Under the pieces are notes generated by a model. It worked only from the letters and a program-made list of their open reading frames with translations. It ran no database searches and had not been told where the DNA came from. Both the position numbers and the translations under genes were made by a program. From a virus, in IMG/VR virus record IMGVR_UViG_3300038443_001768: DNA of 64,000 bases. One strand, given 5' to 3'. Positions 1-64,000 of the stretch are shown one piece after another. How positions within the stretch are numbered: the stretch's first letter is position 1; every line of letters begins with the position of its first letter.

Positions 1-419
1 CCCCGCGACTGAACAGTCATCTCAAATCGAGACTTGTTGCCCGTGGCGTCGGTTGTGTACCTGGTCATGACGACGTCGAAGTACCAAACGCCAGCATCAC
101 CGGTGATGCGCGCCGAGGCTAGCGCACGCCGCAGGCGCTCAGCCTTGTTGGCGATGATCCGTGGATCGACCTGTTGCTGTGGGTCGATGTCGGCCTTATA
201 GGGGTCGAAGAACTGGATCGTACATTGGCCAACAAGCTCGATTCCGCGCGTCTCCTCAACCTCTGGGTAGATACCCACGTAGGTACGCCCGTCGGTGCCG
301 AGCGAGGCATGCAGACGATCATGACGGATGATCAAGTACTGGATGTCGCTGAATTCGGTTTGAATGACCACCTCAAGCGCGTTGGCGAGAAGCGTGTACG
401 GGTCAGTCACTACAGTCAT
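1..419 (-). CDS. Putative tail terminator/completion protein (partial, runs off window)
   Basis: Open frame MTVVTDPYTLLANALEVVIQTEF... starting at an ATGA overlap with the upstream neck gene; position directly after the HK97 gp10-like gene. Confidence 0.55.
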   Translation of the reverse strand, partial: MTVVTDPYTLLANALEVVIQTEFSDIQYLIIRHDRLHASLGTDGRTYVGIYPEVEETRGIELVGQCTIQFFDPYKADIDPQQQVDPRIIANKAERLRRALASARITGDAGVWYFDVVMTRYTTDATGNKSRFEMTVQSR

Positions 420-922
420 CCTGGAAACTCTTCCTTAGCGATTTGCATCATTCTGTGTCGCGCTACTTGGTCGTACGAGGGGCGAAGGAACGGCTGCGCA
501 CGCGTGCCTGGGTGGAATACCCAAGCGCCGCTCTCGTCCCAGTTCTCATACAGTCGACCGCTACCTACGGGACCGAAATGCGGATTGTTCCAGACGAACT
601 CGCCGCCCTTCCAGAAGAAGTGCAATCGTCCCTTGATGATGTGCGGGCTGGTTCCGAGTTCAACATATAGCGCATGTTGAGAGATAGAGTACCAGTAACC
701 GCGAGTTCCCTCAGACGTGCTGCGCATTGAACGCCTCAGCGGAATGTCCCCCTTCTTGCGACCGCTGGCCTTACCGACGGGTGCCAAGGCGCGCGCTGCC
801 TCCTCGCCCTCCTTGACAGTCCTCGCCACGGTGGCGACGGCGGCCTCGTCACAGCGCGCGGCGAATCGACCAAAGTTGTCGCGCGCCATAACGACGCGGG
901 ACTTGGCCTTGATCTCAGCCAC
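416..922 (-). CDS. HK97 gp10-like neck/tail-completion protein
   Basis: Motifs LAPV..LRRS, HALYVELGT, HPGTRAQPFLRPS typical of the family. Confidence 0.8.
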   Translation of the reverse strand: MAEIKAKSRVVMARDNFGRFAARCDEAAVATVARTVKEGEEAARALAPVGKASGRKKGDIPLRRSMRSTSEGTRGYWYSISQHALYVELGTSPHIIKGRLHFFWKGGEFVWNNPHFGPVGSGRLYENWDESGAWVFHPGTRAQPFLRPSYDQVARHRMMQIAKEEFPG

Positions 923-1581
923 TACAATCGAGGGACGATGTAGTTCTGAAGAATGGCCTGCGCGCGCAAAGGAATTGCCTCTTCAATGTCGGCGGCGGCC
1001 CTGGTTCGGGAATAGTTCTCGATTGATTCCTGTGTGTACGGACGGGTTGTCTCAGCCAATGCGTCGGCGATGATGATTGTGGCGCGCTTTACATCGTCGG
1101 GGATCTCAGGCCAGCCCCACGTTGCGGTGACGTTGACGATGTTAGGCTTCTGTGGCAACTTCCAGTACAAGGTGTCCAGGTTGTACGTGAAGCCCATCTC
1201 CGGAGAACCCACCCCGTAGGCGTTTGGTGCAAGCTGAAGCCAGCGCTTGACAGGGCTGTTGAGTGGATACGCAGACCACTCATTCACACTGAGCGTGGTC
1301 GCTGTGATCGTGTCGCCTGTCCAGCCGGACTGAACCGAAACATCCATCACGGTCTGACATTCGTCGATGTCAAGGAAGCCGCTCCCGTCGTATTCGTACT
1401 GACGCACGTCTGAGAACGGCACCTCCTCGCTGACATTGAACTCTAGACCAGTAAAATTCCTCACCATCGATGACGCAGACGCCACAGCAAGCGTGAACTT
1501 GTCATCGTCCGGAGTCTCCACAGTCGGCGGCAGACCAAGGGCCATCTTGAAGGTGGCGAGATCAATCAGCGGCGTAGCCAT
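922..1581 (-). CDS. Head-tail adaptor protein
   Basis: Position after capsid gene; VTATWGWPEIPDDVKRATII, QESIENYS and ILQNY motifs of gp6/gp15-like adaptors. Confidence 0.75.
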   Translation of the reverse strand: MATPLIDLATFKMALGLPPTVETPDDDKFTLAVASASSMVRNFTGLEFNVSEEVPFSDVRQYEYDGSGFLDIDECQTVMDVSVQSGWTGDTITATTLSVNEWSAYPLNSPVKRWLQLAPNAYGVGSPEMGFTYNLDTLYWKLPQKPNIVNVTATWGWPEIPDDVKRATIIIADALAETTRPYTQESIENYSRTRAAADIEEAIPLRAQAILQNYIVPRL

Positions 1582-1610
1582 ACTCTAAGGGTACTCGCGG
1601 CCTAGACACG

Positions 1611-1635
1611 AAAAGGGCCGCTCGGAAGCGGCCCT
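1611..1635 (-). terminator. Rho-independent terminator
   Basis: AGGGCCGCT/AGCGGCCCT hairpin followed by TTT on the minus strand. Confidence 0.7.
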
Positions 1636-1660
1636 CATGAGTTTCGATTCGCTCCGTGAC

Positions 1661-1999
1661 CTAGGAGAGGTCCGGAACGTGCTCCTCGCCGGAGTCCGAG
1701 CCGACAGCGCGGACGTGCTCGGAATCACTGCCCTCGCCGGCCTCCGAGGAAACCGGGAGCGGAGCGGCCGTCGTGCCAAACTTGGCCTCGACGACTCCGG
1801 TGGCGAGCGCCTCGCCCAGCGGGACTGTGATGCGGTCGCGCTTGGCGTCGGCGTCCTCAGGGATCTGAACTGCCAGCGACGAGTTCGGATCGAGGATCAC
1901 CTCATCGGCACGGAACACGGTCTCGTGGACGTGGAGGTCTCCTCCGCCCTGAGCCTCGCGAACCTCGCGGACTACTGTGTATCGGTCTTCAGTTGCCAT
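1661..1999 (-). CDS. Acidic hypothetical protein downstream of major capsid
   Basis: 112 aa ORF with AGGAG RBS, co-oriented with the capsid gene. Confidence 0.7.
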   Translation of the reverse strand: MATEDRYTVVREVREAQGGGDLHVHETVFRADEVILDPNSSLAVQIPEDADAKRDRITVPLGEALATGVVEAKFGTTAAPLPVSSEAGEGSDSEHVRAVGSDSGEEHVPDLS

Positions 2000-2017
2000 T
2001 GTTGATACTCCTTAGGC

Positions 2018-3328
2018 TTAGCCGTTGGCGAGTCCGACGCCGCCGATGACGTTGAAGGCCACCGGTGCGCGCGCGGCGGTGAAGCCGACTCGCTGCTCAG
2101 CGCGGAAGATCGTCTGGTTGCTGGTGAACAGGACGTGCGGCGACTCGTCGACCGTGATGCCCTGGCGGTCGAGGATCAGAGCCTCGGAGAAGTCTCCGAC
2201 GATGACGCGCGACTCGTTGGTTCCCGTACCGAGGTTGGTCGGGATGCGGTTGCTGGTGACGACCTTGAAGCCGAAGAGCGACTTGTTGGCTGCGCGACCC
2301 TGCTGGACCGAGTCCGGCCCAACCAAGTACAGACCCTGGGCATCCTTAGCCTTCAGGATGCGCGTCCAGGTGCGCGGGTGCATGACGATGGCGGTCGGCT
2401 CACCGTGGTTGTCCTGGACGTTAGCGATAGCGTCGAGGATCGAGTCAAGGAGGCCGCCGTCGTCGGTGACGGTGATGTTGGTCAGCGTGGTAGCGCCGAG
2501 ACCAGGCGTGTTGAGCAGGCCGAGCGGCTGGCCGGTGCCGGAACCGTTGAGGAACGCTGTCTCCTCAAGGGCGACAAGGCGCTTCGCAAGGTCAGAGGTG
2601 ACGAGGCGGTCGACGGCTGGGTTCGAGTCAGCAAGTAGCTGGTTCGAGATCGTGGCCAGGCCGGCTGCGGTGAAGACCGAGGCCGAGACCGTGGTCTTCG
2701 CCATGCTGGTCGACTCAGGCTTGGTCGCAAGCTCGGCGACCCATCCAGCCGACGTACCGAGCGTTAGCTGGTCAAGCTGTAGCTCGTTCGTGGTGATGTT
2801 GAGCTTCGAGCAAAGCGCGCGAAGAACGTTGTCGGACTCGCGGACCTCGACGATCTGACGCTCGATCTGCTTCTCGACGAGGTAGCCGCCCTGGTTGGCA
2901 GTTCCCTCAGTCATGGCCTTGCCGCCGGTGGCGTTCATGAGGCGCTCGCGCGCCGAACCGTCACCCTTGGAGGCTAGTCGAATGTCGTTGAAGAACGAGT
3001 ACTCGCCCGAGTCGTACGGGGTCTCGTCGTCGGTGACGGCCTTACCGTCAACGCGGCCAATGGCGAACGGGCCGATCGGCTTCTTGAGATCCTCGATGAC
3101 CTCGTCGAGCGTAGTGACCTTAGCGCGTAGCGCCTTGACCTCTTCCTCACGCTCGCGATCTGCGCGCTCAGACTTCAAGCGCTCGATCTCCGGTGTGATC
3201 TCGTTCTGAACCTGCTCGATGAAGGACTTGACGTCCTCTGCTGGTGCGCCGCTCTCAGCCTTTGAGAGAAGCTCGCTTGCACGGCTCTCTAGGGCCTCAA
3301 TCTTGGCAACGATTTCCTGAAGTTCCAT
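2018..3328 (-). CDS. Major capsid protein, HK97 fold
   Basis: N-terminal coiled-coil delta domain, GGYLV, AGWVAE, FLNGSGTGQPLGL, GDFS, FRAEQRVG motifs. Confidence 0.95.
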   Translation of the reverse strand: MELQEIVAKIEALESRASELLSKAESGAPAEDVKSFIEQVQNEITPEIERLKSERADREREEEVKALRAKVTTLDEVIEDLKKPIGPFAIGRVDGKAVTDDETPYDSGEYSFFNDIRLASKGDGSARERLMNATGGKAMTEGTANQGGYLVEKQIERQIVEVRESDNVLRALCSKLNITTNELQLDQLTLGTSAGWVAELATKPESTSMAKTTVSASVFTAAGLATISNQLLADSNPAVDRLVTSDLAKRLVALEETAFLNGSGTGQPLGLLNTPGLGATTLTNITVTDDGGLLDSILDAIANVQDNHGEPTAIVMHPRTWTRILKAKDAQGLYLVGPDSVQQGRAANKSLFGFKVVTSNRIPTNLGTGTNESRVIVGDFSEALILDRQGITVDESPHVLFTSNQTIFRAEQRVGFTAARAPVAFNVIGGVGLANG

Positions 3329-3428
3329 AACTAGTGAGTAATCCTAGCTCCGTGCCTGCCACTTTGTGACGTGCGTTGGTTGATTCGACTCAACAAAAAC
3401 TACACACATCAGTGACAGCGGCGGGCCA

Positions 3429-4388
3429 CTAGTAGACATGGACACCGTCAGCGCCGCCCTCAGTGTTGTCGTGGACTTCCTTGAGACCGACGTGCTCGAT
3501 AACCTGACCAAGCTTCCCGACGAGCGCATCGACGCGCGCAGCTACCTCTTCAGGAGACATACCGACGGTCTCCTTGAGTTCGCTGAATCGTGATCGAAGC
3601 TCATCAGAGAGGTGTTCAGTATTGATGGAGCCGTTGGCGATGTGCTCGGCGGTGATAGAGCCCGGCTCTACCGCCGATACGGCTGGCTCATCGACCTCAG
3701 GCTCGTCGACCTCTGGCTCGTCTGGTGTTTCCTCAGGTACCGGTGTTTCCGTCTCCGGAATTTCCTCGACCTCTGGCTCGACGACTGAGTCATCGACGAC
3801 CTCGACGGCCGGCGCTTCATCGTCCTCGGACTTGCCCTCAAGTACTGGCGCTGACTCGAACGCCTTACCGGCAACGACCGCAAATGTCGTGCGAGGATTG
3901 ACCGGGAACGGTGTGACGCTGATCTCGCCGAGGTCAACGTCGTAGATTCGCGGACCGGACTTCGTCATGCGGCGCTTGAAGATGCCGCCAACGGAGAACG
4001 CCTTGATGGTTCCGCGCTTGATCTTGTTGAAGATGTCTTCGGCCCACGAGCCAGCGGCTGGACGGTCAACGCGGCCTCGTACCCATAGTCCGTGCTCGTC
4101 AACCTTGGCGTCGGTGAATACACCAAGCGCCTTGTCGTACTGGTGGTGGTACAGCATGATCGGGTTCACCGATAGGAAGCTCTTCAGGCCGCGCTCGAAC
4201 GCGCCAGGCTCGAAGGCCTCTTCCTGTCGATCCACACCCCAATCGCTGGCGTAGCCCTCCACCCAGATGTCACCGTTCTCATCCTCTGTGACCTCATATG
4301 CCTTCTGGTCAAGGAAGAAGTCGTAGCGGAACTCCGCCTGCTGCGTTCCGTCTGGCTGAGTGGTGACTGCCTTAGTGCCGAATGACAT
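3429..4388 (-). CDS. HK97-family prohead protease with acidic C-terminal extension
   Basis: VEGYAS..VDRQEE, MLYHH, AFSVGG, EISVTPFPVNP motifs; upstream of capsid gene. Confidence 0.92.
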   Translation of the reverse strand: MSFGTKAVTTQPDGTQQAEFRYDFFLDQKAYEVTEDENGDIWVEGYASDWGVDRQEEAFEPGAFERGLKSFLSVNPIMLYHHQYDKALGVFTDAKVDEHGLWVRGRVDRPAAGSWAEDIFNKIKRGTIKAFSVGGIFKRRMTKSGPRIYDVDLGEISVTPFPVNPRTTFAVVAGKAFESAPVLEGKSEDDEAPAVEVVDDSVVEPEVEEIPETETPVPEETPDEPEVDEPEVDEPAVSAVEPGSITAEHIANGSINTEHLSDELRSRFSELKETVGMSPEEVAARVDALVGKLGQVIEHVGLKEVHDNTEGGADGVHVY

Positions 4389-4420
4389 AGAGAAAATCGT
4401 ACGTATTGGCTCGCCACAAA

Positions 4421-4451
4421 CACGAAAGGCCAGGTCAATGACCTGGCCTTG
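4421..4451. terminator. Hairpin terminator
   Basis: AAGGCCAGGTCA/TGACCTGGCCTT inverted repeat. Confidence 0.6.
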
Positions 4452-4472
4452 AAAGTGTTCAGCGTTGGTGGT

Positions 4473-4679
4473 CTACTTGTAGTCGGCTACGGTGTCGGCG
4501 TAGACGCGCTTACCGGTCGAGCGGCCGGCGGTGCCGGTCTTGCCTGCGACGCGGTAGTTGGGTGCCTTCTGGTCGGCCAGGTTGGTGAAGGTCTTCGCTG
4601 GCTTCGCAGAGTTGTTGCCCTGGGCCGGGCGAGCGACTGAGCGAGCGCGATTAGCGGTGGGCATAGTCTTTCGAGCCAT
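4473..4679 (-). CDS. Small basic protein (68 aa)
   Basis: MARKTMPTANRARS...; TACTAT -10 box 7 nt before ATG; flanked by terminators. Confidence 0.65.
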   Translation of the reverse strand: MARKTMPTANRARSVARPAQGNNSAKPAKTFTNLADQKAPNYRVAGKTGTAGRSTGKRVYADTVADYK

Positions 4680-4700
4680 GCCAGATATAGTAGACCCCAC

Positions 4701-4730
4701 AACGACAAGGACCGCCCGGAGGCGGCCCTT
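4701..4730 (-). terminator. Terminator after nrdJ
   Basis: AAGG-CCGC hairpin followed by TTGTCGTT on minus strand. Confidence 0.6.
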
Positions 4731-4769
4731 GCGTGACTTCAACGAACCTCGAACCACACTAGAAGTGTA

Positions 4770-6689
4770 TCAGATTTCGCACGAACCAGCCATACAGGCA
4801 AGCTCCTGTGAGCCCTCTGTCATGTCGTCGCTCTCGTAGATCTCCAACAACGACCAATCAACAGCCTTGGGCATTTCCGCGAGCAGTGCCTCGTACTCAG
4901 GCTTCGAGACCTCCTCGTATGGTGCCTGGTCGTAGGTGTGCTCCGAGTACGGCAGGAACGACAGTCCGACAACGATGTCGAAGTTCTCATACACCCAGTC
5001 ACCGACTACGTCCCATTCGTCGTTGCGTACGTTGACCGTTACGGACGGGTTGTGGTCGCACCAATGCTCGGCGAAGACTTTCCAGTGTTCGAGCACATCG
5101 ATTGCTGAGAGATCAGACCTAGTAACGGCCGTCTCCGGTGCCTGCTTTGGGTACGAGAACACCCAGGTCTTATCGGGATTCATCACATCATCCTCACACG
5201 GCACGCCAGCCATGTAGAGAACATTGGCTACCGGGTCGTGCTTGTTGCCTCGATTGCGGCGGATGTAGTATCGACCGTGCGCGGCATGCATTCCGTTTCC
5301 GTGCCCACCAACGAGTTCCGTTGAGTTCCCGGCCGGCTTCATGCACGTCCTGGCCAGCGACGCATTGATGCCAATGATCTCAGCGTACTTGGAGTTCGTA
5401 ACCCTGACTACGTGGTTTAGTTGATCAAGGATGCGGGCCATCTCATCCTTATCAGCCTTAGCGTTCAGCAAGGGCGAGTCCTGGACGCCGGTCATGCCGA
5501 CACCGAGAAGGCGCTCTTCCTCAGAGTTCCTCTTCCAATCATCGCTGATGTAGCGGAAGTGTGTGAACGACGATTGGATTGTTCCGATCATCGTGGCAAC
5601 TCGAACCTTTCTGGTGAGCGAAATCAAGTCATCCTCTGGTCGAACCGTGATCTGCGAGAGGTTGCAGAACTGTCGATCACGAAGGATGATCTCGCCGCAG
5701 GGGTTGAGTCCGAACTTGTAGAACGAGCGGCCCAACTTGGTGGCCTTCGCGGCGGCGGCTGCGCGGTTGAAGAACCCGCGCTCGCCGCTGCCTGAGGCGC
5801 GCAGCGCTGCCCACTCAGCGTTGAAGACTTCTCGCGACGGTCGACCATCCCACGCCGCTGAGTTGTTAGCGAGCGCAAAGTGCTTGCGGTGGTCGTCGTT
5901 GTACCATTCGCCGGACTTGGCGTCGCGCATCATGAGGTCGTCGGGAGACGACAATGAAATCAGCGCAGAACGACGAACGCCGCCCACAACTACGACCTCG
6001 CCCACCATACACATGATGGAGTGCGCCTCGATCGGCGTCAGACGACGACCAGCGGCGTGCTCGAACACACCAATCGTGTGCAAGAACAGCCGCACCAACG
6101 GATCAGGCCCAGAGGCACGCCCGCCAAAGGTCTTGAGCTTCGCGCCGGCCTCACGCACACGCGAGACGTCAAACTCAGGGATGCGCCCCTCGTAGAGAGC
6201 GGAAATCAGGGCACGGAACGCGTATGCCCAGCCGTCCTTGGAATCCTCAACAACAATGACATCATCGACGCGTACCAAGACCGCCGGAATCTCAGGAAGC
6301 TGCTCGACCTCGTCAGGCTCGACAGAAAAACCAACTCCGGTTCCGCACATCAAGATGTGCATGGCCTCGTCAAAGGCCTCCGGGCGATTTACAGCAATAT
6401 ATGAACAGTTGTAGGCGGCTGTAGCGTCGCGCTCCAACGCTGGCCCAGCGGTCATCAATGCGCGCATCGATGGTAGGACGTCGCGCGAAAGGATAGACGA
6501 CCTGATCAGACCGTAGTCCTCTTCAGAGAGCGGTCTGTGGCGTCGCTCAAGATGACTACGAACGTAATCAACAAAACGGTCAACGGTCTCTTCCCACGTC
6601 TCGCGGCGGGCTAGATCATCGCGCCAACGAGCGTACTTGGACTGGTGGATCTGCTGCTCATAAAGCGTCGGCAGCGCGTGCGACAACAT
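4770..6689 (-). CDS. nrdJ: Class II (adenosylcobalamin-dependent) ribonucleotide reductase
   Basis: YNCSY, GTGVGFSV, VVVGGVRRSALISLS, NPCGEI catalytic loop, C-terminal CMAGSCEI redox pair. Confidence 0.95.
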   Translation of the reverse strand: MLSHALPTLYEQQIHQSKYARWRDDLARRETWEETVDRFVDYVRSHLERRHRPLSEEDYGLIRSSILSRDVLPSMRALMTAGPALERDATAAYNCSYIAVNRPEAFDEAMHILMCGTGVGFSVEPDEVEQLPEIPAVLVRVDDVIVVEDSKDGWAYAFRALISALYEGRIPEFDVSRVREAGAKLKTFGGRASGPDPLVRLFLHTIGVFEHAAGRRLTPIEAHSIMCMVGEVVVVGGVRRSALISLSSPDDLMMRDAKSGEWYNDDHRKHFALANNSAAWDGRPSREVFNAEWAALRASGSGERGFFNRAAAAAKATKLGRSFYKFGLNPCGEIILRDRQFCNLSQITVRPEDDLISLTRKVRVATMIGTIQSSFTHFRYISDDWKRNSEEERLLGVGMTGVQDSPLLNAKADKDEMARILDQLNHVVRVTNSKYAEIIGINASLARTCMKPAGNSTELVGGHGNGMHAAHGRYYIRRNRGNKHDPVANVLYMAGVPCEDDVMNPDKTWVFSYPKQAPETAVTRSDLSAIDVLEHWKVFAEHWCDHNPSVTVNVRNDEWDVVGDWVYENFDIVVGLSFLPYSEHTYDQAPYEEVSKPEYEALLAEMPKAVDWSLLEIYESDDMTEGSQELACMAGSCEI

Positions 6690-6928
6690 GTACTCCTAGT
6701 GCTGAAAGTTATTATCTCGGTCCCGGCGGGGCGTCCGCCGGAGAGGTGCGATCGACGTAGTCGCCGTCTTCCTCAGGACCGAGAAAAGTATCAACCGCCA
6801 TGCCTACGAAGCACGCAGGTAGTCCTAGTGTTCGTACCACCTTATAGGTGGTTATCAACCCAATACCCGCGGCCAGTTTGAGGCCGCTGATCGCTAGGGT
6901 TGCTTGGACTGACGGGTGTAGGAGACGC

Positions 6929-7177
6929 CTAGCCGGCGTCGGAGAGAAGGCGGTCCGGTGAATGCGCGGCGTCCCACTTCTCATAGTACTTCTCAAAATC
7001 GAGATGCGCCTTCTGGGAGCGCGCTTCGGAAATCTCCATCGGTGTCACGTTCTTACATAGTGAGGTGCGCTCACCACAAGATGGACACAACTTGTAGACA
7101 TCCAAAACCGGCCAGTTGAGGGCGCAGATGGAACATCTACGCGCTCGCTCGATCTCGTCGTGACGGTCAGCGATCAC
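6929..7177 (-). CDS. Small Zn-ribbon protein
   Basis: CSIC...CPSC motifs; coupled to neighbouring gene. Confidence 0.6.
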   Translation of the reverse strand: MIADRHDEIERARRCSICALNWPVLDVYKLCPSCGERTSLCKNVTPMEISEARSQKAHLDFEKYYEKWDAAHSPDRLLSDAG

Positions 7178-7331
7178 TCTTCCTCATTCTCCGCGATACC
7201 GTAGAGAAGAGCAAAGCTGATCGCCTCGTTGAGTAGCGCGAGCGCCGCCACCGGAACGCCAGCCCACGGCGACACCGAAAACACCAGCAGCGTCGCCAGG
7301 ACCAGCAAGGTCGTCGACAGCGGGGCCGGCA

Positions 7332-7679
7332 TCACGCGGCCTCGTCGAACGCCGACTTGAATCGCGGCCACAGCATACCTAGATCACAAACCAGGCAAAC
7401 GCGCGCAAAGCCCGCGCCGCGCTCAAGCATGCTCTTACGCTTCTTGGATGTCTCGGCGACAGGATCGTACGTCACCACCGCCATAGTCTCGTTACCGCAG
7501 CCGCAGGTGTGGGCCTCGTCGAAGCCCTTGCCGCGCGGCTTCGGAAACCGAACCAGTTGGCCCTCGCAGCGATCCGGCAGGATCGCGCCGCCTTGATGCT
7601 CGACCTCCTCAACGAGGACATTGAGGTCATCTAGTGTGAACTCAGGTCCGTTAGCACCAATATTGGGCTCTTCACTCAT
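7332..7679 (-). CDS. Hypothetical Cys-containing protein
   Basis: 115 aa ORF overlapping upstream stop; CGCG and CLVC motifs. Confidence 0.6.
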   Translation of the reverse strand: MSEEPNIGANGPEFTLDDLNVLVEEVEHQGGAILPDRCEGQLVRFPKPRGKGFDEAHTCGCGNETMAVVTYDPVAETSKKRKSMLERGAGFARVCLVCDLGMLWPRFKSAFDEAA

Positions 7680-7956
7680 CGCTTTCCTCGTTTTCGATCT
7701 CTACGTGCTCTCCGCAATGCGGGCAGTCGAATTCGAGCGAACCCAGATCCAACATGAAGTCCAATTCAGGCTCGGGCCAGTCGCGTGCTACGACTTCTCG
7801 CAAGCGGTCCTTGACAACCGTGAGATAGCCGATAGCATTCTCAGGAGACATACCATCGTAGGAGAATTGCGGCGCGGTCCCGTTCTCGTTGAGCACGACC
7901 TCGATGGTGATCGTGCCCACGACGGGAAGGTCTTGCTGCTCTTGCGTCTGCTGCAT
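7672..7956 (-). CDS. Hypothetical protein with CPHC motif
   Basis: 94 aa ORF in operon context. Confidence 0.6.
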   Translation of the reverse strand: MQQTQEQQDLPVVGTITIEVVLNENGTAPQFSYDGMSPENAIGYLTVVKDRLREVVARDWPEPELDFMLDLGSLEFDCPHCGEHVEIENEESDE

Positions 7957-7990
7957 GGGGTGTTAGAAGTCTAGCACCCCGGCGCTTTCG

Positions 7991-8188
7991 CTACCTGCGG
8001 CGGCGGCGTCGCTTTCTGCGCGACGGCGTCGTCTTCGGCGTGTTGCGCGGCTTGCCGCGCTGGTAGGAGTCGACGACCACGCGCGTCTTGCCGCGATCCG
8101 GGCCGCGCGGCGAGCGGGTGTGCGACTTCACGGCTACGCCGGTGCGCGATCCTGGCTTGCGCTTTCTCTTCTTTCGGCCTCGGGTCAT
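7991..8188 (-). CDS. Very basic Arg/Lys-rich small protein
   Basis: MTRGRKKRKRK...RRKRRRRR directly downstream of portal gene. Confidence 0.6.
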   Translation of the reverse strand: MTRGRKKRKRKPGSRTGVAVKSHTRSPRGPDRGKTRVVVDSYQRGKPRNTPKTTPSRRKRRRRRR

Positions 8189-8195
8189 GGTCGAC

Positions 8196-10475
8196 CTAGA
8201 TTACCGCCTCGGGCGGCAGCGAGATCGGCGTGAATGCCCGGCGGCAGCGCGGGTGCTCCAGGCGACGCTCGCGTGCCTCGTCAATGGTCCATACTTGTCC
8301 GTCGGCGGCAATGCAGGGCTCGTCATGGTCTCGTCCATCGTGGACGAAGACGTGCGACTCGCCGTTCATCTCGGCTACCGTGAGCACGCCCTCGTTGTAG
8401 GCATGGACAGCCTCTGTCATGGCTACGGTCTCGGCGTGTCCACTACGCCAGCGGTCCATCTCGCCGCGGATGGCGCGCTCGATATCGCTCTTGGTCTGGC
8501 CGGCGCTCAAAGCCTCGGCGACCTTACGTGCGACATCATTACGAAGGTTGTTGATGATGGCGCGGAGGCCGCCCTTGCGGTAGACGACCTCACGGGCTAC
8601 GGCCTCGTAATCGATTTCCTCGTCGGGGCGGCGTCCAACTGTTCCCTGCTGGACCACCGAGGTAGAGACGGCTCGCTTGGTGGCCTTCTCCAGCGCACGA
8701 GCCATCAAGGACTGAAAACGAGTCCAGGCCGACGACTTGCGTAGCTTACTGCGGATTCTATCGCCCGGTGCCTTTCCCTCGACGGCGCGCTCAAGCTCAT
8801 CCAACAGGTCACGCTCAAGCGAATGAATCGCTTCCTTGATCTCAGCGGTCAACTCCGCGGTGATCGCGTCCACGGCGATGTCACGATCGCTCATCAGGAC
8901 GTCGTCCGGGGGCGTGATACGCGACGCTAGATCATGACTGGCGGGTTCCATGGCCTTAGCGCCAGCGGCGATTTCCTCAAGCCGGGCGATGATCTCGTTG
9001 GCGTCGAAGGACTTGCCGGAGGCGACGGCTGTTCGCGACTTCGGCTTCGGCAGGCTGGTGTCGCGCACGCTGCGCGGGAAGGCGACCGTGTTCTCTGGGT
9101 TCGGAGGGCGGCCAGGTTCGCCCGCGAGGTTGAAGTCGGGGAAGCCGGCCGTGGTGTCGTCGGCGGTTCCATTCGGTCCGGGAAGGTTGATGACGAGGTC
9201 GTCGCGCTCGTCGCCAAGCGGGTCCAGCCCGGCGTACTTACGTACCTCGCGGATACGGACGCCCGGCAGGGCCGCGAACGCGGACGAGAGGCGGAGCTTC
9301 TCCTCCTCGGGGATGATGTACTCGTAGTCGATCTTGAAGTCCATCTCCCAAGGCGACGTGATGCCCTTGGAGATCGCCTTCTGGAGCTTGTTCAACAACG
9401 GACGCATCGTCTTGTTATCGAAGATGCGCTGATCGGCGTTGCTGGTGCCGGTCGCGGCGGGCGCTGACGCGTAGCCCAGCAGCGAGGCCGGGACGCGGAA
9501 CATGGCAAAGATCCGATCGCGTGAGAGGTTTGTGAGGTTCTCGAACGCCGCGTCGGTCGCCGACGGCGCGATCGACTGATACTTCAGTCCGGCTTCGAGC
9601 ACCATCAGCGCGCCCGCATTGCGGGGGCCTCCATACATGGCGCGTAGCTGGGTCTGGAGGCGACGCAGCACGTCCTTCGGGACGCGGCGGTCGGACTGCA
9701 CCACCATCGAAGGCTGGGCGCGCTTCTCGTAGTAGCTGGCCATCGTATCGGTGAGCGCTAGGTCCATGTCGAAGACCCGCGACCCGCCCTGGATGACGCC
9801 GAGCCCATAGTAGGGGTCGTGCGGGTTCGGCATCTTGAAGTGCATGACCTGACTCGAAGGGATCTTCAGCTTGCCGGTCCCGGGAACAGAGTATTCATAG
9901 GACTCGATCCCCCATTGGCCGGGAACGACCTTGACCAGCGGCGGGGCGAGCCGATAAATCGCCAGCGGTCGACCCGACGAGTCCGGCCGCCACTTCAGCC
10001 AATATGCGTTGCCGGTGAGCAGGTAGTCGATCAGCGTTAGCTCGATCAACTCCTCGTAGCCCATGAACGGATTCGGGTCTTCGAAGAGCTTGCCTAGCAG
10101 GTAAGGGGCGGACTTGATCTCGTCCGGCGTGTGCGGCGTGCGGCGCGACTCCGGAATGTAAGAGACGCCCTTCTGCTCGAAGTGCCACTCAGCCGATGAC
10201 GCGGTCTCCGTAATGAGGCGCACGCAGTCCATGACCCAATCGACAGCGTCCACCTTGCCTCCGTAGGCGTTGAGGTGTCGCCCAGCCTCGCGCTGCGCAA
10301 ACGGTGTCCGCGTCCGAGCAGGACCATCGACGATGATCGGCTGTGTCGGCCCGGCCATCAGGTCGGGTGTCGCAGGGAACGCCTTCTGGGCCGCGCCGGC
10401 CTGTGCTCGCATCATCGCCTTGAGGTCCACGGAGAGAATATTATGCGCCGCCGTGCCACCCCAAGTGGTACGCAT
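8196..10475 (-). CDS. Portal protein fused to MuF/gp7-like head morphogenesis domain
   Basis: HK97 portal motifs (LLTGNAY, VMHFK.PNP..PYYGL, VLEAGLKY, FRVPASLLG); C-terminal AETVAMTE...HPRCRRAF MuF signature. Confidence 0.9.
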   Translation of the reverse strand: MRTTWGGTAAHNILSVDLKAMMRAQAGAAQKAFPATPDLMAGPTQPIIVDGPARTRTPFAQREAGRHLNAYGGKVDAVDWVMDCVRLITETASSAEWHFEQKGVSYIPESRRTPHTPDEIKSAPYLLGKLFEDPNPFMGYEELIELTLIDYLLTGNAYWLKWRPDSSGRPLAIYRLAPPLVKVVPGQWGIESYEYSVPGTGKLKIPSSQVMHFKMPNPHDPYYGLGVIQGGSRVFDMDLALTDTMASYYEKRAQPSMVVQSDRRVPKDVLRRLQTQLRAMYGGPRNAGALMVLEAGLKYQSIAPSATDAAFENLTNLSRDRIFAMFRVPASLLGYASAPAATGTSNADQRIFDNKTMRPLLNKLQKAISKGITSPWEMDFKIDYEYIIPEEEKLRLSSAFAALPGVRIREVRKYAGLDPLGDERDDLVINLPGPNGTADDTTAGFPDFNLAGEPGRPPNPENTVAFPRSVRDTSLPKPKSRTAVASGKSFDANEIIARLEEIAAGAKAMEPASHDLASRITPPDDVLMSDRDIAVDAITAELTAEIKEAIHSLERDLLDELERAVEGKAPGDRIRSKLRKSSAWTRFQSLMARALEKATKRAVSTSVVQQGTVGRRPDEEIDYEAVAREVVYRKGGLRAIINNLRNDVARKVAEALSAGQTKSDIERAIRGEMDRWRSGHAETVAMTEAVHAYNEGVLTVAEMNGESHVFVHDGRDHDEPCIAADGQVWTIDEARERRLEHPRCRRAFTPISLPPEAVI

Positions 10476-10586
10476 CGGTGGTGGGTATTTCGAGCCTCGC
10501 TTGGTTCATGTCCACGCCACTTGGCCCCCTCTATAGGGGGCCGAAGTGTCAAGTGGTCAATCACCGCATTCTAGAGCCAAATTTTT

Positions 10587-10611
10587 TACCCACATTCGAC
10601 CCACTTGAATC
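10587..10611 (+). repeat. 25-bp element, perfect inverted copy at 37546-37570
   Basis: TACCCACATTCGACCCACTTGAATC; reverse complement at 37546-37570, partial copy near 37463. Confidence 0.85.
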
Positions 10612-10692
10612 TGACGCCTGCGTCATCTTTGTTCCCTGAGCGCTGGTACGAAGCCCCGACGGCGGCTCTTGACATCTGGTACGCTTCCATGT

Positions 10693-11016
10693 ATGGCAGC
10701 AAGGCACCCAATCGACGACGAACTCGTCGTCGCAGAGGCCGCGGTGCGTCACGCTCAGATGGTGCGCAGGTTTCACGCCAGGAAGTCGCCGAGAGGAAGC
10801 GCTCAGCGGCAGGCCGACCTTCAAGAGGCGCGAGAACGCCTCAGGACGGCGATGAAGCCGCTGCGCTCATACCTAGGACGCGCCGCTTACAAGAATGCAA
10901 CCAACTACAACGCTGATCTACATGATCGCGTGCGCGAGACGTCAGCGGCGATGCAGAAGGAGCGCCGCAAGCTTCACAAGATGGCCGCGAGGAGCACGAA
11001 TGCTAGACCACGATGA
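10693..11016 (+). CDS. Hypothetical basic helical protein
   Basis: ORF after TTGACA and TACGCT boxes; first gene of plus-strand operon. Confidence 0.6.
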   Translation: MAARHPIDDELVVAEAAVRHAQMVRRFHARKSPRGSAQRQADLQEARERLRTAMKPLRSYLGRAAYKNATNYNADLHDRVRETSAAMQKERRKLHKMAARSTNARPR

Positions 11017-11212
11017 ACTAGAAGTACTTGATCAACTCGGAGACGTGGCGAGCGCGTTTGCGGCGCTGCCGCAGGAGCATGCTGCGGACATTGATGAGTT
11101 CGTGGCCGCCATCCACGCGGCGCAGAACATCGTCCTGTCACGACCCGGCATTCGCTCATATCGAAAGCTCAAGGTGCTTCCGGAGGATTGGAAGCGGCCG
11201 GTGGGCGCGTGA
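11000..11212 (+). CDS. Hypothetical protein
   Basis: GAGGAG RBS; MLDHDELEVLDQ... Confidence 0.6.
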   Translation: MLDHDELEVLDQLGDVASAFAALPQEHAADIDEFVAAIHAAQNIVLSRPGIRSYRKLKVLPEDWKRPVGA

Positions 11213-11700
11213 GCGTTACTAAGCCGTGGCTCAACGATAGCCCCTACGCGCCGTCCTATGAGACGGCAACCCTTGAGGCTGTCCGCCTGTGTGTGCAGCA
11301 GGCGGTCTCCAAGGAACTCCTAGGAGCACAGAACATCGAGTTCGTGGCCGAGGAGATGAGCCGACAGATGATCTTCAGGTTGCGCGCGATGGTCTACGAA
11401 GACCCGAAGCAGCGCCGACGCGACGTTCATCGAATTGTCGAGGAGTGTGCGCATCCTACGTGGAAGCACGCGCTGATCGCATCGCTGCCCGAGGCCGCCC
11501 TGTACCGCCGCCGCTTTCTCGGCTATCTCTGGGACATCGAACCCATGTATGCCAACACGCGCGTTGTCCACGAGGTCGCCGTAACTGCGCGGGGCCTCTT
11601 CCCCGACATGAGTATCCACTACCCGAAGGAGCTTGGAACCATTCAGTATATGACGAAGATCGAGCCGCTGGGTTCGCGACGCGAGGAGTGGTATGTCTAG
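11209..11700 (+). CDS. Hypothetical protein
   Basis: GTGA-coupled ORF in operon. Confidence 0.6.
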   Translation: MSVTKPWLNDSPYAPSYETATLEAVRLCVQQAVSKELLGAQNIEFVAEEMSRQMIFRLRAMVYEDPKQRRRDVHRIVEECAHPTWKHALIASLPEAALYRRRFLGYLWDIEPMYANTRVVHEVAVTARGLFPDMSIHYPKELGTIQYMTKIEPLGSRREEWYV

Positions 11701-12019
11701 TCTCGCCGCGGTCGTCGTCGGTGAGGTCATCGATGAGCTACAGAGCCGAAGCGGCTTCGACGCCTGGGCCGAGGAGATCGACGACCAGGTTTGGGAGGAA
11801 CTCGTAGATCGGCTCGTCGAGCGGGTCGACACGTTTACGGCATCGACGATCGCCGTCGGACCGAAAGCGGCTGCCGCCTTCCTGCGCGTCATCGACATTC
11901 TTCACGACAGCCTTGGTCCCGGCGATGGCGACTTCTGGGACTGGATCGAAGAAAACGACAAGCTCGCCTATGATGCCTACTACGATGTCCTAGCTCAGAT
12001 GCGAGAGGTGTCGGCGTGA
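11693..12019 (+). CDS. Hypothetical acidic protein
   Basis: GAGGAG RBS, coupled ORF. Confidence 0.6.
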   Translation: MSSLAAVVVGEVIDELQSRSGFDAWAEEIDDQVWEELVDRLVERVDTFTASTIAVGPKAAAAFLRVIDILHDSLGPGDGDFWDWIEENDKLAYDAYYDVLAQMREVSA

Positions 12020-12957
12020 TCCTTGCCGTCATTGTCGCTGTGCTGTTTGCGTGGTATGTCGCTGTTCGCCTCTACCCGAGCCAGAACGAGCCCACCAAGG
12101 GCAACACGTTCTCCGCTGAGATCCTCGCTGACTCGCTGTCGCCCGCCGGGTATCGGCTCACGACGTTCCTGGTCACGCTACCGCGCTTCATTCTCGCCGA
12201 GTTCAACACCCATAGGCGAATCAGCCGCAACTCGGCCTCGTCGCGCGCGATCCCGATCAAGCGTCAGATCCAGCGCGTCATCAAGTACCCCTTCGTGCCT
12301 CTCGGCTTCGGCGGCGCACAGAAGGGCATGCAGGCCGCCGAGGATCTCTCTGGCTGGCGTGAACGGGTAGCTCGCCAGACGTGGCTGAAGACGCGCTACG
12401 CCGCCGTTGCGGCGGCATGGATGCTGGACCGCCTCGGCGTTCACAAGTCATTCGCGAACCGCGTACTTGAGCCGTGGCTGTGGCACACTGTGATCGCGAC
12501 CGCCACTGAGTGGGAGAACTTCTTCGCGCTGCGCACCGACGCCGCCGCCCAGCCCGAGTTCCGTCACGTGGCCGAGATGATGGAACTCTTGTACCGCGAC
12601 AACAAGCCGAAGAAGCTCGGGCCGCTGGAGTGGCATCTTCCGATGCTATCAGCGGAGGATCGTAAATTTCTCTGCCCGAGCGTACATTCGTTCGTCGACG
12701 CTGGCCGCGCCGCGCGGGTCAGTTTCGACACACACGATCGCGACGAACCGATCAGGGCTTCGTACGCGCGTGCTGAGATGCTGACCTCGAACGGTCATTG
12801 GTCGCCGACCGAGCACCAGGCCAAGGTCGGGCTGTCGGTTGAGTCAGCCGCGGGCCACAACGGCAACCTCCAGGGCGACTGGATGCAGTTCAGGAAGATG
12901 TTCGACAACGAAGACAACTACGCACTACTCAAGGAGAGCACGCATGTCGAGGCCTGA
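12016..12957 (+). CDS. thyX: FAD-dependent thymidylate synthase
   Basis: AEFNTHRRISRNSASSRAIP ThyX motif, HKSFANRVLEP, HWSPTEH. Confidence 0.9.
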   Translation: MILAVIVAVLFAWYVAVRLYPSQNEPTKGNTFSAEILADSLSPAGYRLTTFLVTLPRFILAEFNTHRRISRNSASSRAIPIKRQIQRVIKYPFVPLGFGGAQKGMQAAEDLSGWRERVARQTWLKTRYAAVAAAWMLDRLGVHKSFANRVLEPWLWHTVIATATEWENFFALRTDAAAQPEFRHVAEMMELLYRDNKPKKLGPLEWHLPMLSAEDRKFLCPSVHSFVDAGRAARVSFDTHDRDEPIRASYARAEMLTSNGHWSPTEHQAKVGLSVESAAGHNGNLQGDWMQFRKMFDNEDNYALLKESTHVEA

Positions 12958-14829
12958 ATACGGTGAGTACACGAACGGAACGGCGATCGATATCATCGAG
13001 AACGAGGGTCTCGGCTACGCCGTGCGTCATTACATCAGCGGCGACGCTTTCAAGGACCCTGAAACTCAAATCCGCTGGAACAACGCGGCCGGTTCCCTTG
13101 AGGCGCTCATCGAATACCTTCAGGATGAGACGGGCCGCGAGATCGATGCCTAAGTATGAACTCGACTACTCGAAGGCTGAATACCAGTGCCCTGACTGCG
13201 GAAGCGGTCAGGGCCTCTGGCAGGCCGTGAGCTTCGAGGGCTGGGTGTCCGCGACGATTAGTGTCGAATTTGTCGGTGAGCAGGCCAGACCGGCAGTTGT
13301 CCTAGAGACGACCGATCACGGGTTTCAAGGAACAGACTGGGATATCGAAGGCAGGATCACACACAATCACGGCGGCTGCGGAGAGTGTGGCTGGGAAGGC
13401 GGTTTCCCAGAGGGTCTCAAGCTTCACGCGCCGAGGAAGCTCGGCTGGGACGGCCGGCCAATTCGCGCGCAGATGGAAGGTCAGCTAGGATTGTTGGATG
13501 CCTAGATTCATTTTCGCCGACCGCGACGATGTCGAGAAGCGAGACGACGCCGAGGAATGGCTTCCGTACTCGGACTGGGAGTACCCAACGTACCTGATCG
13601 ATACGAAGACCGACAAGATCATCGCCAGCGATCAGTGCGAATCGGAGGACGCAACGTTCGGTCGCCACTACCGATTCTTGATCGACCTACTCAACGAAGT
13701 CGCTGAGGGAGACTGATGCTCGGCCGGCACTACCACATCGGACGCTCATGGCCGGGCTGCGGCACGCCAATGGAGGACGAGTGTCCGTGTCCCCAGGAAC
13801 CCTGCGGGCTCATCGATGAGAAGCGCGTAGTCGAGGGCTGCGAGCAGCACGACACGTCGTTCTGCAAGACGATGCGCTCGGGTCACCCAGCCGATTCATG
13901 CCCAGGAACGTCATCATGAGGCAGGTCGCTATCGGCGCGCCGACGCTGGCGATCGTGTCAGCGTTGATCTACGCGACCATCGCGTTGGGCGCTGGGGAAC
14001 TTCTACTTCTCGCGGCCTACGGTGTGGCTTCCGTGATTGGGTTCAGCGCGGTCTCATACATCGTAGGCGGCTTTGTCGTCGACATGATCGAGAGCGGTCA
14101 GCGAAACAGAAAGGGAGTCGATGGTTGAGTGCGCGGCGGTTCGCGTGAGTACAGGGTCACGATCGCCGACGCGTTGCGGGAGGTCATGGAGGATGTTTGG
14201 GTTCCCGTCGAAGGCGTCAAGTTGACCTTCGAAGGTGACGTCATGGAGATCATCCTGACTAACGATTTAGAGCGCGTAAAGCGCGCAGAGAAGTCGCCGA
14301 AGGTCGCCACACAGCCTAATACGGGCGAACCCGTGAGGTGGAGGTTCTGATACCGGAGAAGCTGCGTTGGGTAGTTAGATGGACACGCAGAGGCAGCAAT
14401 CTCGACGGCTACGATCTCAAGGACTGTGTCGCCGCACTTCAGGACGCGATCGAGCGCCTAGAGCCACACATCTACAAGCTTGGCGTCGACACCAAGATGC
14501 CCGAGTACCGGCGCAGGTTTTGGCGGCGCGTACCCGAGTACGTTGACACGTCTCGGCACATCAACACCGACAGGATCGAATGGAAGATCGGCTTCAACGA
14601 TGACGCGATAACGTTGTTGCTGATGTTGCCGTATTACGAAAAGACCGTTACGCGTTTGCAGTCTCCGCTTGAGTACCTTCGCTTCGGCGAGCCGCGGAGC
14701 TTCACATCGAACGACCCTGACCGTCAACAGCGCCTAGCCAGAGGAGTCATGGAGGCGTTGGCGACGATTGGGTTCCATCCAGGCGGGCCGAACCCGCCAG
14801 TTTCGATCGAGCCCAACGGCGACTACTGA
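12944..14829 (+). CDS. Run of small hypothetical genes (12944-13153, 13146-13505, 13498-13716, 13716-13919, 13916-14128, ~14129-14350, 14338-14829)
   Basis: Tightly coupled ORFs with start/stop overlaps; no recognisable families. Confidence 0.55.
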
Positions 14830-14918
14830 TTGGCACTTCTCAGTGGGTCGCGGTCGGCGGGCTTGTGCTTTGGCTGCTGCTGGTTCTAGCTGTCGTCTAC
14901 GTAGGACTTAGCGAATAG

Positions 14919-14960
14919 AACGACAGAGGCCCCGTTATTCGTGAGAATAACGGGGCCTTT
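14919..14960. terminator. Bidirectional terminator
   Basis: AGGCCCCGTTATTC/GAATAACGGGGCCT hairpin between convergent operons. Confidence 0.75.
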
Positions 14961-14995
14961 GGGCACCCCATGCCGACTGTCAGGGATGAATTCTA

Positions 14996-15388
14996 TCAGA
15001 ACTTCACGGGCCGGCGCGGCAACCTCTTCGGCTTCGAAGCGCGGTACTTCTCCCACGACCAGACATCGTCACCGGCCGAGACGATGTGCCGCTTCTCGCG
15101 CCAGCAGTTGATGCACGTCTTGACTCGAATGGTGACGACGCGCTCGCGCGCCCAGTAGCGCTTCTCTTCCACGTACTCGATGTACCACTCGTGGTGCCGG
15201 CCAGCGAGGCAGCGCTGGCTCTTCTTCTTAGCGACGCGCTTCTTGCCACGCGCCTTGCCAGTGCAGGGACCGTCCTCGATCGGAGCCTTGCGCGGATCGG
15301 GCTCGCGAGCCTCACCGATGATGCAGCAGCCGCACTGCGCGTAGAGCTTCTTGCCGTTGCGGCGGCGTGAACGACGCTTGTGGTGCAT
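14996..15388 (-). CDS. Basic Cys/His-rich hypothetical protein
   Basis: AGGAGG RBS; 130 aa. Confidence 0.6.
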   Translation of the reverse strand: MHHKRRSRRRNGKKLYAQCGCCIIGEAREPDPRKAPIEDGPCTGKARGKKRVAKKKSQRCLAGRHHEWYIEYVEEKRYWARERVVTIRVKTCINCWREKRHIVSAGDDVWSWEKYRASKPKRLPRRPVKF

Positions 15389-15404
15389 GTGACCTCCTAG
15401 GTTG

Positions 15405-15683
15405 TTATGAACTCACATGCATGGCTTCCTCCCTCTGTTGAATGGCCTTTGCGAAGCAGCCCTGCGAGACCACATTCTTCCCGTTCTGGAGATCGGCGAC
15501 AGAACTATCGCTGCCCCACAGCGAGTTGAACGGGATCTTGTCAAGCTCTAGCGATGCTGCGATTTCTGATGCCTCGCGGTAGTCGTAGAAGTTCGTAACG
15601 CAGACCATGCATCGCAGGTAGCGTCGAAATTCAAGCGAGAAGTAGACACCTGTGTTCCAGCAGCGCGGGCAGTCGAAGGCCAT
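15405..15683 (-). CDS. Zn-finger-like hypothetical protein
   Basis: GAGGAG RBS; CPRC...CMVC. Confidence 0.55.
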   Translation of the reverse strand: MAFDCPRCWNTGVYFSLEFRRYLRCMVCVTNFYDYREASEIAASLELDKIPFNSLWGSDSSVADLQNGKNVVSQGCFAKAIQQREEAMHVSS

Positions 15684-15744
15684 GAGTCTCCTCTAGAACG
15701 ACAAAGACCGCCGAAGCATAGCAGCAACGACGGTCTTTGTAAAG

Positions 15745-15819
15745 TGGTAGCCCCACCGGGGATTGAACCCGGTCTAAGAGTGTGAAAGACTCTCGTGCTG
15801 ACCATTACACCATGGGGCC
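15745..15819 (-). tRNA. tRNA-Glu(TTC), only tRNA with encoded CCA
   Basis: Cloverleaf, loop CT TTC AC. Confidence 0.9.
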
Positions 15820-15827
15820 GTGAAGGG

Positions 15828-15906
15828 TAGCGGAGGTAGGATTCGAACCGTTTATGACGACCTCCTGGTTATGAGCCAGGCGAGCTTCCAACTGCTCTAC
15901 TCCGCG
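15828..15906 (-). tRNA. tRNA-Met(CAT), initiator-like, with insertion in T stem
   Basis: 5' CGCGG, C1:U72 mismatch, loop CT CAT AA. Confidence 0.8.
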
Positions 15907-15912
15907 TGATAG

Positions 15913-15985
15913 TAGGCCGTGCGGGATTCGAACCCGCGTTCTTCACTGTGAGAGAGTGACGAGATAACCGCTACTCCAACGGCCC
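15913..15985 (-). tRNA. tRNA-Glu(CTC)
   Basis: Cloverleaf, loop CT CTC AC. Confidence 0.9.
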
Positions 15986-16005
15986 AAGCTTTGACAAGTG
16001 TAGCA

Positions 16006-16078
16006 CGCCCCCGGCAGGATTCGAACCCGCGACCAGCCGGGTAGAAACCGGCCGCTCTGTCCACTGAGCTACAAGGGC
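16006..16078 (-). tRNA. tRNA-Arg(TCT)
   Basis: Cloverleaf, loop TT TCT AC. Confidence 0.9.
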
Positions 16079-16082
16079 AAGA

Positions 16083-16155
16083 TCGCGGCGAGGGGACTCG
16101 AACCCCATTCGGGCGCTCCTTATGAGGGAGTCCGGGTCAACCGATCCGCGCCGCA
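16083..16155 (-). tRNA. tRNA-Met/Ile2(CAT), atypical
   Basis: T arm and loop CT CAT AA; short D arm. Confidence 0.7.
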
Positions 16156-16158
16156 TTA

Positions 16159-16230
16159 TGTCCCCGGCTGGATTCGAACCAGCGACCTACCGCTTAGGAG
16201 GCGGTCGCGCTTCCGCTGCGCCACGAGGAC
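16159..16230 (-). tRNA. tRNA-Arg(CCT)
   Basis: Cloverleaf, loop CT CCT AA. Confidence 0.9.
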
Positions 16231-16235
16231 TCAAG

Positions 16236-16306
16236 CGGGGCACCTGGGATTCGAACCCAGAAGGCGCGGTTTTGGAGACCGGCCGGCACAACCTACGCTG
16301 TACCCC
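16236..16306 (-). tRNA. tRNA-Trp(CCA)
   Basis: Cloverleaf, loop CT CCA AA, G73. Confidence 0.85.
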
Positions 16307-16396
16307 ATGTACTGGCTGCTTACTTCCGGATCGTGGTCCGGTGTCGGCACTTAGCGGACTCTCCACGTCCACGACAGGAGAACACGGCCAAGTGAG

Positions 16397-16469
16397 GGTG
16401 ACCGATCAGATTCGAACTGACGCCGTCTTGGTTCACAACCAAGAGTGCTACCGCTACACCACGGTCACC
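16397..16469 (-). tRNA. tRNA-His(GTG)
   Basis: Loop TT GTG AA; encoded G-1 and C73. Confidence 0.9.
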
Positions 16470-16474
16470 GAGAG

Positions 16475-16547
16475 CGCCCTTGGCTGGACTCGAACCAGCG
16501 ACCCCCAGCTTCGCAAGCTGGTGCTCTATCCACTGAGCTACAAGGAC
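16475..16547 (-). tRNA. tRNA-Arg(GCG)
   Basis: Loop TT GCG AA in canonical cloverleaf. Confidence 0.9.
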
Positions 16548-16553
16548 TTGGAG

Positions 16554-16627
16554 CGGAAGTGACGGGATTCGAACCCGCGGTCTCGTCCGTGACAGGGACG
16601 CGGGGACGGCCTCTCCCCTACACCTCC
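16554..16627 (-). tRNA. tRNA-Asp(GTC)
   Basis: Loop CT GTC AC, G73. Confidence 0.9.
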
Positions 16628-16639
16628 AAGTTACTTCAG

Positions 16640-16712
16640 CGTCCCTGGCAGGATTTGAACCCGCGACCCCCTGGTTCGAAGCCAGGTGCTCTATCCACTG
16701 AGCTACAGAGAC
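16640..16712 (-). tRNA. tRNA-Arg(TCG)
   Basis: Loop CT TCG AA. Confidence 0.9.
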
Positions 16713-16716
16713 TAAG

Positions 16717-16801
16717 TGCGCGAGGTGGGACTCGAACCCACACGACCCTAAGGCCAACCGGGTTTGAGCCGGTCGTGTCTACCAATTCCTACCACTCACG
16801 C
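16717..16801 (-). tRNA. tRNA-Leu(CAA)
   Basis: Long variable arm, loop CT CAA AC. Confidence 0.9.
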
Positions 16802-16812
16802 GAAGACTGCTA

Positions 16813-16896
16813 TGACATCGAGGGGATTCGAACCCCTATGACCTCTCGGCCGGCAGGGTCTAAGCCTGCTGCGTATACCAATTCCACCACGATGCC
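16813..16896 (-). tRNA. tRNA-Leu(TAG)
   Basis: Long variable arm, loop CT TAG AC. Confidence 0.9.
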
Positions 16897-16900
16897 GGAG

Positions 16901-16984
16901 TGCGCTGAACAGGACTCGAACCTGCACGGGTTTTACCCCACAAGGCTCTCAACCTTGCGTGTCTACCAATTCCACCACCAACGC
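16901..16984 (-). tRNA. tRNA-Leu(GAG)
   Basis: Long variable arm, loop TT GAG AG. Confidence 0.9.
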
Positions 16985-17106
16985 GAAATCCCATCAGAGG
17001 CCAGGGCGTCGATGGGAAGGACTACCTTGACCGCCCTCCGCCCAAGCGGCGAAGAATTCGCGTGCTGCCACACGCTTGCCCTCGGTGGCAGCCGAGGGGC
17101 GATCTC
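16985..17106 (-). ncRNA. Unknown 122-nt multi-hairpin RNA with kissing loops
   Basis: Closing stem GAGATC/GATTTC, five hairpins, complementary loops CTGCCA/TGGCAG; fills the Pro-Leu spacer. Confidence 0.6.
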
Positions 17107-17112
17107 AGTGAG

Positions 17113-17184
17113 TCGGGGACGCGGGAGTCGAACCCGCCACCACTCCGTTCCAAGCGGAGGATGCAACCGCTACACCTGACCCCG
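17113..17184 (-). tRNA. tRNA-Pro(TGG)
   Basis: C1:G72, loop CT TGG AA. Confidence 0.9.
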
Positions 17185-17187
17185 TAG

Positions 17188-17260
17188 TGGTCGATGCAGG
17201 TCTCGAACCTGCGACCTCATGCGTGTCGAGCATGCGCTCTACCAACTGAGCTAATCGACC
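17188..17260 (-). tRNA. tRNA-Val(GAC)
   Basis: Loop TC GAC AC (C33 instead of U33). Confidence 0.85.
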
Positions 17261-17274
17261 AAGGTACTACTAAG

Positions 17275-17347
17275 CTCCGCCGCCAGGATTCGAACCCGGA
17301 ACTCTCGGGTAACAACCGAGCACGTTCTCCGTTTACGCCACAGCGGA
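17275..17347 (-). tRNA. tRNA-Asn(GTT)
   Basis: Loop TT GTT AC, G73. Confidence 0.9.
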
Positions 17348-17352
17348 TCGTA

Positions 17353-17425
17353 TTGCAGGCCTAGGATTCGAACCCAGACTTCACGGCTTCAGAGGCCGGC
17401 GGGCTGCCAGTTACACCAGCCTGCA
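17353..17425 (-). tRNA. tRNA-Gln(CTG)
   Basis: U1:A72, loop CT CTG AA. Confidence 0.9.
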
Positions 17426-17429
17426 TTGA

Positions 17430-17501
17430 ATGCGGGACTCGGGTTCGAACCGAGCCGATGAGCTTCAAAGGCTCACGTGCTGCCAGCTACACCATCCCGC
17501 A
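17430..17501 (-). tRNA. tRNA-Gln(TTG)
   Basis: U1:A72, loop CT TTG AA. Confidence 0.9.
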
Positions 17502-17514
17502 GAGGAAGGAAAAC

Positions 17515-17537
17515 AACTCTAGCATAGTCTCGTGACA
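17515..17537 (-). promoter_or_regulatory. Promoter of tRNA operon 1
   Basis: TGTC-N9-TGCTAGAGTT, same motif before all three tRNA operons. Confidence 0.7.
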
Positions 17538-17540
17538 AGC

Positions 17541-17970
17541 GTGGGCCGGACAGCGATGAACGCCGCCCGGCCCACTACCCGGAGAACCATGACCACCAAC
17601 TGCTCCTGTCGCGAAACCTGCGTGCGACAAGCCTGCACTGCCGGACCGGAGAGGAGCGCCGACGACCTAGCGCTCAACTCTCCGGCCCATAAGCCCTTTC
17701 GGGGAGAGGAGGGACTCCACCCTCAACGTCACGACCCGGCGTGGGCAGCCGTTCGGTGATAGCCAATACCACCCAGGTCGATCCGTGCTCATCGACGGGC
17801 CGCCAAGCCCAACACATCGCTGACTCGGAGTGGCTGCTCCTGTCCACCGCTACGACTCCCAGGCTGATGACCCTGTCGTGCAGCTTTTCCCGACGCTTCG
17901 ATGACACTTTAGCCGCGTGCTGCTACGGCTTGTTCGGTCACTCTCTGCCGCACTGGCCGGTGCGGCGTTG
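17541..17970 (-). ncRNA. Unknown ~430-nt highly structured RNA
   Basis: Own promoter (TGCTACAGT at ~17976-17984), no credible ORF, about ten hairpins, strong terminal hairpin. Confidence 0.6.
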
Positions 17971-18020
17971 AAGGAACTGTAGCACATGTCGAGGGGTGTG
18001 TGTCAAGGCCGAGACGGAAA

Positions 18021-18708
18021 TCAATCTGCGCGCCCGTCGTTCAAGGCGTCGATCCGCGCCTGCGCGTCTTCAATGTCCTCCGCGCACGTCGGCCCGATCC
18101 ACTTGCCTTCCCGCGAGTCGTAGACCTCGCAGCCAGGAGGACCGTGCAGGCAAGCGACGATCGCGGCGTCCTGATCGTCGTAGCCGGTCTCCATGCCCAG
18201 CGCGAACATCCCGGCGCAGCCGACGCGGTAGCGGCTCATCGCCATCCATCCGGCCTGCTCTTTTCGGTCAACGTGGCGATCCCGACGCGCCCCCGCCAGC
18301 GCTTGTCGTCGGCATGGGGGTCGCGGAACTCGTTGCCGCTCAGCGCGCCGTGCAGCGCGTTCCTGACGCCGTGCGCCGGACGGCCTGCGAGCAGGTCGGA
18401 CCGCGCCGTATCGAGCAGATGCAGAAGATCGCGCTGCGCCGCGGTCATCGCTCCGGCGCTCCTTTCTGGCCCATCTCGGCGATCTGCGCGAGCGCTTCCA
18501 CGACCTCGCGCCAGTCGTCGCCCGGCACGCAAGCGAGCCGTGTGCCTTCGAGGTGGTCCACAATCAGATCGGGGACACCGGCCGCGCGCATCCGGCGCTG
18601 GGCGTAGTCGATGCGGTTCCACGCAGCCCCGAGCGCGTCGTAGGCGTGCTTCACGTCGGCCTGGAGATCGTCGATCGACGGGCGCCCGTTTAGTTCTGAA
18701 TTCGTCAT
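18021..18708 (-). CDS. Three small hypothetical genes (18021-18239, 18236-18448, 18445-18708)
   Basis: ATGA-coupled ORFs divergent from cca. Confidence 0.55.
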
Positions 18709-18768
18709 GCCGCTAGTATGGCAGCTTCGGGCGTTGCAGTCCAGAGGACGACGTGGTACGCTCCCTCA

Positions 18769-20190
18769 ATGACCAACGTACGCGCGGCGGACGCCCTGAT
18801 GGCGGATATCTTCGGAAAGGACGCGTATCGCGTCGGCGGCAGCGTGCGTGACGAAGTTCTCGGCCGCCACATCAAGGACGCCGACTATGTCGTTCAGCAC
18901 CACACGCTGGACGCGATCAAGCGAAAGCTTCGTCGCGGCTTCGAGCATCGCGGTCAGGTCGCGATCACGAAGCTCGAACTCCGTACCGGACAACACGCCG
19001 GATGGCGCGTCGGCGCGCCTTGGAACATCGAGATCATGATGCCGCGAGGCGAGCAGAAGGTCGAGACCGACGAGGGTAACGAGCGGCACAAGTTCATCAT
19101 CACGCTCGACCCCGACATGCCTCTGGAGGTCGACGCTCTGCGGCGCGACTTCACAATGAACGCCCTGTATCGAAACGTCGTCACCGGAGAGATTGACGAC
19201 CCTCTGGGCGGCGTCGCGGCGATCGAGGACGGTGAGGTCACGACGACGGATGCGTCGTCGTTCCGCGACGACCCTCTGCGCACGCTGCGCGCTCTGCGCT
19301 TCGTGTCGCAACTTGGCTTCGATCTCGACGACGACACGTATGGACAGATGTTCGTGCACGCGAAGTCTGTCGATGGGCTCACCGACAAGGGTGTCTCTGG
19401 AACTGCGTTCGACGAACTCTGCAAGATCCTGATGGGCCGACACGTCGCGAAGGCGCTGCGGCTCGCGAGGGATTCACGGGTTCTGGAGTCGCTGCTGCCG
19501 GAGCTTGCTCCGATGCTGGGTCACGACCCGCAGAACTCGCACCATGCGTTCTCAACCGACGAGCACACCTTCGTCGCCCTCGACGTTGCGGCCGGCTTCG
19601 GGCTGCCGCTGAGGGTGCGTCTCGCGCTGCTCTTCCACGACGCGGGCAAGCCGCTCGTCGAGTGGGTCGGAAAGGACGGCATGAAGCACTACTTCGAATC
19701 CAAGGATCAGCCAGGATCGATCGATCACCAGGAGGCGTCGGCGGAGTTGTGGCTCGCCGTCGCGGACCGCCTGAACGTACCGCGTTCACTGCGGCGCGAT
19801 GTCGAGACGTTGATCCGGCGTCACATGGTACCGCTGACGCTACGTCTGAAGCCGGCGAAGGTCCGCAAGTGGCGATGCGAGCTTGGCGACGACCTGCTCG
19901 CAGACCTGCTGCGGCACCGGCTCTGCGATGTCATGGCCAAGGGCGTCATCGACTACGAGGCCATGCGCGCAGTGAATCGCATGGAGGAGATCCGCGAGGA
20001 CGCCGTCCGCGACGGGGTGCCTGTGACGGTTCGCGACCTCCCCGTCTCGGGCGGAGACATCGCCGCTATGGGCGTCAGCGGCCCTCGGATCGGTGAGATT
20101 CAGCGGCAGCTTCTCCACGAGGCGGTTTCGCAGCCCTCCAACAACACACGAGACCGCATGTACATGCGGGCGCTGAAGCTGGCTGCGTGA
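18769..20190 (+). CDS. cca: CCA-adding tRNA nucleotidyltransferase (class II) with HD domain
   Basis: VGGSVRDEVLG..KDADYV, DALRRDFTMNAL, FRDDPLRTLRALRF, LLFHDAGKP; TACGCT box 6 nt before ATG. Confidence 0.92.
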   Translation: MTNVRAADALMADIFGKDAYRVGGSVRDEVLGRHIKDADYVVQHHTLDAIKRKLRRGFEHRGQVAITKLELRTGQHAGWRVGAPWNIEIMMPRGEQKVETDEGNERHKFIITLDPDMPLEVDALRRDFTMNALYRNVVTGEIDDPLGGVAAIEDGEVTTTDASSFRDDPLRTLRALRFVSQLGFDLDDDTYGQMFVHAKSVDGLTDKGVSGTAFDELCKILMGRHVAKALRLARDSRVLESLLPELAPMLGHDPQNSHHAFSTDEHTFVALDVAAGFGLPLRVRLALLFHDAGKPLVEWVGKDGMKHYFESKDQPGSIDHQEASAELWLAVADRLNVPRSLRRDVETLIRRHMVPLTLRLKPAKVRKWRCELGDDLLADLLRHRLCDVMAKGVIDYEAMRAVNRMEEIREDAVRDGVPVTVRDLPVSGGDIAAMGVSGPRIGEIQRQLLHEAVSQPSNNTRDRMYMRALKLAA

Positions 20191-20597
20191 CCACCGAGCT
20201 TCTTAGCGGCGACAGGTCTGCTGTTGAGGAGGCGGCGCGGAACATAGAACAAGCCGCGCGCAACCGTTTCGATGCTGGACATGTCTACATGCTTGAGTCG
20301 TCATCAGACAGAGCATATAAAGTCGGATACTCGGTCTCACCGATTGACAGACTCTACGCAATACGCAAGCAGGCCAACGATAAGTCAATCTCCTATGTGG
20401 GCTCGATTAGGGGGGCTCTTCGTCTCGACGAATATGCGATCCACCGAGAACTTGACGAGCTTGGATTGCGCTGGAGCGGCCGCTATTTAGGCACGTTCGA
20501 GTGGTTTCATGCGACGGCGGAGCTTGATGTTTTGGCTGACGTGCTTCGCGGTCTGTCCATCGAACGTAGAAACGCGCGAGGCTTCAGCTACTCTTGA
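20187..20597 (+). CDS. T5orf172/GIY-YIG-like domain protein
   Basis: HVYML...YKVGYS..P.DRL...E..IH...EWF pattern. Confidence 0.7.
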   Translation: MTTELLSGDRSAVEEAARNIEQAARNRFDAGHVYMLESSSDRAYKVGYSVSPIDRLYAIRKQANDKSISYVGSIRGALRLDEYAIHRELDELGLRWSGRYLGTFEWFHATAELDVLADVLRGLSIERRNARGFSYS

Positions 20598-20622
20598 CAG
20601 CGGTAGCCGGCTTCGCTAGCGT
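20594..20622 (+). promoter_or_regulatory. Primary-sigma-type promoter
   Basis: TTGACA-17 nt-TAGCGT. Confidence 0.6.
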
Positions 20623-20667
20623 TGCCTTCGCATACTCATCCATCCGAAAGAAGGTTATCCCCTGTCT

Positions 20668-21333
20668 GTGATTGAGGCCAGCGCTGTCTACGGGCAGCGA
20701 CCCATCAACTTCGGAGTCTGGCCACTGGACTGGTCAGAGTACATGCATTACCTGTACTTGCCGGTCGTGATGCCAGGACATCGCGGCGTACGGCTGCCTG
20801 AGCGGTTGCAGTTTCTACGACCGATCGTCGACCTCGTCTGCGCACAGGAAGACATCGCTGTTAGTCTGCCTGACTACTATGTCTATGTGACTGCGCGGCG
20901 GGGCTGGGCGTCGCCCGACAACCCGCTCAACCGGCCCGGCTGGCACTCAGACGGCTTCGGAACCAACGACGTCAACTACATCTGGGCCGATCGCTTTCCG
21001 ACACGCTTCGCGATCCAGGAGTTCGTCGACATCAGCGACAACCACGTCGACTCTCTGCGCCAGTTCGAGGAGCAGAGCGACGAGGACTCGGTCGTCGTCT
21101 ACCCAGACTGCTCGTTGCTGCGGCTCGATCCTGAGGTCATCCACGCGACGCCGGTGGTTCCGCCGCCGGGAGGCGAGCGTAGCTTCTTCAAGATCAGCGT
21201 CTCGTCTGAGCGATACAACTTGGCCGGCAACAGCCACAACTATCTCTTCGACTACGAGTGGCGGATGTGGTCGCGATCAGAGATCCGCAATGACCCCAAC
21301 TACGCTGGCGGCGATGCCGGCCCGCAGTCATGA
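20668..21333 (+). CDS. Putative 2OG-Fe(II) oxygenase-like protein
   Basis: NRPGWHSDG (HxD), distal H (VIHAT) and RxFFK motif. Confidence 0.65.
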   Translation: MIEASAVYGQRPINFGVWPLDWSEYMHYLYLPVVMPGHRGVRLPERLQFLRPIVDLVCAQEDIAVSLPDYYVYVTARRGWASPDNPLNRPGWHSDGFGTNDVNYIWADRFPTRFAIQEFVDISDNHVDSLRQFEEQSDEDSVVVYPDCSLLRLDPEVIHATPVVPPPGGERSFFKISVSSERYNLAGNSHNYLFDYEWRMWSRSEIRNDPNYAGGDAGPQS

Positions 21334-22169
21334 TCGACGCAGACTTTGAGGGCGAGCGACTGCTCATCGACCTTCTCGAACGCTACGAGTCCGACACTGG
21401 CCGTCAATTGCTGGAAGAGGACTATGAGAGCGTCATCATGACGCACGCATTCGAGGCCGCCAGTCTCGTCGAAAGCGTCTACAGCGAACTAGCAAAGCTT
21501 CCCACATGAGCGACGACCTAAGGAAGTTCGTCGAGGTCATGGGAGGCGTCCGTTGTATCTGTGGGCACCTACTGCGCCGGCATCGCCGACCAGACCCGAG
21601 CTTCAAGGTCGGCGCGCTGGTCGAGAAGTGCGGCGCGTGCTGGGACTGCGAATGCAAGGGCGAGGTAGGACTTCCCGATGGAGGCGAGGTATGACACTAC
21701 GCGAGGGCCGTCACCATCAGTGGCGCGTGTTCTTCACGGCCGCCGACGAGGACATGGTTGGCGTCCAGTGGCGCGACGAACCAATCTCAGATGACGAACT
21801 CGCTGAGTGGCGACATCAGTTCGTTTGCGACGTTTGGGTTGAGCGGCGCGAAATCATCTGCGGCCCTCCAGTGAGGCTTGATCGATGACGGTATGGGAGT
21901 TCTGGACCTGCGATTGGTGCAACCAGGACAACAGCGGACGCGAGCCACTCTACGAGGACCTAGCAGACGATGAAGGCTGGGTTCAGGTTGATAAGCACGA
22001 GATGAGGGACAACGGTAGCGGGGCGCTTTGGTCGTCTCACGTCGATGAGCACTTTTGTGCAAAATGTCTCACTGATCCAGAACTGTTCGAATATATCGAC
22101 AGCGAGCAATTTAGGCCTGTCTATGGCCGGGACGAAGATCGCCTCAACGCGGCGAGGGCCGCGCTGTGA
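21330..22169 (+). CDS. Run of small hypothetical genes (including 21506-21694 and 21885-22169)
   Basis: ATGA-coupled short ORFs, some Cys-rich. Confidence 0.5.
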
Positions 22170-22608
22170 GGCTGCGCGGCGTGGCGCTGTGGAGATGGAA
22201 GGCGGCGTGTCGCCTCTACCGAATCGGATGCACGGTCGGCGGTAACCATCGCTGGCCCGATCAGTTAGGCCTGGAGTTCGATGAGGTCTGGCGCGAGCAC
22301 TACTGTCCGCACTGCGGGTGGATGCCGTGAGCGTCGGTGACAACCTCGCCCGCTGGAAGGCGTTGCCGACCTGCGCGACCTGGCGCGTCTTCAGTGAGCG
22401 CTGGGGAACCGTGGACTCGATACATGTCGACCATCGCGACGCCCAGAGGCGCGCCGATGAACTCAATCAAGCGGAGGCGCTGAAGCAAGCTCACGGGGAA
22501 CTGTGATAGGCTTCCGCGCTCAATCCACAACAAAGGAGGTTATCCACCGGCCTAGGCCGGACCGCTGAGGAAGCGTAAGGGTCCGGAGAGTAGGCCGAGG
22601 GAGATGTT

Positions 22609-23007
22609 ATGCGGAGTACGATCCTGGGGCTCTTGGCCGCCCTCTCACTGGGAGGCCCTTCGGCCTCTGCTCAGGACCACCAGTCCTGCCACACCAAGTC
22701 TTGCACGTTGCGTGTGGAGATGAAGTTCTACAAGAAGCATCCGATGCCCTGGTGCACGTGGGGACCTGAGAGTCCAGGCCATCCTGAGTGGTCGCCGGCC
22801 CGTTACCGTGTCTGGAACACCAGCGGTAGCTCGCCAGAGCGCGCCAGCGGCAAGTTTCAGATCATCGGCCCTACTTGGCGCGCCTACGGAGGTCAGCGTA
22901 TCTCAGGTCGCCGACACGCGGCGGAGGCTGCGCCGGTCTATCAGGAGCGCATCGCGCGAAGTATCGCGCGCGCGAGGCCGTCGCTCTCAGACTGGGTAAA
23001 TTGTTGA
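22609..23007 (+). CDS. Secreted Rpf-like lytic transglycosylase
   Basis: Signal peptide; ES catalytic motif, GKFQIIGPTWRAYGG, Q.RIA, terminal W..C as in resuscitation-promoting factor domains. Confidence 0.75.
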   Translation: MRSTILGLLAALSLGGPSASAQDHQSCHTKSCTLRVEMKFYKKHPMPWCTWGPESPGHPEWSPARYRVWNTSGSSPERASGKFQIIGPTWRAYGGQRISGRRHAAEAAPVYQERIARSIARARPSLSDWVNC

Positions 23008-23014
23008 CCTGAAG

Positions 23015-23050
23015 AACGACGAAAGGCCGCCCTCGGGCGGCCTTTGTTGT
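23015..23050. terminator. Bidirectional terminator
   Basis: AAAGGCCGCCC/GGGCGGCCTTT hairpin. Confidence 0.75.
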
Positions 23051-23051
23051 A

Positions 23052-23136
23052 CGGAGAGACAGGGATTCGAACCCTGGAAGGTGTGACCCTTACGCGCTTT
23101 CCAGGCGCGCCCATTCGGCCTCTCTGGCACCTCTCC
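23052..23136 (-). tRNA. tRNA-Ser(GGA)
   Basis: Long variable arm, loop CT GGA AA. Confidence 0.9.
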
Positions 23137-23139
23137 TGA

Positions 23140-23211
23140 AGTCGCGGAGCGGAATCGAACCGCTGTAAACGGGGTTGCAGCCCGTTGCCTAAGCCACTCG
23201 GCCACCGCGAC
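23140..23211 (-). tRNA. tRNA-Cys(GCA)
   Basis: U73, loop CT GCA AC. Confidence 0.9.
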
Positions 23212-23215
23212 GGAG

Positions 23216-23302
23216 CGGAGAGACAGGGATTCGAACCCTGGAGGCTTTGACACCTACTCGGCTAGCAACCGAGCGCATTCGGCCGGACTCTGCCACCTCT
23301 CC
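23216..23302 (-). tRNA. tRNA-Ser(GCT)
   Basis: Long variable arm, loop TT GCT AG. Confidence 0.9.
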
Positions 23303-23342
23303 TGGCACCCGATCGCGGCCACGTGGACGGCGTCGGGCTGAG

Positions 23343-23426
23343 CGGAAGCAGAGGGATTCGAACCCCCGACGGTGGTTAGCCGCAGCCGCTTTCAAGGCGG
23401 TGTCCTCGACCAGCCGGACTACTTCC
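23343..23426 (-). tRNA. tRNA-Ser(TGA)
   Basis: Long variable arm, loop CT TGA AA. Confidence 0.9.
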
Positions 23427-23431
23427 GTGAG

Positions 23432-23518
23432 CGGATGGTAGAGGATTCGAACCTCTGAGGGTGTTACCCCTACTCGCTTTCGAGGCGAGCGCATTCAACC
23501 AGGCTCTGCCAACCATCC
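23432..23518 (-). tRNA. tRNA-Ser(CGA)
   Basis: Long variable arm, loop CT CGA AA. Confidence 0.9.
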
Positions 23519-23522
23519 GAAA

Positions 23523-23604
23523 TGACGCGCCAAGGACTCGAACCTTGAATGCCGTGAGGCGGCCGGGTTACAGCCGGCTGGGTGCTCCCGCTCCCACACG
23601 CGCC
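23523..23604 (-). tRNA. tRNA-Tyr(GTA)
   Basis: Long variable arm, loop CT GTA AC. Confidence 0.9.
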
Positions 23605-23613
23605 GAGACAGTC

Positions 23614-23636
23614 AACTGTAGCAGATCTACGCGACA
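23614..23636 (-). promoter_or_regulatory. Promoter of tRNA operon 2
   Basis: TGTC-N9-TGCTACAGTT. Confidence 0.7.
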
Positions 23637-24157
23637 AGCGAGCAGACGCCTGTGTCTGGCTCTACGACCTCGATCTCAAAGGTGTTCAGATGCGGAGTCG
23701 CGCGAGCCTCTGCCTCCTCGCGGGCCACGCGCGCCGCTACCTGCTCGGCCGTCTCAGGAATCGGCCAGTTGCCGTTCTCGTCCTTGAGAGCGGTTAGGTC
23801 TTCGCCCAACTGCTCCAACATGAAGAACAATAGCGGTGTATGCGCCTTCTTCTGATTGCAGTCGAAACATGAGCCTGATCGATTTGTCCACGAGCCCTTT
23901 GATCCACCTAGCGCCTTCGGCTGGACGTGGTCAACGGTAGTTCCGCGCAGGCACGCGCAGTATGCACATGGGTCGCGACGGATGATGTGGTCCCAAACGG
24001 CGCGAGATGCGTGCGGCCGGCGCAGTAGGCCGCCAAGACGCGCTCCGGATGGGACGCGAGCGTGGATTAGCTCGTCACCGCACGCAGGGCAAGACTTACC
24101 GCGGAGTTCCGCAGTGAAGCCGGCCTTGCACGAGGAGCACCAGATTAGCTGTGCCAC
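23627..24157 (-). CDS. HNH endonuclease with N-terminal Zn ribbon
   Basis: CAYC...TVDHVQP...GG...N...CFDCNQKK. Confidence 0.85.
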   Translation of the reverse strand: MAQLIWCSSCKAGFTAELRGKSCPACGDELIHARVPSGARLGGLLRRPHASRAVWDHIIRRDPCAYCACLRGTTVDHVQPKALGGSKGSWTNRSGSCFDCNQKKAHTPLLFFMLEQLGEDLTALKDENGNWPIPETAEQVAARVAREEAEARATPHLNTFEIEVVEPDTGVCSLVA

Positions 24158-24177
24158 CCATGCAGTGTACCAGTTCG

Positions 24178-24525
24178 TTACCCGAGGTCGGTGACGATCT
24201 TGACGGTGAGGTAGCTGTCGGCCGGGAAGGTCTGAATCTTCGACCCCGGCCAGGTGACCTCGATTTCAACGTTGTAGTCGCCTTCGATGTTTGTGTCACC
24301 GGAGATCCACGTGTACTCGACCACGCCGTTTGCGGCATCAAAGACAGTCGCCGCGGCGGCGACCTTAGGTCCTCCCGTCGTCGATGTCTTCAGCCGCATG
24401 ATGAACTTGACCGAGGTGATTCCGGACAGATCTACCGGCGTCGTGACCAACGTCTCAGGATCTGTTTGCAGCAACTGTGCGCGGTATGTGGGCAACAGGT
24501 CGTTGCGCTTCATCGTAAACGACAC
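24178..24525 (-). CDS. BppU N-terminal-like structural protein
   Basis: VDLSG..SVKF, GVVEYTW..GDT..EGDYNVE, QTFP motifs; paralog of 24705-25037. Confidence 0.65.
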   Translation of the reverse strand: MSFTMKRNDLLPTYRAQLLQTDPETLVTTPVDLSGITSVKFIMRLKTSTTGGPKVAAAATVFDAANGVVEYTWISGDTNIEGDYNVEIEVTWPGSKIQTFPADSYLTVKIVTDLG

Positions 24526-24705
24526 TTAGTACTCCTGGGCTGAATAGGTCTTAGGTGTATGCTCCGACGCACCAAAAGATGGACGTGCGTTCTCTACAGC
24601 GGTCACCCCAATCACCGACGGGAACTCGACCATAGTTGGGTCGATCACAGGATTCAGGATCGCATCGAGCGCGTCAATGTATTCGATGGCTTGGTCGTTC
24701 AGCAT
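24526..24705 (-). CDS. Small hypothetical protein (59 aa)
   Basis: TAATG-coupled ORF between the two BppU-like paralogs. Confidence 0.5.
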   Translation of the reverse strand: MLNDQAIEYIDALDAILNPVIDPTMVEFPSVIGVTAVENARPSFGASEHTPKTYSAQEY

Positions 24706-25037
24706 TAGGCTAGATCGTTGACGATCTTACAGGTGAAGTAGCCGTACGAGGGGAATGTTTGCGGTTCGTCGCCCCACATGACCTCAAATTCAACATTGAA
24801 ATCTCCCGCAGTGGCTGTGTCCCCGTCAGCCCATGCGTATTCGACGATCCCATTGACTGGGTCTACGAAATCGGCGGCCGAGTTCACTACTACTACGCCG
24901 CTCTTTCCGGTCATGATGAAGCGAACAGACGACGCGCCTGAAAGATCTACCGGGACCTGGATTCCAGTAGAGGGGTCGCTCTGTGTGAGCTTGACCCGAT
25001 AGCGCGGACGGCGGTCGTGTCGCTTGATGACGAACAT
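24705..25037 (-). CDS. BppU N-terminal-like structural protein (paralog)
   Basis: Same motif set as 24178-24525. Confidence 0.65.
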   Translation of the reverse strand: MFVIKRHDRRPRYRVKLTQSDPSTGIQVPVDLSGASSVRFIMTGKSGVVVVNSAADFVDPVNGIVEYAWADGDTATAGDFNVEFEVMWGDEPQTFPSYGYFTCKIVNDLA

Positions 25038-25058
25038 TACTAATGAGTGTACAGCGCG

Positions 25059-28000
25059 CTACGAACCGGCCAGCAAGTCGATGACTTCGCCGCTCGCCAC
25101 GTAGGGAATCACATGTCCCGACGCGACAGCAGGAAATACGTGACCGGAGAGTGGGGGCTCATGATGAACGTACGCGATCACAACCGGCCCAGAGATAATG
25201 ATCGCATCCGACAGCACAAACGACTGAGCCAGCACACGCGCCAGCGACTGATGAAAGACCAGCGAGTCGACAAGTACATTCACCTCAGAAACAGAGAAGA
25301 CGCCGCCGCTGGTGCCGGCCACGTTGTCGACCACAACGATTGAGCCGTTCACCGAGCGCACAATCGAAACGGCCCCCGAGAGCGCATCCGCCAACGCCGC
25401 GGTCTCCGCCAGCGCGCGGCTATCAGCGATCAGCGACCCAGCCGCATCAGACAAAAACACCGATGTTGTCGCTGTTCGTCCCAGCGACAAAAGACCCAAT
25501 AGTGTGTCGGCGACGGACAATGACTCAGACGCCGGCCGCGGCAAAACCACGCCCGACGCGGTTACGTCGGCTACGACGACTGACTCATCAAGCGAGCGCG
25601 GGAATGCGCGCACAACGGCATCGCCCAGGGCTAGTGAATCAGAAAGCGATCGAGAGTCACCCACCGACCTCGACAAGCTCTCTGAGAGTGCCGCGGTCTC
25701 CGTGATAGCGAGCGAGTAGGCTCGCTGAATAGTCGCGACACCGAAGGTCTCGGCGGACGAGATCGCAGTCATGTAGAGAGTGCTCGTCGACTGCGCTACA
25801 TCGATCTGGTTGTAGTAGATCCCGTTTGAATCCGAGTACACGTACGGGATCAGTACTTCATTAGAGCGGGTGCCGTTGGTGACGTTGATGCGATTGAATG
25901 TTCCCGCATGCGCGGCCGAACCTAGCCCCAGGGCGTTTGAGAACGACCCCACACCTGGGGTTCCTGAGTAGATTCTCAGGTCGCGGTCGGAGTCCGAGAT
26001 GTGAACTACGACCTCGGTGTCGCGAGCGCCGTTCACCTCGGCGTTTGCGAGGTTCGCTAGGGTCGTGTCCGCGTATGAGTCGCCGGCCGATCCGACATTT
26101 GAACGAATCGTGAACGTCGGCGAATCCGCTGGAGCCCATTCGAGTACGTTCGTATTACCGGCGGAGGTCGTAGACGTGCCCGACGCTCTCCTCCGGTAGG
26201 CGGCGCGCATCCTGATCACTGATGACGAGTCCGCATACATGACCGGCGTCGCCATGTCTAGAGCGGCGTAGAAGTTGTTGGGGCCGTCGATTGACTGTGG
26301 GCCGGTACCACTGATACGGGCGTCGGCGGCGATGAAGGAGTCGGCCGCGCTCAAAACCCGGTAATAGAGGCCGTCGGCTGAGCCACCGGCGGTGGCCTTC
26401 TCGACGAAGAAGTAGGCGCGGTCTGAGTTGTCGATCGCGATTCCAACAACCAGGGCGTCGGCCTGGCCTGCGACTTCCTGCGCCACGAGTACGTCGCGTG
26501 TCCACGTACCGGAGTTCGTCCGCTTAGCGTAGTAGGTGCGCCAATTTCCGGTGGCCGTTTTGCCGTAGGCGATGATGGAGTCGCCGTTTGAGCGCACACC
26601 AAGATAGACACCGACGCCGGTATTGAGGCTGGAGATCCCCGAGTCCTCATCAAGTGTCCATGTGTCTGACGAGGTGTCGAAGCGCGCGTACCTGATTACG
26701 TTGTCGCTCTGTGCGTACGCGACATGAAGGATCGAGCCGACGATCTTTGTATCGACGGCGTCGATGGTCGTGCCGGCCGTGGTTACGGTGCGCTCGCCGG
26801 ACGTGTTGACCGCCGACCACGTGCCCTGCATCGGATCTGCGGCCTTATAGACCCTGACGCTGCGCGAACCCGACACGTCACGGTAGGCGGCCACATAGGT
26901 GGCTCCGTTTGGTGCAACCCACGGACCGCAAGTGCCCGGCTTCGACGACAGCTTGATCGTTGAATCACCAAAGCTGTTCGGTGGGGCAGTGACGCGCGTC
27001 GCGTAGACGTCAGACTTGGGCCGTAGCGTAAACGGTCCGCCTGAGTAATAGGCGCTGCTGTAGCTCTGTGCGGCGACCGCGTTGTCCTCGACGCAGAAGA
27101 CGAGACCGCTGCCGCGATGTCCACGCGTGCTCGTGTAGCGCACCCATTCGCCGTACACGAACGACCCCATGTTGCCGGTGCCGATGTTCTCGGTCGTCCA
27201 GCCTCCGGACGCACCCTCGGTGAACGAGAATGCCATCGTTGGCAAGCCGCTCGACGCGGAGCGGTACGCCATGCCAAGGAGCCCGGGGGCCAACTGCGTC
27301 AGCGCCGGGCGGCCCGACGCAGAGGTCAGACAACTCGAAGCGTCGGGCGTCCATGTTGAGCCGTCGTCGGTAGAGATAGCCCTGAAGAACCGAAACGGCG
27401 AAACAGTATCAGAGCGCATCATGCAGATGATGATGCGGCTGTTATCGCTGCGCGTGTAGACGCACAGGTTGGGCTCAACACGCTCGGTCGTCGCGTCCTG
27501 AGCGATCACGCCGATGTCGGTCCACGACACGCCGCCGTTGGTTGAACGGGCGAGTCGACTGTAACCAATGGTTGATGCTCCGTCGCCGCCGTAGGCGGCC
27601 AGCAGCAGCGTACCTGACCCGTCGGGGATACACACGGGAGGGCCGCTGACGTCGGTGCCCCAGGCGCTACCAGGAAGCGAGGTGTTGGGGTTGGTGGCGG
27701 TGAACGAAAACGGAACCTGGACCGGGTTGCTCCACGTGAACCCGTTGTCGTCGCTGTAGAGCGTCCACGCCGTGTACTCAAGGGTCGTCTTGCTGACGCG
27801 CGTAGCGCTGAGTACGAGCCGGTTGTCGTGCGAGCCTCCCTCGACCTTAGCGAGGCCGAGGTCGAGCCACCCATAGTTGGAATCCGAGCGAAGCTGTGTG
27901 ATCTCAACCGGACTACCCCACGTGGCGCCCTCGTTGGTTGAGCGCAGGTAGTACGAGTACTGATCGAGCGCCAGGTGATGCGTCGCATTGCCGTAGGCGG

Positions 28001-28124
28001 CCAACAGGTCGCCGTTTCCGCACTGGACGCCACCACCGAAGGCGTTGTACTGTTTGCCGGAGAGGTCCTCGTGAAGCTTTGTGTTTGCCCCCCAGCGTGT
28101 CGGGCTGACTTGCTGAACGCTCAT
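25059..28124 (-). CDS. Large Asp-box (BNR/sialidase-like) beta-propeller protein, probably virion-associated
   Basis: Asp boxes STNEGATW, SDDNGFTW, STNGGVSW, STDDGSTW; Ser/Ala-rich repetitive C-terminus. Confidence 0.75.
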   Translation of the reverse strand: MSVQQVSPTRWGANTKLHEDLSGKQYNAFGGGVQCGNGDLLAAYGNATHHLALDQYSYYLRSTNEGATWGSPVEITQLRSDSNYGWLDLGLAKVEGGSHDNRLVLSATRVSKTTLEYTAWTLYSDDNGFTWSNPVQVPFSFTATNPNTSLPGSAWGTDVSGPPVCIPDGSGTLLLAAYGGDGASTIGYSRLARSTNGGVSWTDIGVIAQDATTERVEPNLCVYTRSDNSRIIICMMRSDTVSPFRFFRAISTDDGSTWTPDASSCLTSASGRPALTQLAPGLLGMAYRSASSGLPTMAFSFTEGASGGWTTENIGTGNMGSFVYGEWVRYTSTRGHRGSGLVFCVEDNAVAAQSYSSAYYSGGPFTLRPKSDVYATRVTAPPNSFGDSTIKLSSKPGTCGPWVAPNGATYVAAYRDVSGSRSVRVYKAADPMQGTWSAVNTSGERTVTTAGTTIDAVDTKIVGSILHVAYAQSDNVIRYARFDTSSDTWTLDEDSGISSLNTGVGVYLGVRSNGDSIIAYGKTATGNWRTYYAKRTNSGTWTRDVLVAQEVAGQADALVVGIAIDNSDRAYFFVEKATAGGSADGLYYRVLSAADSFIAADARISGTGPQSIDGPNNFYAALDMATPVMYADSSSVIRMRAAYRRRASGTSTTSAGNTNVLEWAPADSPTFTIRSNVGSAGDSYADTTLANLANAEVNGARDTEVVVHISDSDRDLRIYSGTPGVGSFSNALGLGSAAHAGTFNRINVTNGTRSNEVLIPYVYSDSNGIYYNQIDVAQSTSTLYMTAISSAETFGVATIQRAYSLAITETAALSESLSRSVGDSRSLSDSLALGDAVVRAFPRSLDESVVVADVTASGVVLPRPASESLSVADTLLGLLSLGRTATTSVFLSDAAGSLIADSRALAETAALADALSGAVSIVRSVNGSIVVVDNVAGTSGGVFSVSEVNVLVDSLVFHQSLARVLAQSFVLSDAIIISGPVVIAYVHHEPPLSGHVFPAVASGHVIPYVASGEVIDLLAGS

Positions 28125-28130
28125 CAGCGC

Positions 28131-28559
28131 TTAGAGCTTGAAGATCTTGCCGGTCGAGTTGTCCCAGGCTACGATGATGTCGCCGCCATTGGGTGTGACG
28201 GGCAGGTTCGTCATAGTGTCGACGTAGGCGATGAGGCGCTGAGCGGAAGCCGCAACATCGGCCCCGCCAGTGACGGCGGAGGCCTGATAAATGATCACGC
28301 TGGTGATTGAGGCTCCGGAGGCCACGGACGCGAACGTAGCGTCGCTGGCGTCGGCGACACCGCCGGTAATGGTCTTCGAGGTCAGCGTCACAGTGGCAAC
28401 GAGAGTGCCGCCTCCAGCGCCTGTGACGTCGGAGACGAACTTATGCGAAGAACTATATGTGTAGCCGCGAACCAGCGACACCTTGATCGTCGCTGTGTCC
28501 CAGTCGATCTCTCCAGCTAGGAAGCCCTCGCGGCCTGCGTCATAGAGCGCGTTGGCCAT
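28131..28559 (-). CDS. Putative minor structural protein
   Basis: MANALYD...LPVTPNGGDI...KIFKL, a pattern recalled from phage tail-associated genes. Confidence 0.6.
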   Translation of the reverse strand: MANALYDAGREGFLAGEIDWDTATIKVSLVRGYTYSSSHKFVSDVTGAGGGTLVATVTLTSKTITGGVADASDATFASVASGASITSVIIYQASAVTGGADVAASAQRLIAYVDTMTNLPVTPNGGDIIVAWDNSTGKIFKL

Positions 28560-28567
28560 GGGCGTGA

Positions 28568-29551
28568 TTAGCTCCTAGTCAGCGTGAAGGTGATCGTGAT
28601 GGCGTCGCCAGACGTGGTCAGCGTTGCCGTGGACGAGAGGTTCTTCTCGTATCCAAGGGTTCCAGACGACGACGCGTTGAGCGCTCCGAACTTAGCGATC
28701 GTCACAGGTAGGGAGTCTGAGCCATTGGCTGTCCACGTCGCGGTCAGCGTCGCGGTCGACGTGCCCGTCGTGTGCGCGTACGTCATCTGCTTACGCAGAA
28801 GGCCGCCACCGGCGGTGGTGATCTCGCTCGGCAGGGTCGTGTTCGCGGCCGACTCGGCGGCTGTTGAGGCGGAAAGCGCGCCGTAGTTGAAGGACGCGGG
28901 CTGGGCCGATGTCGATAGATGCTGGCCGAAGAATGCGTCCTGACCTGCGTTGGTCATCAACAGCCGCGCGTTGGCGTAGTCGACGTCAAACAAGGTGTCC
29001 CATTCGCGCGCACGGTAGCCGCGGAAGGACAAGCCGATCTCGTCACCGAAGGCGGCTGAGTACGGCCGATCGTCGCCGCCGTTGTTGAACAGCGGGTCGT
29101 CGTATGGGTGGACGCTCGGGCCGGCCCAATCGGACGGACGTCCGACCGAGCAGCCGAAGTATGCGGCTACGGCGGCGGCCAACGCAGGGTCATCAGACTC
29201 TACCCAATCAGCAGGATCGTCTGAGTGCGACTCCCACCAGGAGTCGCGGATGTCTTCGAGGTGCAGGAAGTACGGACGATGCTCGTTGCTCAGCGCGGCA
29301 AGGCGCTCTCGGCGCTCGCGCGAATCACGACCGCGGCCCTCTCCGGATGCGATGAGGGCGATGCTGGGGCTGTTTGGCTCACGAGCAAACTCGAAGCGCG
29401 TTAGCTGCTTGTCCTCATGTACGTCGCCATCGGAGGTCTTGGCGGACGAGTTTCCTAGAAGTACGACGGCTGACATGTCTCTGTTTCTTGTTCCTGGAAT
29501 CGACCCATTTTGCGGCGAATGTCTCATCAACAGTACCCGACGGTTCGCCAT
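28568..29551 (-). CDS. Putative structural protein with Thr/Ser-rich C-terminal domain (start uncertain)
   Basis: Beta-rich C-terminus (GALNASSSGTL...GDAITITFT); co-oriented with tail-type genes. Confidence 0.55.
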   Translation of the reverse strand: MANRRVLLMRHSPQNGSIPGTRNRDMSAVVLLGNSSAKTSDGDVHEDKQLTRFEFAREPNSPSIALIASGEGRGRDSRERRERLAALSNEHRPYFLHLEDIRDSWWESHSDDPADWVESDDPALAAAVAAYFGCSVGRPSDWAGPSVHPYDDPLFNNGGDDRPYSAAFGDEIGLSFRGYRAREWDTLFDVDYANARLLMTNAGQDAFFGQHLSTSAQPASFNYGALSASTAAESAANTTLPSEITTAGGGLLRKQMTYAHTTGTSTATLTATWTANGSDSLPVTIAKFGALNASSSGTLGYEKNLSSTATLTTSGDAITITFTLTRS

Positions 29552-29581
29552 CAACGGCTCTGGATGTGGTACGCTTCCTGG

Positions 29582-30070
29582 ATGCGTCCAGTCATGTACA
29601 TCGTCGCCAACGAGGGGCTCGGCATGTCGCCAGGCAAGCTCGCTGCCCAGGCCGCCCATGCCGCCGTAGAGGCCTACCGGCTATCGTGTCCGATCCCGGT
29701 ATGGCACCCAGACCAAGACAAGCTGCGCTTCGAAGGACGCGAGGTCGTGCAGGAGTGGTACAAGGGCGGCCACTACACGAAGATCGTCCTCGGCGCTCGC
29801 GACTCTCAACACCTGTTGACGCTGGAGCGCTACATCAAGGAGCGTGGATTCAAGACCGCGTTGATCATCGATGAGGGTCGGACAGAGATCGAGCCACACT
29901 CGCCGACAGCGATCGGCGTCGAGATCGTCGACAAGGACGACGAGCACACATGGGCAACGTTTGGGTCGATCAAGCTCTTCGGGCAGGCCAGCGGTCCGCC
30001 CAAGCGAGTCGACTACGACGCCGCGACTGTGAGCCGCTACGGAAAGTTCTTCAACGCGCTCAAGAGCTAG
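29582..30070 (+). CDS. pth2: Peptidyl-tRNA hydrolase, Pth2 type
   Basis: MYIV...LGMSPGKLAAQAAHAAV, KIVL, IIDEGRTEI.P.S.TAIG motifs. Confidence 0.9.
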   Translation: MRPVMYIVANEGLGMSPGKLAAQAAHAAVEAYRLSCPIPVWHPDQDKLRFEGREVVQEWYKGGHYTKIVLGARDSQHLLTLERYIKERGFKTALIIDEGRTEIEPHSPTAIGVEIVDKDDEHTWATFGSIKLFGQASGPPKRVDYDAATVSRYGKFFNALKS

Positions 30071-30201
30071 TCGTGCGTAGTCCGCTCTGGGCCGTTTACA
30101 GCCTCGTGATGACCAGTGTCGTGGCTGTGTACGGAGTGCTCACGATTCGATTGTTGCGTGAGTTCAGAGCAGAGTACGAGGAGTACAAGGACTTGCTGTA
30201 G

Positions 30202-30236
30202 AACGACGAAAAGCCCCCATCTCAGGGGGCTTCTCT
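30202..30236. terminator. Bidirectional terminator
   Basis: AAGCCCCC/GGGGGCTT hairpin between pth2 operon and tRNA operon 3. Confidence 0.7.
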
Positions 30237-30239
30237 ATA

Positions 30240-30313
30240 TGGAGCCGGCTGGATTTGAACCAGCGACCTCACGGGCTTCAACCGTCCGCTCTACCGGGCT
30301 GAGCTACGACTCC
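30240..30313 (-). tRNA. tRNA-Phe(GAA)
   Basis: Loop TT GAA GC (G37). Confidence 0.85.
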
Positions 30314-30390
30314 GAGCCCCGGGCTCGCACCGGGAACCATCAGGCTCGTAGTACCTGACCTTTGGACGCCCTTGGCGTCGGTGCATTGAG

Positions 30391-30462
30391 AGCAGGCGAC
30401 GGGGCTCGAACCCGCTCTTGAGGCTTGGAAGGCCGCCGTGCAACCGGTAACACTTCACCTGC
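30391..30462 (-). tRNA. tRNA-Gly(TCC)
   Basis: U73, loop CT TCC AA. Confidence 0.85.
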
Positions 30463-30466
30463 TTGA

Positions 30467-30538
30467 AGCTCCCGCAGAGACTTGAACTCTACCATCTCGG
30501 GTACGAACCGAGCGCAACGCCATCTTTGCTTCGGGAGC
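30467..30538 (-). tRNA. tRNA-Thr(CGT)
   Basis: Loop TT CGT AC. Confidence 0.85.
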
Positions 30539-30540
30539 GA

Positions 30541-30672
30541 ACAGGCCGGCGCTCTACCGTTGAGCTACAAGCGGGCGAACCATCAAGGAGCGACCTCGAA
30601 GTAATCCGACTCGACGTGCACGTCGAGAAGGGTTGCCGCCAGGGCGGATTCGAACCACCAACCTCCGGCCGT
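30541..30672 (-). ncRNA. Circularly permuted tRNA mimic (YrlA/Y-RNA-like topology)
   Basis: Order: terminal stem, T arm GGTGG TTCGAAT CCGCC, closed extended acceptor stem, D arm TAGCTCAACGGTAGAGC, terminal stem. Confidence 0.75.
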
Positions 30673-30674
30673 AA

Positions 30675-30748
30675 AGCCGACTGTGGGACTCGAACCCACG
30701 ACATTCGTCTTACAAGGACGACGCTCTAGCCATCTGAGCTAAGTCGGC
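30675..30748 (-). tRNA. tRNA-Thr(TGT)
   Basis: Loop CT TGT AA. Confidence 0.9.
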
Positions 30749-30751
30749 GGA

Positions 30752-30823
30752 AGCTGCGACCGAGAATTGAACCCGGGACTCGACCGTACCAAGGTCGCGT
30801 GTTACCACTAGCACCATCGCAGC
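30752..30823 (-). tRNA. tRNA-Thr(GGT)
   Basis: Loop TT GGT AC. Confidence 0.9.
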
Positions 30824-30827
30824 GAAG

Positions 30828-30901
30828 TGGTGCCGACAGGAATCGAACCTGCGTTCTTCGGGGTAAAAGCCCGCTGCAAGGCCAACGTTTGCTACGACAC
30901 C
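30828..30901 (-). tRNA. tRNA-Lys(TTT)
   Basis: Loop CT TTT AC. Confidence 0.9.
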
Positions 30902-30904
30902 GTA

Positions 30905-30979
30905 TGCCCCGGGCAGGAATCGAACCTGCGTGCCAGTGGGTAAGAGCCACTTTCTAAAGCCAGCTTTTGTTACCGAGGC
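30905..30979 (-). tRNA. tRNA-Lys(CTT)
   Basis: Loop CT CTT AC; degenerate D arm. Confidence 0.8.
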
Positions 30980-30984
30980 GAGGA

Positions 30985-31057
30985 AGTGGAAGACGGGACT
31001 CGAACCCGCGGCCTTCTCCATGGCAAGGAGACGCTCTACCAACTGAGCTACATCCAC
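30985..31057 (-). tRNA. tRNA-Gly(GCC)
   Basis: U73, loop TT GCC AT. Confidence 0.9.
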
Positions 31058-31062
31058 GAAAG

Positions 31063-31136
31063 TTGGCCCTCTGGGACTCGAACCCAGGACCTCCCGCGTA
31101 TCAGACGGACGCTCTAACCAACTGAGCTAAGGACCA
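31063..31136 (-). tRNA. tRNA-Ile(GAT)
   Basis: Loop CT GAT AC. Confidence 0.9.
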
Positions 31137-31142
31137 TTGAAG

Positions 31143-31214
31143 TGCTCGATGTAGGATTCGAACCTACGACCCCACGCTTGTAAGGCGCGTGCTCTCCCGC
31201 TGAGCTAATCGAGC
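31143..31214 (-). tRNA. tRNA-Val(TAC)
   Basis: Loop CT TAC AA. Confidence 0.9.
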
Positions 31215-31218
31215 GAAG

Positions 31219-31291
31219 TGGAGGATACGGGACTTGAACCCGTGACTTCCAGCATGCCATGCTGGCGCTCTCCCAACTGAGCTAATCCCCC
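31219..31291 (-). tRNA. tRNA-Ala(GGC)
   Basis: G3:U70, loop AT GGC AT. Confidence 0.9.
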
Positions 31292-31357
31292 ATGGCTGGT
31301 TGATAACGGTGACTAGCTCACCGAGTCCGGAGTTAGGGCCTCCGGACTAGGAACCCA

Positions 31358-31431
31358 TGGACCAGGAGGGATTCGAACCCTCAACCCTCTGCGTGCAAAG
31401 CAGGCGCTCTACCAATTGGAGCTACAAGCCC
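31358..31431 (-). tRNA. tRNA-Ala(TGC)
   Basis: G3:U70, loop TT TGC AC. Confidence 0.9.
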
Positions 31432-31471
31432 GTGGTGCCCCGGCACAAGGCCGGAGCGCGATTGGAGAATG

Positions 31472-31494
31472 AACTCTAGCACATCTCCATGACA
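31472..31494 (-). promoter_or_regulatory. Promoter of tRNA operon 3
   Basis: TGTC-N9-TGCTAGAGTT. Confidence 0.7.
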
Positions 31495-31529
31495 GACGCA
31501 GGCGGTCGACTCAGCGACCGCCGACCATC

Positions 31530-34500
31530 TTATGTCCCCATACCGACCAGCCACGACGCGCCATGGATGTTCCCCGACGACGGAGTGATGGTCGACGGCA
31601 GCGCGGTCAGTCCGGACGAGTAGCTCGACCAACGGTAGGGCGACGTAGTCTGACCCATGTGGATCGTGAACGCGTTGGAGCCGCCACGCGACATCGTCGG
31701 GTGGGTGCCGGTCCAGTTGAACAACCACCCGACACCGTACATGAGGCCGCGGAACGCCTCGGCGTTCGCCTGTAGCGCGTAGCGGGTGTCCGTGACCGCG
31801 GCCAGGGTGCCGGTCCTGGTGGCGAGCGTGGCCGACAGGTCGGCGGTCGAGCCGATCAGGTTGCCGTCCTTGTCGTACAGCCCCAAGAAGTTCTGGCCCG
31901 ACGTCCAGGTGGTGGTGTCGCCCTTGGTCAGCGCGAGCCACAGATTGGCGATCTGCGCGCTCTTCAGGGCACGCATCCAGGAGACGTACAACGTGCCGCT
32001 GGTCAAGCCGCTGGTCGCGCTCGTCGTCGCGAACGAAGGCTCCAACGACCACGCAACAAGCCCCTGATCCAACGGGTTGGTGGGGCGCGGGCTGGTCGAG
32101 TTGACGACGTGCCAGTTCGTCCCATCCGAGACGTACTCGATCCAGCCGTAGTCGTCCCAAATGTAGGCCAGGGTCGCGCCGTCAATCGTTTGCGAACTGA
32201 CCGGCAGGATCTTGATCGGCTTGGCACGCGCGCCTCCGGAACCGTCGGAGATGCGATACGGTGCGCCGATGACTACGAGCTTGGCGTCGGGCAGCGTGAC
32301 CGTGCGCGACGCCGACGTGTCGGTGACGACCACGTCGTGATCGTAGGTACCGATCGTGGCCGAGGTAGCCAGCGACTTGCGATCACGGCCGCCAACGCCG
32401 GTTCGGCGCGGCGCGGTGACGGCGAGTACCGCGCTGCCGGTCGTGGTGATTACTGGCCGCGGCGACGCGTTCTCCCAAGTGATCTCGCCGCAGCGGATGG
32501 TCTGGTTGACCGTGCTGGTGATCGATCGGAACGCTGACGCGACGTACGTCGGGTTGGTCGAGTCCAGGCGAACGACGAGACCAGTGACGTTGATCTCGTC
32601 AGCGTTGTGGTCGACGCCGACCGCGCACGTCGTCTGCTGCTGGTTGCCGACGAAATCGGCGACGCAGTTCTGCATCGTGAACCGACCCGTGTCGGTGCCG
32701 CTGTTCCAGCGGTACGCCGAGTGGTTGGGGTTGCGGACGTAGCAGTGACGGAGATTGACCTGTCGGCCAGAAGCGACGGACGGGAAGTAGAACCCGTAGT
32801 TGCTCCACTGGGTTGAGGTGATCGTCGGATCGAGCGTCGCGGTGCAGTTGGATGCCTCGTACTCCATGTGCGCCGGAATCGCTAGCGCGGCGAACCCTGC
32901 GCGGCGGCAGTTGACTGCCCGGCAGTTCATGTAGCGAACCTTGTGATCGAACTCCGAGTCGATCAGCAGGTCGTGCGAGCCCTGGAAGGCGACATGGACG
33001 TCGTGCGCCTCGCAGCCATCGTAGGTGGTGCCGAACCCACGGTCCTGGAATCCCGCCGATAGCGAGTAGGTGCGAGCGCCGCCGTAGCCGCCGATAGCGC
33101 GGCAGTTGCGGAACGTGGTGAAGTAGCACGCCTCGTGGGTGTCGAAACCGGCCGCCAGGTTGCCATAGGCGACTGAGTCGCTAACCACGTTGTACTTCTG
33201 TAGGCCGACATTGTAGATGGACGACTCGACGGTCGACAACGTAGTGCCGGTCGTGAATGTCGAAGGAGTCGTGGTGAACGGATGTCGCACATTGCTGGCG
33301 TACAGACGGATCTGCATCGCCTCGGTGCAGCCTTGCAAGTTGACGCCGTAGCCGAAGCCGTTGTCCTCGTGCCAGTTAGCGCCGTTGCGCAACCGCGCCA
33401 CGATCCTGCCGCGGAAGCACGACTTCGGGTTGATAGCGGTCGTATAGAAGTTCTCGACCGTGACGTCGATCTCGGCGTCGACAAGATGTGCGAGCGCCAT
33501 GATCGTCGAGCGGTTGAGATCGTAATCCTTGTCCGGAAGCTGCGACGGGTCGCCGCCCAGACGTCCCGTGATCCTGCACGGCGTCTTGGGGACCGAGCGC
33601 AGTTTGACGCTGGTGTTGTAGCCGGTATCGCACAGGCGCTTATTGAGCACCAGGAACGGCGCGGCGCTGACAGTGCCGGCGCTGACGCCGCCGACGGTGA
33701 GCGTCTCTCCGTTTTGGAATGTACCGCCCGTTACCCCGGTTGAGATCAGCGCGACCTTGTCGCCACTAACCAACGTGATGACGGCAATGACCTGGCCAGT
33801 CGCTCCGCTGGTCTGGCCGACAATTACTGAGCCGCCCTGCGCGGTAGAGGCTACGCCCTGGCTGGAGCTTGCGTTGCCGCCGCCACCATAAATGGTGGCT
33901 GTGCCTCCTGGCGTGAACTGCACGCCGACGGCGTTGACCTCGCAGAACTCGGCGCGATAGGTCTTATGGGTTCCAGAGTTGTCGGACACGTCGAACGCGT
34001 AAGCGTCGAACGCGTCCAGTCGGAAGACGTCGCCGCGCGCGATTCCGGTGACGTCGGGCACCGTGATCGTCGACACGATTTCGGTCTGCTGAGCGGCGGT
34101 GAACGACGGGCCGTTTGGCCCCATCTGGAACGCGTAGTTGATAGCCGATACGTTCTGCGGCGACCCGAGAACACGGAATACATTCAGCGCCCCCGACGAT
34201 GTCGTCCCGTCCGGCACCTGAAGTAGGCGGCCGCGGATCTCCAGGTCGATCTCTTCGGTGGTGAAGCTGACCTTGCACGGCCAGTCGCCCGGCGGAACAA
34301 CGACGCGCTTTCCGGCCGCGGCCTGGACGGCGTTCTTGATCAACGTGCCGTTCGCGGCGGCGTTGGTTGAGTTCACTGCCGAAGCGAGACCTGCGACGAC
34401 GGTGACCGAGTTGTCGGTCTGTGTCAGCAGGTGTGGAGTGTACGGGGTTCCGTCAGGATTCTCGCCAGAGTCTAGGCGCGAGAGCTTGTCTCGGACCTCG

Positions 34501-34553
34501 TAGGGAGTACCGTAGAAGGTTGACTTTGATGCCAGATAGTTCTCGCCCGCCAT
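31530..34553 (-). CDS. Tailspike/fiber-like protein with right-handed beta-helix (putative depolymerase)
   Basis: 1007 aa, Thr/Gly/Ser-rich; GFDTHE and repeated NC.A strands typical of pectin-lyase-like helices. Confidence 0.7.
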   Translation of the reverse strand: MAGENYLASKSTFYGTPYEVRDKLSRLDSGENPDGTPYTPHLLTQTDNSVTVVAGLASAVNSTNAAANGTLIKNAVQAAAGKRVVVPPGDWPCKVSFTTEEIDLEIRGRLLQVPDGTTSSGALNVFRVLGSPQNVSAINYAFQMGPNGPSFTAAQQTEIVSTITVPDVTGIARGDVFRLDAFDAYAFDVSDNSGTHKTYRAEFCEVNAVGVQFTPGGTATIYGGGGNASSSQGVASTAQGGSVIVGQTSGATGQVIAVITLVSGDKVALISTGVTGGTFQNGETLTVGGVSAGTVSAAPFLVLNKRLCDTGYNTSVKLRSVPKTPCRITGRLGGDPSQLPDKDYDLNRSTIMALAHLVDAEIDVTVENFYTTAINPKSCFRGRIVARLRNGANWHEDNGFGYGVNLQGCTEAMQIRLYASNVRHPFTTTPSTFTTGTTLSTVESSIYNVGLQKYNVVSDSVAYGNLAAGFDTHEACYFTTFRNCRAIGGYGGARTYSLSAGFQDRGFGTTYDGCEAHDVHVAFQGSHDLLIDSEFDHKVRYMNCRAVNCRRAGFAALAIPAHMEYEASNCTATLDPTITSTQWSNYGFYFPSVASGRQVNLRHCYVRNPNHSAYRWNSGTDTGRFTMQNCVADFVGNQQQTTCAVGVDHNADEINVTGLVVRLDSTNPTYVASAFRSITSTVNQTIRCGEITWENASPRPVITTTGSAVLAVTAPRRTGVGGRDRKSLATSATIGTYDHDVVVTDTSASRTVTLPDAKLVVIGAPYRISDGSGGARAKPIKILPVSSQTIDGATLAYIWDDYGWIEYVSDGTNWHVVNSTSPRPTNPLDQGLVAWSLEPSFATTSATSGLTSGTLYVSWMRALKSAQIANLWLALTKGDTTTWTSGQNFLGLYDKDGNLIGSTADLSATLATRTGTLAAVTDTRYALQANAEAFRGLMYGVGWLFNWTGTHPTMSRGGSNAFTIHMGQTTSPYRWSSYSSGLTALPSTITPSSGNIHGASWLVGMGT

Positions 34554-34560
34554 GTAGAAA

Positions 34561-35043
34561 CTACTCTACCGGCGGTCGTGCCTCCTTGGACGCGGCGCGA
34601 GCCGAGTTCTCAGACGACGTCTTCGACTTGTGGCACTTCGTGCAAAGAAGCTGAAGATTGTCGAGTTCGAAACCGCCGCCATCGATGAGCGGAACTACGT
34701 GGTCGACTTCGAGCTTCCCTCCCCAGGGCTCTCCATCGACAAGATCAAACGGGTGATGGCGGCATCCTTGGCAGTGATTTCCGTCGCGCTGGATGAGCAG
34801 TCGGCGCGCTGTGCGGGGGTCGTAGTAGGCCCTCCAGTCGAGTACGCAGTTGGGTTCATCGTCGCGCCCGTCGTGCCAGTTTCGCTGGCGTCCTGTTGGG
34901 CCGTCTTCGACGCGCTCACCACAGAAGCGACAACGTCCAAGCTCAGCATCGTAGTGCGGCAGTCTGGCCTTGCGGTGCGCAGGTCGTGACGCATTTGCTC
35001 CACGATTAGGCTTGCGACGTCGTCCTCGTCTACCAGAGGACAA
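34561..35043 (-). CDS. HNH endonuclease
   Basis: RDGNHCQGC...LEVDHVVPLIDGG...NLQLLCTKCHKSKT. Confidence 0.9.
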   Translation of the reverse strand: MSSGRRGRRRKPNRGANASRPAHRKARLPHYDAELGRCRFCGERVEDGPTGRQRNWHDGRDDEPNCVLDWRAYYDPRTARRLLIQRDGNHCQGCRHHPFDLVDGEPWGGKLEVDHVVPLIDGGGFELDNLQLLCTKCHKSKTSSENSARAASKEARPPVE

Positions 35044-35242
35044 CTACCTGCCTGTACTCGTCGGGCAGCCAGCCGGCGAGGTCGTCGGCGTCAATGAGGC
35101 TTAGCTCACACGAGTGCGCGGCGTTCTCAACCACGGCGATCGACACAGGGCCGAAGTCGTTGCCTTCGTCGTCGGCTGACTTCCAGACCTCCATATCAGG
35201 ATCAAGTGTCTGAAGCCGCTCGATGAGATCGCCGACGGTCAT
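35030..35242 (-). CDS. Hypothetical phage protein
   Basis: MTVGDLIERLQ.LDPD.EV...DDEGN, AAGGAGG RBS. Confidence 0.65.
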   Translation of the reverse strand: MTVGDLIERLQTLDPDMEVWKSADDEGNDFGPVSIAVVENAAHSCELSLIDADDLAGWLPDEYRQVVVLW

Positions 35243-35408
35243 CAGGCCTCCTTGAGTGCCGCGAGCAGGCGCTCCCAGGCGGCGTGACCTTCAGCGCGTA
35301 GCTCTTCCTGCCGTGCGGTCTTCTCGCGAGTATCATGATTCGCTCGATATCGAGCGCGCCTGGAGCGACGAGCGCGCTGCGCCGCGATACGCGCCGTTGG
35401 TAGTCCGC

Positions 35409-35639
35409 TCACAGTTCGAGCGCGCCTTCGGCGTCCACGCCGTCGCGGGCGTCATCCTGGGCGGTGAACTTGATGGAGAGGAACTTGTCGCCACCTCCGC
35501 GGGGCGTTCGTGCCCACGCGGCGAGGCGATAGTCGGTGCCCTCGATGGTGCAGCGACCGGTGAAGTCGGGGGAGCGGTCGGACTTCTTCTCGCGGGCGCG
35601 GAAGAGGACGCCACTTAGTTCGTCGTCGTATTCAGCCAT
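35409..35639 (-). CDS. Small putative ssDNA-binding protein (DUF736-like)
   Basis: GVLF..REKKSDRSPDFTG...YRLAAW...FLSIK with acidic tail. Confidence 0.6.
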   Translation of the reverse strand: MAEYDDELSGVLFRAREKKSDRSPDFTGRCTIEGTDYRLAAWARTPRGGGDKFLSIKFTAQDDARDGVDAEGALEL

Positions 35640-35676
35640 GACCTGGAAGTGTACCAGGTAACGACCGATTGCGCAT

Positions 35677-35704
35677 CAAAAAGGGCCGCCCTGGGGCGGC
35701 CCTA
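35677..35704 (-). terminator. Rho-independent terminator
   Basis: AGGGCCGCC/GGCGGCCCT hairpin plus T tract on minus strand. Confidence 0.7.
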
Positions 35705-35725
35705 TGTACTCAGGAGAAGACTTGC

Positions 35726-36163
35726 TTAGCGGACGTCGAGCGCGGTTGCCGAGGCGAGCCAGTTCGTGCCGTCGAGGCAGCGGAGAGTGACGACGTCGAC
35801 CTTCGCCGCGCCCGTGGAGAGTGTCGGGGCGGTACCGGCCGGCCACTTCACCGTCGAAGGCCACGTAACGAGCCTCGAACCGGTCGCGTCCTGCTTGAGA
35901 GCGATGATGATGTCAGAGCCAGCAGTGGCTGTCGGGAACGTGAACGTGCAGTTCGCGGACAGCGTGATGTGGTTGAAGGCGTTGTTGACGATCGTCTGTG
36001 CCGCGCCGGAGGCGGCGACTGTGTTGACTGGTCGCACGACTGGAGCACCAATCGTGAACTGGGCACCCGCGCGATCCTGGCCAGAAACGATCTTGGCGAG
36101 GAGGTCGGATACCTTGCCGTATGAGAACGTGAAGCCGGACTTCGCGGAGGCGTAGGTGGTCAT
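35726..36163 (-). CDS. Putative virion fiber-like small protein
   Basis: LKQDATGSRLVTWP..VKWPAGTAPTLST..A.VDVV motif seen in phage fiber domains. Confidence 0.6.
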   Translation of the reverse strand: MTTYASAKSGFTFSYGKVSDLLAKIVSGQDRAGAQFTIGAPVVRPVNTVAASGAAQTIVNNAFNHITLSANCTFTFPTATAGSDIIIALKQDATGSRLVTWPSTVKWPAGTAPTLSTGAAKVDVVTLRCLDGTNWLASATALDVR

Positions 36164-36444
36164 AGCTCAAGGATACGACCGACCCTGCCATTCCTAGTCC
36201 CAGTCGCGGTCCTCCGGAATCGGCGTAGACGGAGCGCGCTGTGAGATCAGCACAGCCACCGTGATCGTGACGAGCACGCAGAGCGTCAAGATCCCCAACA
36301 TGCGTCAATCCAAATAGGGCGCGGTGGTCTCAAAATACGAGACCAACTCAGCCTCGAAGGCCTCATCATTGGTGAGCACTTCGAGCACCTCCAGCGGCGG
36401 CATCACCGTCTTCAGGACACGTACAACGAGTTGATCGATCAACT

Positions 36445-37442
36445 TCACTCCTCGATTGAATCAGCGGCGTCGGCGTGGTGCTGCGCGGCGGCTTTGGCGT
36501 CTCGGCGTCGACCGTAGATGCCGACCGTCTTGACGTCTGACGTTCCGGGCATGAAGAAGAACAACGTGTACTCGGGCATGCGCGGAACGCCGGGGCCGTG
36601 GTAGATCGAGCCAGATTGGATCATATAGCGTCCGCACTCGCTGTAGGCGGCGAAGGCGCTGTTCCAGCGCAGCTTAGTCACACGGAAGCTCCTTGAGCCA
36701 CAGCCGCGTCTCATAGAGGCCGGGCGGCGCTGGAGCCTCATCGGCATCAAGTAGCGCCTGATGTACCTGGCAATACATGAGATCAACACCGGCGGCGCGC
36801 TCAGCGTCGGTGTGGGCGATGCGAAAGCCATCATCGGCCAACCAAATGACGTGGCGGTCGCCGAGACCGTGCGCGGCTTGATAGGCGACGAGTTCCTCAA
36901 CGGTCATCGAGCGCTGTCCCAATACGAGTCGTGAACAGCGGAGCGGCGGCGGCCGTCGATGGCGGCGGCTTTTGCCCACTCGTCGCGCCACCCCTGCCAC
37001 TCAGCGTGTCGATCGCTCTCCTTGTAGGCCTTCTCCTCAATCTCTTCACCGCAGGCGTCAAAGTCAAGCCACTCGTTGGCATCGGCGGCGTTGGCGAAGT
37101 AGCTGCGGGGATCATCGACGATCACGCGGACGTCAACTCCACCGGCACAGCGGCGAGGATGCGGTTCTCGCGCAGCGTCTTCTGAAGCTCGGCGCACCAG
37201 ATCATCCATAGCTGGTTCTGGCGGCGAAGAGCGACGATCTCACGTTCCATCACGGTCGGGTCACGCACCATAGCGGCGCAGGGGTTGTTCAACTTCAACG
37301 CGCCGAGACAGCCTCGGCAGAGCCGGTTGTCGTCATCGGAGCAGAGAACGACCCCGCAGCGGCAGCGCACGAAGGGCTCATCCTCTGGGTGACAGTGTCC
37401 GCGGTCACAGATTCTGTGCTTCCGCGTCCCGAAATCGGTCAT
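36445..37442 (-). CDS. Operon of small hypothetical genes (first gene 37122-37442)
   Basis: Coupled short ORFs; TAGACT box 6 nt before the ATG at 37442. Confidence 0.5.
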
Positions 37443-37545
37443 GCGGGAAGTCTATCACAGGTATTCAAGTGGGTCAAACCTTCGGTGTCACGCCTAAAAC
37501 CGCATAGGTAAGCCAAAAACGCACCGATTGTTGAACAATATGAGT

Positions 37546-37570
37546 GATTCAAGTGGGTCGAATGTGGGTA
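37546..37570 (-). repeat. Second copy of the 25-bp element
   Basis: Exact reverse complement of 10587-10611. Confidence 0.85.
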
Positions 37571-39042
37571 GGCGGCGGCGGAGAGGAGATATCTTCACGT
37601 TGAGACATTTACTTGATTTACGTCGGGATTTGGCTCTACTAAGCCAAAAATTTCACATACCCACGAGTATGCGAACCGTGTGCTAGGCTTAGGCCACGCC
37701 CGCCTCGGCCGGGGCGGCGCTCGGCAGAGCGAAGCCTGGCTGGCAGGGTAGGGTCGAAATGTGTCCTCCTCGACGGGACACACAGAGAGACCAGTACCAG
37801 GTCTTCTCCGACGATCTCAATAATCACGACGATGAGATCGACCACACGGGGGAGGCGTCCGTCTTGTTTCGGCGCGTCAAGTACGTCGCCGGACCCCGGG
37901 GGTTGCGGCGCTCGCGGTGTGCGCTATCGTTGTTGGGGTCGCTGGGGTTGCTCCTCCTCGGAGCCGACACGGACCTCAGCGGCCGACGGGGGAGTGGCTG
38001 GACGTCATCCCCACGGCCTCTCCCTCCGGGGATAAGCGGGACACCGGGGCGTGCGACTGGTTGGAACCAGGACCGCCCAGGCGCCGATTGGTTGCCGTCT
38101 CGGGTCCTGCTGCCCTGCTTAGGTGCGCGCGTGGGGTGGCATCTGGCGGTGCACCGTGACCTCTTGGCGCGGCTCGATCGTCATCACATCGCCCGGCATC
38201 AGCGTCACCGGCTCGTCCTCGTCGGGCAGGTAGATGCGCGTCATCCAGTCTTCGCCGACTTCGACGACGATGCGGGCGCAACGCATGGGTTGCGTTTCCG
38301 TGTATTCGGCGTATGATTCGGTCATGAAAGCTCCTCCCTACTATTTCACTCCACAGCCGCGTCCTCGCCGGCCGCGCCGCACACGTCGTCCTCGCGCCAT
38401 CATTGACGACGAGGATTGGCTCCGCCGTGAGGGCCTGTCGCGTCCTGAGCGGTCGCTGGCGCGTGAGTGTAGGCTGTTCGCGGTGTTCGTGCTCGGCGTT
38501 GCCTTCGTGTGTTACTTGGTCGGCGTTACGCTGGTCATGCTGTTCGGATAGACACGTCTGTTCCTACGAAGGCCTCGTCTGGCACGCGCACTCCAACGAT
38601 CACGCCGCCGCGACCCGGCCCGGTGAGTTCGCGCTGACGTGCGCGCGCCTCTTCGATCGTCACGTACACGGTGAGCGGGTCATCATCGCCGGGCACCGAC
38701 ATGCCCTCGTATGAATATTCCTGGAGTACGACGAATCCGATCATGTGCGATGTGCGCTCGGCCTTTCGTGCCTCGCGACTAGCAGCGGTCGGCATAGAAG
38801 CTCACCGTTAGGCCGTTGAACCTAGTCTCGATGCCGTGACGGCGAAGGATATTGGCGGCCTTCGCTCCTAATCTGCTGAGATAGCCGCCACCGAAATGCG
38901 CAGGCGGCACGATGCCGGCGCGGATGATGAGCTTGAGGTCTTCGATGTCTTGGTTGGTCATACGAGAATGGCAGTCGAAAAGCACGTAAACGTAGAGGGC
39001 CGGGAGCGATGTCCCGGCCCTCGTCGCTTGAGGCCTCCGTGC

Positions 39043-39567
39043 CTAGCAGTCGCCGCTCTTTCTGGCGGCGGCCATCGCCGAGGCCAACGACGGCGCACGG
39101 CGAGGCAGGGCGTGAATCCCGTACGGGAGCGGGACCTTCCTCGACAGTGCCGCTTCGAAGAAGTTCTCCATCCGCCGGTCGTAGTCGGCCTTCAGATTCC
39201 GATACGTGGACTTGTAGGCCAGCACGGGGTCCTCGACCAGGGTCGGTGAGTCCGCGTCAGACGCTGCGTCCTTGGCGTTACATGCCGTTGCCGCCGCCTG
39301 CTTCATGTCCTCCCAGTCTCTGAGGATTGCGTCGGTCTGCTCTCTCACGTGCGGCATCTGGGTGTTCTTGTGCGCTTCGTGCACGTACTGCCCGCCGTCG
39401 TGGAGGGCCGTCGAGAGCAGTGTCGCCGCGCCCAACAGGACCACGACGCCGACGATCCATGCCACGGGATGCCGCGTGAATGAGGTGCCGGCCTTGGCGG
39501 CGCTCTTCGCGGCCCGATCGGCGCGGTCTTCCCAGATCTCGCCGTTGCTGCGGTCGTCGTGATTCAC
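39043..39567 (-). CDS. Single-pass membrane protein
   Basis: Hydrophobic helix VAWIVGVVVLLGAATLL; coupled to lipoprotein gene. Confidence 0.7.
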   Translation of the reverse strand: MNHDDRSNGEIWEDRADRAAKSAAKAGTSFTRHPVAWIVGVVVLLGAATLLSTALHDGGQYVHEAHKNTQMPHVREQTDAILRDWEDMKQAAATACNAKDAASDADSPTLVEDPVLAYKSTYRNLKADYDRRMENFFEAALSRKVPLPYGIHALPRRAPSLASAMAAARKSGDC

Positions 39568-40208
39568 TTCTGGTCTCCGATCGCGTTTTCGATGATGCGC
39601 TGTGCCAGCGCCGGCTTGCCTGCCTTGAGCGCCGCTTGAGCAGCCGTGTCTGCCCGCCCGAGATTAGCGTCGACGGTAAGCGAGATCTTCGTGGACTTGC
39701 GCTGGAACTGCGTCGGCTTGTTCGAGCAGTACGTTTCCAGGTTGAAGAAGTCTACGTACGCGCCGCCCGGCGTGAACCCGTACCGGTACTGCGGCGGGTT
39801 CGGGTGGTAGAGGCCGTCGACTGAGCGCTTCGGGATCACCGAGGCGTCCGAGTAACTGCCAGGATGATCATCGAGAACCCCCTCAGGGGCGAAGTACGAG
39901 GTGCTAGAACTTGTCAGCTTGCCCGTCACCGGCACCGTTACCAGCGGCGACGACGGGTTGTTGAAGCTGAACGTGCACCAGAGGATGTTGGACGGGTCGT
40001 CGTAGATCTCTTGCGCGTGGTTGTAGTTCTTGAACTCGACGTCGTTCTTCGGCAGGTAGGGCGCGCGACGCGAGGCCTTCTTGGCGACCTGCTTGTAAAT
40101 CTCAGCCTGGCTCGGCGGATGCGGCTTGCTCTGCTCGCCCCCGCCGCAACCGGTGGCGGCGAGGCCTCCGAACACCAGCACGGTCAGCATGATGATGATC
40201 TTGCGCAT
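39564..40208 (-). CDS. Lipoprotein (paralog B)
   Basis: Signal peptide with lipobox-like ATGC; clear similarity to 40457-41101. Confidence 0.75.
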   Translation of the reverse strand: MRKIIIMLTVLVFGGLAATGCGGGEQSKPHPPSQAEIYKQVAKKASRRAPYLPKNDVEFKNYNHAQEIYDDPSNILWCTFSFNNPSSPLVTVPVTGKLTSSSTSYFAPEGVLDDHPGSYSDASVIPKRSVDGLYHPNPPQYRYGFTPGGAYVDFFNLETYCSNKPTQFQRKSTKISLTVDANLGRADTAAQAALKAGKPALAQRIIENAIGDQK

Positions 40209-40456
40209 CAGAGAGTGATCTCCTGTACGATCGCGGGCGCGACAGCGGTCTTCTCCTTGCGGATCTTGAAGATCCCGACTCCGTTGTGCCGTCCGGCGTG
40301 ATCTGCGACCACTACGACATCTCCGTGGTTGAAGAGGGTCGCAGACTTGGCACTTGTCTCACGTAGCGCGTCCTCAGGGGTGGTGCCCTTGGCCTCGCCA
40401 AACTCCCACCAGGCCACGAGCTTGGGGTCGATCCTCCAGATGTGGTAGTTGTTCAT
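40208..40456 (-). CDS. Hypothetical protein
   Basis: 82 aa coupled ORF between the lipoprotein paralogs. Confidence 0.6.
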   Translation of the reverse strand: MNNYHIWRIDPKLVAWWEFGEAKGTTPEDALRETSAKSATLFNHGDVVVVADHAGRHNGVGIFKIRKEKTAVAPAIVQEITL

Positions 40457-41101
40457 CTACTTATCCGAATCGAGAGCGTTGAGAGCACGCTGCGCGCCGG
40501 CTCGGTCGCCCCGCGCGAGTGCGGCCTCCGCGGCCTGATCGGCGGCCTTGGCCTGTTCATCAACCGTGACGGCGACCTTGGTGGTCTGGCGCTGGAAGCG
40601 CGTCAGTGCGGTCGTGCACAGGGTGGGCATGTTGAAGAAGTCCACGTACTGGCCGCCAGGAGTGAAGCCGTAGCGATACGGCGGCGGCGAGCCGTGATAC
40701 ATACCGTCGACGGATCGCCGCTCGGGCGTGTACTCGGGATGATCGATGTTGTGATCGCCACGCCACGCTCGCGTGGATGGGAAGAACGAGACACTCGACG
40801 AGGTCAGCTTGCCGGCGATCGGAATCGTCACAAGCGGCGAAGACGCGTTGCCCCACGTGGTGGTGCACCAGACGATCGTGTTGGGGTTCGCGTACAGCCG
40901 CTGAGCGGCCGTGTAGTTCTTGAACTCAGGAGACGGCCATGCCGGAACAAATGGCCGAGTCGAGTTCGAGCGGCCGTCGATCTGCGAGAGGATGTCTCCG
41001 GCGCTGTCTGCGCCAGCGACGGCAAGTGAGCCGCCGCAACCTGCTACGGCCAGCACTAGGGCAGCGCCCCAGGCCGGTCCGATCTTGCGTAGGATCTTCA
41101 A
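40457..41101 (-). CDS. Lipoprotein (paralog A)
   Basis: Lipobox VAGC; AAGGAG RBS; shares SSPLVT.P..GKLTSSS and YRYGFTPGG.YVDFFN with paralog B. Confidence 0.75.
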   Translation of the reverse strand: MKILRKIGPAWGAALVLAVAGCGGSLAVAGADSAGDILSQIDGRSNSTRPFVPAWPSPEFKNYTAAQRLYANPNTIVWCTTTWGNASSPLVTIPIAGKLTSSSVSFFPSTRAWRGDHNIDHPEYTPERRSVDGMYHGSPPPYRYGFTPGGQYVDFFNMPTLCTTALTRFQRQTTKVAVTVDEQAKAADQAAEAALARGDRAGAQRALNALDSDK

Positions 41102-41133
41102 GGTTCTCCTTCCAGGAGTGGATGATGTCGCGA

Positions 41134-41162
41134 ACTGTAGCCGGTCCGCATCGGCGTGTCAA
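41134..41162 (-). promoter_or_regulatory. Primary-sigma-type promoter of lipoprotein operon
   Basis: TTGACA-17 nt-TACAGT. Confidence 0.7.
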
Positions 41163-41176
41163 GCGTGAAAAGCTTT

Positions 41177-41471
41177 GCTAGCCTCGATAGCCGGGGTTCT
41201 GTTCCGCTGACGCGGCGCTGACCATCCATCTACGCCTCGCGGCGTCCGTCATCTCTCAACGTGACGGTTCTCTCACCATGACCTCCTCCGGGTGTCCTCA
41301 GGAGGTCGAACTTGAGATCTCATCCAGGCCTCGGCGAACTGCTGGCTTATTAGGCTTTGCTCTCGTGGTCCAAGCGGCCAAAGACCTCCCACCGGCCGTT
41401 TACGTCGAGTTAGCCCCGACGTGGATGCCCCGAACTTCCTCTACGTCTCCGCAGCGGCCAGCCCGGCTAGC
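41177..41471 (-). ncRNA. rnpB: RNase P RNA (compact, ~295 nt)
   Basis: P1 GCTAGCC/GGCTAGC, P2 GCTGGCC/GGTCAGC, P3, GAGGAAGTTCGGGG pairing with AACAGAACCCCGGCTA (P4 with bulged U), AGATGGATG after GNRA-capped P18, GGT in L15-like loop. Confidence 0.88.
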
Positions 41472-41918
41472 CCTGTGACTCTAGCAGATATCGAATCTCG
41501 TTCAAGGCTCTGATCGCGTCTACTTCGGGCGCTCCGCCTTCAGGCGAGTCTGCGCCTGCGATGCGCATCAGCGACATCACCGCGCAGACTAGCGTGGCGT
41601 CCTCGAACTTCAGTAGTTCCTTGGATGGCGCGGCTTCGTAGACTTCATCGACCGAGAAGCGTGTGAACATTACGGTGAGTTCGACTCCAACGGGTATAGC
41701 GCCTGGAAGGCTTCGATGTTGAGCGAGAAGCCATAGTTTATGACCTCGTCGCCCACACGCTGAAGCACAACCGTACCAACACCAGGAACGACGATGTCGA
41801 TGTCCTGCTCGGTTCGTCCGTCTCCATAGTCGCGAGGCTCGTGATAATCGATCTCGGCGTCGACCTGTTTAGTGTCAACAGGCCGCGCGGACACGAAGCT
41901 CACGTTCCAGAGTTGCAA
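41467..41918 (-). CDS. Two small hypothetical genes (41467-41670, 41670-41918)
   Basis: Coupled ORFs; last stop codon overlaps the RNase P 5' stem. Confidence 0.55.
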
Positions 41919-42408
41919 GGCCGATCAATAGCTTGGCGTTGTCGGCTTCGTCGATGGTCTTGCGTAGGTCACGTAGTTCGATCCCGTAGCTACGGACGTC
42001 CTCCTCGACGTCATACTCAACACCCTCAGCCTTCGATAGATCAGTCGCCAGGTAGAGGTGCGTGAACTCGTCGGTGATGCCCTCGGAGGTGTAGAAACCG
42101 GCCGCGTAGTACCACCGCTTCGCGGTCAGGCAGAACTCTTCGGCAAGCTCGCGCATCGCCGCCTCAAGATGATCCTCGCCTGGGTCGATCTTGCCTGCAC
42201 ACAACGAGACAACGCGCCGGCCAGTGACCTCGCGCGGCTGCTCGCCGACGTAGAAGAACTCGTCATCAAAGGGCAGCACGGCGACAACATCGCCAGGCGC
42301 GGCCCATTCCCGCTCGACCGTGGTTCCGTCCTCGCGCTGGAAGACACCCCACTTGACCGAGAACCGCCGGCCCTCGTAGTGTGTCTTCTCAAGAAGCTTC
42401 TTGATCAT
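41875..42408 (-). CDS. NUDIX hydrolase (ADP-ribose pyrophosphatase-like)
   Basis: Nudix box GKIDPGEDHLEAAMRELAEE; YTSEGITDE..HLYLA. Confidence 0.88.
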   Translation of the reverse strand: MIKKLLEKTHYEGRRFSVKWGVFQREDGTTVEREWAAPGDVVAVLPFDDEFFYVGEQPREVTGRRVVSLCAGKIDPGEDHLEAAMRELAEEFCLTAKRWYYAAGFYTSEGITDEFTHLYLATDLSKAEGVEYDVEEDVRSYGIELRDLRKTIDEADNAKLLIGLATLERELRVRAAC

Positions 42409-42960
42409 CTAGACAACTCTTTCCAGCGGTTGACGCGAGCGACGAGGTCCGGGCGGCCCCAGAAGTTCGGCGACGTGGCCCTCACGGTGTCGGCGGCGTC
42501 TTCAAGCGCGCCCTGTAAGGCCCCGATGAGTGGCGCAAGCTCCTCGTACACATAGTCAGCATATCGGTCGGCGGCGATCAAGGACATGCGATAGCCGGCC
42601 AGAGAGCGTTCTAGCTCCTCGTAGTCATCCCGGATTCGGTTGGCAGCGCGATCCAGCGCTGCGTTGATGTCAGTTGCGGACAACGGTGAACCTCGCAGTC
42701 GCTGTGTTGGCTTCGATGTAGTCGTGCTCGGCCTGCGCGTGTTCGATCCTCAGTCGGAGCGCTTCAATGGCGCGCTCTTCGGTCTTGTGCCCGCGCACCG
42801 CGTACGAGCGCGGAAAGCGTGCCCGCCGAATACGACGTCCCTCGTCATCGATTGCTGGCTTGATCTCTGTGGCCTCAGCGGCCCAGAGCCACTTACGGCC
42901 GATCGCGACGTGTCTGCGTTCGGGGTAGACACGGACCGTGAACTCGATTTCAGCCGACAT
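42405..42960 (-). CDS. Two hypothetical genes (42405-42683, 42670-42960)
   Basis: Coupled ORFs in the minus-strand operon. Confidence 0.55.
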
Positions 42961-43301
42961 CGCGGATCACCGTCAGTAGCTCGCGCGCGACATCGGTGCC
43001 GTGCTTCTCGCGGGCCTCGATGCCGGCCTCGAAGCCCTTCAGATAGGCTTCGCGCTCGCCGTCGGTGCGCCGAACGATAGCGCTCTCGGCGCTCGGCTGT
43101 GACCAGCCGCGACTGTCGACGTCGTTGGGACAGCCAGGCCAGTGCGTACCGGTGTGGGTGCCGCAGGTAGAACAGCTTCTACCGCCCACGTAGATACTCC
43201 GTGTACGAGCATCGCGTGCAGTGCATCTCTGTGAAGTCGTGCGTGAACGCCGGATGCCCACAGAACGGCCTTCGCAGCCAACGCAGAATGATCTCCATCC
43301 T

Positions 43302-43694
43302 CTATGTCCTTTCCTCGTGAATGGTCTCGACCGGTATACCCATGCTGCGAGCAAGCTCGACTGTGTGATCGGTTCCGTTAGAGCGCCCAGTAGCGCGGAA
43401 GGCAATCACTCGATCAGGAAGGAACGAATTCAGCATCCGTCGGTTACGTCGTAGCGGCGCGACGCGCGGATTCGGTCCATCGACACCGGTCGTGCCTCCC
43501 CGGATTGGAAATGGCCACTGTTTGATTCCGAGCGCCGCGGCTGCCGTTTCGACCAACAGGTCAGCACCGCCGCCGGGCGACTTCCCGTGTGCGATCTCAA
43601 GGCCGTCGCCCCATTTGCGCTGAAGCTTGACCAGCGTCTCGCGTACCGTCTCGTAGTCTCGCCAATGTCTTGAGCCTGTGAAGCAGATCCTCAT
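43302..43694 (-). CDS. SLOG superfamily (DUF2493/YspA-like) protein
   Basis: MRICFTGSRHW, HG..GGAD, RRNRRML, GT..TV.LA motifs. Confidence 0.8.
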   Translation of the reverse strand: MRICFTGSRHWRDYETVRETLVKLQRKWGDGLEIAHGKSPGGGADLLVETAAAALGIKQWPFPIRGGTTGVDGPNPRVAPLRRNRRMLNSFLPDRVIAFRATGRSNGTDHTVELARSMGIPVETIHEERT

Positions 43695-43816
43695 TCAATC
43701 AATCCAGGTCGGGGTCCAGAGCGCGCAGCAGTCACGCCGAGCGCAATAGATGGTCCCGCTTGGGTAGGCTCGTGTCCAGTCGTGTCGTCCGATGGCGCAC
43801 AAAATCCGCGACAGCA

Positions 43817-44423
43817 CTAATCCTCCAGCCCGCAGCGCGGACAGCAGTGGCGCATTGCGTAGCATACGACGCAGTCTGGGGGGTCATTGTCGCCCTCGAT
43901 GACGCTCCCGTCGAGCGGCGTGCCGCAGTAGGCCACATCCGGCGAACATGCACAAAAGTAGTGCGTGAACTCGTCGTCGTCCTCGATGCTGCCGAGGTCG
44001 AGGATGATGTCTTCATCCAGTAGCGTCATCGCTTCCTCCCGAACACGGCGGCCGAGAAGAGAACACCGCCCGCGGTTAGCGGAGTCGCCTGATAGTGCAC
44101 CTCAGGCACCTCGCCGGCCTTTTGGACGCGCTCGACGACTTGATTGAAGCGAAAACTGAAGTCATGGAAGTCGCTGCTCTTCACGAACCAGTAGCTGCCG
44201 ATCTCGCCTCTTGTGCGCGGGCTACGCCTTAGGATGCTCATCGTTCCCTCTCAATGACTAGTGCTGAGTAACGTGTTGTTGTGTTACCGGCGCGGCTGGT
44301 CGAGAATTGAATTTCGGCTAGATGATTATCGCCCTGTATGTTCTTGATGCGTTCCGTGAGCACGTCGTGGAAGTGCGAGCCGTCGGTGTCACTGATCAGG
44401 GAGGTTGCGATGACCTTGGTCAC
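43817..44423 (-). CDS. Three small hypothetical genes (43817-44029, 44026-44241, 44238-44423)
   Basis: ATGA-coupled ORFs. Confidence 0.55.
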
Positions 44424-44806
44424 GCCGCCTCGCTCATGTTGTTGAACTTATCAAGCGTGCGCAGGTAGTACTCCTCGACCGTCATGCCTGTGTTGGGGAT
44501 CACTTGTACGGATCGATCATCCCAAAGCTCGACCATGCCGAAGTCCTTCTCGTTGGTGATTTCGAGCGCCTGTCCTACATGCTCGATCAGCCACGCACGG
44601 ACGTAGGACCTGGCCTGCTCGCGCTCAGGTCCCTTCCCGCCGACCCGAGCCGTCACGATTCGCACCTCGATGCCGTCGGCGAGCCAATCCTTGACGCGCT
44701 GAACCATCGCTGGTACAGGACGACCGATATGTTCGATTCCCTGCCAGCCCTCGTAGACCGCGAGTGTTCCGTCGAGATCGACGCCAATCCAGCCTTTACT
44801 GATCAC
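44420..44806 (-). CDS. HAD-family phosphatase
   Basis: DLDGTL motif I, TAR motif II, K motif III, WDDR motif IV. Confidence 0.85.
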   Translation of the reverse strand: MISKGWIGVDLDGTLAVYEGWQGIEHIGRPVPAMVQRVKDWLADGIEVRIVTARVGGKGPEREQARSYVRAWLIEHVGQALEITNEKDFGMVELWDDRSVQVIPNTGMTVEEYYLRTLDKFNNMSEAA

Positions 44807-46498
44807 GGCTTAGCTTGTTGTAGAAGTTGTCGGCTGTTTCGTTCATACGTTGAAGTTCCTCCTTCGCGGCCCGCATGACGGATTCAATCGCAGCCTTGGT
44901 CTCGGCGTCGACCTCGTCGAGCCGTGTGCCGCACATTGAGGTCCTGTATTCGGCGTCAAGCTCTTCGAGCTTGGCCTTCATCTCTTCCTTGACCGTATCG
45001 GCCCTGATCTTTTCGTCGGCCAGCAAGGACGCGAACTCCGCCGAGGCGTGAGGCTGATCGTCACGGCTATCGTCGATCCGCATCATGCGTATCCGATCTC
45101 TCGAAGTAGCCGCTGCGCGATGATCTTCGCCCGCCGGTATGTGTACTCACCGTACGAGGGCGAGTTCCATCCCTCCTCACGGAAGATGGACCACGAGAAT
45201 TCCTTGATTGGTCGTCCTCGCGCCCGACGAAAGTGACACCAGTGACGCCGTGCGGTCCTCACGCTCTGTGGTCCATAGATGTCGAGCAGTTTCCCGTTTG
45301 GCATCTTCACCATTGCGTGCACGTCAGGCCGGCCCCAGGAGTCCTGAAACGCAACGATCGGCCAACCAGTCAGCAGGTGTAGCGCCCGCGCCAGGTAGTG
45401 GCAGTCGCCGCACGTGAAGCGCTCTTCGTCAAGTTCGGTGCCGACGAGCGGCTTGCGATCAACCATTGAAGATGTCGCGAATCGTGGCCTTGATCAGCCC
45501 CAGGCCGAGACCAACGAGCACGCATGAGCCCACGAACAGGCACACGTCGGCCATCAGATCCAACATCAAGCCGTCACCGACACATTGTCGTGCGCGAAGT
45601 CGAGGATCTCGCGGATCAGTTCACCGAAATCGAGACCGTCGAGGTCGATCCACATTGTGCCGACCCATGTCCGCTGTGTCGCCTCTGGCGTCAACCACAC
45701 GGTCGCACCCTTCGTGGCTGGATCGCACGTGATGTCTGAGTACCAGTATTCGTCGGTCTCCTCGAATTCGACGTTGGAGATGTCAGAGACGGGGATGTCT
45801 AGTCGCTGCGCGGCCCACGCCCGCAGCGCGTCTTCGATCGGCATTCACGAAAGCCTATCAGGCCTCCGTGGAAAGTCAAGTCAGAGTTCGAGCCGATAGA
45901 AGCCCAGCGTCGCCGCCGCAGCGGAAGCAACACAGAGCGCTTCGGTTAGGCCGTCGTAGGGCCGACCCACTACTACACAGACGCAGTACCAGGCAAAGCC
46001 GGCCATTGAGGCGGAGAGCAGACGCATCTTTCTATACTAGCGTATCGATACCGTTCTTGCGTGCTTCGCGGTAGGCGCGACGCGTGATCGCAAGCGCGGC
46101 AACGAACGCGCGCATCGGGTCGCTGCCGCCCAAGTACTTCGACGACGTCATCCACACGATCGGGCGGCCGTCGTCATCGACGGCAGGAATCGCTGCGCAG
46201 ATCACACCTTCTTCGCACGCACGCCGCATGAACTCGTATGGGTCGCTGATGGTCATAGTTTGACCTCGAAGAACGGAATGTGCGCCTCGCGCCCATCCAC
46301 GTCGTGGCCTTCCTCGTGTGCCTCGCGCCCGTCGTATGAGTTGTGTGTAACGAGCCAGCCGCCGAGGTTGAAGCCTTCGCCGCTTTCCCATCGCCGGCTA
46401 GGCAAGCAGGGGCAATAACGGTCTGCGATGTGGAAGGCCGCGTCCATCATTGGTACGACGTGTGCGTCACCGCTGGTGGTTTTGAAGGCTTCCCACAT
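44796..46498 (-). CDS. Run of small hypothetical genes (44796-45086, 45083-45466, 45566-45844, 46253-46498 and others)
   Basis: Coupled ORFs; no family recognised. Confidence 0.5.
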
Positions 46499-46540
46499 CC
46501 GACGATCTCCTGTACCCCTATGAAAGTCCGCCCGACGCGC

Positions 46541-46891
46541 TCACGCTACGCCCCAAAGGCCACGATTGGTGAGCCAGAGAAGCTCGCGTCCCGACGCTCG
46601 CCATTCCGTGAGGGCCTTGTATGCTACCTCTTGCTCAGTGGTTAGTCGCTTGCTACCAAAGACGGCAAGCTTGGCGTCAAGCGGATCGTTTGTATGCAGG
46701 TCCGACACCGAGTGCATCAGATGGACGATCCAGTAGTGGACGTTGCGGTGGCAGGTAGGGCAGAGTTCGACCGTGTCGCGATCGAAGAGCGCGTTTGAGT
46801 TGATCGCCGCCTGCCAGGCCTGAGGCACGACGTGGTGCCGCTCCGTGGTGAGCGGTCGTGGTCGGTGAAACTTCCTCGCCGTGCATGCCAT
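46541..46891 (-). CDS. HNH-like protein
   Basis: ERHHVVP...LCPTCHRNVH; TACTAT box 6 nt before ATG. Confidence 0.65.
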   Translation of the reverse strand: MACTARKFHRPRPLTTERHHVVPQAWQAAINSNALFDRDTVELCPTCHRNVHYWIVHLMHSVSDLHTNDPLDAKLAVFGSKRLTTEQEVAYKALTEWRASGRELLWLTNRGLWGVA

Positions 46892-47149
46892 GGACGAATA
46901 GTACGCTTCGGTTCGACGAGTTCGTCAAAACCCATCTCCGCCTCGTGAGCATCGAGGCCTTGGGCTTGAGTTCGTAATCGTGGTGATGACGATTGTCGGG
47001 CTCGTTTGGTTCGCCCGCCGTCGAGATCAGGGCGCTGGCTTCCGCCCGCCAACACTGTTGTTCCGGGCGGCTCATGGACCCCTATGAAAGTCATCGGGCG
47101 CTGTCGTTATTGGTATCGGTTTGGTGCCTGTCGGTGGAGGCTTCGTACC

Positions 47150-49340
47150 ACTTCTTATTTTTCCTCTCCTGTGTGGCACCAGCAACGCGTTCCTTGAGCC
47201 CCTCCCACTGCTGAGGACGTTTTTCTAGTCAACAACCCTAACAAACCAAACCCGCTCATGGAGCCATTTCCCTTACTGGTCCTGTGGATGTCCACTATGT
47301 TGGGGTTCTTAGTGGTCCAGTTTGTGTTCCTGTATGCCTTTACAGTCATGTAAAGGGAGAATGAGTGGGGGCGCACTGAGACGTCCCCCACATTCCCCAC
47401 AACCCCCCACGACCGACTCAACGCAACCATCACTCGACCCCCTAGACGCCCCTCGCCTACCCCGCTCTGAGAGAGCGCCGACGCCCGCTCTGACGTCCAT
47501 AGACAGACTCAGCCGTCCGTACCTACTGCCGACGCATCCCGTGCGCTTAGAGCGGACGAGAATGGCTTTCGTATCCGTCACTGCTACAGATGGGCGGCCG
47601 AATCGGGTACTAGGGATGCCCTCTGGGGGTATGGGTTGCGTTGGGATCAAGTCATAGCGGTTGGTCCGATGGATCGGATTTGGCTCAAACGCTTGACCTC
47701 GACGCGAACATAGGTTCGCTGGGGTCGAGTTCGCCTATAACAGCGTTCGCATCTCAGGCGAACACAGGCTAAATGTTCGCTGAGAACAGAGCGTCTACGC
47801 GCCAAAGTAGCCGGTATGCGCCGCCCATACCCCCATTTCCCATCCATCGGGTGTAGGTACCGACGCCTACATAGGCTGTCTATATGATGTCCTAGGCCTA
47901 GGACTACATGTTGAGATTTGGCTCTACTAGGCCAAATGCGACCGCAACGGTTGCAGTTGCGCAAGCAACGACGTTTCGCCGCAGGCGAAACCAGCAACCC
48001 TAGGGTTGCGGATGGCCGGAAAACCAAGTCCTACATGTTGCGCTCAGAGCCCTTACGTGGCAAGGCATTGCGAGTACTTATACGCCAATGGCTCCATCTT
48101 ATCCCTGTACAGGGGGCGCTCTCACGCGTGTAATGGGCGGCGGCAACCGCTGGACTGGCAATCTCGGCCGCAGCGGAACCGGGGAGAGCGATCCCCCGGG
48201 GGTTCCATCGGAATCGGCATATGCCAGACGCGGTCATCCGCCGTCACTCGCCTAGTGCGTCTCCCAGTGACACCGGACAGACAGGGAGTCAGTCCCCCGG
48301 ATGACCCGCGTATCGAAACTCCGCTAGTCGGCACGGACCCTAGGTCCGGCGAACGCAAGCAACGCGTGCCAGTGCGGCGGAGCGCACTGCCCCGGTCAAG
48401 TAACCAATGCCTATAACTAGGCACGGACTCCGGGAGCAAAGGTGACTAGTCAATGTCATTGACTTCCAAATCACGTTGTAGAACTACGCGTCTCACGCGT
48501 ACGCGCGTCTCACGGGACAGCGCCGACTCACGCCAAAGACCCGAACCCCTCGCACGATCAATGACCCCCAACGACGGGGATTCACGATCAACGCCTAGGG
48601 GTCGATCACGGACAAAGAGCGGCGCGCCCAAAGAGCGAACCGGACACAAAGAGCGAACGTAGGACTATGACAATGAGAGTAGGAGGATACGAACGGATGA
48701 CTAGTAGAAGTGCCCATCTGCCTCTCACGCGTAGGCCTAGGCCTAGTGCGATGCGCGTCATGCAGCCGATTGGTGGGCAACAAAGCAATGACCATAACAA
48801 CCGTGTCCTCACTCACTCGACGATGCGACGAAAGCGAACCCCTTCATTCCTGCCCCGCTACGGCGGACGTTAGGCGTAGGGCTACCGAGTAGTTGATCGA
48901 CAACGTCGAGCCGATCACGGCAGTGGCACTGACTACCGAATCTCACGACCGCTGAGAGCGTCTCACGATTCGGTCGAGCGTCTCACGGACGCGTCGCACG
49001 GTTACACGCGCGTGTAACGGATGGCCGATCCTCTCCGCCGATGGGCGGACCGATCGAACCCCCACCCGTTGGACGCTCTGCCGCGCGACCCCTAGGAGCG
49101 AACCGACCGACTCAATGAGCGAACCCCGGACAATGACAGTAGGTAGACAATGACATTGACTTGACGGAAGCCAAGAGCGTCAATTCAGGATGTCGTCGGG
49201 GTAGCGCCCGACCAACGGTAAGTTATAGGTCATGGTCGGTGGTCCGGCCAAACGTTGCTTTGCCTATAACTTGCAGGCGGCGCCTTGGGGTTCGATTCCC
49301 TAGGGCGCCTTTTGGTTCAACCCTAACTAGGGAGTACTTG
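47150..49340. other. Large non-coding divergence region (candidate origin/terminus, structured RNAs, short repeats)
   Basis: No credible ORFs; strand switch; repeated TCTCACG, GAGCGAAC, TAGGCCTAG, GACAATGA. Confidence 0.65.
49279..49309 (+). ncRNA. tRNA minihelix-like hairpin
   Basis: GGCGCCTTGGGG TTCGATT CCCTAGGGCGCC: 12 bp plus 7-nt T loop. Confidence 0.6.
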
Positions 49341-49940
49341 TATGCATTCCTCTCGTTACGCTCGGCTGGTCGATGCGGCGGACGCAATGTCGGCGCGCGT
49401 TCTGGGGTTCTACGTCCCCGATGACTGGTCGGAAGACGTTTCCCCGCGCGGCGTCGTTCTGATGGTGCGCGACTTCGCTCCGCATTACGCGGTGCACGAC
49501 TTCGAGGCAGCCGCGGTCGACGACGTCATCCGCGATGGTCGTACGTTCGAACACCAAGTCGAAGCGCTGAGCGCTTTCGCGCGGTCATGCGATGACGCGT
49601 TCCTGGCGTCGATCGATTTGGCGGGATGAGCGATGACTTGTCACCCCTCCGCCGACGTCGTCTGTTCCGCCGCCGGCTCGACTACAGCGTCTGGCGCTGT
49701 CGTCGCCGCAATCGTCTTTGGGATGGTCCTCCTAATGGCGATCCTTCCCGCCTACGTCCTGTACAGGCGGGACCGATGATCGGCCGTCTACGGCGGCGCG
49801 CGCTACGCCTCGTGCTTGGTGAGGAAATCTACGCATTGGTCACGAATGACTGATGCTGAGTACGCCTCACTGGCCGCGATCGCCATGGCCTACATGCTGG
49901 CCATGGATGAGTAGTTCCATCACAACTCGAAAGGTGCATC

Positions 49941-50342
49941 ATGTCCTACAAGTACGCTGCTCTCATCATCGGCGCATGCTGGGCCGTGTCGTTCGGTCTC
50001 GTCGGCGCGTCGATGGCGCGCGCCGAGACTCAGCAGCGGTACCCGAACGGTCACTGCTACGGGTACGCGGTTCCGTCCCTGGATTGCGTGTCACCGGACT
50101 GGACGGGGGTCGTTCAGCGCTGGTCGTCGATGCACGTTCCGGCCGATCGGCGCGGTTCGGACGTCCAGTGTTACTCCGCCGTCTCGGGACGTCCCTACGT
50201 GCAGCGCATCGGCGCGTTCGGTCCCTACTGGACGGCGTTCGCGCACGGGCATGACGTCGCGGTCGCGGCCTACGATCGGGTGCATCATGACTTCGTCAAC
50301 ATGACTCACCGGTCAGTGATCTGCGCAAGCTGGGCCGACTAA
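49941..50342 (+). CDS. Secreted Cys-containing hypothetical protein
   Basis: Signal peptide ending ARA-E; AAAGGT RBS. Confidence 0.6.
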   Translation: MSYKYAALIIGACWAVSFGLVGASMARAETQQRYPNGHCYGYAVPSLDCVSPDWTGVVQRWSSMHVPADRRGSDVQCYSAVSGRPYVQRIGAFGPYWTAFAHGHDVAVAAYDRVHHDFVNMTHRSVICASWAD

Positions 50343-50530
50343 TGCTCCTAAAGGGGCGTACCCGCACCGGCGAGACCGTGCATGCGGTTGAGTCTCTGCC
50401 CAACGATCCGACGCCACTAGGACACTCGCACGGGCGGTTCCGTCCGGCCCTATGCGGGGCATTGGTGCGTCCGACGCAACACCGCTTCACAGGCAACGAA
50501 CCGCGCGCGTGCAAGCGCTGTCGCGCGCTC

Positions 50531-50585
50531 GCTAGCGGCTAGATGTAGGGGTCGGTCGAGCGCCGACCCCTAGATGTGGTCCTAG
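50531..50585 (+). repeat. 55-nt hairpin cassette (second copy 51807-51861)
   Basis: GCTAGCGGCTAGRTGTAGG-[variable hairpin]-CCTAGAYGTGGTCCTAG. Confidence 0.75.
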
Positions 50586-51892
50586 TCTCAACATGTAGGA
50601 GTCGTGTCATGCGTGAATTCACCAATACCTACACAGTGGCCGAGCTTGACCGTATGCGCGCGGTCGCGGTCGAAAGGGAACGACGGGCGGCAGAGGATCG
50701 CGCGCGACGCCTGCGCGAGGAGGCAGAACGGGAGGCAGCACAGGCAATCAACCTGTATGAGTCGATCGGTCTCACCATTATCGGTGTAGATCGGTCGCGC
50801 GCGGGGTGGACACTGAGTCTCTCCGATGGGTCAACACTGGTCATGACCTACGACAGCGACGAAGACTCTTTCTGCGGGTGCGATCTACGGCGTGACCCGA
50901 GCGGACGTCACGCGCAGTAAGAGCGGCCGATCAAACGTCCACACCAAAGGAACGTCTATGTACGCGTACACATTGACTGTACCGTTGTGCGACAACAACG
51001 GACGCGACCGCGCCGACGTCCATCGGCACCTATGCGCGGTGTTCGCGCGCCGATTTGGGGGCTGGACATCTACCGACCATGTCGGCGGGTGGTTCGCTCC
51101 CGGTGCCGACCACCCCGGGACCGAACCGGTTCGGCGGTATGAGATTCTGACCGCTGAGCAAACCGATGCGTTCGATGACCTAGCCGCATGGGTCGCGTCA
51201 ACGATGGCGCAGGACGCGGTTCTCGTCATAGGGCCGGTACCGGTGCCCGCGCGGTTCATCTCCGCCGCTACGTCGACTCGCGCCGCGTAGGGGGTTCTCG
51301 GTGCGTCTCTACTGCCGCCTCTGTAGCTGCTTTGTTCGGTCCCCCTGGTCGCGTTGCTCGCACTGCGGGACCGAACACTCCCGCGACGCCCCAGCGCTTG
51401 AAGAGCCGATCCGTAAGCGTCGCCCATCCGCGCGTACGCGCGGTCTCGACCGCGGTTACCGCCGGTAGCCCCGTATCAAGGCATACGCCTAGAAAGGTCT
51501 CAGCAATGGCCAAAATCTCAGCGCGCGGGTCGGTCAAGCTCGCGCAGGCATCGAACGCGTACACCGACACCGATGGATGGGACCATAAGGTGAGGATCGC
51601 TCTCCGCTCGGATGGCGCGATACTGTACGCGCATGACTTGCGGTCACCGGATCGGCGAGACGCCTACGGTGCGCGCGGCTGGAATCGGGGCGGCTACTCC
51701 ATCCAAGCTCGCCTGAACAAAGAGCAGATGTCCTCACCCGTCACGGCACTGAGCGTCTTCGAGCGTTACGCGTCGGCGCGCTTTGGCGCGACCCTCGACA
51801 GCCCGCGCTAGCGGCTAGGTGTAGGCCTAGGGTTGATCCCTAGGCCTAGACGTGGTCCTAGGCCTATAACTACCCTTGAAGGAACACCCAAA

Positions 51893-52528
51893 GTGGAAAC
51901 CAAAACCTACAAGTACACGCATTCCGAGTCCGCGCGCAAAGCAGCGATGCGGCGGCGCATCCTTCAGACCTTCGCCGACGCGTCCGCTGATGATCTTGCG
52001 TCCGGGCAGGAATGGTACTACCGCGCGAACCGTGCAGCCGCATCGATCGCTGAAGGTTCCTCACTGTCCGCCGACACAGTGGCCGGTGTGATCGCCGCTC
52101 TGTCCCCGCGGTGCGCGTGGGCCACGAATCTCGCATGGGCGTCGGCCGTCGTCGATGCCTACGTCGGCGGTTCCGATGCTCCCCCTGCGGTGCATACACG
52201 GACGATGCGCGCGCAGGCATGGCGCATCGCACAGGGAGAGCGCCCGTTGGACGTCCTCAACGGACCTAAGGTGCGCGCGTTCTACGCAAACATTGTCGGC
52301 AACGCCGACGCCGTCACGGTCGACACGTGGGCCGCGCGCGTCGCGGAAGGCAACTGGACGCCCCATCCGCGTAAGTCCGGCAATAACTACGCGGCGACCG
52401 ATGCCCCGCAGGGGCGTCGCTACGCGCTGATCGCGGACGCGTACCGCGAGGCCGCCGCACTGGTCGGTCACTCCCCGCGCGACGTTCAGGCCGCCGTATG
52501 GGTGCACGTACGGCAGTCGGCGGACTAG
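51893..52528 (+). CDS. Phage protein with HhH-glycosylase-like motifs
   Basis: GQEWY, IAALSPR..W..N, GPKVRAF, VTVDTWA.R, VQAAVW. Confidence 0.55.
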   Translation: METKTYKYTHSESARKAAMRRRILQTFADASADDLASGQEWYYRANRAAASIAEGSSLSADTVAGVIAALSPRCAWATNLAWASAVVDAYVGGSDAPPAVHTRTMRAQAWRIAQGERPLDVLNGPKVRAFYANIVGNADAVTVDTWAARVAEGNWTPHPRKSGNNYAATDAPQGRRYALIADAYREAAALVGHSPRDVQAAVWVHVRQSAD

Positions 52529-53376
52529 TCCTACAGCCCTGAGGAGCTATCCATGTACTACAAGATCACCGAGGAGTTGCCCGACGGACGCGTCCGCGGA
52601 CTAGGCCGCACCGGCGACCGCGAAGAGGCGCTGCGCATCTATCACGCCGATCCGCGATGGGCGCGCACCCTTCATCAGTCGAGCACCCCGTTCCCGCCCG
52701 CTAAGGCGCAGCGAGGGGAGCTATCCAAGGCCTACAAGAAAGGCTAGTCCTGTATGTCTCAGTCTCACGGCGGTTCACGTTCGCGCGGCGATGACTTCGC
52801 TGAGATGGTCTCAGTGATTCTCATGATTGCCGGGATCGCGCTGTGCGTGATCGCGCCACTCGTCGAAGTCATCAAGTCCATCATCTAGCTCAGGGAGCTA
52901 TCCAAGATGTACAACAACCTCTTCAACCCCAACGTCCCCTACCGCGCGGACGGCCATTGGTCGCTCCCGCTCAACCGGCGAGTCGCCTACGCCGACGAGC
53001 GCGCCGGTAGGATCGCCGAGAATGTGGCCAACCGGGAGCGGCTCGGACCCGTCGTCGCCGTCGATGGCGAGACCTATCAGTTCGACGCCTATGCGGAGCT
53101 ACTGTCGGCCGCGTACCCCGGCCGGAACACCATCAACAACTGAGAGGATCGACATGTCCATCAACTACGCTCGCATGCAGCGTTCGCTGCCTCGCCTGAA
53201 GGCGGCGCTCACTCGCGCCGTCAAGAGCGGCGATCCTGCCCGCGTCGAGGCCGCGTGTCGCGCCGCTGTCGCCGAATGGGACGCCTGCGGGGCATGGCCG
53301 GACGATTGGTCGCGCTGGCAGCGCGCTCTCGACGATTCGCGTCCGCCGTGGGAGTGGATTCGTCTCGAAGACCTCA

Positions 53377-53434
53377 GCGCGTAGCCGCGCGGGGCATCGG
53401 ACCTCTCGGTGCCCCCTGCGAGTGCGAGCTATCC
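53377..53434 (+). repeat. 58-nt structured cassette copy A
   Basis: GCGCGTAGCC-hairpin-GAGTGCGAGCTATCC. Confidence 0.8.
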
Positions 53435-54247
53435 AGGCCGCGCAATCCAGGCCGCGCATCAACTAGTCCTACAAGAAAGGCAACATCATGGCCAAGCGTT
53501 CCCCTGACCGCGAGCGGTTCCTCGCCGACGTCATCGTGACGGCCGTCGAGGGCGGCATCGGCTACTGGTCGCAGGTCTCGGATTACCGTTGGTGGTCCGA
53601 TCTGATCGGCGGGCACAACGCTACGGCGGTGTTTGAGACATCGGTGATCGTCTACCCGCTGCTGGACGATGAGTCCGGCTACAGCGTCAACGGCGTCCCC
53701 GTCGGCATCGACTCGATCGCGCGCGCCATCGAGCGGATCAAGTCCGACCGATCCATTCGGCTCAGCGATGCCTACTTGGCGCGCATCCTGATCGCCGACC
53801 GTGACAACGACGCCGGGAACCTCGATTCCGACGACGCCGACGTGATCGTTCAGGTAGCGGTGCTCGGTGACGTCATCTACGGGTGAGGCGGGGGAGCTAT
53901 CCATGTCTTACGACGCAATCCTGATCGAGTTCCGCGACCGCCGCACCGATCGCACCGTGTGGGCGGTCGTCGCTGATCGGATCGTTTGGTGCACCCCTAC
54001 CGAGGTCACCTACATCAAGTGCGACAGTGGCGTGCGTCACGGGTCGCGCATCCTGCCGTCCGAGTACGTGGCGCTGCGCCCCTGCGTGGCCGATCGGCCG
54101 ATCGGGCGGTAAACGACAACTAAGGGAGCTATCCATGTCTGTCGTGTTCTTCATCATCAAGTGCCCGCGCTGTTCGTCTGAGGCGTGCGTCCGCGTTGGA
54201 CGCACCGGTGTCTGCGGGCGCGGCCATCACGTCCGAGTCAACCGCTA

Positions 54248-54305
54248 GCGCGTAGCCATCAGGGGCCAAGTCATAGGATTTGGCCTCGATGAGTGCGAGC
54301 TATCC
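54248..54305 (+). repeat. 58-nt structured cassette copy B
   Basis: 57/58 identical to copy C. Confidence 0.85.
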
Positions 54306-54638
54306 CACGCACTGCATGTCCATCAACAACTGGAGGTACTTGATGTCCAAGTCGCAGTCGTTCACGTCCCTGTCGGCGGCGATGGGGTACCTGAAGGCCC
54401 AGGCTCGCGCGGAGGCGAACGCCGCCCACGCGGAGGACCTGAAGCGCGCCGCCAACCTCCGCCGGTCCGCGTCGATTGCCCGCAAGGCGCCCGGCACGGG
54501 ACCGCGCATCGCCGCCTGAGCCGTCGCTCCAGCCAGTAGTCGGTTCGACACAGGTACCCCGGCGACTAGCCGTCGCGGGCATCGGGTGAGACAATTCCGG
54601 TGCCCTCGATGGGTAGCCACGGAGCTATCCCAGCGACG

Positions 54639-54666
54639 CAGATTGTTCTACAACAACAGGAGCAAC
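54639..54666 (+). repeat. 28-bp direct repeat containing RBS (second copy 55092-55119)
   Basis: CAGATTGTTCTACAACAACAGGAGCAAC, each preceded by GAGCTATCCCAGCG. Confidence 0.85.
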
Positions 54667-57600
54667 GCCATGACCACCAAGATGACGCCCGACGAGGCGC
54701 GCAAGGTCACCCGTCCGCAGCCCCGGGCCGGTGATCGCTGTGTCTTCTACTCCGAGATGTTGCACGAGACCGTCGACTCCCATGGGCGGTGGTTTCTGGT
54801 GCGTGACTACACGGGCCAGGAAGTCACCGTCGTCCGTCACCTGCGAGGGGTCAACGACCCCGCCCCTGAGTACGACGGGCCGGGCGAGGACGACGTCGAA
54901 GACCACGACGCCGATGAGGGCGGCAAGGGGTGGTTCGAGTGCTCGCGCGGCTACATCGTCCGCGCTCTCGACGGACGCGAGTTCATGGTTCACGTCGAGG
55001 AAATCGACGGCTGGGACCGCGACCTTGGACAGTTCTACGGACCCTCCGGTGTTTGGGGCAGCGTTGAGTAACGAGCTATCCCAGCGCAGCACAGATTGTT
55101 CTACAACAACAGGAGCAACATGAAGACCTACGGTGAACCTGGCGGCGTGTACCTGACGTATGCGCTGAACCTCGATCGCGGCGCCTACGTGGTCGAGAAC
55201 GAGGCCGGAGACGAGCTTTACGCGTCTGGCTCTGAGGCCGACGCGCAGCGCTTCTGCGAAGACCTGATCCAGCGCGAGGCCGCCGCTCTCATGTACCAGT
55301 CGCAGGCGGCACGCGACGCTCAACGCGGCGGCTACGGAGGCCCTGCGTACTGGCAGTATCTGGACGACCATGCCTGCAAGATGCGCGACTACTGGCGCGC
55401 CCGTGGAGACGAGGAGCAGGCCGCCCTCATGTTGACCCGTTCGCTGGGTCAGGCGCTCGCTGGCAACGACGGCGAATAACAACCTCATCAGTTAGGAGCT
55501 ATCCATGTCCTACAACTCAGACGGCGAGCGCACCGTCCTCACTGACGACGCCTACAAAGAGGCGTTCGGTTGCGGGCGCGCCGCAGCCCGCGAGTACCTC
55601 AACAACCTCGAAGGCGCGACGCGCAGCGAGGCCCACTGCGACGACGTGCGCGAGTCGGTCCACCCGCGGGCGTTCTCGGAGGCGTTGGACGCCCTTGAGG
55701 ACTTCGCCGCCCTGCCCATCTCAGAGGCCGTCGATGACGGAATCAACGAGGCGTGGAACGAATTCATCCACGACGTCGCAGTCAACGACTACATCTAGAA
55801 CAACAACATGCCTAAGATCGCAGAGACCTACAACGGCTGGACCAACCGGCCGACCTGGAACGTCAACGTCTGGCTTTCCAACGATGAGAGCCTCTACTGG
55901 ACGGCCCTGGACGTGGTGCGTGGCTACAAGGAGCACACCACCAATTGGTCCGCGAAGGGTGCGGGCCAAGCGCTGCGCGAACTGGTCTTCGCGAACCGCG
56001 ACGACCGAGGCGGGTTCGGTGACCTGAGGCGCACCGAGCTATCCAAGGTCAACTGGACCGAGCTTGGCGCGGCCTGGCTCGAAGACATCATCCACGGCTA
56101 GGACCATGAGCATCATCGACCTCATCGCACTGACCCAGGCCTCTCTACTGGAGAGCGTCTTCGACTTCTACTACGACAACCCAGCGCGCCAGCCAGGAGG
56201 CTGGCACCGCGCTATCCGCGCTCACATCAAGGCGTAGCACATGAACATGGACCCCAACATCGTCCTGCTGACCTACCAGGGAGTCGTCCGCTATCACGGA
56301 CGGGTGGTTGTCACGGTCGGCGACGAGACGCTCTCGCAGGCCGTCGTACGCGCCCTGGACGCTGACCCCGACTTGCCGACGCCGCAACCGTGGGACCGCC
56401 TGCTCTTCCCGGACGCCGCGCCCGGCTCACAGTGGGCGACGCTGACGACGGAGCGGTTCCCGGCGCGCTCCATCAACCCCTTCAACGGCTAGGACGACAA
56501 CATGACACGCAAGGACTACGAGTCGATCGCGCTGGTGCTGCTGTCGGAGCGTTCGCGCTCGATGGGCGACGAGTTCGACAACGACGTTGCAGCCAAGGTG
56601 CTCGACAACGTCGCGTACGCGCTGGCCGTCGAATTCAAGGCCGACAACCCCCGGTTCGATCGGGACCGGTTCCTCATCGCGAGCGGCGCAACCCGAACCA
56701 GCCGCTAAGCGAGCTATCCAAGTTCTACATCTAGGAGCAACATGAAGGCCTTTGTCGTCTACATCGACACCGACGAACTCTCCGCCGCCGATCTGCGGGT
56801 GGCGGTCATCCTGGGGGCTGATTGCGGCGCAGACACCGAGCCCGCCGTGACCGTCGAGAGGATCGTCTACGACGGTTACCGCCTCGATGTCCGCACCGGC
56901 GAGCGCTCCGGACCCAAAGCCCTCACCCTGCGCTACAAGGCGCAGCCGCTCAGCCATGGTTACGCCGACAGCGACCCCTTCTAGGAGTACATGATGAACA
57001 ACGACATCCGCACCGCCAACGTCGAGGTCTCCGAGGCCCCTGGCGGTCGTGGCGGCTACCACATCGTCCGCTCGCACGGCATCGCCGGTACGTGGTGGGC
57101 GTGCTCGCGCAGTGGCGACGACGCCATCTCGATGGCTGTCTACGCGTCGCTGTTCGGTGAGTGCCCGCGCCGCCCGTGGGAGCCGCCGATGGCGCCCAAC
57201 GAGGTCGACGGCATGAGGTCGCCTCTGGCGGTGTCCTACGACAGCGAGGCCGATGCGCGAGAGGCCTTTGAGCGCATGGAGCGCGCGTGGTCGGCGGCCC
57301 TGCGGGGGACGCTGGTCGAGCTTCAGCCCTACGCGGAGGACGACGACTCAGTGACCCTCACCGACGAGGACTTCGAAGTCCTCAACCAAGGTGGCTATAT
57401 CAGCCTCCCCGACGGGCGCGTCGTCATCGACGGGCTCGACTGCTGCGCGCACGTCCTGACGCCGGGCACCTATTGGGGCGCGGACGGCAACTGCTACGAA
57501 GTACCAACCAAGATCACCAACAGCTAGGAGCACACCCAATGTCTGCGTTCGTCGTCAGCAAGGCCCATATCGATGCTATGATCACGGCCGCGATCGACCT

Positions 57601-58920
57601 GAACATCAACTACTGGAACGGCGAGAGGTGGTGCGTAGTCAGCGCCGCTACCGCCAACGAGGTCGGACAGGCGCTGGTCGACGAGTGCGTGCGTTCGGTC
57701 AGCTACCGCTACCCCAACGATGACGTCAAGGCCGGTGAATTGCCCGGTCCCGGCGACGCCTACTACGTCGAGCCGTACCAGTACATGCGCACGCGTAGGT
57801 TCTCCGACGCAGAGGTCCGGGACCTCGTTCGCTGCTACGAGTATCAGGCATGCGAACACCCTGGATGGCGGACCTCACCGGCCGAGTACTTCTGTCGCGC
57901 CGTCGAGGGCAAGCTGCTATCGCGCATCCCGGGCGAGGGCGCGCGTTGGGGCGTCGAAGCCGACGACGTCGGCTACGGCACACGCAACGACTTCAACATC
58001 ACCGATCTACTCAGCTAGGGGCAACGCCATGAACTCGATCAAGTTCCAGGCCATCTCTGAGGCGGCGGCGCGCGACCTCGACGGCAACGTTGTCGCGGCC
58101 TTCGACCTCGCCGACGAGGACGGCTGCTATCCCGCGGCGCTCATCGCGTGGCAGGGACGAGCCCATCCGACTCGTCACGGCACCCACATGGCGGTCGTGC
58201 CGCCTGATCGCGCAGTCTATTTCGTCGATGGCGCGTACGACTTCGCCGAATCCCTCGACGCTGTCAGTGACGCCTTCCATCGCTGGCTGCGCAAGAACCC
58301 CATCAACTAGGAGCTATCCACGTCGTGAAGAGCATTATCTTCTTCCGGGTCGATGTGCCCGGCATCGGTGACAGCGTTCGCGTCCAGGACGACGTCGCCG
58401 GCATTGACAGCAAGCTGCGGGCCGCACACCTGAACCACGACCTGACCATCGAGGTCACGACGTCGTCGGGGCGTGCGCTCGTTATCCCGATCGATCTGAT
58501 CGGGCCGTTCCGCGACTACCAGGACCGATGATGGAGTCCGCGATCACGCAGGACACGATCATGGCGGTAGCGCTGCGACATGATCCTTACGCCGAGTGGG
58601 CGTCCGACGAGCCGGACGAGAACTGCCTTCTCATCGCGCATCATGCGGTCGTGTTCCTGCTCGACCGTTACCCCGACGCCTACGAGGACCCCAACGTCCT
58701 CGCTATCGGCGATCACACACGCGTCGTCTTTCCGACCCTCAACAACTGGACCCTGTGGCGAACATCAACGAGCAGCGCGAGGTCGCGCAGCACATCATGT
58801 CGCTCATCGTCAAGGGCACGCCGCATGCCGACGCGCAGATCGCGGAGGCCGGTATGTGTCTCGCCGAACTGGTCATCGCGCTCGATCATTGGCGGCGTAC
58901 CGGCGGATTCGACCCCTACA

Positions 58921-58978
58921 GCGCGTAGCCATCAGAGGCCAAGTCATAGGATTTGGCCTCGATGAGTGCGAGCTATCC
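58921..58978 (+). repeat. 58-nt structured cassette copy C
   Basis: 57/58 identical to copy B. Confidence 0.85.
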
Positions 58979-61900
58979 AAGCCCTACAACTAAAGGAACA
59001 CCTATGCCTGTCGTTCACTTCACATCCTCAGACTCCTTCATGGAGTTAGACAATCGCGCCGCGCTGACCGCTGACGTCGAGGTCGTCGACTACGTCGAGG
59101 CCACCTACTGCGCCCTCCGCACGGGTCCCGACGGCGTCACCATCGCCGTCTACGAGGGCGGCGCATGGGAACTGCCGGACGGCCGCCGGTTCTCCGATTG
59201 GGCCGTCCGGGTCTAGGACATCAACATGATCGTCAACGGCACCACCTACCACGACCGCACCGACGAACGTGTCATCGCGGCCCTTGAGTGGGCGCGCGCG
59301 CGCCGCGTCCGTATCCGGGTCCACTACGGAACCACCGTGACCTCGATGCCCGCCTCGCTGGGCTCGCCTGTCGGGTCTGATTGGGGCGACACGTATCACG
59401 TCGAGGGCTACGTCGGGCGCTCCACCGGCAACGAGAAGATTCCATTGTTGGTCAACAACGCTCGATCCACAGGCGGCCCCGCGATCCTCGACGACTGCAT
59501 CGTCAGGGTCCGTATGGCGAACCGCTCCGAGGGTGGCGATATCTACCGCCACCCCTCATACTGTCCCCCGCCGCGTGGCGACTTCGACGAGAAGACCTAC
59601 AACCGACATTTCGCCTAAGCATGCCTACTACTCAGGAAATTCAAGCTGCTCGCGACGGCCTGCGGCGGCTCGCGCGGGTCATCAACCACGCGGCCGACGA
59701 ACTGCACCTTGCGTCGCTGTGCTCGTTGACCATCGACCGAAACCCCAACGACGACAACCTGCGAGATGATCAGCGCCGCTCAATCGACCATCACGTCGCG
59801 GCGGCGCGCGGCGTCATCGAGACCCAGCCGCCCCTGTACGCGTACGCGCTGTTCACGCTTCTATCCAAGCACGGACTCTAAGGACCCTACATGACCAAGA
59901 TCATCAACAAGCTCTTCGGCCGCTTCAAGGAGCAGCCGCTTTGGAGCGACGAGTCCTCGAACCAGCGCTGGTCAATTGGGCCGATCAAGTTGGAGTACAA
60001 GCCGAGCGTTGGTCTGACGTGGTGGCTCGGCAAGGGGTCGTCGCTAACCCTGGGCCGACGCCCTGGGTTCAAAGCTCTGGTCCCGGTGTGGGTGCCGGTC
60101 TTGCTCCCGGTGCGGCTGCGCATCTTCCACCGCGACGGCGTCACAGTGACGCTGCGCTTGCGTCGCCCGTACCTGACGCGCTGGGTGCTCTGCGTCGGCA
60201 CCTGGGCCTACGACGGCGGCGGGCGGCTCGCCAGGGGGCCTGAGTTCTACCGGCGCGTGGTGCTGACGTGGTGGCGGGTCACTCACCGCCCGCAGAGCGA
60301 CTACTACATCAAGCCCTGGTACGGCTACGGTGCGGACGGGCTGGAGTTGTTGTTCAGAGACCGCGAGGCACGCAAGGCCTCCAACGCTCCATTCAAGACC
60401 GACCCAGGTGTCGACTATCCCCGCGTAGAGCGCATCTGCCAGTTCCCGTGGGGATCGACGCCGCCGCGCGGATTCCCGCTCCGCATGGGTGTCCTGGACG
60501 GGTTCCGAGACTGGCGTCAGACCAAGTACTACAAGAAGGTGGCGGCATGACCATCAACCCCATCATCTACGACGCCGACGACTGGCGAGTCATCCGAATC
60601 AATCCGATCGACTTCCGGGTCGAGCGGCACTACAAGGGAACCGACCACGTGGACTCAGCGCTGGTGTCGCTGCGCGAGACCGTGCATCCTGGCCTGCGCG
60701 AGTTCATCGTCGTGCGCGGTCCGTTCTACAGCTATCAACTGCCCGCCGAGCTTGCGCGAGCCATGTGGCATGCAGTCACGCACGGCCTCGGCATCAGACT
60801 CTAAGGAGAAACAACATGTACCGCATGCAGCGCCGCTACGTCAGCAACCCCAACTACGAGCACGCGCTGGCCGTCTTCGCGGACGGTCTGCTCCGCAACA
60901 ACGACTACGACCGTCAGCTATGCGGGGCGGTCCTCCACGGCGGCTCCGATCGGTTCGGCTCGGACGTCTTCGACATCGTCGACCCCAACGTGGTACCGGA
61001 CCATTTCGTGCTCGGTCCGATCTTCGTCGGGCTGGGCTCCGACACGGACTGCGACGGCACCACCTACCACGCCGTCAAGATCGACGCCGACAACCTGCGC
61101 GACGCGCTGATCCAGGCGGACGAGTACCCGCACGTCTACAAGGTCATCACGCTTCGCGAGGCCGACGATGACGACATCTGGGAGGACGGCCGGAAGCCGG
61201 GCTGGGACGAGCGCGCCTACTTCCTCCAGGAGGGCTACGCCTCGTTGGGCGCGGATTGGAACCCGTGGGTCTACGACGACTCGCTCGGCACGGTGCTCGA
61301 TCACACCAACGACGTTCCGGTCATCAACGATGACGACCTCTACTACTGAGAGGAGCTATCCGATGTTGAACAACGAGTACATCATGTTCTTGGTCAAAAC
61401 TCGCCTGACCCAGGACTGCGACGACGTCGTGCTCGTCAAGGCGCGCGACCGTGAGGACGCCAAGCGGCAGGCGTTGCCGTTTCTCGGCCACTACGCCAAC
61501 GAATACGTGGTCGAGCCGTTGACGCGAAGGACGGACAACGTCATCGTCAGTCTCAGCTTCGCCCTCTCCTAGAAAGGACATCATGTACAACGCATTCGTC
61601 ATCTATCGAGACCGCATGGAAAGAGAGGCTCAGCATGGCCGATGAGTACGAAGACGATAAGAGAATCCTCCTCGTCGAGGACACCAAGACACAACTCATC
61701 GATGCGCTGGCCGACCTGATGCTGATCCATGGCGGCGACGGCTCGAAGGTCCAAGACGAGATTGAGCGCGCCTGGTCGTCAGCGCACCGCCACTACGAGG
61801 CCGAGAAGGACGGCGACTCCGAGGGCTTCACGCTCATGGTGTGCGCGCAGGACGGCAGCCGCTCGGTTCCGCTGCGCGAGTGGGTGACGCGATGACCGGC

Positions 61901-64000
61901 CGACAGATCGGCACCGTCGAAATCCTGCGTCTCAGGATCTACAACATCGACCCCGACGACGAGTACTCGGACGAGGTCGCGGTCGAGCCGGGCGAGTGCC
62001 CCGTCCTCGTCGAGGACGGCGTCTACTTCTGGCGCATGAGGGGCCGCCTCAGTCGCCGCGTCGGTGCTGACGTCGCGGCGCTCGGCGATGGAATGTTCAT
62101 GGTCTCGCCAGGCGTTGACGTTCAGGTCGGCGACGAGATTGAGTTCTCGTCGCGTCGGTTCTCCGCCGATGAGTTCCAGGCGCTGCTCAGCGACGACGTT
62201 TGTCGCGAGGGTGACACCTCTCAGCGCCTGCGTTTCAACATCAAGGAGGGGTATCTGCGATGAGACGCGTCAGGATCGAAGTCACCGAGTACTACATCAT
62301 CGATATCGGCGAGGAAAACGACGGCACGGACGCCGTCCTGGAACTCGACGAGATGGACTCAGACGATCGTGCCGCCGCCTACCAAGAGCGGTACGTCAGG
62401 GTCTTCGATGACAACACTGGCGGCGAGTTGCCGGTCGATCGGACGGTCGTGTGATGCTGCTGACGTTCTCCGTGTACTCCGCGGAGCCCTACCCAATCAA
62501 CGAGTCGTGGTATACGCTCGAAGAGGCTATCGAGGCCGAGTCCCACACCGTCGCCGCTGAGGCAAACGCGGATCACATCCCGGACCCGTCCGAGGACACG
62601 CGCGAGGCTTTCCGGCTGGAGGTCGTGCATGCCGCTACGGCGGCGTTGCAGCGGCCGGGCGACACCTACCGTGACCCGCTCGGGGTCGTGTGGTCGCTGG
62701 TCGAAGACCGCTCCCGAACCTAACGAAAGGACACCAAGATGAGCACCAAGTACGACGCCTACGTGGAGGCCATCAATCGCGCCGACGAGGCGATGCAGGA
62801 GGCGTTGCGCGTCTTGCCTCAAGACGCCAGCGAGCTATCCGTGCTGGTCACGAACGGAACGTTCCGTGACGTCCGTGCGACGCTCACGATGGCCTACGGG
62901 CTCCAGAGGGAGGCCCAGGATGGGACTCGCTGACATCGCCGCCCGCCTGGCGGCGTACGAGAACGAGGAACTCTCCTACGACGAGGAGGTCGAGTTGTTC
63001 CAGGAGTTGCTGGACACCGACGTGATCTACCATCTCCAGGGCTCGTACGGGCGCCGGATGCAGGAACTGATCGAGGAAGGGAAAGTGCGTGTCGCAGGAG
63101 GTAGCTGAGGTCGTCGTGTGGATCGAGACGCCGATCGACACCATCAAGTACACCATCAGAGGGATCGCCCGGAATGATGGAGCGCCCCTGGGTGGCGTCT
63201 ATGTCGAGCGCGAGACCGACGGCGGCGTCGATCAGGCGCAGGCCGAGGTCGTCCAGCACGGGCCTAGGCTTCTCCTGGACTTCATCCAAGGCTGGCTCAG
63301 CGAGAGCATCATCGATGATGACGACGAGCACGACCGGCGGTGGAATCAGCGCCCGGTGGGCCTATGGTCGCTGATCTGGCGGGCCTGGATGGACGCTGCG
63401 GGGGCGCCCACGGCGTGAGAGTTGTCCGGTATCTAGTCGAGCACATCGCGATCTGCGCAGGTTTCGTGAACGGAACCAGGCACTTCAACGAACGAAAGGA
63501 CTGAGCAATGATGAGACTTGAGGAAACCATCACGGTGGAGCGAACTGGCCGCTCCATCGCCTACCGAGGCAGCTACCGAGGCGGCGTCCTCACCATCATC
63601 GACCATCGCGGGTACGTGATGACTCCCGAGGAGTTGGGCTACGCGGTCGGCGACGAGGCATATGAGAGGTCCCTGAGCCTGCGTCGTAAGCGCGCGCTCG
63701 AACTCTGCAAGCTCATCTTCGGTGGCTTCGTTGCCGACGAGGAACGCGGTGACGACCAGGCCTCGTACTACGCGACCCGACTTCACCGCTTCCACCTGCG
63801 CGGTGTCGACCGCACCGAGCAGGGCGTACGCTGGGTGTGGGAGTACGAGACCTTCTCCCCCTACACGGACTGATGATCGTTCTCGGCATTTTCTGCGTCG
63901 TCGTGGCGAGCGGGGCGCTGATCCTCGCAGGCGACGCATTCGTGCGTTCGGTCGATGATCTCAATCCCGTGCCGCGTGTCCTTGCTGCGCTGGCCCTGTC

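Follow-up and report, generated by a model that had tools for sequence, protein, structure and literature searches.

The 64,000-nt stretch of viral DNA analyzed here (the window) carries, besides 37 tRNA genes, a 300-nt RNA that, judged from its sequence, is a genuine RNase P RNA (RPR): its P4 pseudoknot covaries, and U69, A361 and the GGU that binds CCA are all kept. We think it probable that this RNA belongs to a co-transcribed set of stable RNAs that would raise tRNA-maturation capacity by way of host proteins, supplementing the host apparatus and not replacing it. RNase P RNA counts as a housekeeping ribozyme of cells, and the RPR of the window escapes standard annotation.

The window contains tailed-phage genes (HK97 capsid, portal, ribonucleotide reductase and ThyX) and has a G+C content of about 61%. 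It is collinear with, and about 82% identical to, two IMG/VR contigs: G002, which is 139.5 kb long and 99% complete, and a second one of 103 kb. The capsid gives matches of 28% identity to mycobacteriophages, and the S12 protein of a relative has named matches in Thermoleophilia and, at similar scores, in Proteobacteria; from these weak matches, our guess is that the host belongs to the Actinomycetota.

The nearest tRNA operon is 10 kb away from the RPR:

41174..41473, minus strand: RNase P RNA (RPR), about 300 nt; RF00010 match of 27.1 bits, with P4 covariation

The RF00010 match (E 1.8e-5 in a 10-kb search) is below the gathering cut-off of 100, the threshold at which this RNA is not detected by Rfam. 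A single copy of the pattern that combines CR-I, CR-V and P4 is present in the window, and 40 simulated windows contained none. The RNA is 96% identical to its counterpart in a relative, and the flanking ORFs are 66-88% identical. Recognizable elements include P1-P5, P15-P16, two hairpins ahead of CR-IV, and P19, with P1, P2, P3, P5, P15 and CR-IV standing in RPR-typical order, their partners found partly by complementarity. The P4 pseudoknot formed by CR-I and CR-V has all 8 of its 8 pairs, together with the bulged U69 and the A that follows it. CR-I reads GGAAGUUC, with a U.G pair. Because the third P4 pair is U.G, G-C or C-G among homologues, the second U of GGAAGUUC must be the bulge, which gives the canonical 3+5 register. 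Covariation at the same pair rules out the register-shifted P4 that the Rfam alignment had suggested. The GGU in L15, which serves to bind 3'-RCCA, is kept in 7 of 7 RPRs; the purine after it is missing in the window RPR and in L003.

With respect to the full bacterial type A definition, the window RPR falls outside on three counts: its score is below gathering, its sequence has no complementary strands for P6, and its specificity domain is a remodelled 97 nt. L088, L091 and L093 do show complementary strands for P6, which is missing from the subgroup of the window. Specificity domains across the clade measure 67-97 nt and conserve a small helix-hairpin module. In the close relative G002, neither the type B (RF00011) nor the archaeal (RF00373) covariance model found a match. 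The A248 position in J5/15 is a G, and J5/15 reads NGA in every clade RPR examined. The loss of P6 and of most of the type A specificity domain, the G at A248 and the missing purine after GGU are features of the RPR that speak against the reading we prefer. A G at the A248 position is reported to raise the activation barrier in the E. coli RPR; the same work describes the roles of U69, A248 and GGU (PMC11143913).

Pattern scans and CCA-linked loci yielded 17 related RPR sequences, 16 of them on phage contigs. Over 10 distinct variants, 76 of 80 P4 cells are paired, compared with a mean of 60.3 and a maximum of 70 in a shuffle that ignores kinship, for homologues whose searches required part of the P4 motif. 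When P2, P4, P5 and P15 are taken together over seven clade RPRs, 167 of 168 cells are paired and 14 of 24 pairs have changed on both sides. Because complementarity was itself used in part to find the partners in P2, P5 and P15, P4 is the only non-circular pairing test. MAFFT did not align the family reliably, and anchors served instead to delimit the helices. Canonical type A RPRs also occur inside other phage tRNA arrays (L025, L027 and L029, at 261-280 bits), and hence there is more than one form of phage RPR. Two exact-pattern scans of GTDB, which miss variants, found only one cellular RPR with the window-type P4 signature; it lies on L050, a contig of 12.7 kb that is assigned to an archaeal MAG, probably by misbinning, and it closely resembles the phage RPR L019. 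Metagenome homologues of the protein encoded downstream of the RPR have no RPR beside them. A blastn search of 50,697 phage records with four RPR queries matched no clearly cultured phage and no annotated RPR.

An RNA of this kind could conceivably act as a decoy, catalytically weak or inactive, that occupies the host RNase P protein (or pre-tRNAs) and thereby curbs host tRNA maturation. The reduced specificity domain, G248 and the absence of a phage RnpA from five genomes would suit such a role, and the sole published viral RPR-like RNA that we found, from orthopoxviruses, is inactive in vitro (PMC3001073). However, this RNA retains, with covariation, the GGU loop and the P4 elements that bind metal; moreover, the phage depends on RNase P to cut its own operons and would harm itself by blocking the enzyme. 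We therefore consider a decoy improbable.

The presumed substrates of the RPR come from minus-strand tRNA genes that form three operons, with 19, 6 and 12 members; two of the operons end near a terminator-like hairpin:

15745..17501, minus strand: tRNA operon 1, 19 tRNAs (ARAGORN)
23052..23604, minus strand: tRNA operon 2, Tyr, four Ser and Cys
30240..31431, minus strand: tRNA operon 3, 12 tRNAs (ARAGORN)
23022-23045: terminator-like hairpin, operon 2
30214-30228: terminator-like hairpin, operon 3

Terminator-like sites overall show no excess over chance. ARAGORN reports 36 of the tRNAs at its default score and tRNA-Trp(CCA), at 16235-16306, at a relaxed score; relaxed-score calls of a tmRNA and of introns were rejected as noise. 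Operon 1 comprises two Gln, Asn, Val, Pro, three Leu, four Arg, Asp, His, Trp, two CAU and two Glu tRNAs, in an order that is unchanged in relatives, and operon 3 comprises two Ala, Val, Ile, two Gly, two Lys, three Thr and Phe. The set spans 20 amino acids and reads 57 of 61 sense codons by simple wobble. CCU and CCC require extended wobble, and the two codons left without a tRNA, UUA and AUA, are also absent from 6,686 sampled codons. Only one of the 37 tRNAs, tRNA-Glu(UUC) at 15745, has an encoded CCA. Most neighbors are 2-6 nt apart (spacers of at most 6 nt in 24 of 34 cases). The D arms of tRNA-Trp and of one CAU tRNA are atypical. C38 is present in 7 of 10 U36 tRNAs, more than in relatives, which is compatible with avoidance of a nuclease or of a modification and demonstrates neither. 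A sequence-only reading of the window had described 37 tRNAs for 20 amino acids in three operons, 36 of them lacking CCA, along with a 5'-maturation ribozyme, and both descriptions are borne out.

Several other RNA elements lie upstream of operon 1 or between tRNAs:

17699..17965, minus strand: manA-like structured RNA with a 74-nt insertion; RF01745, 35.9 bits (cut-off 55.2)
30541..30672, minus strand: permuted tRNA mimic, YrlA-like, between Thr(UGU) and Thr(CGU)
16987..17109, minus strand: nested structured RNA, two hairpins with complementary loops
16309..16394, minus strand: nested conserved non-tRNA element, between His and Trp
30314..30388, minus strand: nested three-hairpin element, between Gly and Phe
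31292..31357, minus strand: nested two-hairpin element, between the Ala tRNAs

The manA-like RNA, 88% identical in a relative, sits inside a gene-free unit of about 450 nt. In the permuted mimic the T arm comes first and the D arm last, and the mimic occupies the same position in L002, L087 and L089. It scores 18.4 bits against YrlA (RF02553; cut-off 69), and no Ro60/TROVE gene was found in five genomes, G002 included, which places it outside YrlA as defined by an adjacent Ro60 gene and the Rfam cut-off. The nested RNA at 16987..17109 keeps its loops in L002 with changed stems. It is plausible that the cuts that process the tRNAs would also release these nested RNAs.

The precursors themselves suggest another function for the RPR. 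Pre-tRNAs of the clade carry C at position -1 in 155 cases, A in 86, U in 41 and G in 1 (C or A in 241 of 283), and G occupies the A248 position in all clade RPRs examined. By comparison, L017, L021, L055 and L066, which keep A248, have mostly U at -1 and an encoded CCA. Moreover, the atypical tRNAs are conserved in a relative. The phage RPR might thus be a specialized enzyme for phage precursors that host RNase P handles poorly, namely those with C or A at -1, those with odd D or T arms, and tRNA mimics, giving a partly private pathway. However, the association between G248 and N-1 is confounded by G+C content and kinship, and L025 and L029 keep A248 with mixed N-1. Furthermore, mycobacteria, with A248, prefer C at -1, and structures argue against Watson-Crick pairing of N-1 with 248 (PMC11143913). 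We hold specialization to be a tentative and rather unlikely explanation. The same low standing applies to its further implication, that an active G248 RPR with a miniature specificity domain might prefer phage CCA-less, C/A(-1) precursors and mimics over those of the host, and so sustain translation after destruction of the host's tRNAs or of its RNase P RNA.

The reading that we prefer, a stable-RNA set expressed together, draws on a promoter motif shared by the RNA genes:

41478..41486, minus strand: extended -10 promoter motif TGCTAGAGT, 5 nt before the RPR
31473..31481, minus strand: extended -10 promoter motif, operon 3
23615..23623, minus strand: extended -10 promoter motif, operon 2
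17516..17524, minus strand: extended -10 promoter motif, operon 1
17976..17984, minus strand: extended -10 promoter motif, manA-like RNA

The motif, TGCTASAGT, is presumably a housekeeping extended -10 promoter of the host. It occurs five times in the 64-kb window against 0.74 expected, and all five copies precede stable-RNA genes. Exactly the same five sites are present in G002, and similar motifs stand ahead of the RPR and operons in a distant relative whose capsid is 60% and CCA enzyme 44% identical. Among nine clade sequences, 21 of 29 sites lie at most 130 nt before a tRNA or RPR. The genes for the CCA enzyme and Pth2, which are on the strand opposite to the tRNAs, have no such motif:

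18718..20190, plus strand: class II tRNA nucleotidyltransferase with HD domain, 490 aa; PolyA_pol and HD matches
29582..30070, plus strand: Pth2 peptidyl-tRNA hydrolase; PF01981, 82.7 bits (cut-off 23)

The start of the nucleotidyltransferase gene is 1.2 kb from operon 1, and the gene is oriented away from that operon. The gene product carries the motifs GG.VRD/DxD, RRD and (E/D)DxxR and a flexible loop, with RxE/D intact, that is no shorter than in the solved CCA enzyme 1miv. The motifs DxD, RxE/D loop, RRD, DDxxR and H..HD are near-invariant in 121 sequences. The protein is below every NCBIfam cut-off (best 121 vs 451 bits), and its best PHROG is tRNA nucleotidyltransferase (E 3.9e-47). On the basis of the class II motifs and intact RxE loop, we predict CCA addition for this enzyme. 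The Pth2 gene, whose start codon is ambiguous (29564, 29582 or 29594), is convergent with the end of operon 3. Its translation has K..AAQ..HA and DxGxT motifs and is under the NCBIfam equivalog cut-offs.

The RPR, the CCA enzyme and the same operon order are found together in seven of eight lineages of the phage clade (window/G002/G003, G001, L088, L089 via L095, L090, L091 and L093); in L087, no RPR was seen in the roughly 31 kb available of 112 kb. Of seven CCA-enzyme homologues (46-53% identity), six adjoin arrays of 31-33 tRNAs, most of them CCA-less, with the three operons in the same order. G001, G002, G003 and L090 also encode Pth2, at varying positions (about 32 kb from operon 3 in G001). 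The CCA enzyme matches 371 GenBank phage records, whereas the RPR queries matched none that is clearly from a cultured phage or carries an RPR annotation, and the enzyme thus seems not to need a phage RPR.

These distributions also bear on the view that the genes are independently acquired accessories sharing a genome, with the host performing essentially all maturation and no functional unit existing. The variable position of Pth2 and the variable distance from RPR to array are in keeping with it, as is L092, which has the CCA enzyme and no tRNAs within 10 kb; in addition, the extended -10 motif belongs to a generic type of strong promoter. Nevertheless, the CCA gene is still divergent from operon 1, and the operons are still in the same order, in relatives whose proteins are 44-53% identical, and seven of eight lineages retain the RPR, so that a chance assembly seems quite unlikely to us. 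Both this view and the decoy fit less well than either a specialized enzyme or the supplementing set that we favor.

The proposals of the sequence-only reading about the enzymes survive in part. A CCA enzyme does lie beside operon 1, and Pth2 lies beside operon 3 in the window, but the latter adjacency is not conserved. Coordination is supported for the RNA genes by their common motif and by the co-occurrence of RPR, CCA enzyme and array, but does not extend to the motif-less CCA and Pth2 genes. Rebuilding of the tRNA pool after host shut-off or tRNA-targeting defence, as proposed in that reading, is a conceivable purpose of the set. A near-autonomous supply is not what the genomes suggest: RnpA, the RNase P protein, was found in none of five genomes, G002 included, and a scan of G002 covering ORFs of at least 75 aa outside part of the window-matching region found no RNase Z-type protein, synthetase or recognizable modification enzyme. 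RNase P protein, 3' trimming, modification and charging must therefore be supplied by the host. The search for further enzymes that had been recommended did reveal RtcB and an RNA ligase in this 139.5-kb relative, as well as Thg1, RlaP and an RF-1-domain hydrolase.

In the supplementing scheme, the three long pre-tRNA operons, the RPR and the manA-like RNA would be transcribed from one extended -10 promoter class, and the phage RPR would assemble with the host RNase P protein. The RPR would then cut at tRNA 5' ends, thereby splitting the tightly packed operons, and host nucleases would trim the short 3' trailers. The phage enzyme would add CCA, after which the GGU loop of the RPR could grip that tRNA, as with the T4 Pro-Ser precursor. 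Finally, repair and recycling of tRNAs may fall to the HD domain and Pth2, joined in the close relative by RtcB, RNA ligase, Thg1 and RlaP. If active, a viral RPR transcribed with its tRNA substrates adds a 5'-maturation step to the phage tRNA toolkit, and the clade RPRs become natural tests of a minimal specificity domain and of the A248 requirement. The CCA enzyme with its healing domain is also a candidate for counteracting tail-clipping defences such as Cas12a3, to which viral resistance is described as unknown (PMC12851939).

As an RPR, the RNA resembles the bacterial type A form (E. coli M1 RNA, rnpB) in P1-P5, P15, the bulged-U 3+5 P4, CR-IV, CR-V and the L15 GGU, but differs in having one additional hairpin following P5 and two ahead of CR-IV, features that, in our view, recall type B. 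Unlike the orthopoxvirus RNase P-like RNA, which has only some structural similarity and no activity (PMC3001073), it has every core motif, supported by covariation, and shares its genome with a tRNA array. The permuted mimic shares its T-arm/D-arm module with YrlA, and the YrlA of M. smegmatis is cut by RNase P and receives CCA (PMC4201824). The manA RNAs (RF01745) are known in cyanophages (PMC2864571), but the one in the window precedes a tRNA operon, not a metabolic gene.

Sets of tRNAs for 20 amino acids with maturation and repair enzymes have been published for Xanthomonas phage XacN1 and for jumbo phages (PMC5852040, PMC7824862). The present phage and its relatives share with them the tRNA set, CCA nucleotidyltransferase, peptidyl-tRNA hydrolase, Thg1, RtcB/Rnl ligases and RlaP; the present phage has in addition an RPR, and RNase P is not named in the text of either paper. 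It also differs from jumbo phages in its size, about 140 kb by its relative, and in having 36 of 37 tRNAs without CCA. Phage T4 depends on host RNase P and a host CCA enzyme, whereas the window phage has RPR and CCA-enzyme genes of its own. The two are alike in having CCA-less and tightly spaced tRNAs: in the T4 cluster, processed by host RNase P, spacers are below 5 nt and CCA addition favors cleavage (PMC11143913). A phage-encoded RPR was not found in the literature searched, which had most subscription papers outside its reach. The system as a whole is of a known kind, and the RPR is its one undescribed component; the present analysis adds the shared promoter, conservation across the clade and G248.

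Position 38 of the anticodon loop sets the window's tRNAs apart from those of distant members of the clade. Among the ten window tRNAs with U36, seven carry C38 in place of A38, whereas distant clade members have only one or two such tRNAs per genome. The substitution may serve to avoid either t6A formation or anticodon nucleases.

The first two operons also hold unusual RNAs:
15826-15906, minus strand, initiator-type tRNA whose T stem bears an insertion of about 6 nt and whose anticodon stem has two of the three G-C pairs
16083-16155 and 16235-16306, minus strand, CAU tRNA and Trp tRNA, both with atypical D arms
23303-23341, minus strand, 39-nt hairpin with a 3' end in CCA, flanked by two Ser tRNAs of operon 2

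The initiator-type tRNA has an identical copy in the close relative and no counterpart in distant relatives. The atypical CAU tRNA is likewise kept in the close relative, which lacks the hairpin.

Protein genes near the tRNA operons, in the window and in the clade locus L089, include the following:
20668-21333, plus strand, second gene after cca, its product bearing an HxD..H..R pattern
22609-23007, plus strand, signal peptide and transglycosylase-like (Rpf-type) domain, the Pfam match being weak and under the cut-off
L089:16878-17768, metallo-beta-lactamase-fold protein with Apyc1 and Lactamase_B_2 matches, adjoining operon 3

The first product falls in phrog_1843, a PHROG without assigned function, and its structural look-alikes include PhyH-type 2OG-Fe(II) dioxygenases (TM about 0.56). 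Homologues of the second occur in clade loci L087 and L090. The third could be RNase Z-like or anti-Pycsar.

Two features lie upstream of RNase P RNAs in related phages:
L082:769-1176, plus strand, ribosomal protein S12 gene of G001 (PF00164, 123 bits)
L095:5226-5305, 80-nt tmRNA fragment (RF00023, 56.6 bits), immediately upstream of the L089-lineage RNase P RNA

The S12 gene sits 1.4 kb from the G001 RNase P RNA. Further tRNA-like RNAs accompany the tmRNA fragment immediately upstream in L095, and a similar tmRNA/tRNA-like arrangement precedes the RNase P RNA in L090 and L091.

The RNase P RNA itself varies within the clade: L088, L091 and L093 have a longer P3, of 107-123 nt, together with an apparent P6 pseudoknot between the post-P5 hairpin and the P16 loop. 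Three other phage contigs (L025, L027 and L029) carry canonical type A RNase P RNAs (261-280 bits), set between tRNA genes.

Follow-up and report, generated by a model that had tools for sequence, protein, structure and literature searches.

The window analyzed here, a stretch of 64,000 nucleotides (IMG/VR record IMGVR_UViG_3300038443_001768), comes from an uncultured phage, has a GC content of 58 to 65%, and represents DNA that is present in soil and rhizosphere metagenomes; no close relative of it was found among 50,697 phage records. ARAGORN identified 36 tRNAs in the window, organized as three minus-strand arrays. None of the tRNA genes in the region 15745-31431 encodes CCA, and their trailers start C/U rich (e.g., UCA or UUC), which agrees with the presence of the phage's own CCA-adding enzyme gene at 18718-20190. 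The first array runs on the minus strand from tRNA-Gln(UUG) at 17501 down to tRNA-Glu(UUC) at 15745 and is followed, after its last tRNA, by a terminator-like hairpin at about 15707-15728, the sole such site; neither a promoter-like nor a terminator-like site was found in the spacer studied below or elsewhere inside this array. Directly upstream of the operon lies a subthreshold match to the manA RNA (17699-17965, minus strand; 35.9 bits against a gathering score of 55.2; E = 1e-7 in a 571-nt search). The array also includes a noncanonical tRNA-Trp(CCA) (16236-16307, minus strand), with an anticodon loop CUCCAAA and a normal T arm, that was missed by ARAGORN and drew from Rfam only a 25.4-bit tRNA-Sec match; a tRNA-Trp occupies the same position in relatives. 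A 183-nt contig from the rhizosphere metatranscriptome run X12 is identical to the Asn/Gln/Gln tRNA stretch at 17296-17476, with an AG insertion of the type seen in the related contig L002 (see below); being a contig in an RNA library, it is no proof of transcription. No other contig was obtained here from X12, so that the Pro-Leu spacer described below is uncovered in this run; such a hole in contigs weighs neither for nor against expression.

The inter-tRNA spacers of the array normally span 2 to 19 nt, whereas the gap between tRNA-Pro(UGG) and tRNA-Leu(GAG) spans about 127 to 128 nt and is occupied on the minus strand by a folded RNA element at 16985-17112, the count starting one base past the Pro discriminator. 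The initial annotation of this DNA described a 122-nt RNA filling the spacer; the fold indeed lies in the spacer, but the true length of the latter is 128 nt. As that annotation also had it, the 3' end of the element is at the RNase P site of tRNA-Leu, for its last base, 16985, adjoins G+1 of that tRNA. Other long gaps exist between tRNAs of the window. A second long spacer in the same array (16308-16395, minus strand; 88 nt), between tRNA-His and tRNA-Trp, shares its opening CUCACU with the Pro-Leu spacer and has a folding energy of -29.2 kcal/mol; its L002 counterpart is nearly identical. Further minus-strand gaps are found at 30539-30674 (136 nt), 30314-30389 (76 nt), and 31292-31357 (66 nt); the first of these, between two tRNA-Thr genes, has recognizable pieces of tRNA, namely, a part resembling a T arm and a 5' tRNA half, and the other two form strong hairpins.

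Minimum free energy (MFE) folding recovered the same shape for the element in the window and for its only homolog, the L002 allele: a 7-bp stem, P1, closes a four-way junction with three hairpins, H1, H2, and H3, and is followed by a separate 3' hairpin, H5. The RNAalifold consensus agrees with this shape. The element and its neighbors, in the 5'-to-3' order of the transcribed strand, are as follows:

17113-17184, minus strand: tRNA-Pro(UGG), the upstream neighbor (ARAGORN; Rfam 45.1 bits), with no encoded CCA; the L002 allele is strongly diverged in the alignment.
17105-17112, minus strand: single-stranded leader of 8 nt, CUCACUGA, identical in L002 and of the length class of ordinary inter-tRNA spacers.
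17029-17104, minus strand: cloverleaf-like core of exactly 76 nt, with P1 enclosing H1, H2, and H3 in the MFE structures of both alleles.
17098-17104 with 17029-17035, minus strand: P1, the closing stem GAUCGCC/GGCGGUC, 7 bp, pair probability about 1.0.
17080-17097 or 17080-17098, minus strand: H1 (CCCTCGG/CTGCCA/CCGAGGG), stem of 6 to 7 bp, loop CUGCCA at 17086-17091; three pairs are changed on both sides in L002, and the loop is invariant.
17060-17075, minus strand: H2 (GCGTG/TGGCAG/CACGC), stem of 5 bp, loop UGGCAG at 17065-17070; four of the five pairs are changed on both sides in L002, and the loop is invariant.
17036-17054, minus strand: H3 (CTTCGCC/GGCGGAG), stem of 7 bp with the 5-nt loop GCUUG; L002 has two double and two single compensatory changes.
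17017-17028, minus strand: an unpaired A after P1 and then a weak AAGG/CCUU hairpin with a pair probability of 0.13, in which a G-C pair becomes G.A in L002.
16990-17016, minus strand: H5, the 3' hairpin CCCAUC/GAUGGG with a 15-nt loop, pair probability 1.0; the stem is invariant, and the loop has two changes in L002.
16985-16989, minus strand: AUUUC, the 5 nt that lead up to the RNase P site of tRNA-Leu.
16900-16984, minus strand: tRNA-Leu(GAG), the downstream neighbor (ARAGORN), 100% identical in L002.

In outline, the core is laid out like a tRNA cloverleaf: H1 and H3 directly adjoin P1, the stem of H2 measures 5 bp, H3 comes after a connector of 5 nt, and the base next to P1 on its 3' side is an unpaired A. 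H1, H2, H3, and H5 had all been proposed in the initial annotation and are present on the minus strand with the sequences given there. So are the perfectly complementary 6-nt loops of the first two hairpins, the UGGCAG of H2 being the exact complement of the CUGCCA of H1. The closing stem put forward in the same annotation, GAGATC/GATTTC, has a pair probability of only about 0.002 and gives way to P1 (GATCGCC/GGCGGTC), and its AAGG/CCTT hairpin is weak and loses a pair in L002. The overall stability of the element (MFE of -59.4 kcal/mol) is modestly below that of shuffled sequences (z = -2.18). Its shape is rarer: among 1,000 dinucleotide shuffles, a cloverleaf-type junction of any kind arose 46 times, and a cloverleaf that measures 70 to 80 nt and is closed by 7 bp or more arose 3 times. 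We also scanned both strands of the window for neighboring pairs of perfect hairpins, requiring stems of 5 bp or longer, loops of 4 to 8 nt, a separation of up to 60 nt, and 6 or more complementary bases between the two loops. Apart from tRNAs that lie side by side, whose T-loops are palindromic, the H1-H2 pair is the only such site. The hexamer TGGCAG as such is not enriched in the window (29 occurrences against 29.7 expected).

The sole homolog of the element is found in a related phage contig, L002 (IMG/VR 3300037312_001121), where it occupies 150 nt at 4420-4569. Since MAFFT misaligns H2, we built a covariance model on the fold of the window sequence and used it to align the second allele, which scored 98.9 bits; searched with this model, the window and 18 related loci yielded no additional copy. 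In this comparison of just two alleles, with the alignment fitted to the model, all 31 pairs are standard in both, nine are changed on both sides (three in H1, four in H2, and two in H3), and none is broken. As a control, sliding the partners by 1 to 3 columns left 36 to 43% of cells able to pair and yielded 0 to 1 double changes, and RNAalifold retrieved the same nine double changes. P1, the 8-nt leader, and the H5 stem are unchanged between the alleles, and covariation is thus uninformative for them. H3 is approximately 22 nt longer in L002. The stems of H1 to H3 retain only 14 of 34 identical positions (41%), whereas the two loops are identical at all 12; by our own arithmetic, the chance of 12 unchanged loop bases at the observed stem divergence is approximately 1e-4 to 1e-5. 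Because diverged stems keep every pair while the loop bases stay unchanged, we interpret this pattern as selection for RNA structure. On sequence evidence, this points to the element being a real, selected RNA-type secondary structure with two sequence-constrained, complementary loops. As the loop bases never vary, the pairing of one loop with the other is deduced from complementarity alone. The closing pairs of H1 and H2 both change from G-C to A-U in L002 and thereby keep an 8-bp complementarity, a weak signal that amounts to an approximately one-in-four coincidence.

These results bear out the earlier description of a discrete, compact RNA structure, which is evolutionarily maintained within the tRNA operon. 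The condition named there as refuting it, loss of loop complementarity in homologs, does not refute it, since the one homolog, L002, keeps both loops on rewritten stems. The second pseudoknot in that description, between the last loop (CGCCCU, in H5) and an upstream AGGGCG at 17032-17037, is a possible one. The bases can pair, with 5 of 6 pairs kept in L002 and one G-C pair replaced by A-U on both sides, but the AGGGCG segment overlaps the 3' strand of P1 and the changed base also covaries within H3. This pairing may be an alternative state or a coincidence.

The genomic surroundings of the two alleles have the appearance of a mosaic. Window positions 15745-17501 and L002 positions 3174-4961 are about 98 to 100% identical over most of their length, with diverged patches at tRNA-Pro(UGG) together with the H1-H3 part of the spacer, at the D-arm region of tRNA-Asp, at tRNA-His, and at tRNA-Glu(UUC). 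From the sequences, this looks like swapping of alleles of single tRNAs by recombination. Given that the diverged patch also spans tRNA-Pro(UGG), and given this mosaic look, the separation of the two alleles may be an old one. Both were recovered together in one soil/rhizosphere DNA run, at depths of 33 and 109; the array is also present in ten other soil and rhizosphere runs (X2-X11). The contig of another close relative (L001/L131; IMG/VR 3300037420_001343, also G001; 139.5 kb) opens within the array, at the pair of Gln tRNAs, and nothing along its length matches the Pro-spacer-Leu region; the assembly probably broke at the polymorphic patch.

Searches against known families and sequence collections retrieved no other relative. 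Rfam produced nothing credible over the spacer at the gathering threshold (whole window) or at E <= 10 (16150-17200), where only noise was seen. The same search of 16150-17200 at E <= 10 gave no match to self-cleaving ribozymes (hammerhead, twister, pistol, hatchet, HDV-like, and others), and the Rfam models for SRP, including the Alu domain, and for the phi29 pRNA (RF00044) likewise did not match. The scan against self-cleaving ribozyme and SRP Alu models that had been suggested for this spacer was thus negative, and the ribozyme and Alu-domain identities floated earlier lose their footing, as no Rfam family other than noise was seen over the spacer at E <= 10. The tRNA model RF00005 (gathering score of 29 bits) has no match in 16985-17112 even at E <= 10, and ARAGORN calls nothing there; the YrlA Y RNA model matches only genuine tRNAs in the region and nothing in the spacer. 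Searches with blastn of the spacer against the 50,697 phage records returned only chance matches of 25 to 33 nt. Exact-pattern scans of IMG/VR with three motifs of the spacer recovered the L002 contig and one chance match (L003), and a scan of JGI metagenomes with the variable arm of tRNA-Leu(GAG) gave 0 matches. Structural patterns combining a P1 strand with both loops gave 86 metagenome and 38 viral matches, of which only one (L004, the L002 contig itself) has both hairpins; the others are taken to be chance matches since none carries both. Compared with the other long spacers of the window, the element showed no similarity at p <= 0.05; only the region upstream of the operon gave a weak value (p = 0.035). 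The element thus lies outside every Rfam family, and with a motif known from the sequences of two alleles, it is a candidate rather than a discovery. We also considered and rejected a coding function, because the alleles differ by a length change of 22 nt and the open reading frames run into the tRNAs.

The window belongs to a wider phage family with a shared CCA-adding enzyme (44 to 66% identity) and array layout, with members such as L005, L006, and L007 among Logan contigs and L133-L140 in IMG/VR. In three of them (L006, L007, and L134), Pro(UGG) is followed by Pro(CGG) and then by Leu(GAG), 4 to 10 nt apart, and in L005, Pro(CGG) lies in the same slot behind a 355-nt insert between the two Pro genes. 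The lineage of the window is without Pro(CGG) and Pro(GGG), and the cloverleaf element stands at the place of Pro(CGG). A derivation of the element from the lost tRNA-Pro(CGG) is plausible. A family-specific model built from the Pro(CGG) genes of seven relatives scores the element at 5.4 bits (E = 0.17 in a 301-nt search). Local alignments to the seven genes mostly have p > 0.05, with the best short matches at mutually inconsistent positions (the window allele matches the L005 gene at its 5' end over 13 of 14 bases, and the L002 allele matches its D arm over 12 of 13). The L005 insert between tRNA-Pro(UGG) and tRNA-Pro(CGG) carries, on the strand opposite to the tRNAs (1220-1648, plus strand), a reading frame for an HNH endonuclease (CxxC ... 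HH ... CANCH), which, judged by sequence, shows that a relative has a hot spot for insertion at this position. The idea that the element is a remnant of such a gene was rejected: the window has a faint "ACCH" echo of "CANCH," and the alignment to the L005 insert is not significant.

The interpretation that we prefer, with roughly even confidence, is that the element is a lineage-specific, nondecoding, probably tRNA-derived structured RNA that occupies the tRNA-Pro(CGG) slot, is cotranscribed with the tRNAs, is cut out by RNase Z and RNase P, and uses its loops as a working surface. It would be transcribed together with the 19 tRNAs of the operon. With no CCA encoded in these genes, cuts after the Pro discriminator (RNase Z or 3' trimming) and at Leu +1 (RNase P) should, by the established course of tRNA maturation, free a 128-nt RNA. 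RNase P or RNase Z may also cut the cloverleaf itself; if recognized as a tRNA, it would be cut at 17104/17105 and after A17028, giving a species of about 77 nt. The most likely behavior of the two conserved loops would then be pairing from one molecule to another or alternation with a long-range helix of 8 bp that joins the two loop regions; this helix is approximately 5 kcal/mol costlier than the MFE fold and has a probability of about 0.2. Both options are favored over a full kiss within the molecule because the hairpins are short and adjacent. When two 6-nt loops form a 6-bp helix, it continues both stems in a coaxial stack, as is the case for TAR-TAR* complexes. By an estimate from A-form geometry, this would place the stem bases about 18 bp (approximately 50 Å) apart, a distance that the linker between H1 and H2 (4 nt in the window and 7 nt in L002, between hairpin stems of 7 bp and 5 bp) cannot bridge. 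It is thus unlikely on steric grounds that a single molecule forms the whole 6-bp kiss, and the intramolecular kissing-loop fold offered in the initial annotation is not supported by this estimate.

Several alternatives have to be set against this interpretation. A purely cis-acting spacer, whose self-contained fold keeps pre-tRNA-Pro and pre-tRNA-Leu from misfolding or orders the cuts by RNase P, Z, and E and is then degraded with no function in trans, would fit an element that lies inside a polycistronic tRNA precursor without signals of its own and whose H5 ends 5 nt before the RNase P site, and there are other structured long spacers at 16308-16395, 30314-30389, and 31292-31357. We nevertheless regard it as unlikely: apart from two long gaps, the other tRNA pairs of the operon manage with 2 to 19 nt, a plain tRNA fills the slot in relatives, and a passive insulator leaves the 12 of 12 invariant, complementary loop bases on 41%-identical stems unexplained. 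Neutral decay of a tRNA-Pro(CGG) pseudogene, or some other neutral filler with hairpins that are leftover arms, should break pairs, but nine double changes and no broken pair are seen, and the loops, which are not those of a tRNA, are perfectly conserved. The pseudogene explanation does account for the slot being that of the Pro(CGG) gene of relatives, for the tRNA-sized cloverleaf, and for the short matches to Pro(CGG) (13/14 in the window and 12/13 in L002), and the same genome has tRNA fragments in its 136-nt Thr-Thr gap; the Pro(CGG) similarities are, however, neither significant nor mutually collinear, and we consider this origin quite improbable.

Very unlikely, in our assessment, is the single-molecule double pseudoknot originally envisaged, in which H1-H2 kissing and a second loop-to-upstream pairing would build a ribozyme, an Alu-like fold, or a decoy. 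It draws on the perfect, conserved complementarity of the loops and on the second pairing, which largely persists in L002 with its one double change. It is countered by the lack of any match to ribozyme, SRP, or other Rfam models, by a proposed GAGATC/GATTTC closing stem that is thermodynamically negligible, by competition of the second pseudoknot with the 3' strand of P1, and by a 4-nt linker between the 7-bp and 5-bp hairpins that, on A-form geometry of the TAR-TAR* type, would be too short for a coaxial 6-bp loop-loop helix. We give least credence to a signal at the DNA level, either a protein-binding inverted repeat (GCTGCCAC ... GTGGCAGC) or a hot spot of recombination or homing. Here, L002 keeps the inverted repeat, of 8 bp, as ACTGCCAT ... 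ATGGCAGT, the slot is an insertion hot spot with the HNH endonuclease gene of L005, and this stretch forms a mosaic patch when the two alleles are compared. The repeat halves are, however, 13 bp apart in one allele and 16 bp apart in the other, which a dimeric binding site would not tolerate, and a protein site does not explain why three further hairpin stems covary independently.

By analogy, the closest functional parallels of such an RNA would be the small stable RNAs from phage tRNA clusters and the nondecoding tRNA look-alikes. The RNAC and RNAD of phage T4, known as stable RNA species 1 and 2 of its tRNA gene cluster, are made from the same precursors as tRNAs, are released by tRNA-processing enzymes, measure approximately 120 to 140 nt, and are known to accumulate. 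Our element resembles them in lying inside a tRNA transcription unit, between tRNAs and on the same strand, and in its similar size; the likeness is one of context and size, as no RNAC or RNAD Rfam family was matched here, and the complementary loops are a feature of the element that is not described for the T4 RNAs. With the canonical tRNA, and specifically with the tRNA-Pro(CGG) of relatives, it has in common the slot, the strand, the 76-nt four-way junction, the 7-bp closing stem, and the 5-bp second arm, as well as the 5-nt connector before the third arm, the placement of that arm flush with the closing stem, and the unpaired A that follows. It differs in the absence of the GG of the D loop, of a T loop (TTCRA), of a 7-nt anticodon loop with U33, and of the connector after the closing stem and in having a third arm that is about 22 nt longer in L002. 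Nondecoding, tRNA-like modules, some of them encoded by phages, are also found in the YrlA-type Y RNAs of bacteria and phages (RF02553) and in other tRNA mimics, from which the element is set apart by having no T-loop or D-loop elbow.

A further parallel is with the pRNA of phage phi29, whose loops pair hand in hand between molecules. Like the element, this is a phage RNA of about 120 nt with two mutually complementary loops that are too close for pairing within the molecule. The likeness is confined to loop complementarity and the short linker: the loops of the element have 6 nt rather than 4 nt, and it lies in a tRNA operon rather than among packaging genes. Should the cloverleaf behave in the same way, it could be a self-assembling block in which the H1 loop of one molecule pairs hand in hand with the H2 loop of the next, giving dimers or closed rings, a model that we offer by analogy and regard as a long shot. 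GOLLD and ROOL, structured phage RNAs that lie beside tRNA islands, assemble via intermolecular kissing loops (PMC12286853). Along with manA, they are several times larger than the element, and no homology of any of them to the spacer was found; the connection to manA is that the subthreshold match heads the element's own operon.

Phage tRNA islands keep yielding structured RNAs without an assigned role, such as T4 RNAC and RNAD, GOLLD, ROOL, and manA; the first two, small structured RNAs encoded among phage tRNA genes, are still of unknown function (PMC9697503). The element described here is a small and tractable candidate example, in which a 76-nt cloverleaf apparently evolved in a tRNA slot, shed all decoding features, and acquired two conserved complementary loops. 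If the cloverleaf does self-assemble, this phage, whose operon is headed by a manA-like RNA, would have in it a minimal equivalent, derived from a tRNA, of the assemblies that GOLLD and ROOL build from RNA alone. If it is stable, it would offer a simple system for studying the roles of nondecoding tRNA-like RNAs, be it self-assembly, action as a decoy against tRNA-directed host defenses, or control of precursor processing.

What the first reader, a model, noticed from the sequence alone, without database searches (positions are those of the whole stretch)
17541..17970. ~430-nt structured non-coding RNA with its own promoter, upstream of tRNA operon 1
Seen (minus strand): promoter TTGACA...TGCTACAGT followed by continuous hairpins. 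Examples: GCCGCAC/GTGCGGC, AGCCGT/GCGGCT, ACGAC/GTCGT, GTCGAT/ATCGAC, GAGGG/CCCTC, CCC-GAAA-GGG, a long GGGCCGGAGAG..GAGCGC/GCGCTC..CTCTCCGGTCC stem, TGTCGC/GCGACA and a terminal GTGGGCCGG/CCGGCCCAC. ACAGGAGCAG occurs twice, and CGACCT/AGGTCG may form a pseudoknot. No credible ORF. Known: large ncRNAs such as GOLLD and ROOL lie beside phage tRNA arrays. Inference: a short relative of these or a new large ncRNA class.
Basis: partly seen in the sequence, partly recalled or inferred. Interest (0 to 1): 0.75.

Follow-up and report, generated by a model that had tools for sequence, protein, structure and literature searches.

The report
Enlarged manA-family RNA heading phage tRNAs
The flagged stretch is a real, evolutionarily maintained folded RNA gene of an uncultured GC-rich phage, but it is not a new class or a GOLLD/ROOL relative: it is an enlarged, uncatalogued member of the known 'manA' RNA family (recently reported to build RNA-only cages), made from the same special promoter as the phage's tRNA genes.

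Summary
Observation confirmed; interpretation partly right. Window 17645-17970 (minus strand) is a conserved, non-coding, highly structured RNA with its own promoter. It matches Rfam manA (RF01745) below threshold (35.9 bits, cut-off 55.2, E 1.3e-5). It carries the family's signature GAGUGAC-N-GAA-N-AA / hairpin / UAA-N-GUG. A model built only from GC-rich relatives hits this site alone in the window (E 8e-8) and scores true cyanophage manA RNAs similarly.

Four related phage contigs keep it at the head of the same Gln-Gln-Asn-Val tRNA array. There, 26 of 86 pairs change on both sides and 95.5% of cells stay paired, against 40-44% in slid controls. The 77-aa ORF is frame-shifted in the closest relative.

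The motif TGCTAsAGT occurs five times in 64 kb (0.64 expected), each just upstream of a non-coding unit: this RNA, three tRNA arrays, and an RNase P-like RNA. In 35 of 40 GC-rich soil and Actinomycetes relatives, the RNA lies inside a tRNA array, with spacers of about 6 and 14 nt.

Best reading: a free-standing RNA co-expressed with tRNAs, probably self-assembling, and not a riboswitch. The last ~100 nt (17541-17644) are lineage-specific. This scan had already noted manA-like RNAs in phage tRNA arrays on other DNA. New variant of a known kind.

The parts
18001..18006 (-). -35-like hexamer TTGACA of the RNA's own promoter
   Evidence: Invariant in window, L002, L240 and L241. The spacer to TACAGT is 19 nt.
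17976..17984 (-). Extended -10 element TGCTACAGT. The transcription start is inferred at about 17969-17970.
   Evidence: One of 5 TGCTANAGT sites in the window against 0.64 expected, all upstream of non-coding RNA units. Also conserved in L240, L241 and L270.
17947..17966 (-). P1: 5' hairpin, 7 bp, loop CGGCCA
   Evidence: Sequence invariant in four relatives. Corresponds to P1 of the Rfam manA model and of model R1.
17941..17945 (-). 5' strand (GAGAG) of the closing helix of the multi-stem junction
   Evidence: Pairs with 17704-17708. Four of 5 pairs change on both sides in L240 (GGAUA/UAUCC). L270 has AGGAC/GUCCU, and soil relatives have GGGAG/CUCCC.
17906..17938 (-). P3 with the family signature: (GAG)UGAC-C-GAA-C-AA, hairpin, UAA-A-GUG
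   Evidence: The signature pattern found only manA-type RNAs in IMG/VR. The hairpin covaries at 3 pairs.
17789..17904 (-). P4 domain: closing helix UCAUCG/CGAUGA around four hairpins (P4a 17882-17897, P4b 17853-17878, P4c 17822-17844, P4d 17797-17810). Enlarged relative to canonical manA.
   Evidence: Helices 5-10, with changes on both sides in the closing helix and in P4a, P4b, P4c and P4d (not in the inner stem of P4b). The Rfam alignment shows a 74-nt insertion here. Coordinates.
17727..17785 (-). P5: long irregular helix with an inner CC-GAAC-GG hairpin
   Evidence: CGACCUGG/CCGGGUCG in the window against CGAUUCAG/CUGGAUCG in L002.
17709..17724 (-). P6: hairpin GAGGG-UGGAGU-CCCUC next to the 3' strand of the closing helix
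   Evidence: Three of 5 pairs change on both sides. Nearly the same element occurs in soil relatives and in Rfam manA.
17704..17708 (-). 3' strand (CUCUC) of the closing helix; end of the manA-like core
17694..17703 (-). Small hairpin CCC-GAAA-GGG
   Evidence: Kept in all relatives, with the loop swapped to UUCG in L240, L241 and L270.
17645..17686 (-). Long GC-rich hairpin: likely 3' end structure or U-less terminator of the conserved unit
   Evidence: Present in window, L002, L240, L241 and L270, with compensatory changes. In L240 and L241 the tRNA promoter follows directly.
17607..17629 (-). Extra hairpin UGUCGC/GCGACA (lineage-specific)
   Evidence: Only in the window and L002, where it keeps pairing as GCCGAC/GUUGGC. 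Absent from L240 and L241.
17579..17594 (-). Block GGUCAUGGUUCUCCGG, identical in L002 within an otherwise variable stretch. It is complementary to the core 5' strand GAGAGUGACC. Role unexplained.
   Evidence: RNAalifold pairs alignment columns 32-41 with 389-401.
17541..17575 (-). Terminal 13-bp GC-rich hairpin with no U tract (lineage-specific)
   Evidence: Five pairs change on both sides between the window and L002. Not called as an intrinsic terminator.
17516..17524 (-). Extended -10 element TGCTAGAGT of tRNA array 1 (separate promoter)
   Evidence: Conserved in L002, L240 and L241.
17430..17501 (-). tRNA-Gln(UUG), first gene of the 18-tRNA array downstream
   Evidence: Same order (Gln-Gln-Asn-Val...) in L002, L240, L241 and L270.

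Best explanation
Window 17645-17970 (minus strand) encodes a free-standing, stable, non-coding RNA of the manA family. It is an enlarged GC-rich variant with an expanded P4 domain and two extra 3' hairpins.

Shown: it is conserved as a structure and not as a reading frame. It is homologous to manA RNAs. It has a conserved promoter element of the same TGCTAsAGT type that also precedes the phage's three tRNA arrays and its RNase P-like RNA. In related phages it always sits at the head of the same tRNA array. In a sister clade from soil and Actinomycetes genomes it lies inside tRNA arrays, a few nucleotides from the flanking tRNAs.

Inferred: it is expressed together with the phage tRNAs as part of a 'stable RNA' programme. 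It is released as a discrete molecule, here ending at the long 3' hairpin; in the sister clade it would be cut out by the tRNA-processing enzymes. It acts in trans rather than as a switch for a downstream gene.

More speculative, by analogy with canonical manA RNAs studied by cryo-EM: copies join through loop-loop contacts into a closed homo-oligomer. Its role would be tied to the phage's tRNA and translation take-over, as is also suspected for GOLLD and ROOL.
For: Family.
- Rfam manA match at 17699-17965, 35.9 bits, E 1.4e-7 locally and 1.3e-5 for the whole window, spanning the full model. L002 scores 40.2 bits.
- The signature pattern returned 120 or more IMG/VR stretches, all of manA type.
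- Model R1, built from 34 GC-rich relatives without the window, hits the window only at 17701-17970 (33.1 bits, E 8e-8). It scores canonical cyanophage manA RNAs similarly, at 27-47 bits.

Structure.
- On four relatives, 86 pairs are 95.5% paired against 40-44% in slid controls. Changes on both sides occur in 26 pairs, against 2-6 in slid controls, and 0 of 500 shuffles reach the observed values.
- The closing helix has at least five covarying versions across the relatives.

Not coding.
- The 77-aa ORF is cut to 48 aa by a 2-nt indel in L002 and has no counterpart in L240 or L241.

Own transcription unit.
- TGCTANAGT occurs 5 times against 0.64 expected, each within about 45 nt upstream of an RNA unit. 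The promoter is conserved in L002, L240, L241 and L270.

tRNA link.
- The same position before tRNA-Gln(UUG) is kept in L002, L240, L241 and L270.
- In 35 of 40 distinct GC-rich loci the RNA lies within a same-strand tRNA array, with median spacers of 6 nt upstream and 14 nt downstream.
- Three Actinomycetota/Actinomycetes MAG contigs show the same arrangement, and a fourth, truncated copy in a Gaiellaceae contig lies next to same-strand tRNAs.

Cage formation by manA RNAs: doi 10.64898/2026.07.01.735769.
Against: - The Rfam score is below the curated threshold, so membership rests on remote-homology arguments.
The start, the end and the abundance of the RNA are therefore inferred.
- The hairpins 3' of the core lack U tracts, so transcription may read through into the tRNA array.
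- Oligomerisation has been shown only for shorter canonical manA RNAs in vitro. I could not identify covarying loop-loop partners in this variant.
- One related phage contig (L242) has the same tRNA array without the RNA, so it is dispensable at least in some lineages.
- The structure used for the covariation counts was derived from the same four sequences.
Confidence: 0.65

Rival explanations
1. Cis-acting leader or riboswitch, the original proposal for manA. The folded core would sense a ligand or factor and control, through the 3' hairpins, how much transcription reads into the tRNA array.
For: - manA was described as a 5'-UTR riboswitch candidate (PMC2864571).
- The core is followed in every relative by a long GC-rich hairpin.
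- In the window and L002, a 16-nt invariant block (17579-17594) can pair with the core's 5' strand GAGAGUGACC, as an expression platform would.
Against: - The tRNA array has its own conserved TGCTAGAGT promoter downstream of the hairpins.
- The invariant block and the terminal hairpin are missing from L240 and L241.
- Sister-clade copies sit between tRNAs with 4-17 nt spacers and no terminator-like element.
- The hairpins have no U tract.
- Canonical manA RNAs form defined cages without a ligand.
Confidence: 0.15
2. A monomeric trans-acting RNA that binds a phage or host protein of the tRNA pathway, such as the neighbouring CCA-adding enzyme, RNase P or a tRNA-targeting defence nuclease, and does not form a cage.
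For: - Same genomic evidence as the best explanation.
- The CCA-adding enzyme gene is the divergent neighbour in the window and lies only 59 nt away in L241.
- P1 and several loops are sequence-invariant across relatives whose Cca proteins are only 60-66% identical.
Against: No partner is identified. The only experimental structural data for the family show RNA-only oligomers.
Confidence: 0.15
3. A distant relative of GOLLD or ROOL, or a wholly new class of large RNA.
For: Position next to phage tRNA arrays, as for GOLLD and ROOL. Ornate structure.
Against: There is no GOLLD or ROOL match at E <= 10. There is clear sequence and structure homology to manA instead.
Confidence: 0.02
4. A small protein gene: the 77-aa ORF at 17674-17907 on the minus strand.
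For: The ORF is open in the window. GC is mildly higher at the third codon position over 17750-17900. There is a weak Usp match below threshold (E 0.002, 19.1 bits against a cut-off of 24).
Against: - A 2-nt indel truncates it to 48 aa in L002.
- There is no equivalent ORF in L240 or L241, and many indels are not multiples of three.
- It has a GTG start with no ribosome-binding site.
- Substitutions are compensatory in helices rather than synonymous.
Confidence: 0.01

Closest known systems
manA RNA motif (Rfam RF01745; Weinberg et al. 2010, PMC2864571; cryo-EM assemblies in Ren et al. 2026 preprint, doi 10.64898/2026.07.01.735769)
   Same: - Signature GAGUGAC-N-GAA-N-AA / hairpin / UAA-N-GUG.
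- A 5' hairpin P1.
- A closing helix around a multi-stem junction.
- A P6 hairpin directly before the 3' strand of the closing helix.
- Phage origin.
- A full-length but sub-threshold match to the Rfam model.
   Different: - About 270 nt of core against about 190 nt, with an expanded four-hairpin P4 domain and a longer P5, plus two or more extra 3' hairpins.
- 62% GC, from an actinophage-like soil-type phage, not AT-rich marine cyanophage.
- It has its own promoter and a tRNA array downstream, and is not in the 5' UTR of a protein gene.
- It scores below Rfam's gathering cut-off.
- Oligomer formation is untested.
GC-rich manA-like RNAs embedded in tRNA arrays of soil metagenome contigs and Actinomycetes MAGs (found here, loci L144-L239, L257, L258, L261; not catalogued as far as I could search)
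   Same: Same core motifs and helices, including near-identical P6 and closing-helix context. GC-rich. Tied to tRNA arrays. All are sub-threshold to Rfam manA (29-47 bits).
   Different: - The soil copies are about 220 nt.
- They have no own promoter or 3' hairpins.
- They lie between tRNAs (usually Glu or Met upstream, and Pro, Tyr or Asp downstream).
- The window's RNA heads the array as its own unit and is larger.
GOLLD and ROOL RNAs (Rfam; cryo-EM in doi 10.1101/2024.12.08.627333)
   Same: Phage or prophage ornate RNAs often next to tRNA islands. RNA-only cage formation is reported for them and for manA. Function is unknown.
   Different: No sequence or structure homology was detected. GOLLD and ROOL are much larger (about 600-800 nt or more). 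The resemblance is by analogy only.

Membership tests
manA RNA (RF01745) | Score at or above Rfam's gathering cut-off (55.2 bits) with the curated covariance model | tested here: not met
   35.9 bits, E 1.3e-5 for the whole window, full model span 1-192. L002 scores 40.2 bits. The match is significant but sub-threshold.
manA RNA (RF01745) | Conserved junction signature GAGUGAC-N-GAA-N-AA, hairpin, UAA-N-GUG | tested here: met
   Present at 17905-17943. The pattern hit 120 or more IMG/VR stretches, all with the manA-type hairpin and context.
manA RNA (RF01745) | Architecture: P1 hairpin, then a closing helix enclosing P3, a multi-hairpin domain (P4), P5 and P6, supported by covariation | tested here: met
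   RNAalifold on four relatives recovers these helices. There are 26 pairs with changes on both sides and 95.5% of cells are paired. The Rfam and R1 alignments place the same helices.
manA RNA (RF01745) | Homology link to accepted members through intermediate sequences | tested here: met
   Model R1, built from GC-rich relatives only, hits the window (33.1 bits) and canonical cyanophage manA loci (L123 46.9, L065 42.0, L016 36.0, L028 34.3 bits).
manA RNA (RF01745) | Location in the 5' UTR of a protein-coding gene (cis-regulatory annotation) | tested here: not met
   Downstream lie hairpins, a second promoter and an 18-tRNA array. Relatives show the same.
manA RNA (RF01745) | Self-assembly into closed homo-oligomers (8-, 10- or 60-mers) through kissing loops | not testable with these tools
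   Known only from the preprint. No RNA 3D or complex tool is available here, and I found no covarying loop pair.
GOLLD / ROOL | Match to the Rfam covariance models of these families | tested here: not met
   No match in 17400-18100 at E <= 10 or in the whole window at E <= 1.
Riboswitch / transcription attenuator | Aptamer coupled to an expression platform (terminator and anti-terminator) controlling a downstream gene | tested here: inconclusive
   Hairpins follow the core, but they lack U tracts. An independent promoter precedes the tRNAs. The block that could pair with the core is absent from L240 and L241.

The most novel reading that the evidence does not exclude
manA-family RNAs would be a third, widespread class of tRNA-island-associated, self-assembling phage RNA cages, beside GOLLD and ROOL. 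Their 'riboswitch candidate' label would then be wrong. In actinobacterial phages, an enlarged version is produced from the stable-RNA promoters, or cut out of tRNA precursors. It would act with or on the phage tRNA pool, for example by enclosing or presenting tRNAs, or by decoying host tRNA-directed defences.
Probability: 0.3. Interest if true: 0.8.

Novelty: new variant of a known kind. Interest (0 to 1): 0.55.

Why it matters
manA has been an unexplained 'riboswitch candidate' since 2010, and in 2026 it was reported to build RNA-only cages in vitro. Here it takes a different genomic form. It is a promoter-driven RNA gene at the head of a tRNA array. In a large GC-rich clade from soil and Actinomycetes it is a unit embedded between tRNAs.

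That argues that the family acts as a free RNA linked to the phage tRNA programme, as suspected for GOLLD and ROOL. It also supplies new, larger natural variants and a host phylum (Actinomycetota) in which the function could be tested.

In the papers I could search, the tRNA link is not mentioned.

Tried and rejected
- **BLASTN against cultured phages.** Neither the RNA region nor a soil relative gave a match. A 20-kb stretch matched only tRNAs of cluster C mycobacteriophages. No cultured phage could therefore be named as a carrier.
- **Whole genome.** None is held for this window.
- **Protein-coding reading.** The 77-aa ORF is rejected.
- **Proposed pseudoknot.** CGACCT/AGGTCG is rejected, because CGACCU belongs to the covarying helix P5.
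- **Kissing loops.** I checked by eye whether the P3 loop (GCAGC) kisses the P4a loop (GCUGC). The complementarity is lost in L240 and L241, so there is no support.
- **P4 closure.** Model R1's alignment closed P4 on the first CGAUG. Covariation in four sequences favours the second CGAUG, as in the Rfam alignment.
- **Adding L270 to the alignment.** MAFFT misaligned P1 and the 3' hairpin, so L270 was left out of the pair counts.
- **Generic scan.** The promoter and terminator scan found nothing in 17300-18300.

Full report
**What is there**

On the minus strand, between a small upstream gene that ends at 18021 and the first tRNA of an 18-tRNA array (tRNA-Gln at 17430-17501), lies a 520-nt stretch with no convincing gene. 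GC by codon position supports coding on the minus strand only above 18021. The 441-nt stretch folds better than shuffled versions (z = -3.03).

**Relatives and conservation**

- The neighbouring divergent gene (18718-20190, plus strand) is a CCA-adding tRNA nucleotidyltransferase with an HD domain.
- Its close homologs led to two IMG/VR contigs, L001 and L002 (91% protein identity).
- Its more distant homologs (53-66% identity) led to Logan contigs L240, L241 and L270.
- All of these carry the same RNA in the same place, just upstream of tRNA-Gln(UUG)-Gln(CUG)-Asn-Val.
- One related contig, L242, has the array but not the RNA.

**It is an RNA, not a protein**

- On the four-sequence alignment A4, RNAalifold predicts 102 pairs.
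- I kept the 86 pairs that lie inside the RNA. Of the cells, 95.5% form standard pairs, against 40-44% when partners are slid by 1-3 columns.
- Changes on both sides occur in 26 pairs, against 2-6 in the slid controls. No shuffle out of 500 reaches the observed values.
- The caveat is that the structure was derived from these same sequences.
It has no counterpart in L240 or L241.

**What family**

- Rfam gives a full-length but sub-threshold match to manA (RF01745) at 17699-17965. The score is 35.9 bits against a cut-off of 55.2, with E 1.4e-7 locally and 1.3e-5 for the window.
- The stretch GAGUGAC-C-GAA-C-AA, hairpin, UAA-A-GUG is the family's junction signature.
- A narrower pattern on JGI metagenomes returned 96 stretches. 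About 55 of them are 64-70% GC soil contigs with a clearly related ~220-nt RNA.
- I aligned 34 distinct copies (A2). The consensus fold has 45 pairs, 26 of them with compensatory changes.
- From that alignment I built model R1 without the window.
  - R1 finds exactly one site in the 64-kb window, 17701-17970, at 33.1 bits and E about 8e-8.
  - It scores true cyanophage manA RNAs in the same range, 27-47 bits.
- The window's RNA, the soil clade and canonical manA are therefore one family. None of the GC-rich copies I scanned against Rfam reaches the cut-off (29.6-47.5 bits).

**Anatomy** (coordinates)

- P1 hairpin, 17947-17966. Its sequence is invariant in all four relatives.
- Closing helix, 17941-17945 with 17704-17708: GAGAG/CUCUC here, GGAUA/UAUCC in L240, AGGAC/GUCCU in L270, GGGAG/CUCCC in most soil copies and GUGAG/CUCAC in L213.
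- P3 with the signature, 17906-17938.
- An enlarged P4 domain with four hairpins, 17789-17904.
- P5, 17727-17785.
- P6, 17709-17724.
- After the core, a CCC-GAAA-GGG hairpin follows (loop UUCG in L240, L241 and L270), then a long GC-rich hairpin at 17645-17686. Both are conserved with compensatory changes.
- In L240 and L241 the tRNA promoter comes next. The conserved unit is therefore about 326 nt.
- The remaining ~100 nt of the finding exist only in the window and L002. They comprise a hairpin at 17607-17629, an invariant block at 17579-17594 and a 13-bp hairpin at 17541-17575.
- The invariant block can pair with the core's 5' strand. I cannot say whether that matters.

**Transcription**

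- TGCTANAGT occurs five times in the window against 0.64 expected, and 0 of 100 shuffles reach 5. All five are on the minus strand.
- Each lies just upstream of a non-coding unit:
  - this RNA (17976-17984);
  - tRNA array 1 (17516-17524);
  - tRNA array 2 (23615-23623);
  - tRNA array 3 (31473-31481);
  - a sub-threshold RNase P class A match at 41171-41473 (motif at 41478-41486).
- The RNA's promoter, including TTGACA, is conserved in L002, L240 and L241. L270 keeps a near-identical form, TTGACG.
- The RNA is thus its own transcription unit in a promoter class that, in this window, serves only stable RNAs. None of the 3' hairpins has a U tract. Read-through into the tRNAs cannot be excluded.

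**The tRNA link is general in the GC-rich clade**

- In 35 of 40 distinct GC-rich loci the RNA lies inside a same-strand tRNA array. The median spacer is 6 nt to the upstream tRNA and 14 nt to the downstream one.
- The upstream tRNA is tRNA-Glu(CUC) or tRNA-Met. The downstream one is tRNA-Pro, Tyr or Asp.
- This is how a molecule cut out by the tRNA-processing enzymes would be arranged.
- Flanking genes on two such contigs match phage protein families, including an RtcB tRNA ligase.
- A scan of species-representative genomes found four more copies:
  - Two 'uncultured Actinomycetes' MAG contigs of 524 kb and 2.15 Mb and one Actinomycetota contig carry the same RNA-in-array arrangement.
  - A Gaiellaceae contig carries a copy truncated at the locus end, with same-strand tRNAs upstream of it.
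- The window's own phage has a capsid protein most like those of actinobacteriophages, at about 28% identity. Its host is plausibly an actinobacterium; this is an inference.
- By contrast, 40 loci carrying canonical-type manA RNAs (the GAGUGAC-N-GAA-N-AA signature; nearly all AT-rich, cyanophage-like) mostly have no tRNA within reach. Only three carry any tRNA, and only two of those have one beside the RNA.

**Function**

- The 2010 description called manA a riboswitch candidate in 5' UTRs (PMC2864571).
- A July 2026 preprint shows by cryo-EM that manA RNAs form closed 8-, 10- and 60-mers through kissing loops. It does not mention tRNAs (doi 10.64898/2026.07.01.735769).
- GOLLD and ROOL also form cages and lie near phage tRNA islands (doi 10.1101/2024.12.08.627333).
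- The evidence here fits a free, trans-acting RNA co-expressed with tRNAs much better than a cis-acting switch. It has its own stable-RNA promoter, a separate promoter for the tRNAs, embedding between tRNAs in the sister clade, and no protein gene downstream.
- Whether this enlarged variant assembles into a cage, and what it does, is inference.

**Status and novelty**

- The RNA is a new, uncatalogued variant of a known family.
- I reached the manA reading before consulting earlier notes of this scan. Those notes report 33 similar observations of manA-like RNAs in phage tRNA arrays in at least 31 other genomes. They agree with my reading but are not independent evidence.
- In the searchable literature I found no paper linking manA to tRNA arrays.

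Noticed in passing
window 41171-41486 (-): Sub-threshold RNase P class A match: 27.1 bits against a cut-off of 100, local E 8.2e-7, full model span. It has the conserved core motifs GAGGAAGUUCGGGG, UAGAUGGAUGG and ACAGAACCCCGGCU, in a shortened RNA of about 300 nt. It lies directly downstream of a TTGAAC-N16-TAGAGT promoter of the same TGCTAGAGT class as the tRNA arrays. This may be a phage-encoded, minimised RNase P RNA. Another first-stage note (e1-5883349) flags it too.
   Followed up: partly
window 17516-17524, 17976-17984, 23615-23623, 31473-31481, 41478-41486 (-): The promoter element TGCTAsAGT occurs only five times in 64 kb (0.64 expected), always just upstream of a non-coding RNA unit. 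It looks like a dedicated stable-RNA promoter class of this phage. The three tRNA-array copies also share yTGTCr 9 nt upstream.
   Followed up: partly
window 17579-17594 (-): The 16-nt block GGUCAUGGUUCUCCGG is identical in L002 within an otherwise ~55-60% identical stretch. It is complementary (10 bp with a bulge) to the most conserved core strand, GAGAGUGACC. It also starts a 23-codon ORF of equal length in both phages that ends in the tRNA promoter. Unexplained.
   Followed up: partly
L151:3856-3923, L167:2904-2968, L181:6196-6254 (-); window 16660-16772 (-): Sub-threshold Y-RNA-like (YrlA, RF02553) matches occur inside the soil tRNA arrays (41-48 bits against a cut-off of 69), with a weaker one in the window's array 1 (31 bits, overlapping tRNAs). 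Further non-tRNA RNAs may be embedded in these arrays.
   Followed up: no
L270:500-1235 (-): In this more distant relative, about 700 nt with no called gene separate the manA-like RNA from the tRNA promoter. They include a second element with a P6-like hairpin (GAGGGUUGGACUCCCUC) enclosed by AGAGGGGG/CCCCCUCU. This may be a second structured RNA.
   Followed up: no
L257:7241-7466, L261:1438-1655, L258:3924-4146: Strong copies of the GC-rich manA-like RNA (171-227 bits with R1) lie inside 17-24-tRNA arrays on Actinomycetes and Actinomycetota MAG contigs. Two of these contigs are 524 kb and 2.15 Mb, so the arrays are probably integrated in chromosomes (prophage or island).
   Followed up: partly
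window 16985-17111, 16231-16395, 30539-30674 (-): Array 1 has two gaps and array 3 has one, each 120-165 nt long with no tRNA call. Other first-stage notes propose a kissing-loop RNA and a permuted tRNA there. I did not examine them.
   Followed up: no
window 2018-10475, 12016-12957, 18718-20190: Context genes: major head protein, head maturation protease, ribonucleotide reductase, portal protein, ThyX-like thymidylate synthase and a CCA-adding enzyme with an HD domain. The capsid is about 28% identical to those of actinobacteriophages. No close relative exists among 50,697 deposited phage genomes.
   Followed up: partly

Follow-up and report, generated by a model that had tools for sequence, protein, structure and literature searches.

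A phage RNase P RNA gene with a bacterial-type catalytic domain and a reduced, rebuilt specificity domain

RNase P RNA counts as a housekeeping ribozyme of cells, and a candidate copy in viral DNA raises the question of whether the gene is genuine and, if so, what it would do for a phage. The locus lies in a 64,000-nucleotide stretch of the IMG/VR virus record IMGVR_UViG_3300038443_001768 (the window), which is identified as phage DNA by its capsid, prohead protease and portal genes. An initial annotation, made without database searches, had placed the core of an RNase P RNA of ~295 nt on the minus strand of an intergenic gap, and it recommended a covariance-model scan and a search for covariation in related phages. 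Both have come out in favor of the claim, and P1 bounds the RNA exactly at 295 nt. In a permissive cmscan of the window, RF00010 matches 41171-41473(-) with 27.1 bits (E 1.6e-6), and the alignment covers both ends of the RNA and skips over the middle of the specificity domain (S-domain). As the gathering score is set at 100 bits, a scan at that threshold misses the gene, and such a scan of the whole window gave tRNAs only and no RNase P match. A sequence-only profile of nine relatives, from which the window RNA and its near-twin were left out, finds the RNA with 75.7 bits (E 3e-22) as its sole match in the window; canonical host rnpB scores 18.6 bits against the same profile. Since the folding energy is unremarkable (z -1.7, not significant by itself), the case stands on homology and covariation. 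Specifically, helices P4, P5, and P15 are 98-100% paired in the nine relatives, with changes on both sides, compared with 35-52% in slid controls, and the changes that separate the window RNA from its closest relative and from an RNA-seq contig preserve its helices. The identity of the RNase P RNA gene is confirmed. It should be noted that the minimum free energy fold of the RNA does not reproduce the helix model, that blastn against GenBank phages found no homologue, and that a hairpin picked by eye (CGGCC/GGCCG) was discarded because a change in the closest relative breaks it.

The RNA is best explained as a bacterial-type phage RNase P RNA in which the catalytic domain is intact and the specificity domain has been reduced and rebuilt (Table 1). 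P1, P2, P3, P4, P5, P15 with its GGU, P16, a GNRA-capped P18, and P19 are all present, as are the J3/4, J18/2, and J19/4 motifs, and CR-I, CR-IV, and CR-V stand together with P1, P2, and P3 as expected of an RNase P RNA. The GGT that had been seen in an L15-like loop is where it was proposed to be, although L15 is atypical of the family on its 5' side, and P18 does carry a GCGA loop (GCAA in the closest relative). P4 is a pseudoknot of eight pairs with a bulged U, as had been described, but the bulge is the second U rather than the first: across the relatives the position of the first U forms U.G, C-G, or G-C pairs, which puts P4 in the ordinary 3+5 register. The second U does not vary, but it also formed part of the search patterns. 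The additional helix that lies between P15 and P18, where class B RNAs have P15.1, was overlooked in the initial annotation.

Table 1. Positions of the RNase P RNA gene, its structural elements, and related features in the window.
Feature	Position	Strand	Remark
tRNA array 1, 18 genes	15745..17501	-	putative substrates
tRNA nucleotidyltransferase, CCA-adding-like	18718..20190	+	putative 3'-end partner
tRNA array 2, 6 genes	23052..23604	-	putative substrates
tRNA array 3, 12 genes	30240..31431	-	putative substrates
sigma70-type promoter-like site, 10/12	41134..41162	-	consensus match only; just 3' of RNA
RNase P RNA gene	41177..41471	-	295 nt; ends set by 7-bp P1
P1, 7 bp	41471-41465 with 41183-41177	-	helix model
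P2	41462-41456 with 41223-41217	-	same layout in relatives
P3 hairpin	41454-41441	-	same layout in relatives
P4 5' strand, bulged U 41433 (U69 equivalent), J3/4 before	41428..41436	-	
6-bp P5 (41427-41422 with 41326-41321) enclosing remodelled S-domain	41321..41427	-	
P8-like hairpin, GCUAA loop, directly after P5	41421-41403	-	helix name tentative
Family-conserved stem/internal-loop module, after a 4-bp stem	41392-41365	-	helix names tentative
J5/15, AGA; G41319 at place of conserved A248	41318..41320	-	
P15	41317-41314 with 41274-41271	-	covaries
P15-L15-P16 region, P16 of 8 bp	41271..41317	-	
L15 GGU, RCCA-pairing site	41277-41275	-	helix model
Extra helix between P15 and P18, class B P15.1 place	41246..41267	-	present in subfamily
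P18, GCGA loop, and J18/2 (CR-IV)	41223..41244	-	
P19 hairpin	41204..41215	-	
J19/4 (CR-V) and P4 3' strand (41196-41189)	41189..41203	-	
67-aa ORF, function unassigned; TAG overlaps P1	41467..41670	-	
82-aa ORF upstream of 67-aa ORF	41670-41918	-	
NUDIX gene	41875-42408	-	

The initial annotation had also described a truncated specificity domain without a second T-loop or P13/P14, and this holds: neither the interdigitated T-loop pair nor P13/P14 nor P6 was found in the window RNA. Instead of the elbow-reading T-loops of CR-II/CR-III it has a different conserved module, made up of a covarying 4-bp stem, GAG on the 5' side, a hairpin that varies between members, and a 3' strand of 7 nt, which a strict pattern recovers in 17/58 family members with seven variants of the stem. 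The P8-like hairpin is present, as is the P18 GNRA loop, which in class A RNAs docks on P8, and a weak distal hairpin closes the layout. A reading of the module itself as a T-loop is tentative, its apparent invariance being partly owed to the search pattern and broken by new members. The proposal that GAGAGCAAA is a specificity-domain (CR-II) remnant is unsupported, since only its GAG is conserved in the nearest relatives and the CCAC before it forms one side of a helix that covaries. As for P6, the pseudoknot with L17, neither a linker behind P5 nor a partner that covaries was seen on inspection of the subfamily, whereas P6 is apparently present in other family members. In the subfamily of L005, L096, L132, and L135, the loop of the post-P5 hairpin appears, by inspection, to offer a P6 strand that matches the changes in L17. 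The RNase P RNAs of L241 and L260 carry a tRNA-like stretch with T-arm sequence inside an S-domain insert.

How does the RNA compare with the known classes? The best clan match is class A, not class B. With class A (rnpB, E. coli M1 RNA, RF00010) it shares P1-P5, P15, P16, P18, and P19, the bulged U of P4 in the same register, J3/4, J18/2, J19/4, and the L15 GGU. It differs from class A in being phage-borne and 295 nt long, in the exchange of three P4 pairs, in having G at position 248, in the absence of P6, the interdigitated T-loops, P13, and P14, and in the presence of the new S-domain module and the extra helix before P18. It falls outside class A on score, T-loops, P6, and A248, and class B is excluded. 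Class B RNAs (RF00011) have no P6 and carry a P15.1 helix between P15 and P18, and to that extent the window RNA resembles them, but it retains P16, its post-P5 hairpin loop is of the P8 type rather than L5.1, and from the class B set of P5.1, P10.1, P15.1, L5.1-L15.1, and no P16 it has only the P15.1-like helix. Reduced RNase P RNAs are known in CPR bacteria, Thermoproteaceae, and Mycoplasma fermentans (PMC8172020). They too have lost S-domain helices and score below covariance-model cut-offs, but there the RNA is the sole cellular enzyme and here it is an extra viral copy, with a P4 signature that, in the size range scanned in GTDB, matched only a provirus.

The window RNA is a member of a large phage family, a point that the initial annotation had missed. 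Gapped P4 patterns searched against IMG/VR gave 123 distinct matches, 86 of which pair P4 at 7/8 or more positions, and tRNA genes adjoin 77/86 of these loci compared with 2/37 of those without a pairing P4. About 3 of the 86 loci are cellular or chance matches and were excluded from later counts. The one P4 pair that the pattern leaves free is paired in 77/78 tRNA-bearing loci versus 24/44 tRNA-free loci, and in the former it is G-C in 42, A-U in 24, C-G in 8, U-A in 2, and U.G in 1. A scan with a single 15-mer, by comparison, returned mostly chance matches and was dropped. The family cores span 170-380 nt, and their S-domains range from canonical to almost none. The family is larger than counted, as the pattern scans missed an RNase P RNA at L357:18174-18413 (-) that has a strongly altered P4 with two further pairs exchanged and the first pair mismatched. 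The RNase P RNA pattern was absent from five capsid- or lipoprotein-related contigs, mostly fragments, and no RNase P RNA was found in G003. In two subfamily members, tmRNA-like matches (L236:4702-4784, L303:1235-1302) directly adjoin the RNase P RNA at its 5' end.

A scan of GTDB for cores of ~220-280 nt, a size range that left out full-length cellular RNAs, gave one match, in a provirus of Candidatus Solirubrobacter pratensis. The provirus RNA falls in the subclade of the window RNA, which makes a Thermoleophilia host for the window phage a reasonable inference. The same bacterium also has a canonical rnpB (246.6 bits, A248) and rnpA. A separate cellular gene beside the proviral copy argues against the window RNA being a decaying fragment of host rnpB or a chance match, as one might suppose from a score of 27 bits and the unremarkable folding energy. 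Together with the family-wide covariation and the helices that are kept despite sequence change, it leaves such an origin largely refuted and, in our view, extremely improbable.

What, then, might the RNA act upon? A 139.5-kb IMG/VR virus, rated 99% complete, shares the gene order of the window at 76-93% identity and carries the same RNA at the corresponding position. The initial suggestion that the phage carries a reduced ribozyme is supported by the structural genes in the window and by the conservation of the RNA with compensatory changes. The window also encodes class II ribonucleotide reductase, ThyX, a tRNA nucleotidyltransferase, Pth2, and 36 tRNA genes in three arrays, in which 23/35 spacers are 8 nt or shorter; the nearest tRNA gene is ~10 kb from the RNase P RNA. 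Because CCA is not encoded in 35/36 of the tRNA genes, the CCA-adding-like enzyme is a candidate partner at the 3' end, and related CCA-less phages also tend to have a CCA-adding enzyme. In G011 and G012, the CCA-adding domain lies inside open frames of 1560 and 1165 aa, which suggests fusions or inteins. The Pth2-type peptidyl-tRNA hydrolase (29510-30070 (+), PF01981, E 3e-23) adjoins tRNA array 3 and is part of the tRNA toolkit of the phage.

The genes that lead into the RNA are, in order, NUDIX, the 82-aa ORF, and the 67-aa ORF. A stop codon does overlap P1, as had been reported, but its owner is the 67-aa ORF, the second one downstream of NUDIX. The reading frames run right up to the RNA and no promoter was found in a scan upstream of it, which makes co-transcription with the upstream genes plausible. 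The sigma70-like site faces a 214-aa lipoprotein-like gene (40457-41101). This gene and that at 39564-40208 (both on the minus strand) are a paralogous pair with no Pfam or PHROG match and with relatives in proviruses (L128, L129). In a rhizosphere metatranscriptome, a single 229-nt contig (41217-41445, 6 differences, depth 4.7) sits wholly inside the RNase P gene, with nothing else over 12 kb. The missing cover elsewhere carries no weight as evidence, and the contig gives a weak indication that a close relative makes a discrete transcript.

RnpA binds P2/P3, J18/2, P4, and P15 of RNase P RNA, and all of these are retained in the window RNA. RnpA (PF00825) was not found in 10 phage contigs, several near complete and the 139.5-kb relative among them, so that of the two partners first envisaged, host RnpA or a phage protein, host RnpA is the likelier. 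Nor did HARP appear above cut-off in 5 contigs (one 11-bit fragment lies below). Nevertheless, the S-domain is rebuilt, many small unannotated ORFs surround the gene, and a divergent small protein can escape profile searches, all of which would fit an active ribozyme that needs no protein or that relies on an unrecognized phage protein in place of RnpA or of the lost specificity domain. We consider this unlikely, given the retained RnpA-binding elements, the lack of a PF00825 candidate in the 10 contigs, and the fact that no common neighbor protein was noticed in the loci inspected, their flanks often being tRNA or tmRNA genes.

The putative substrates bear a mark that may be tied to the RNA itself. 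At the place of the conserved A248 the window RNA has G41319, a change that the initial annotation overlooked, and its J5/15 reads AGA where most relatives have CAA or UAA. In the E. coli enzyme, A248 is in contact with nucleotide -1 of the substrate, which is usually U, and it is disputed whether the contact is one of pairing or of stacking (PMC10465520, PMC10731613); kinetic work disputes Watson-Crick pairing, and E. coli RPR with G248 is still an efficient catalyst (PMC10465520). The window tRNAs have C at -1 in 18 cases, A in 12, and U in 5. Among 58 dereplicated phages, the share of U(-1) is 0-0.26 in those with G248 (n=6) and 0.36-1.0 in those with A248 (n=52), without overlap, and the pooled counts are C76/U26 of 157 versus C98/U504 of 733. 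The difference holds against the seven CCA-less A248 phages (p 0.001, kinship uncorrected), and the shift in U is specific to -1, as G248 phages have 34-48% U at -5 to -3 and 17% at -1. On a tree with position 248 masked there are four label changes, which we read as three gains and one reversion (L212, an intermediate with A248, yet 52% C(-1)). All four sister contrasts are in the predicted direction (one-sided sign test 1/16), with the qualification that independent contrasts number only about four and one rests on n=4 tRNAs. In an out-of-sample check on ten loci found through relatives of the CCA enzyme, six have an RNase P RNA, all with G248, and their tRNAs have C98, A58, and U15 of 171 at -1. 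These six probably belong to one clade, that of the window, and hence they confirm the G248 state and add no new origins. The data suggest that the G248 enzyme and the phage tRNA leaders evolved together, the leaders of the G248 clade having shifted away from U(-1), with C now the main nucleotide at this position and A the next. A direct G248-C(-1) contact would be our inference, and the large share of A(-1) means that the preference is not one of strict pairing. Avoidance of C(-1) in G73 tRNAs is not established (p 0.06 in the window, 0.25 pooled). An association of J18/2 position 331 with N(-2) was set aside, as its nominal p of 0.02 is clade-driven and counter-examples exist; the clade of L208, L224, L162, L228, and L306-L308 has G-rich N(-2) leaders, not cleanly linked to the J18/2 sequence.

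It could be argued that C(-1) reflects ancestry or host-like composition, and that an active RNase P works mainly on host pre-tRNAs, tmRNA, and polycistronic mRNAs. The gene does lie outside the tRNA arrays in the window, the independent contrasts are few, and the tRNAs of Candidatus S. pratensis have C(-1) in 23/44. However, in this proxy host C(-1) equals the leader background of 57% and U is not depleted, in contrast to the fall of U to 17% in G248 phages, so composition does not explain the phage shift, and the GC-rich A248 phage G012 still has U(-1) in 28/42. We therefore see little chance that the phage tRNAs are not the main targets.

We propose that the window RNA is a predicted active ribozyme that forms a complex with host RnpA and cleaves the tandem phage tRNA transcripts at +1, and we think this probable. 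In this mechanism the RNA would be transcribed, probably, from the upstream operon and P1 pairing would close it on itself. Host RnpA would then be bound, catalytic Mg2+ would be held at P4, and the polycistronic phage tRNA transcripts would be cut at each +1, while the 3' ends would be trimmed by host enzymes and given CCA by the phage enzyme. What the data show is the identity, core fold, and conservation of the RNA, its association with tRNA arrays, the 248/N(-1) correlation, and the lack of a recognizable RnpA of phage origin, whereas catalysis, protein partner, transcript, and substrates are predicted. The E. coli C-domain is active without the S-domain, less efficiently and aided by P6 (PMC5839562), and the absence of the T-loops and P6 and a score far below the Rfam cut-off weigh against activity, as do the atypical 5' side of L15 and the ~10 kb that separate the gene from the nearest tRNA gene. 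If the loss of the elbow-reading module and P6 had left a weak or dead mimic, it might tie up host RnpA or pre-tRNAs and thereby interfere with tRNA maturation in the host, and the only earlier viral RNase P-like RNA, that of camelpox, is indeed inactive and has been discussed as a decoy (PMC3001073). The camelpox RNA is likewise virus-encoded with a proposed resemblance to RNase P RNA, but the likeness is a loose structural one, whereas the window RNA has the full core, covariation, and cognate tRNA arrays. A mimic would have no reason to keep P15 and its GGU, or for position 248 to follow the phage's own tRNA leaders, and the 36 phage tRNAs need RNase P activity; we accordingly regard a mimic as improbable.

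Beyond the active ribozyme with host RnpA, we put forward, as a tentative idea that is rather less probable than otherwise, that this phage clade has privately tuned its tRNA processing, through a minimal RNase P RNA in which a new module binds the elbow and G248 reads C(-1), such that phage arrays would be matured preferentially by the phage enzyme with host RnpA. If true, the disputed 248/N(-1) contact would have its first compensatory pair from nature. Searches of the literature, including papers on huge phages and on viral structured RNAs and with subscription journals thinly covered, found no published phage RNase P RNA, and the sole viral precedent found was the camelpox RNA. Yet the RNase P RNA family is common in tRNA-rich phages, its members scoring below annotation thresholds. 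It amounts to a deletion series made by nature, running from complete class A S-domains to 170-nt cores, which tests the need for the S-domain, and its natural G248 enzymes, with C(-1)-rich and U(-1)-poor substrates, make the dispute over A248 pairing or stacking testable (PMC10465520, PMC10731613).

Two further observations concern the tRNA genes of the window. Two tRNAs with CAT anticodons, at 15826-15906 and 16083-16155 (-), have odd bodies, one with an insertion before the T arm and the other missed by Rfam at the gathering score. HNH endonuclease genes are found at 23627-24157 and 34561-35043 (-), one of them directly upstream of tRNA array 2.
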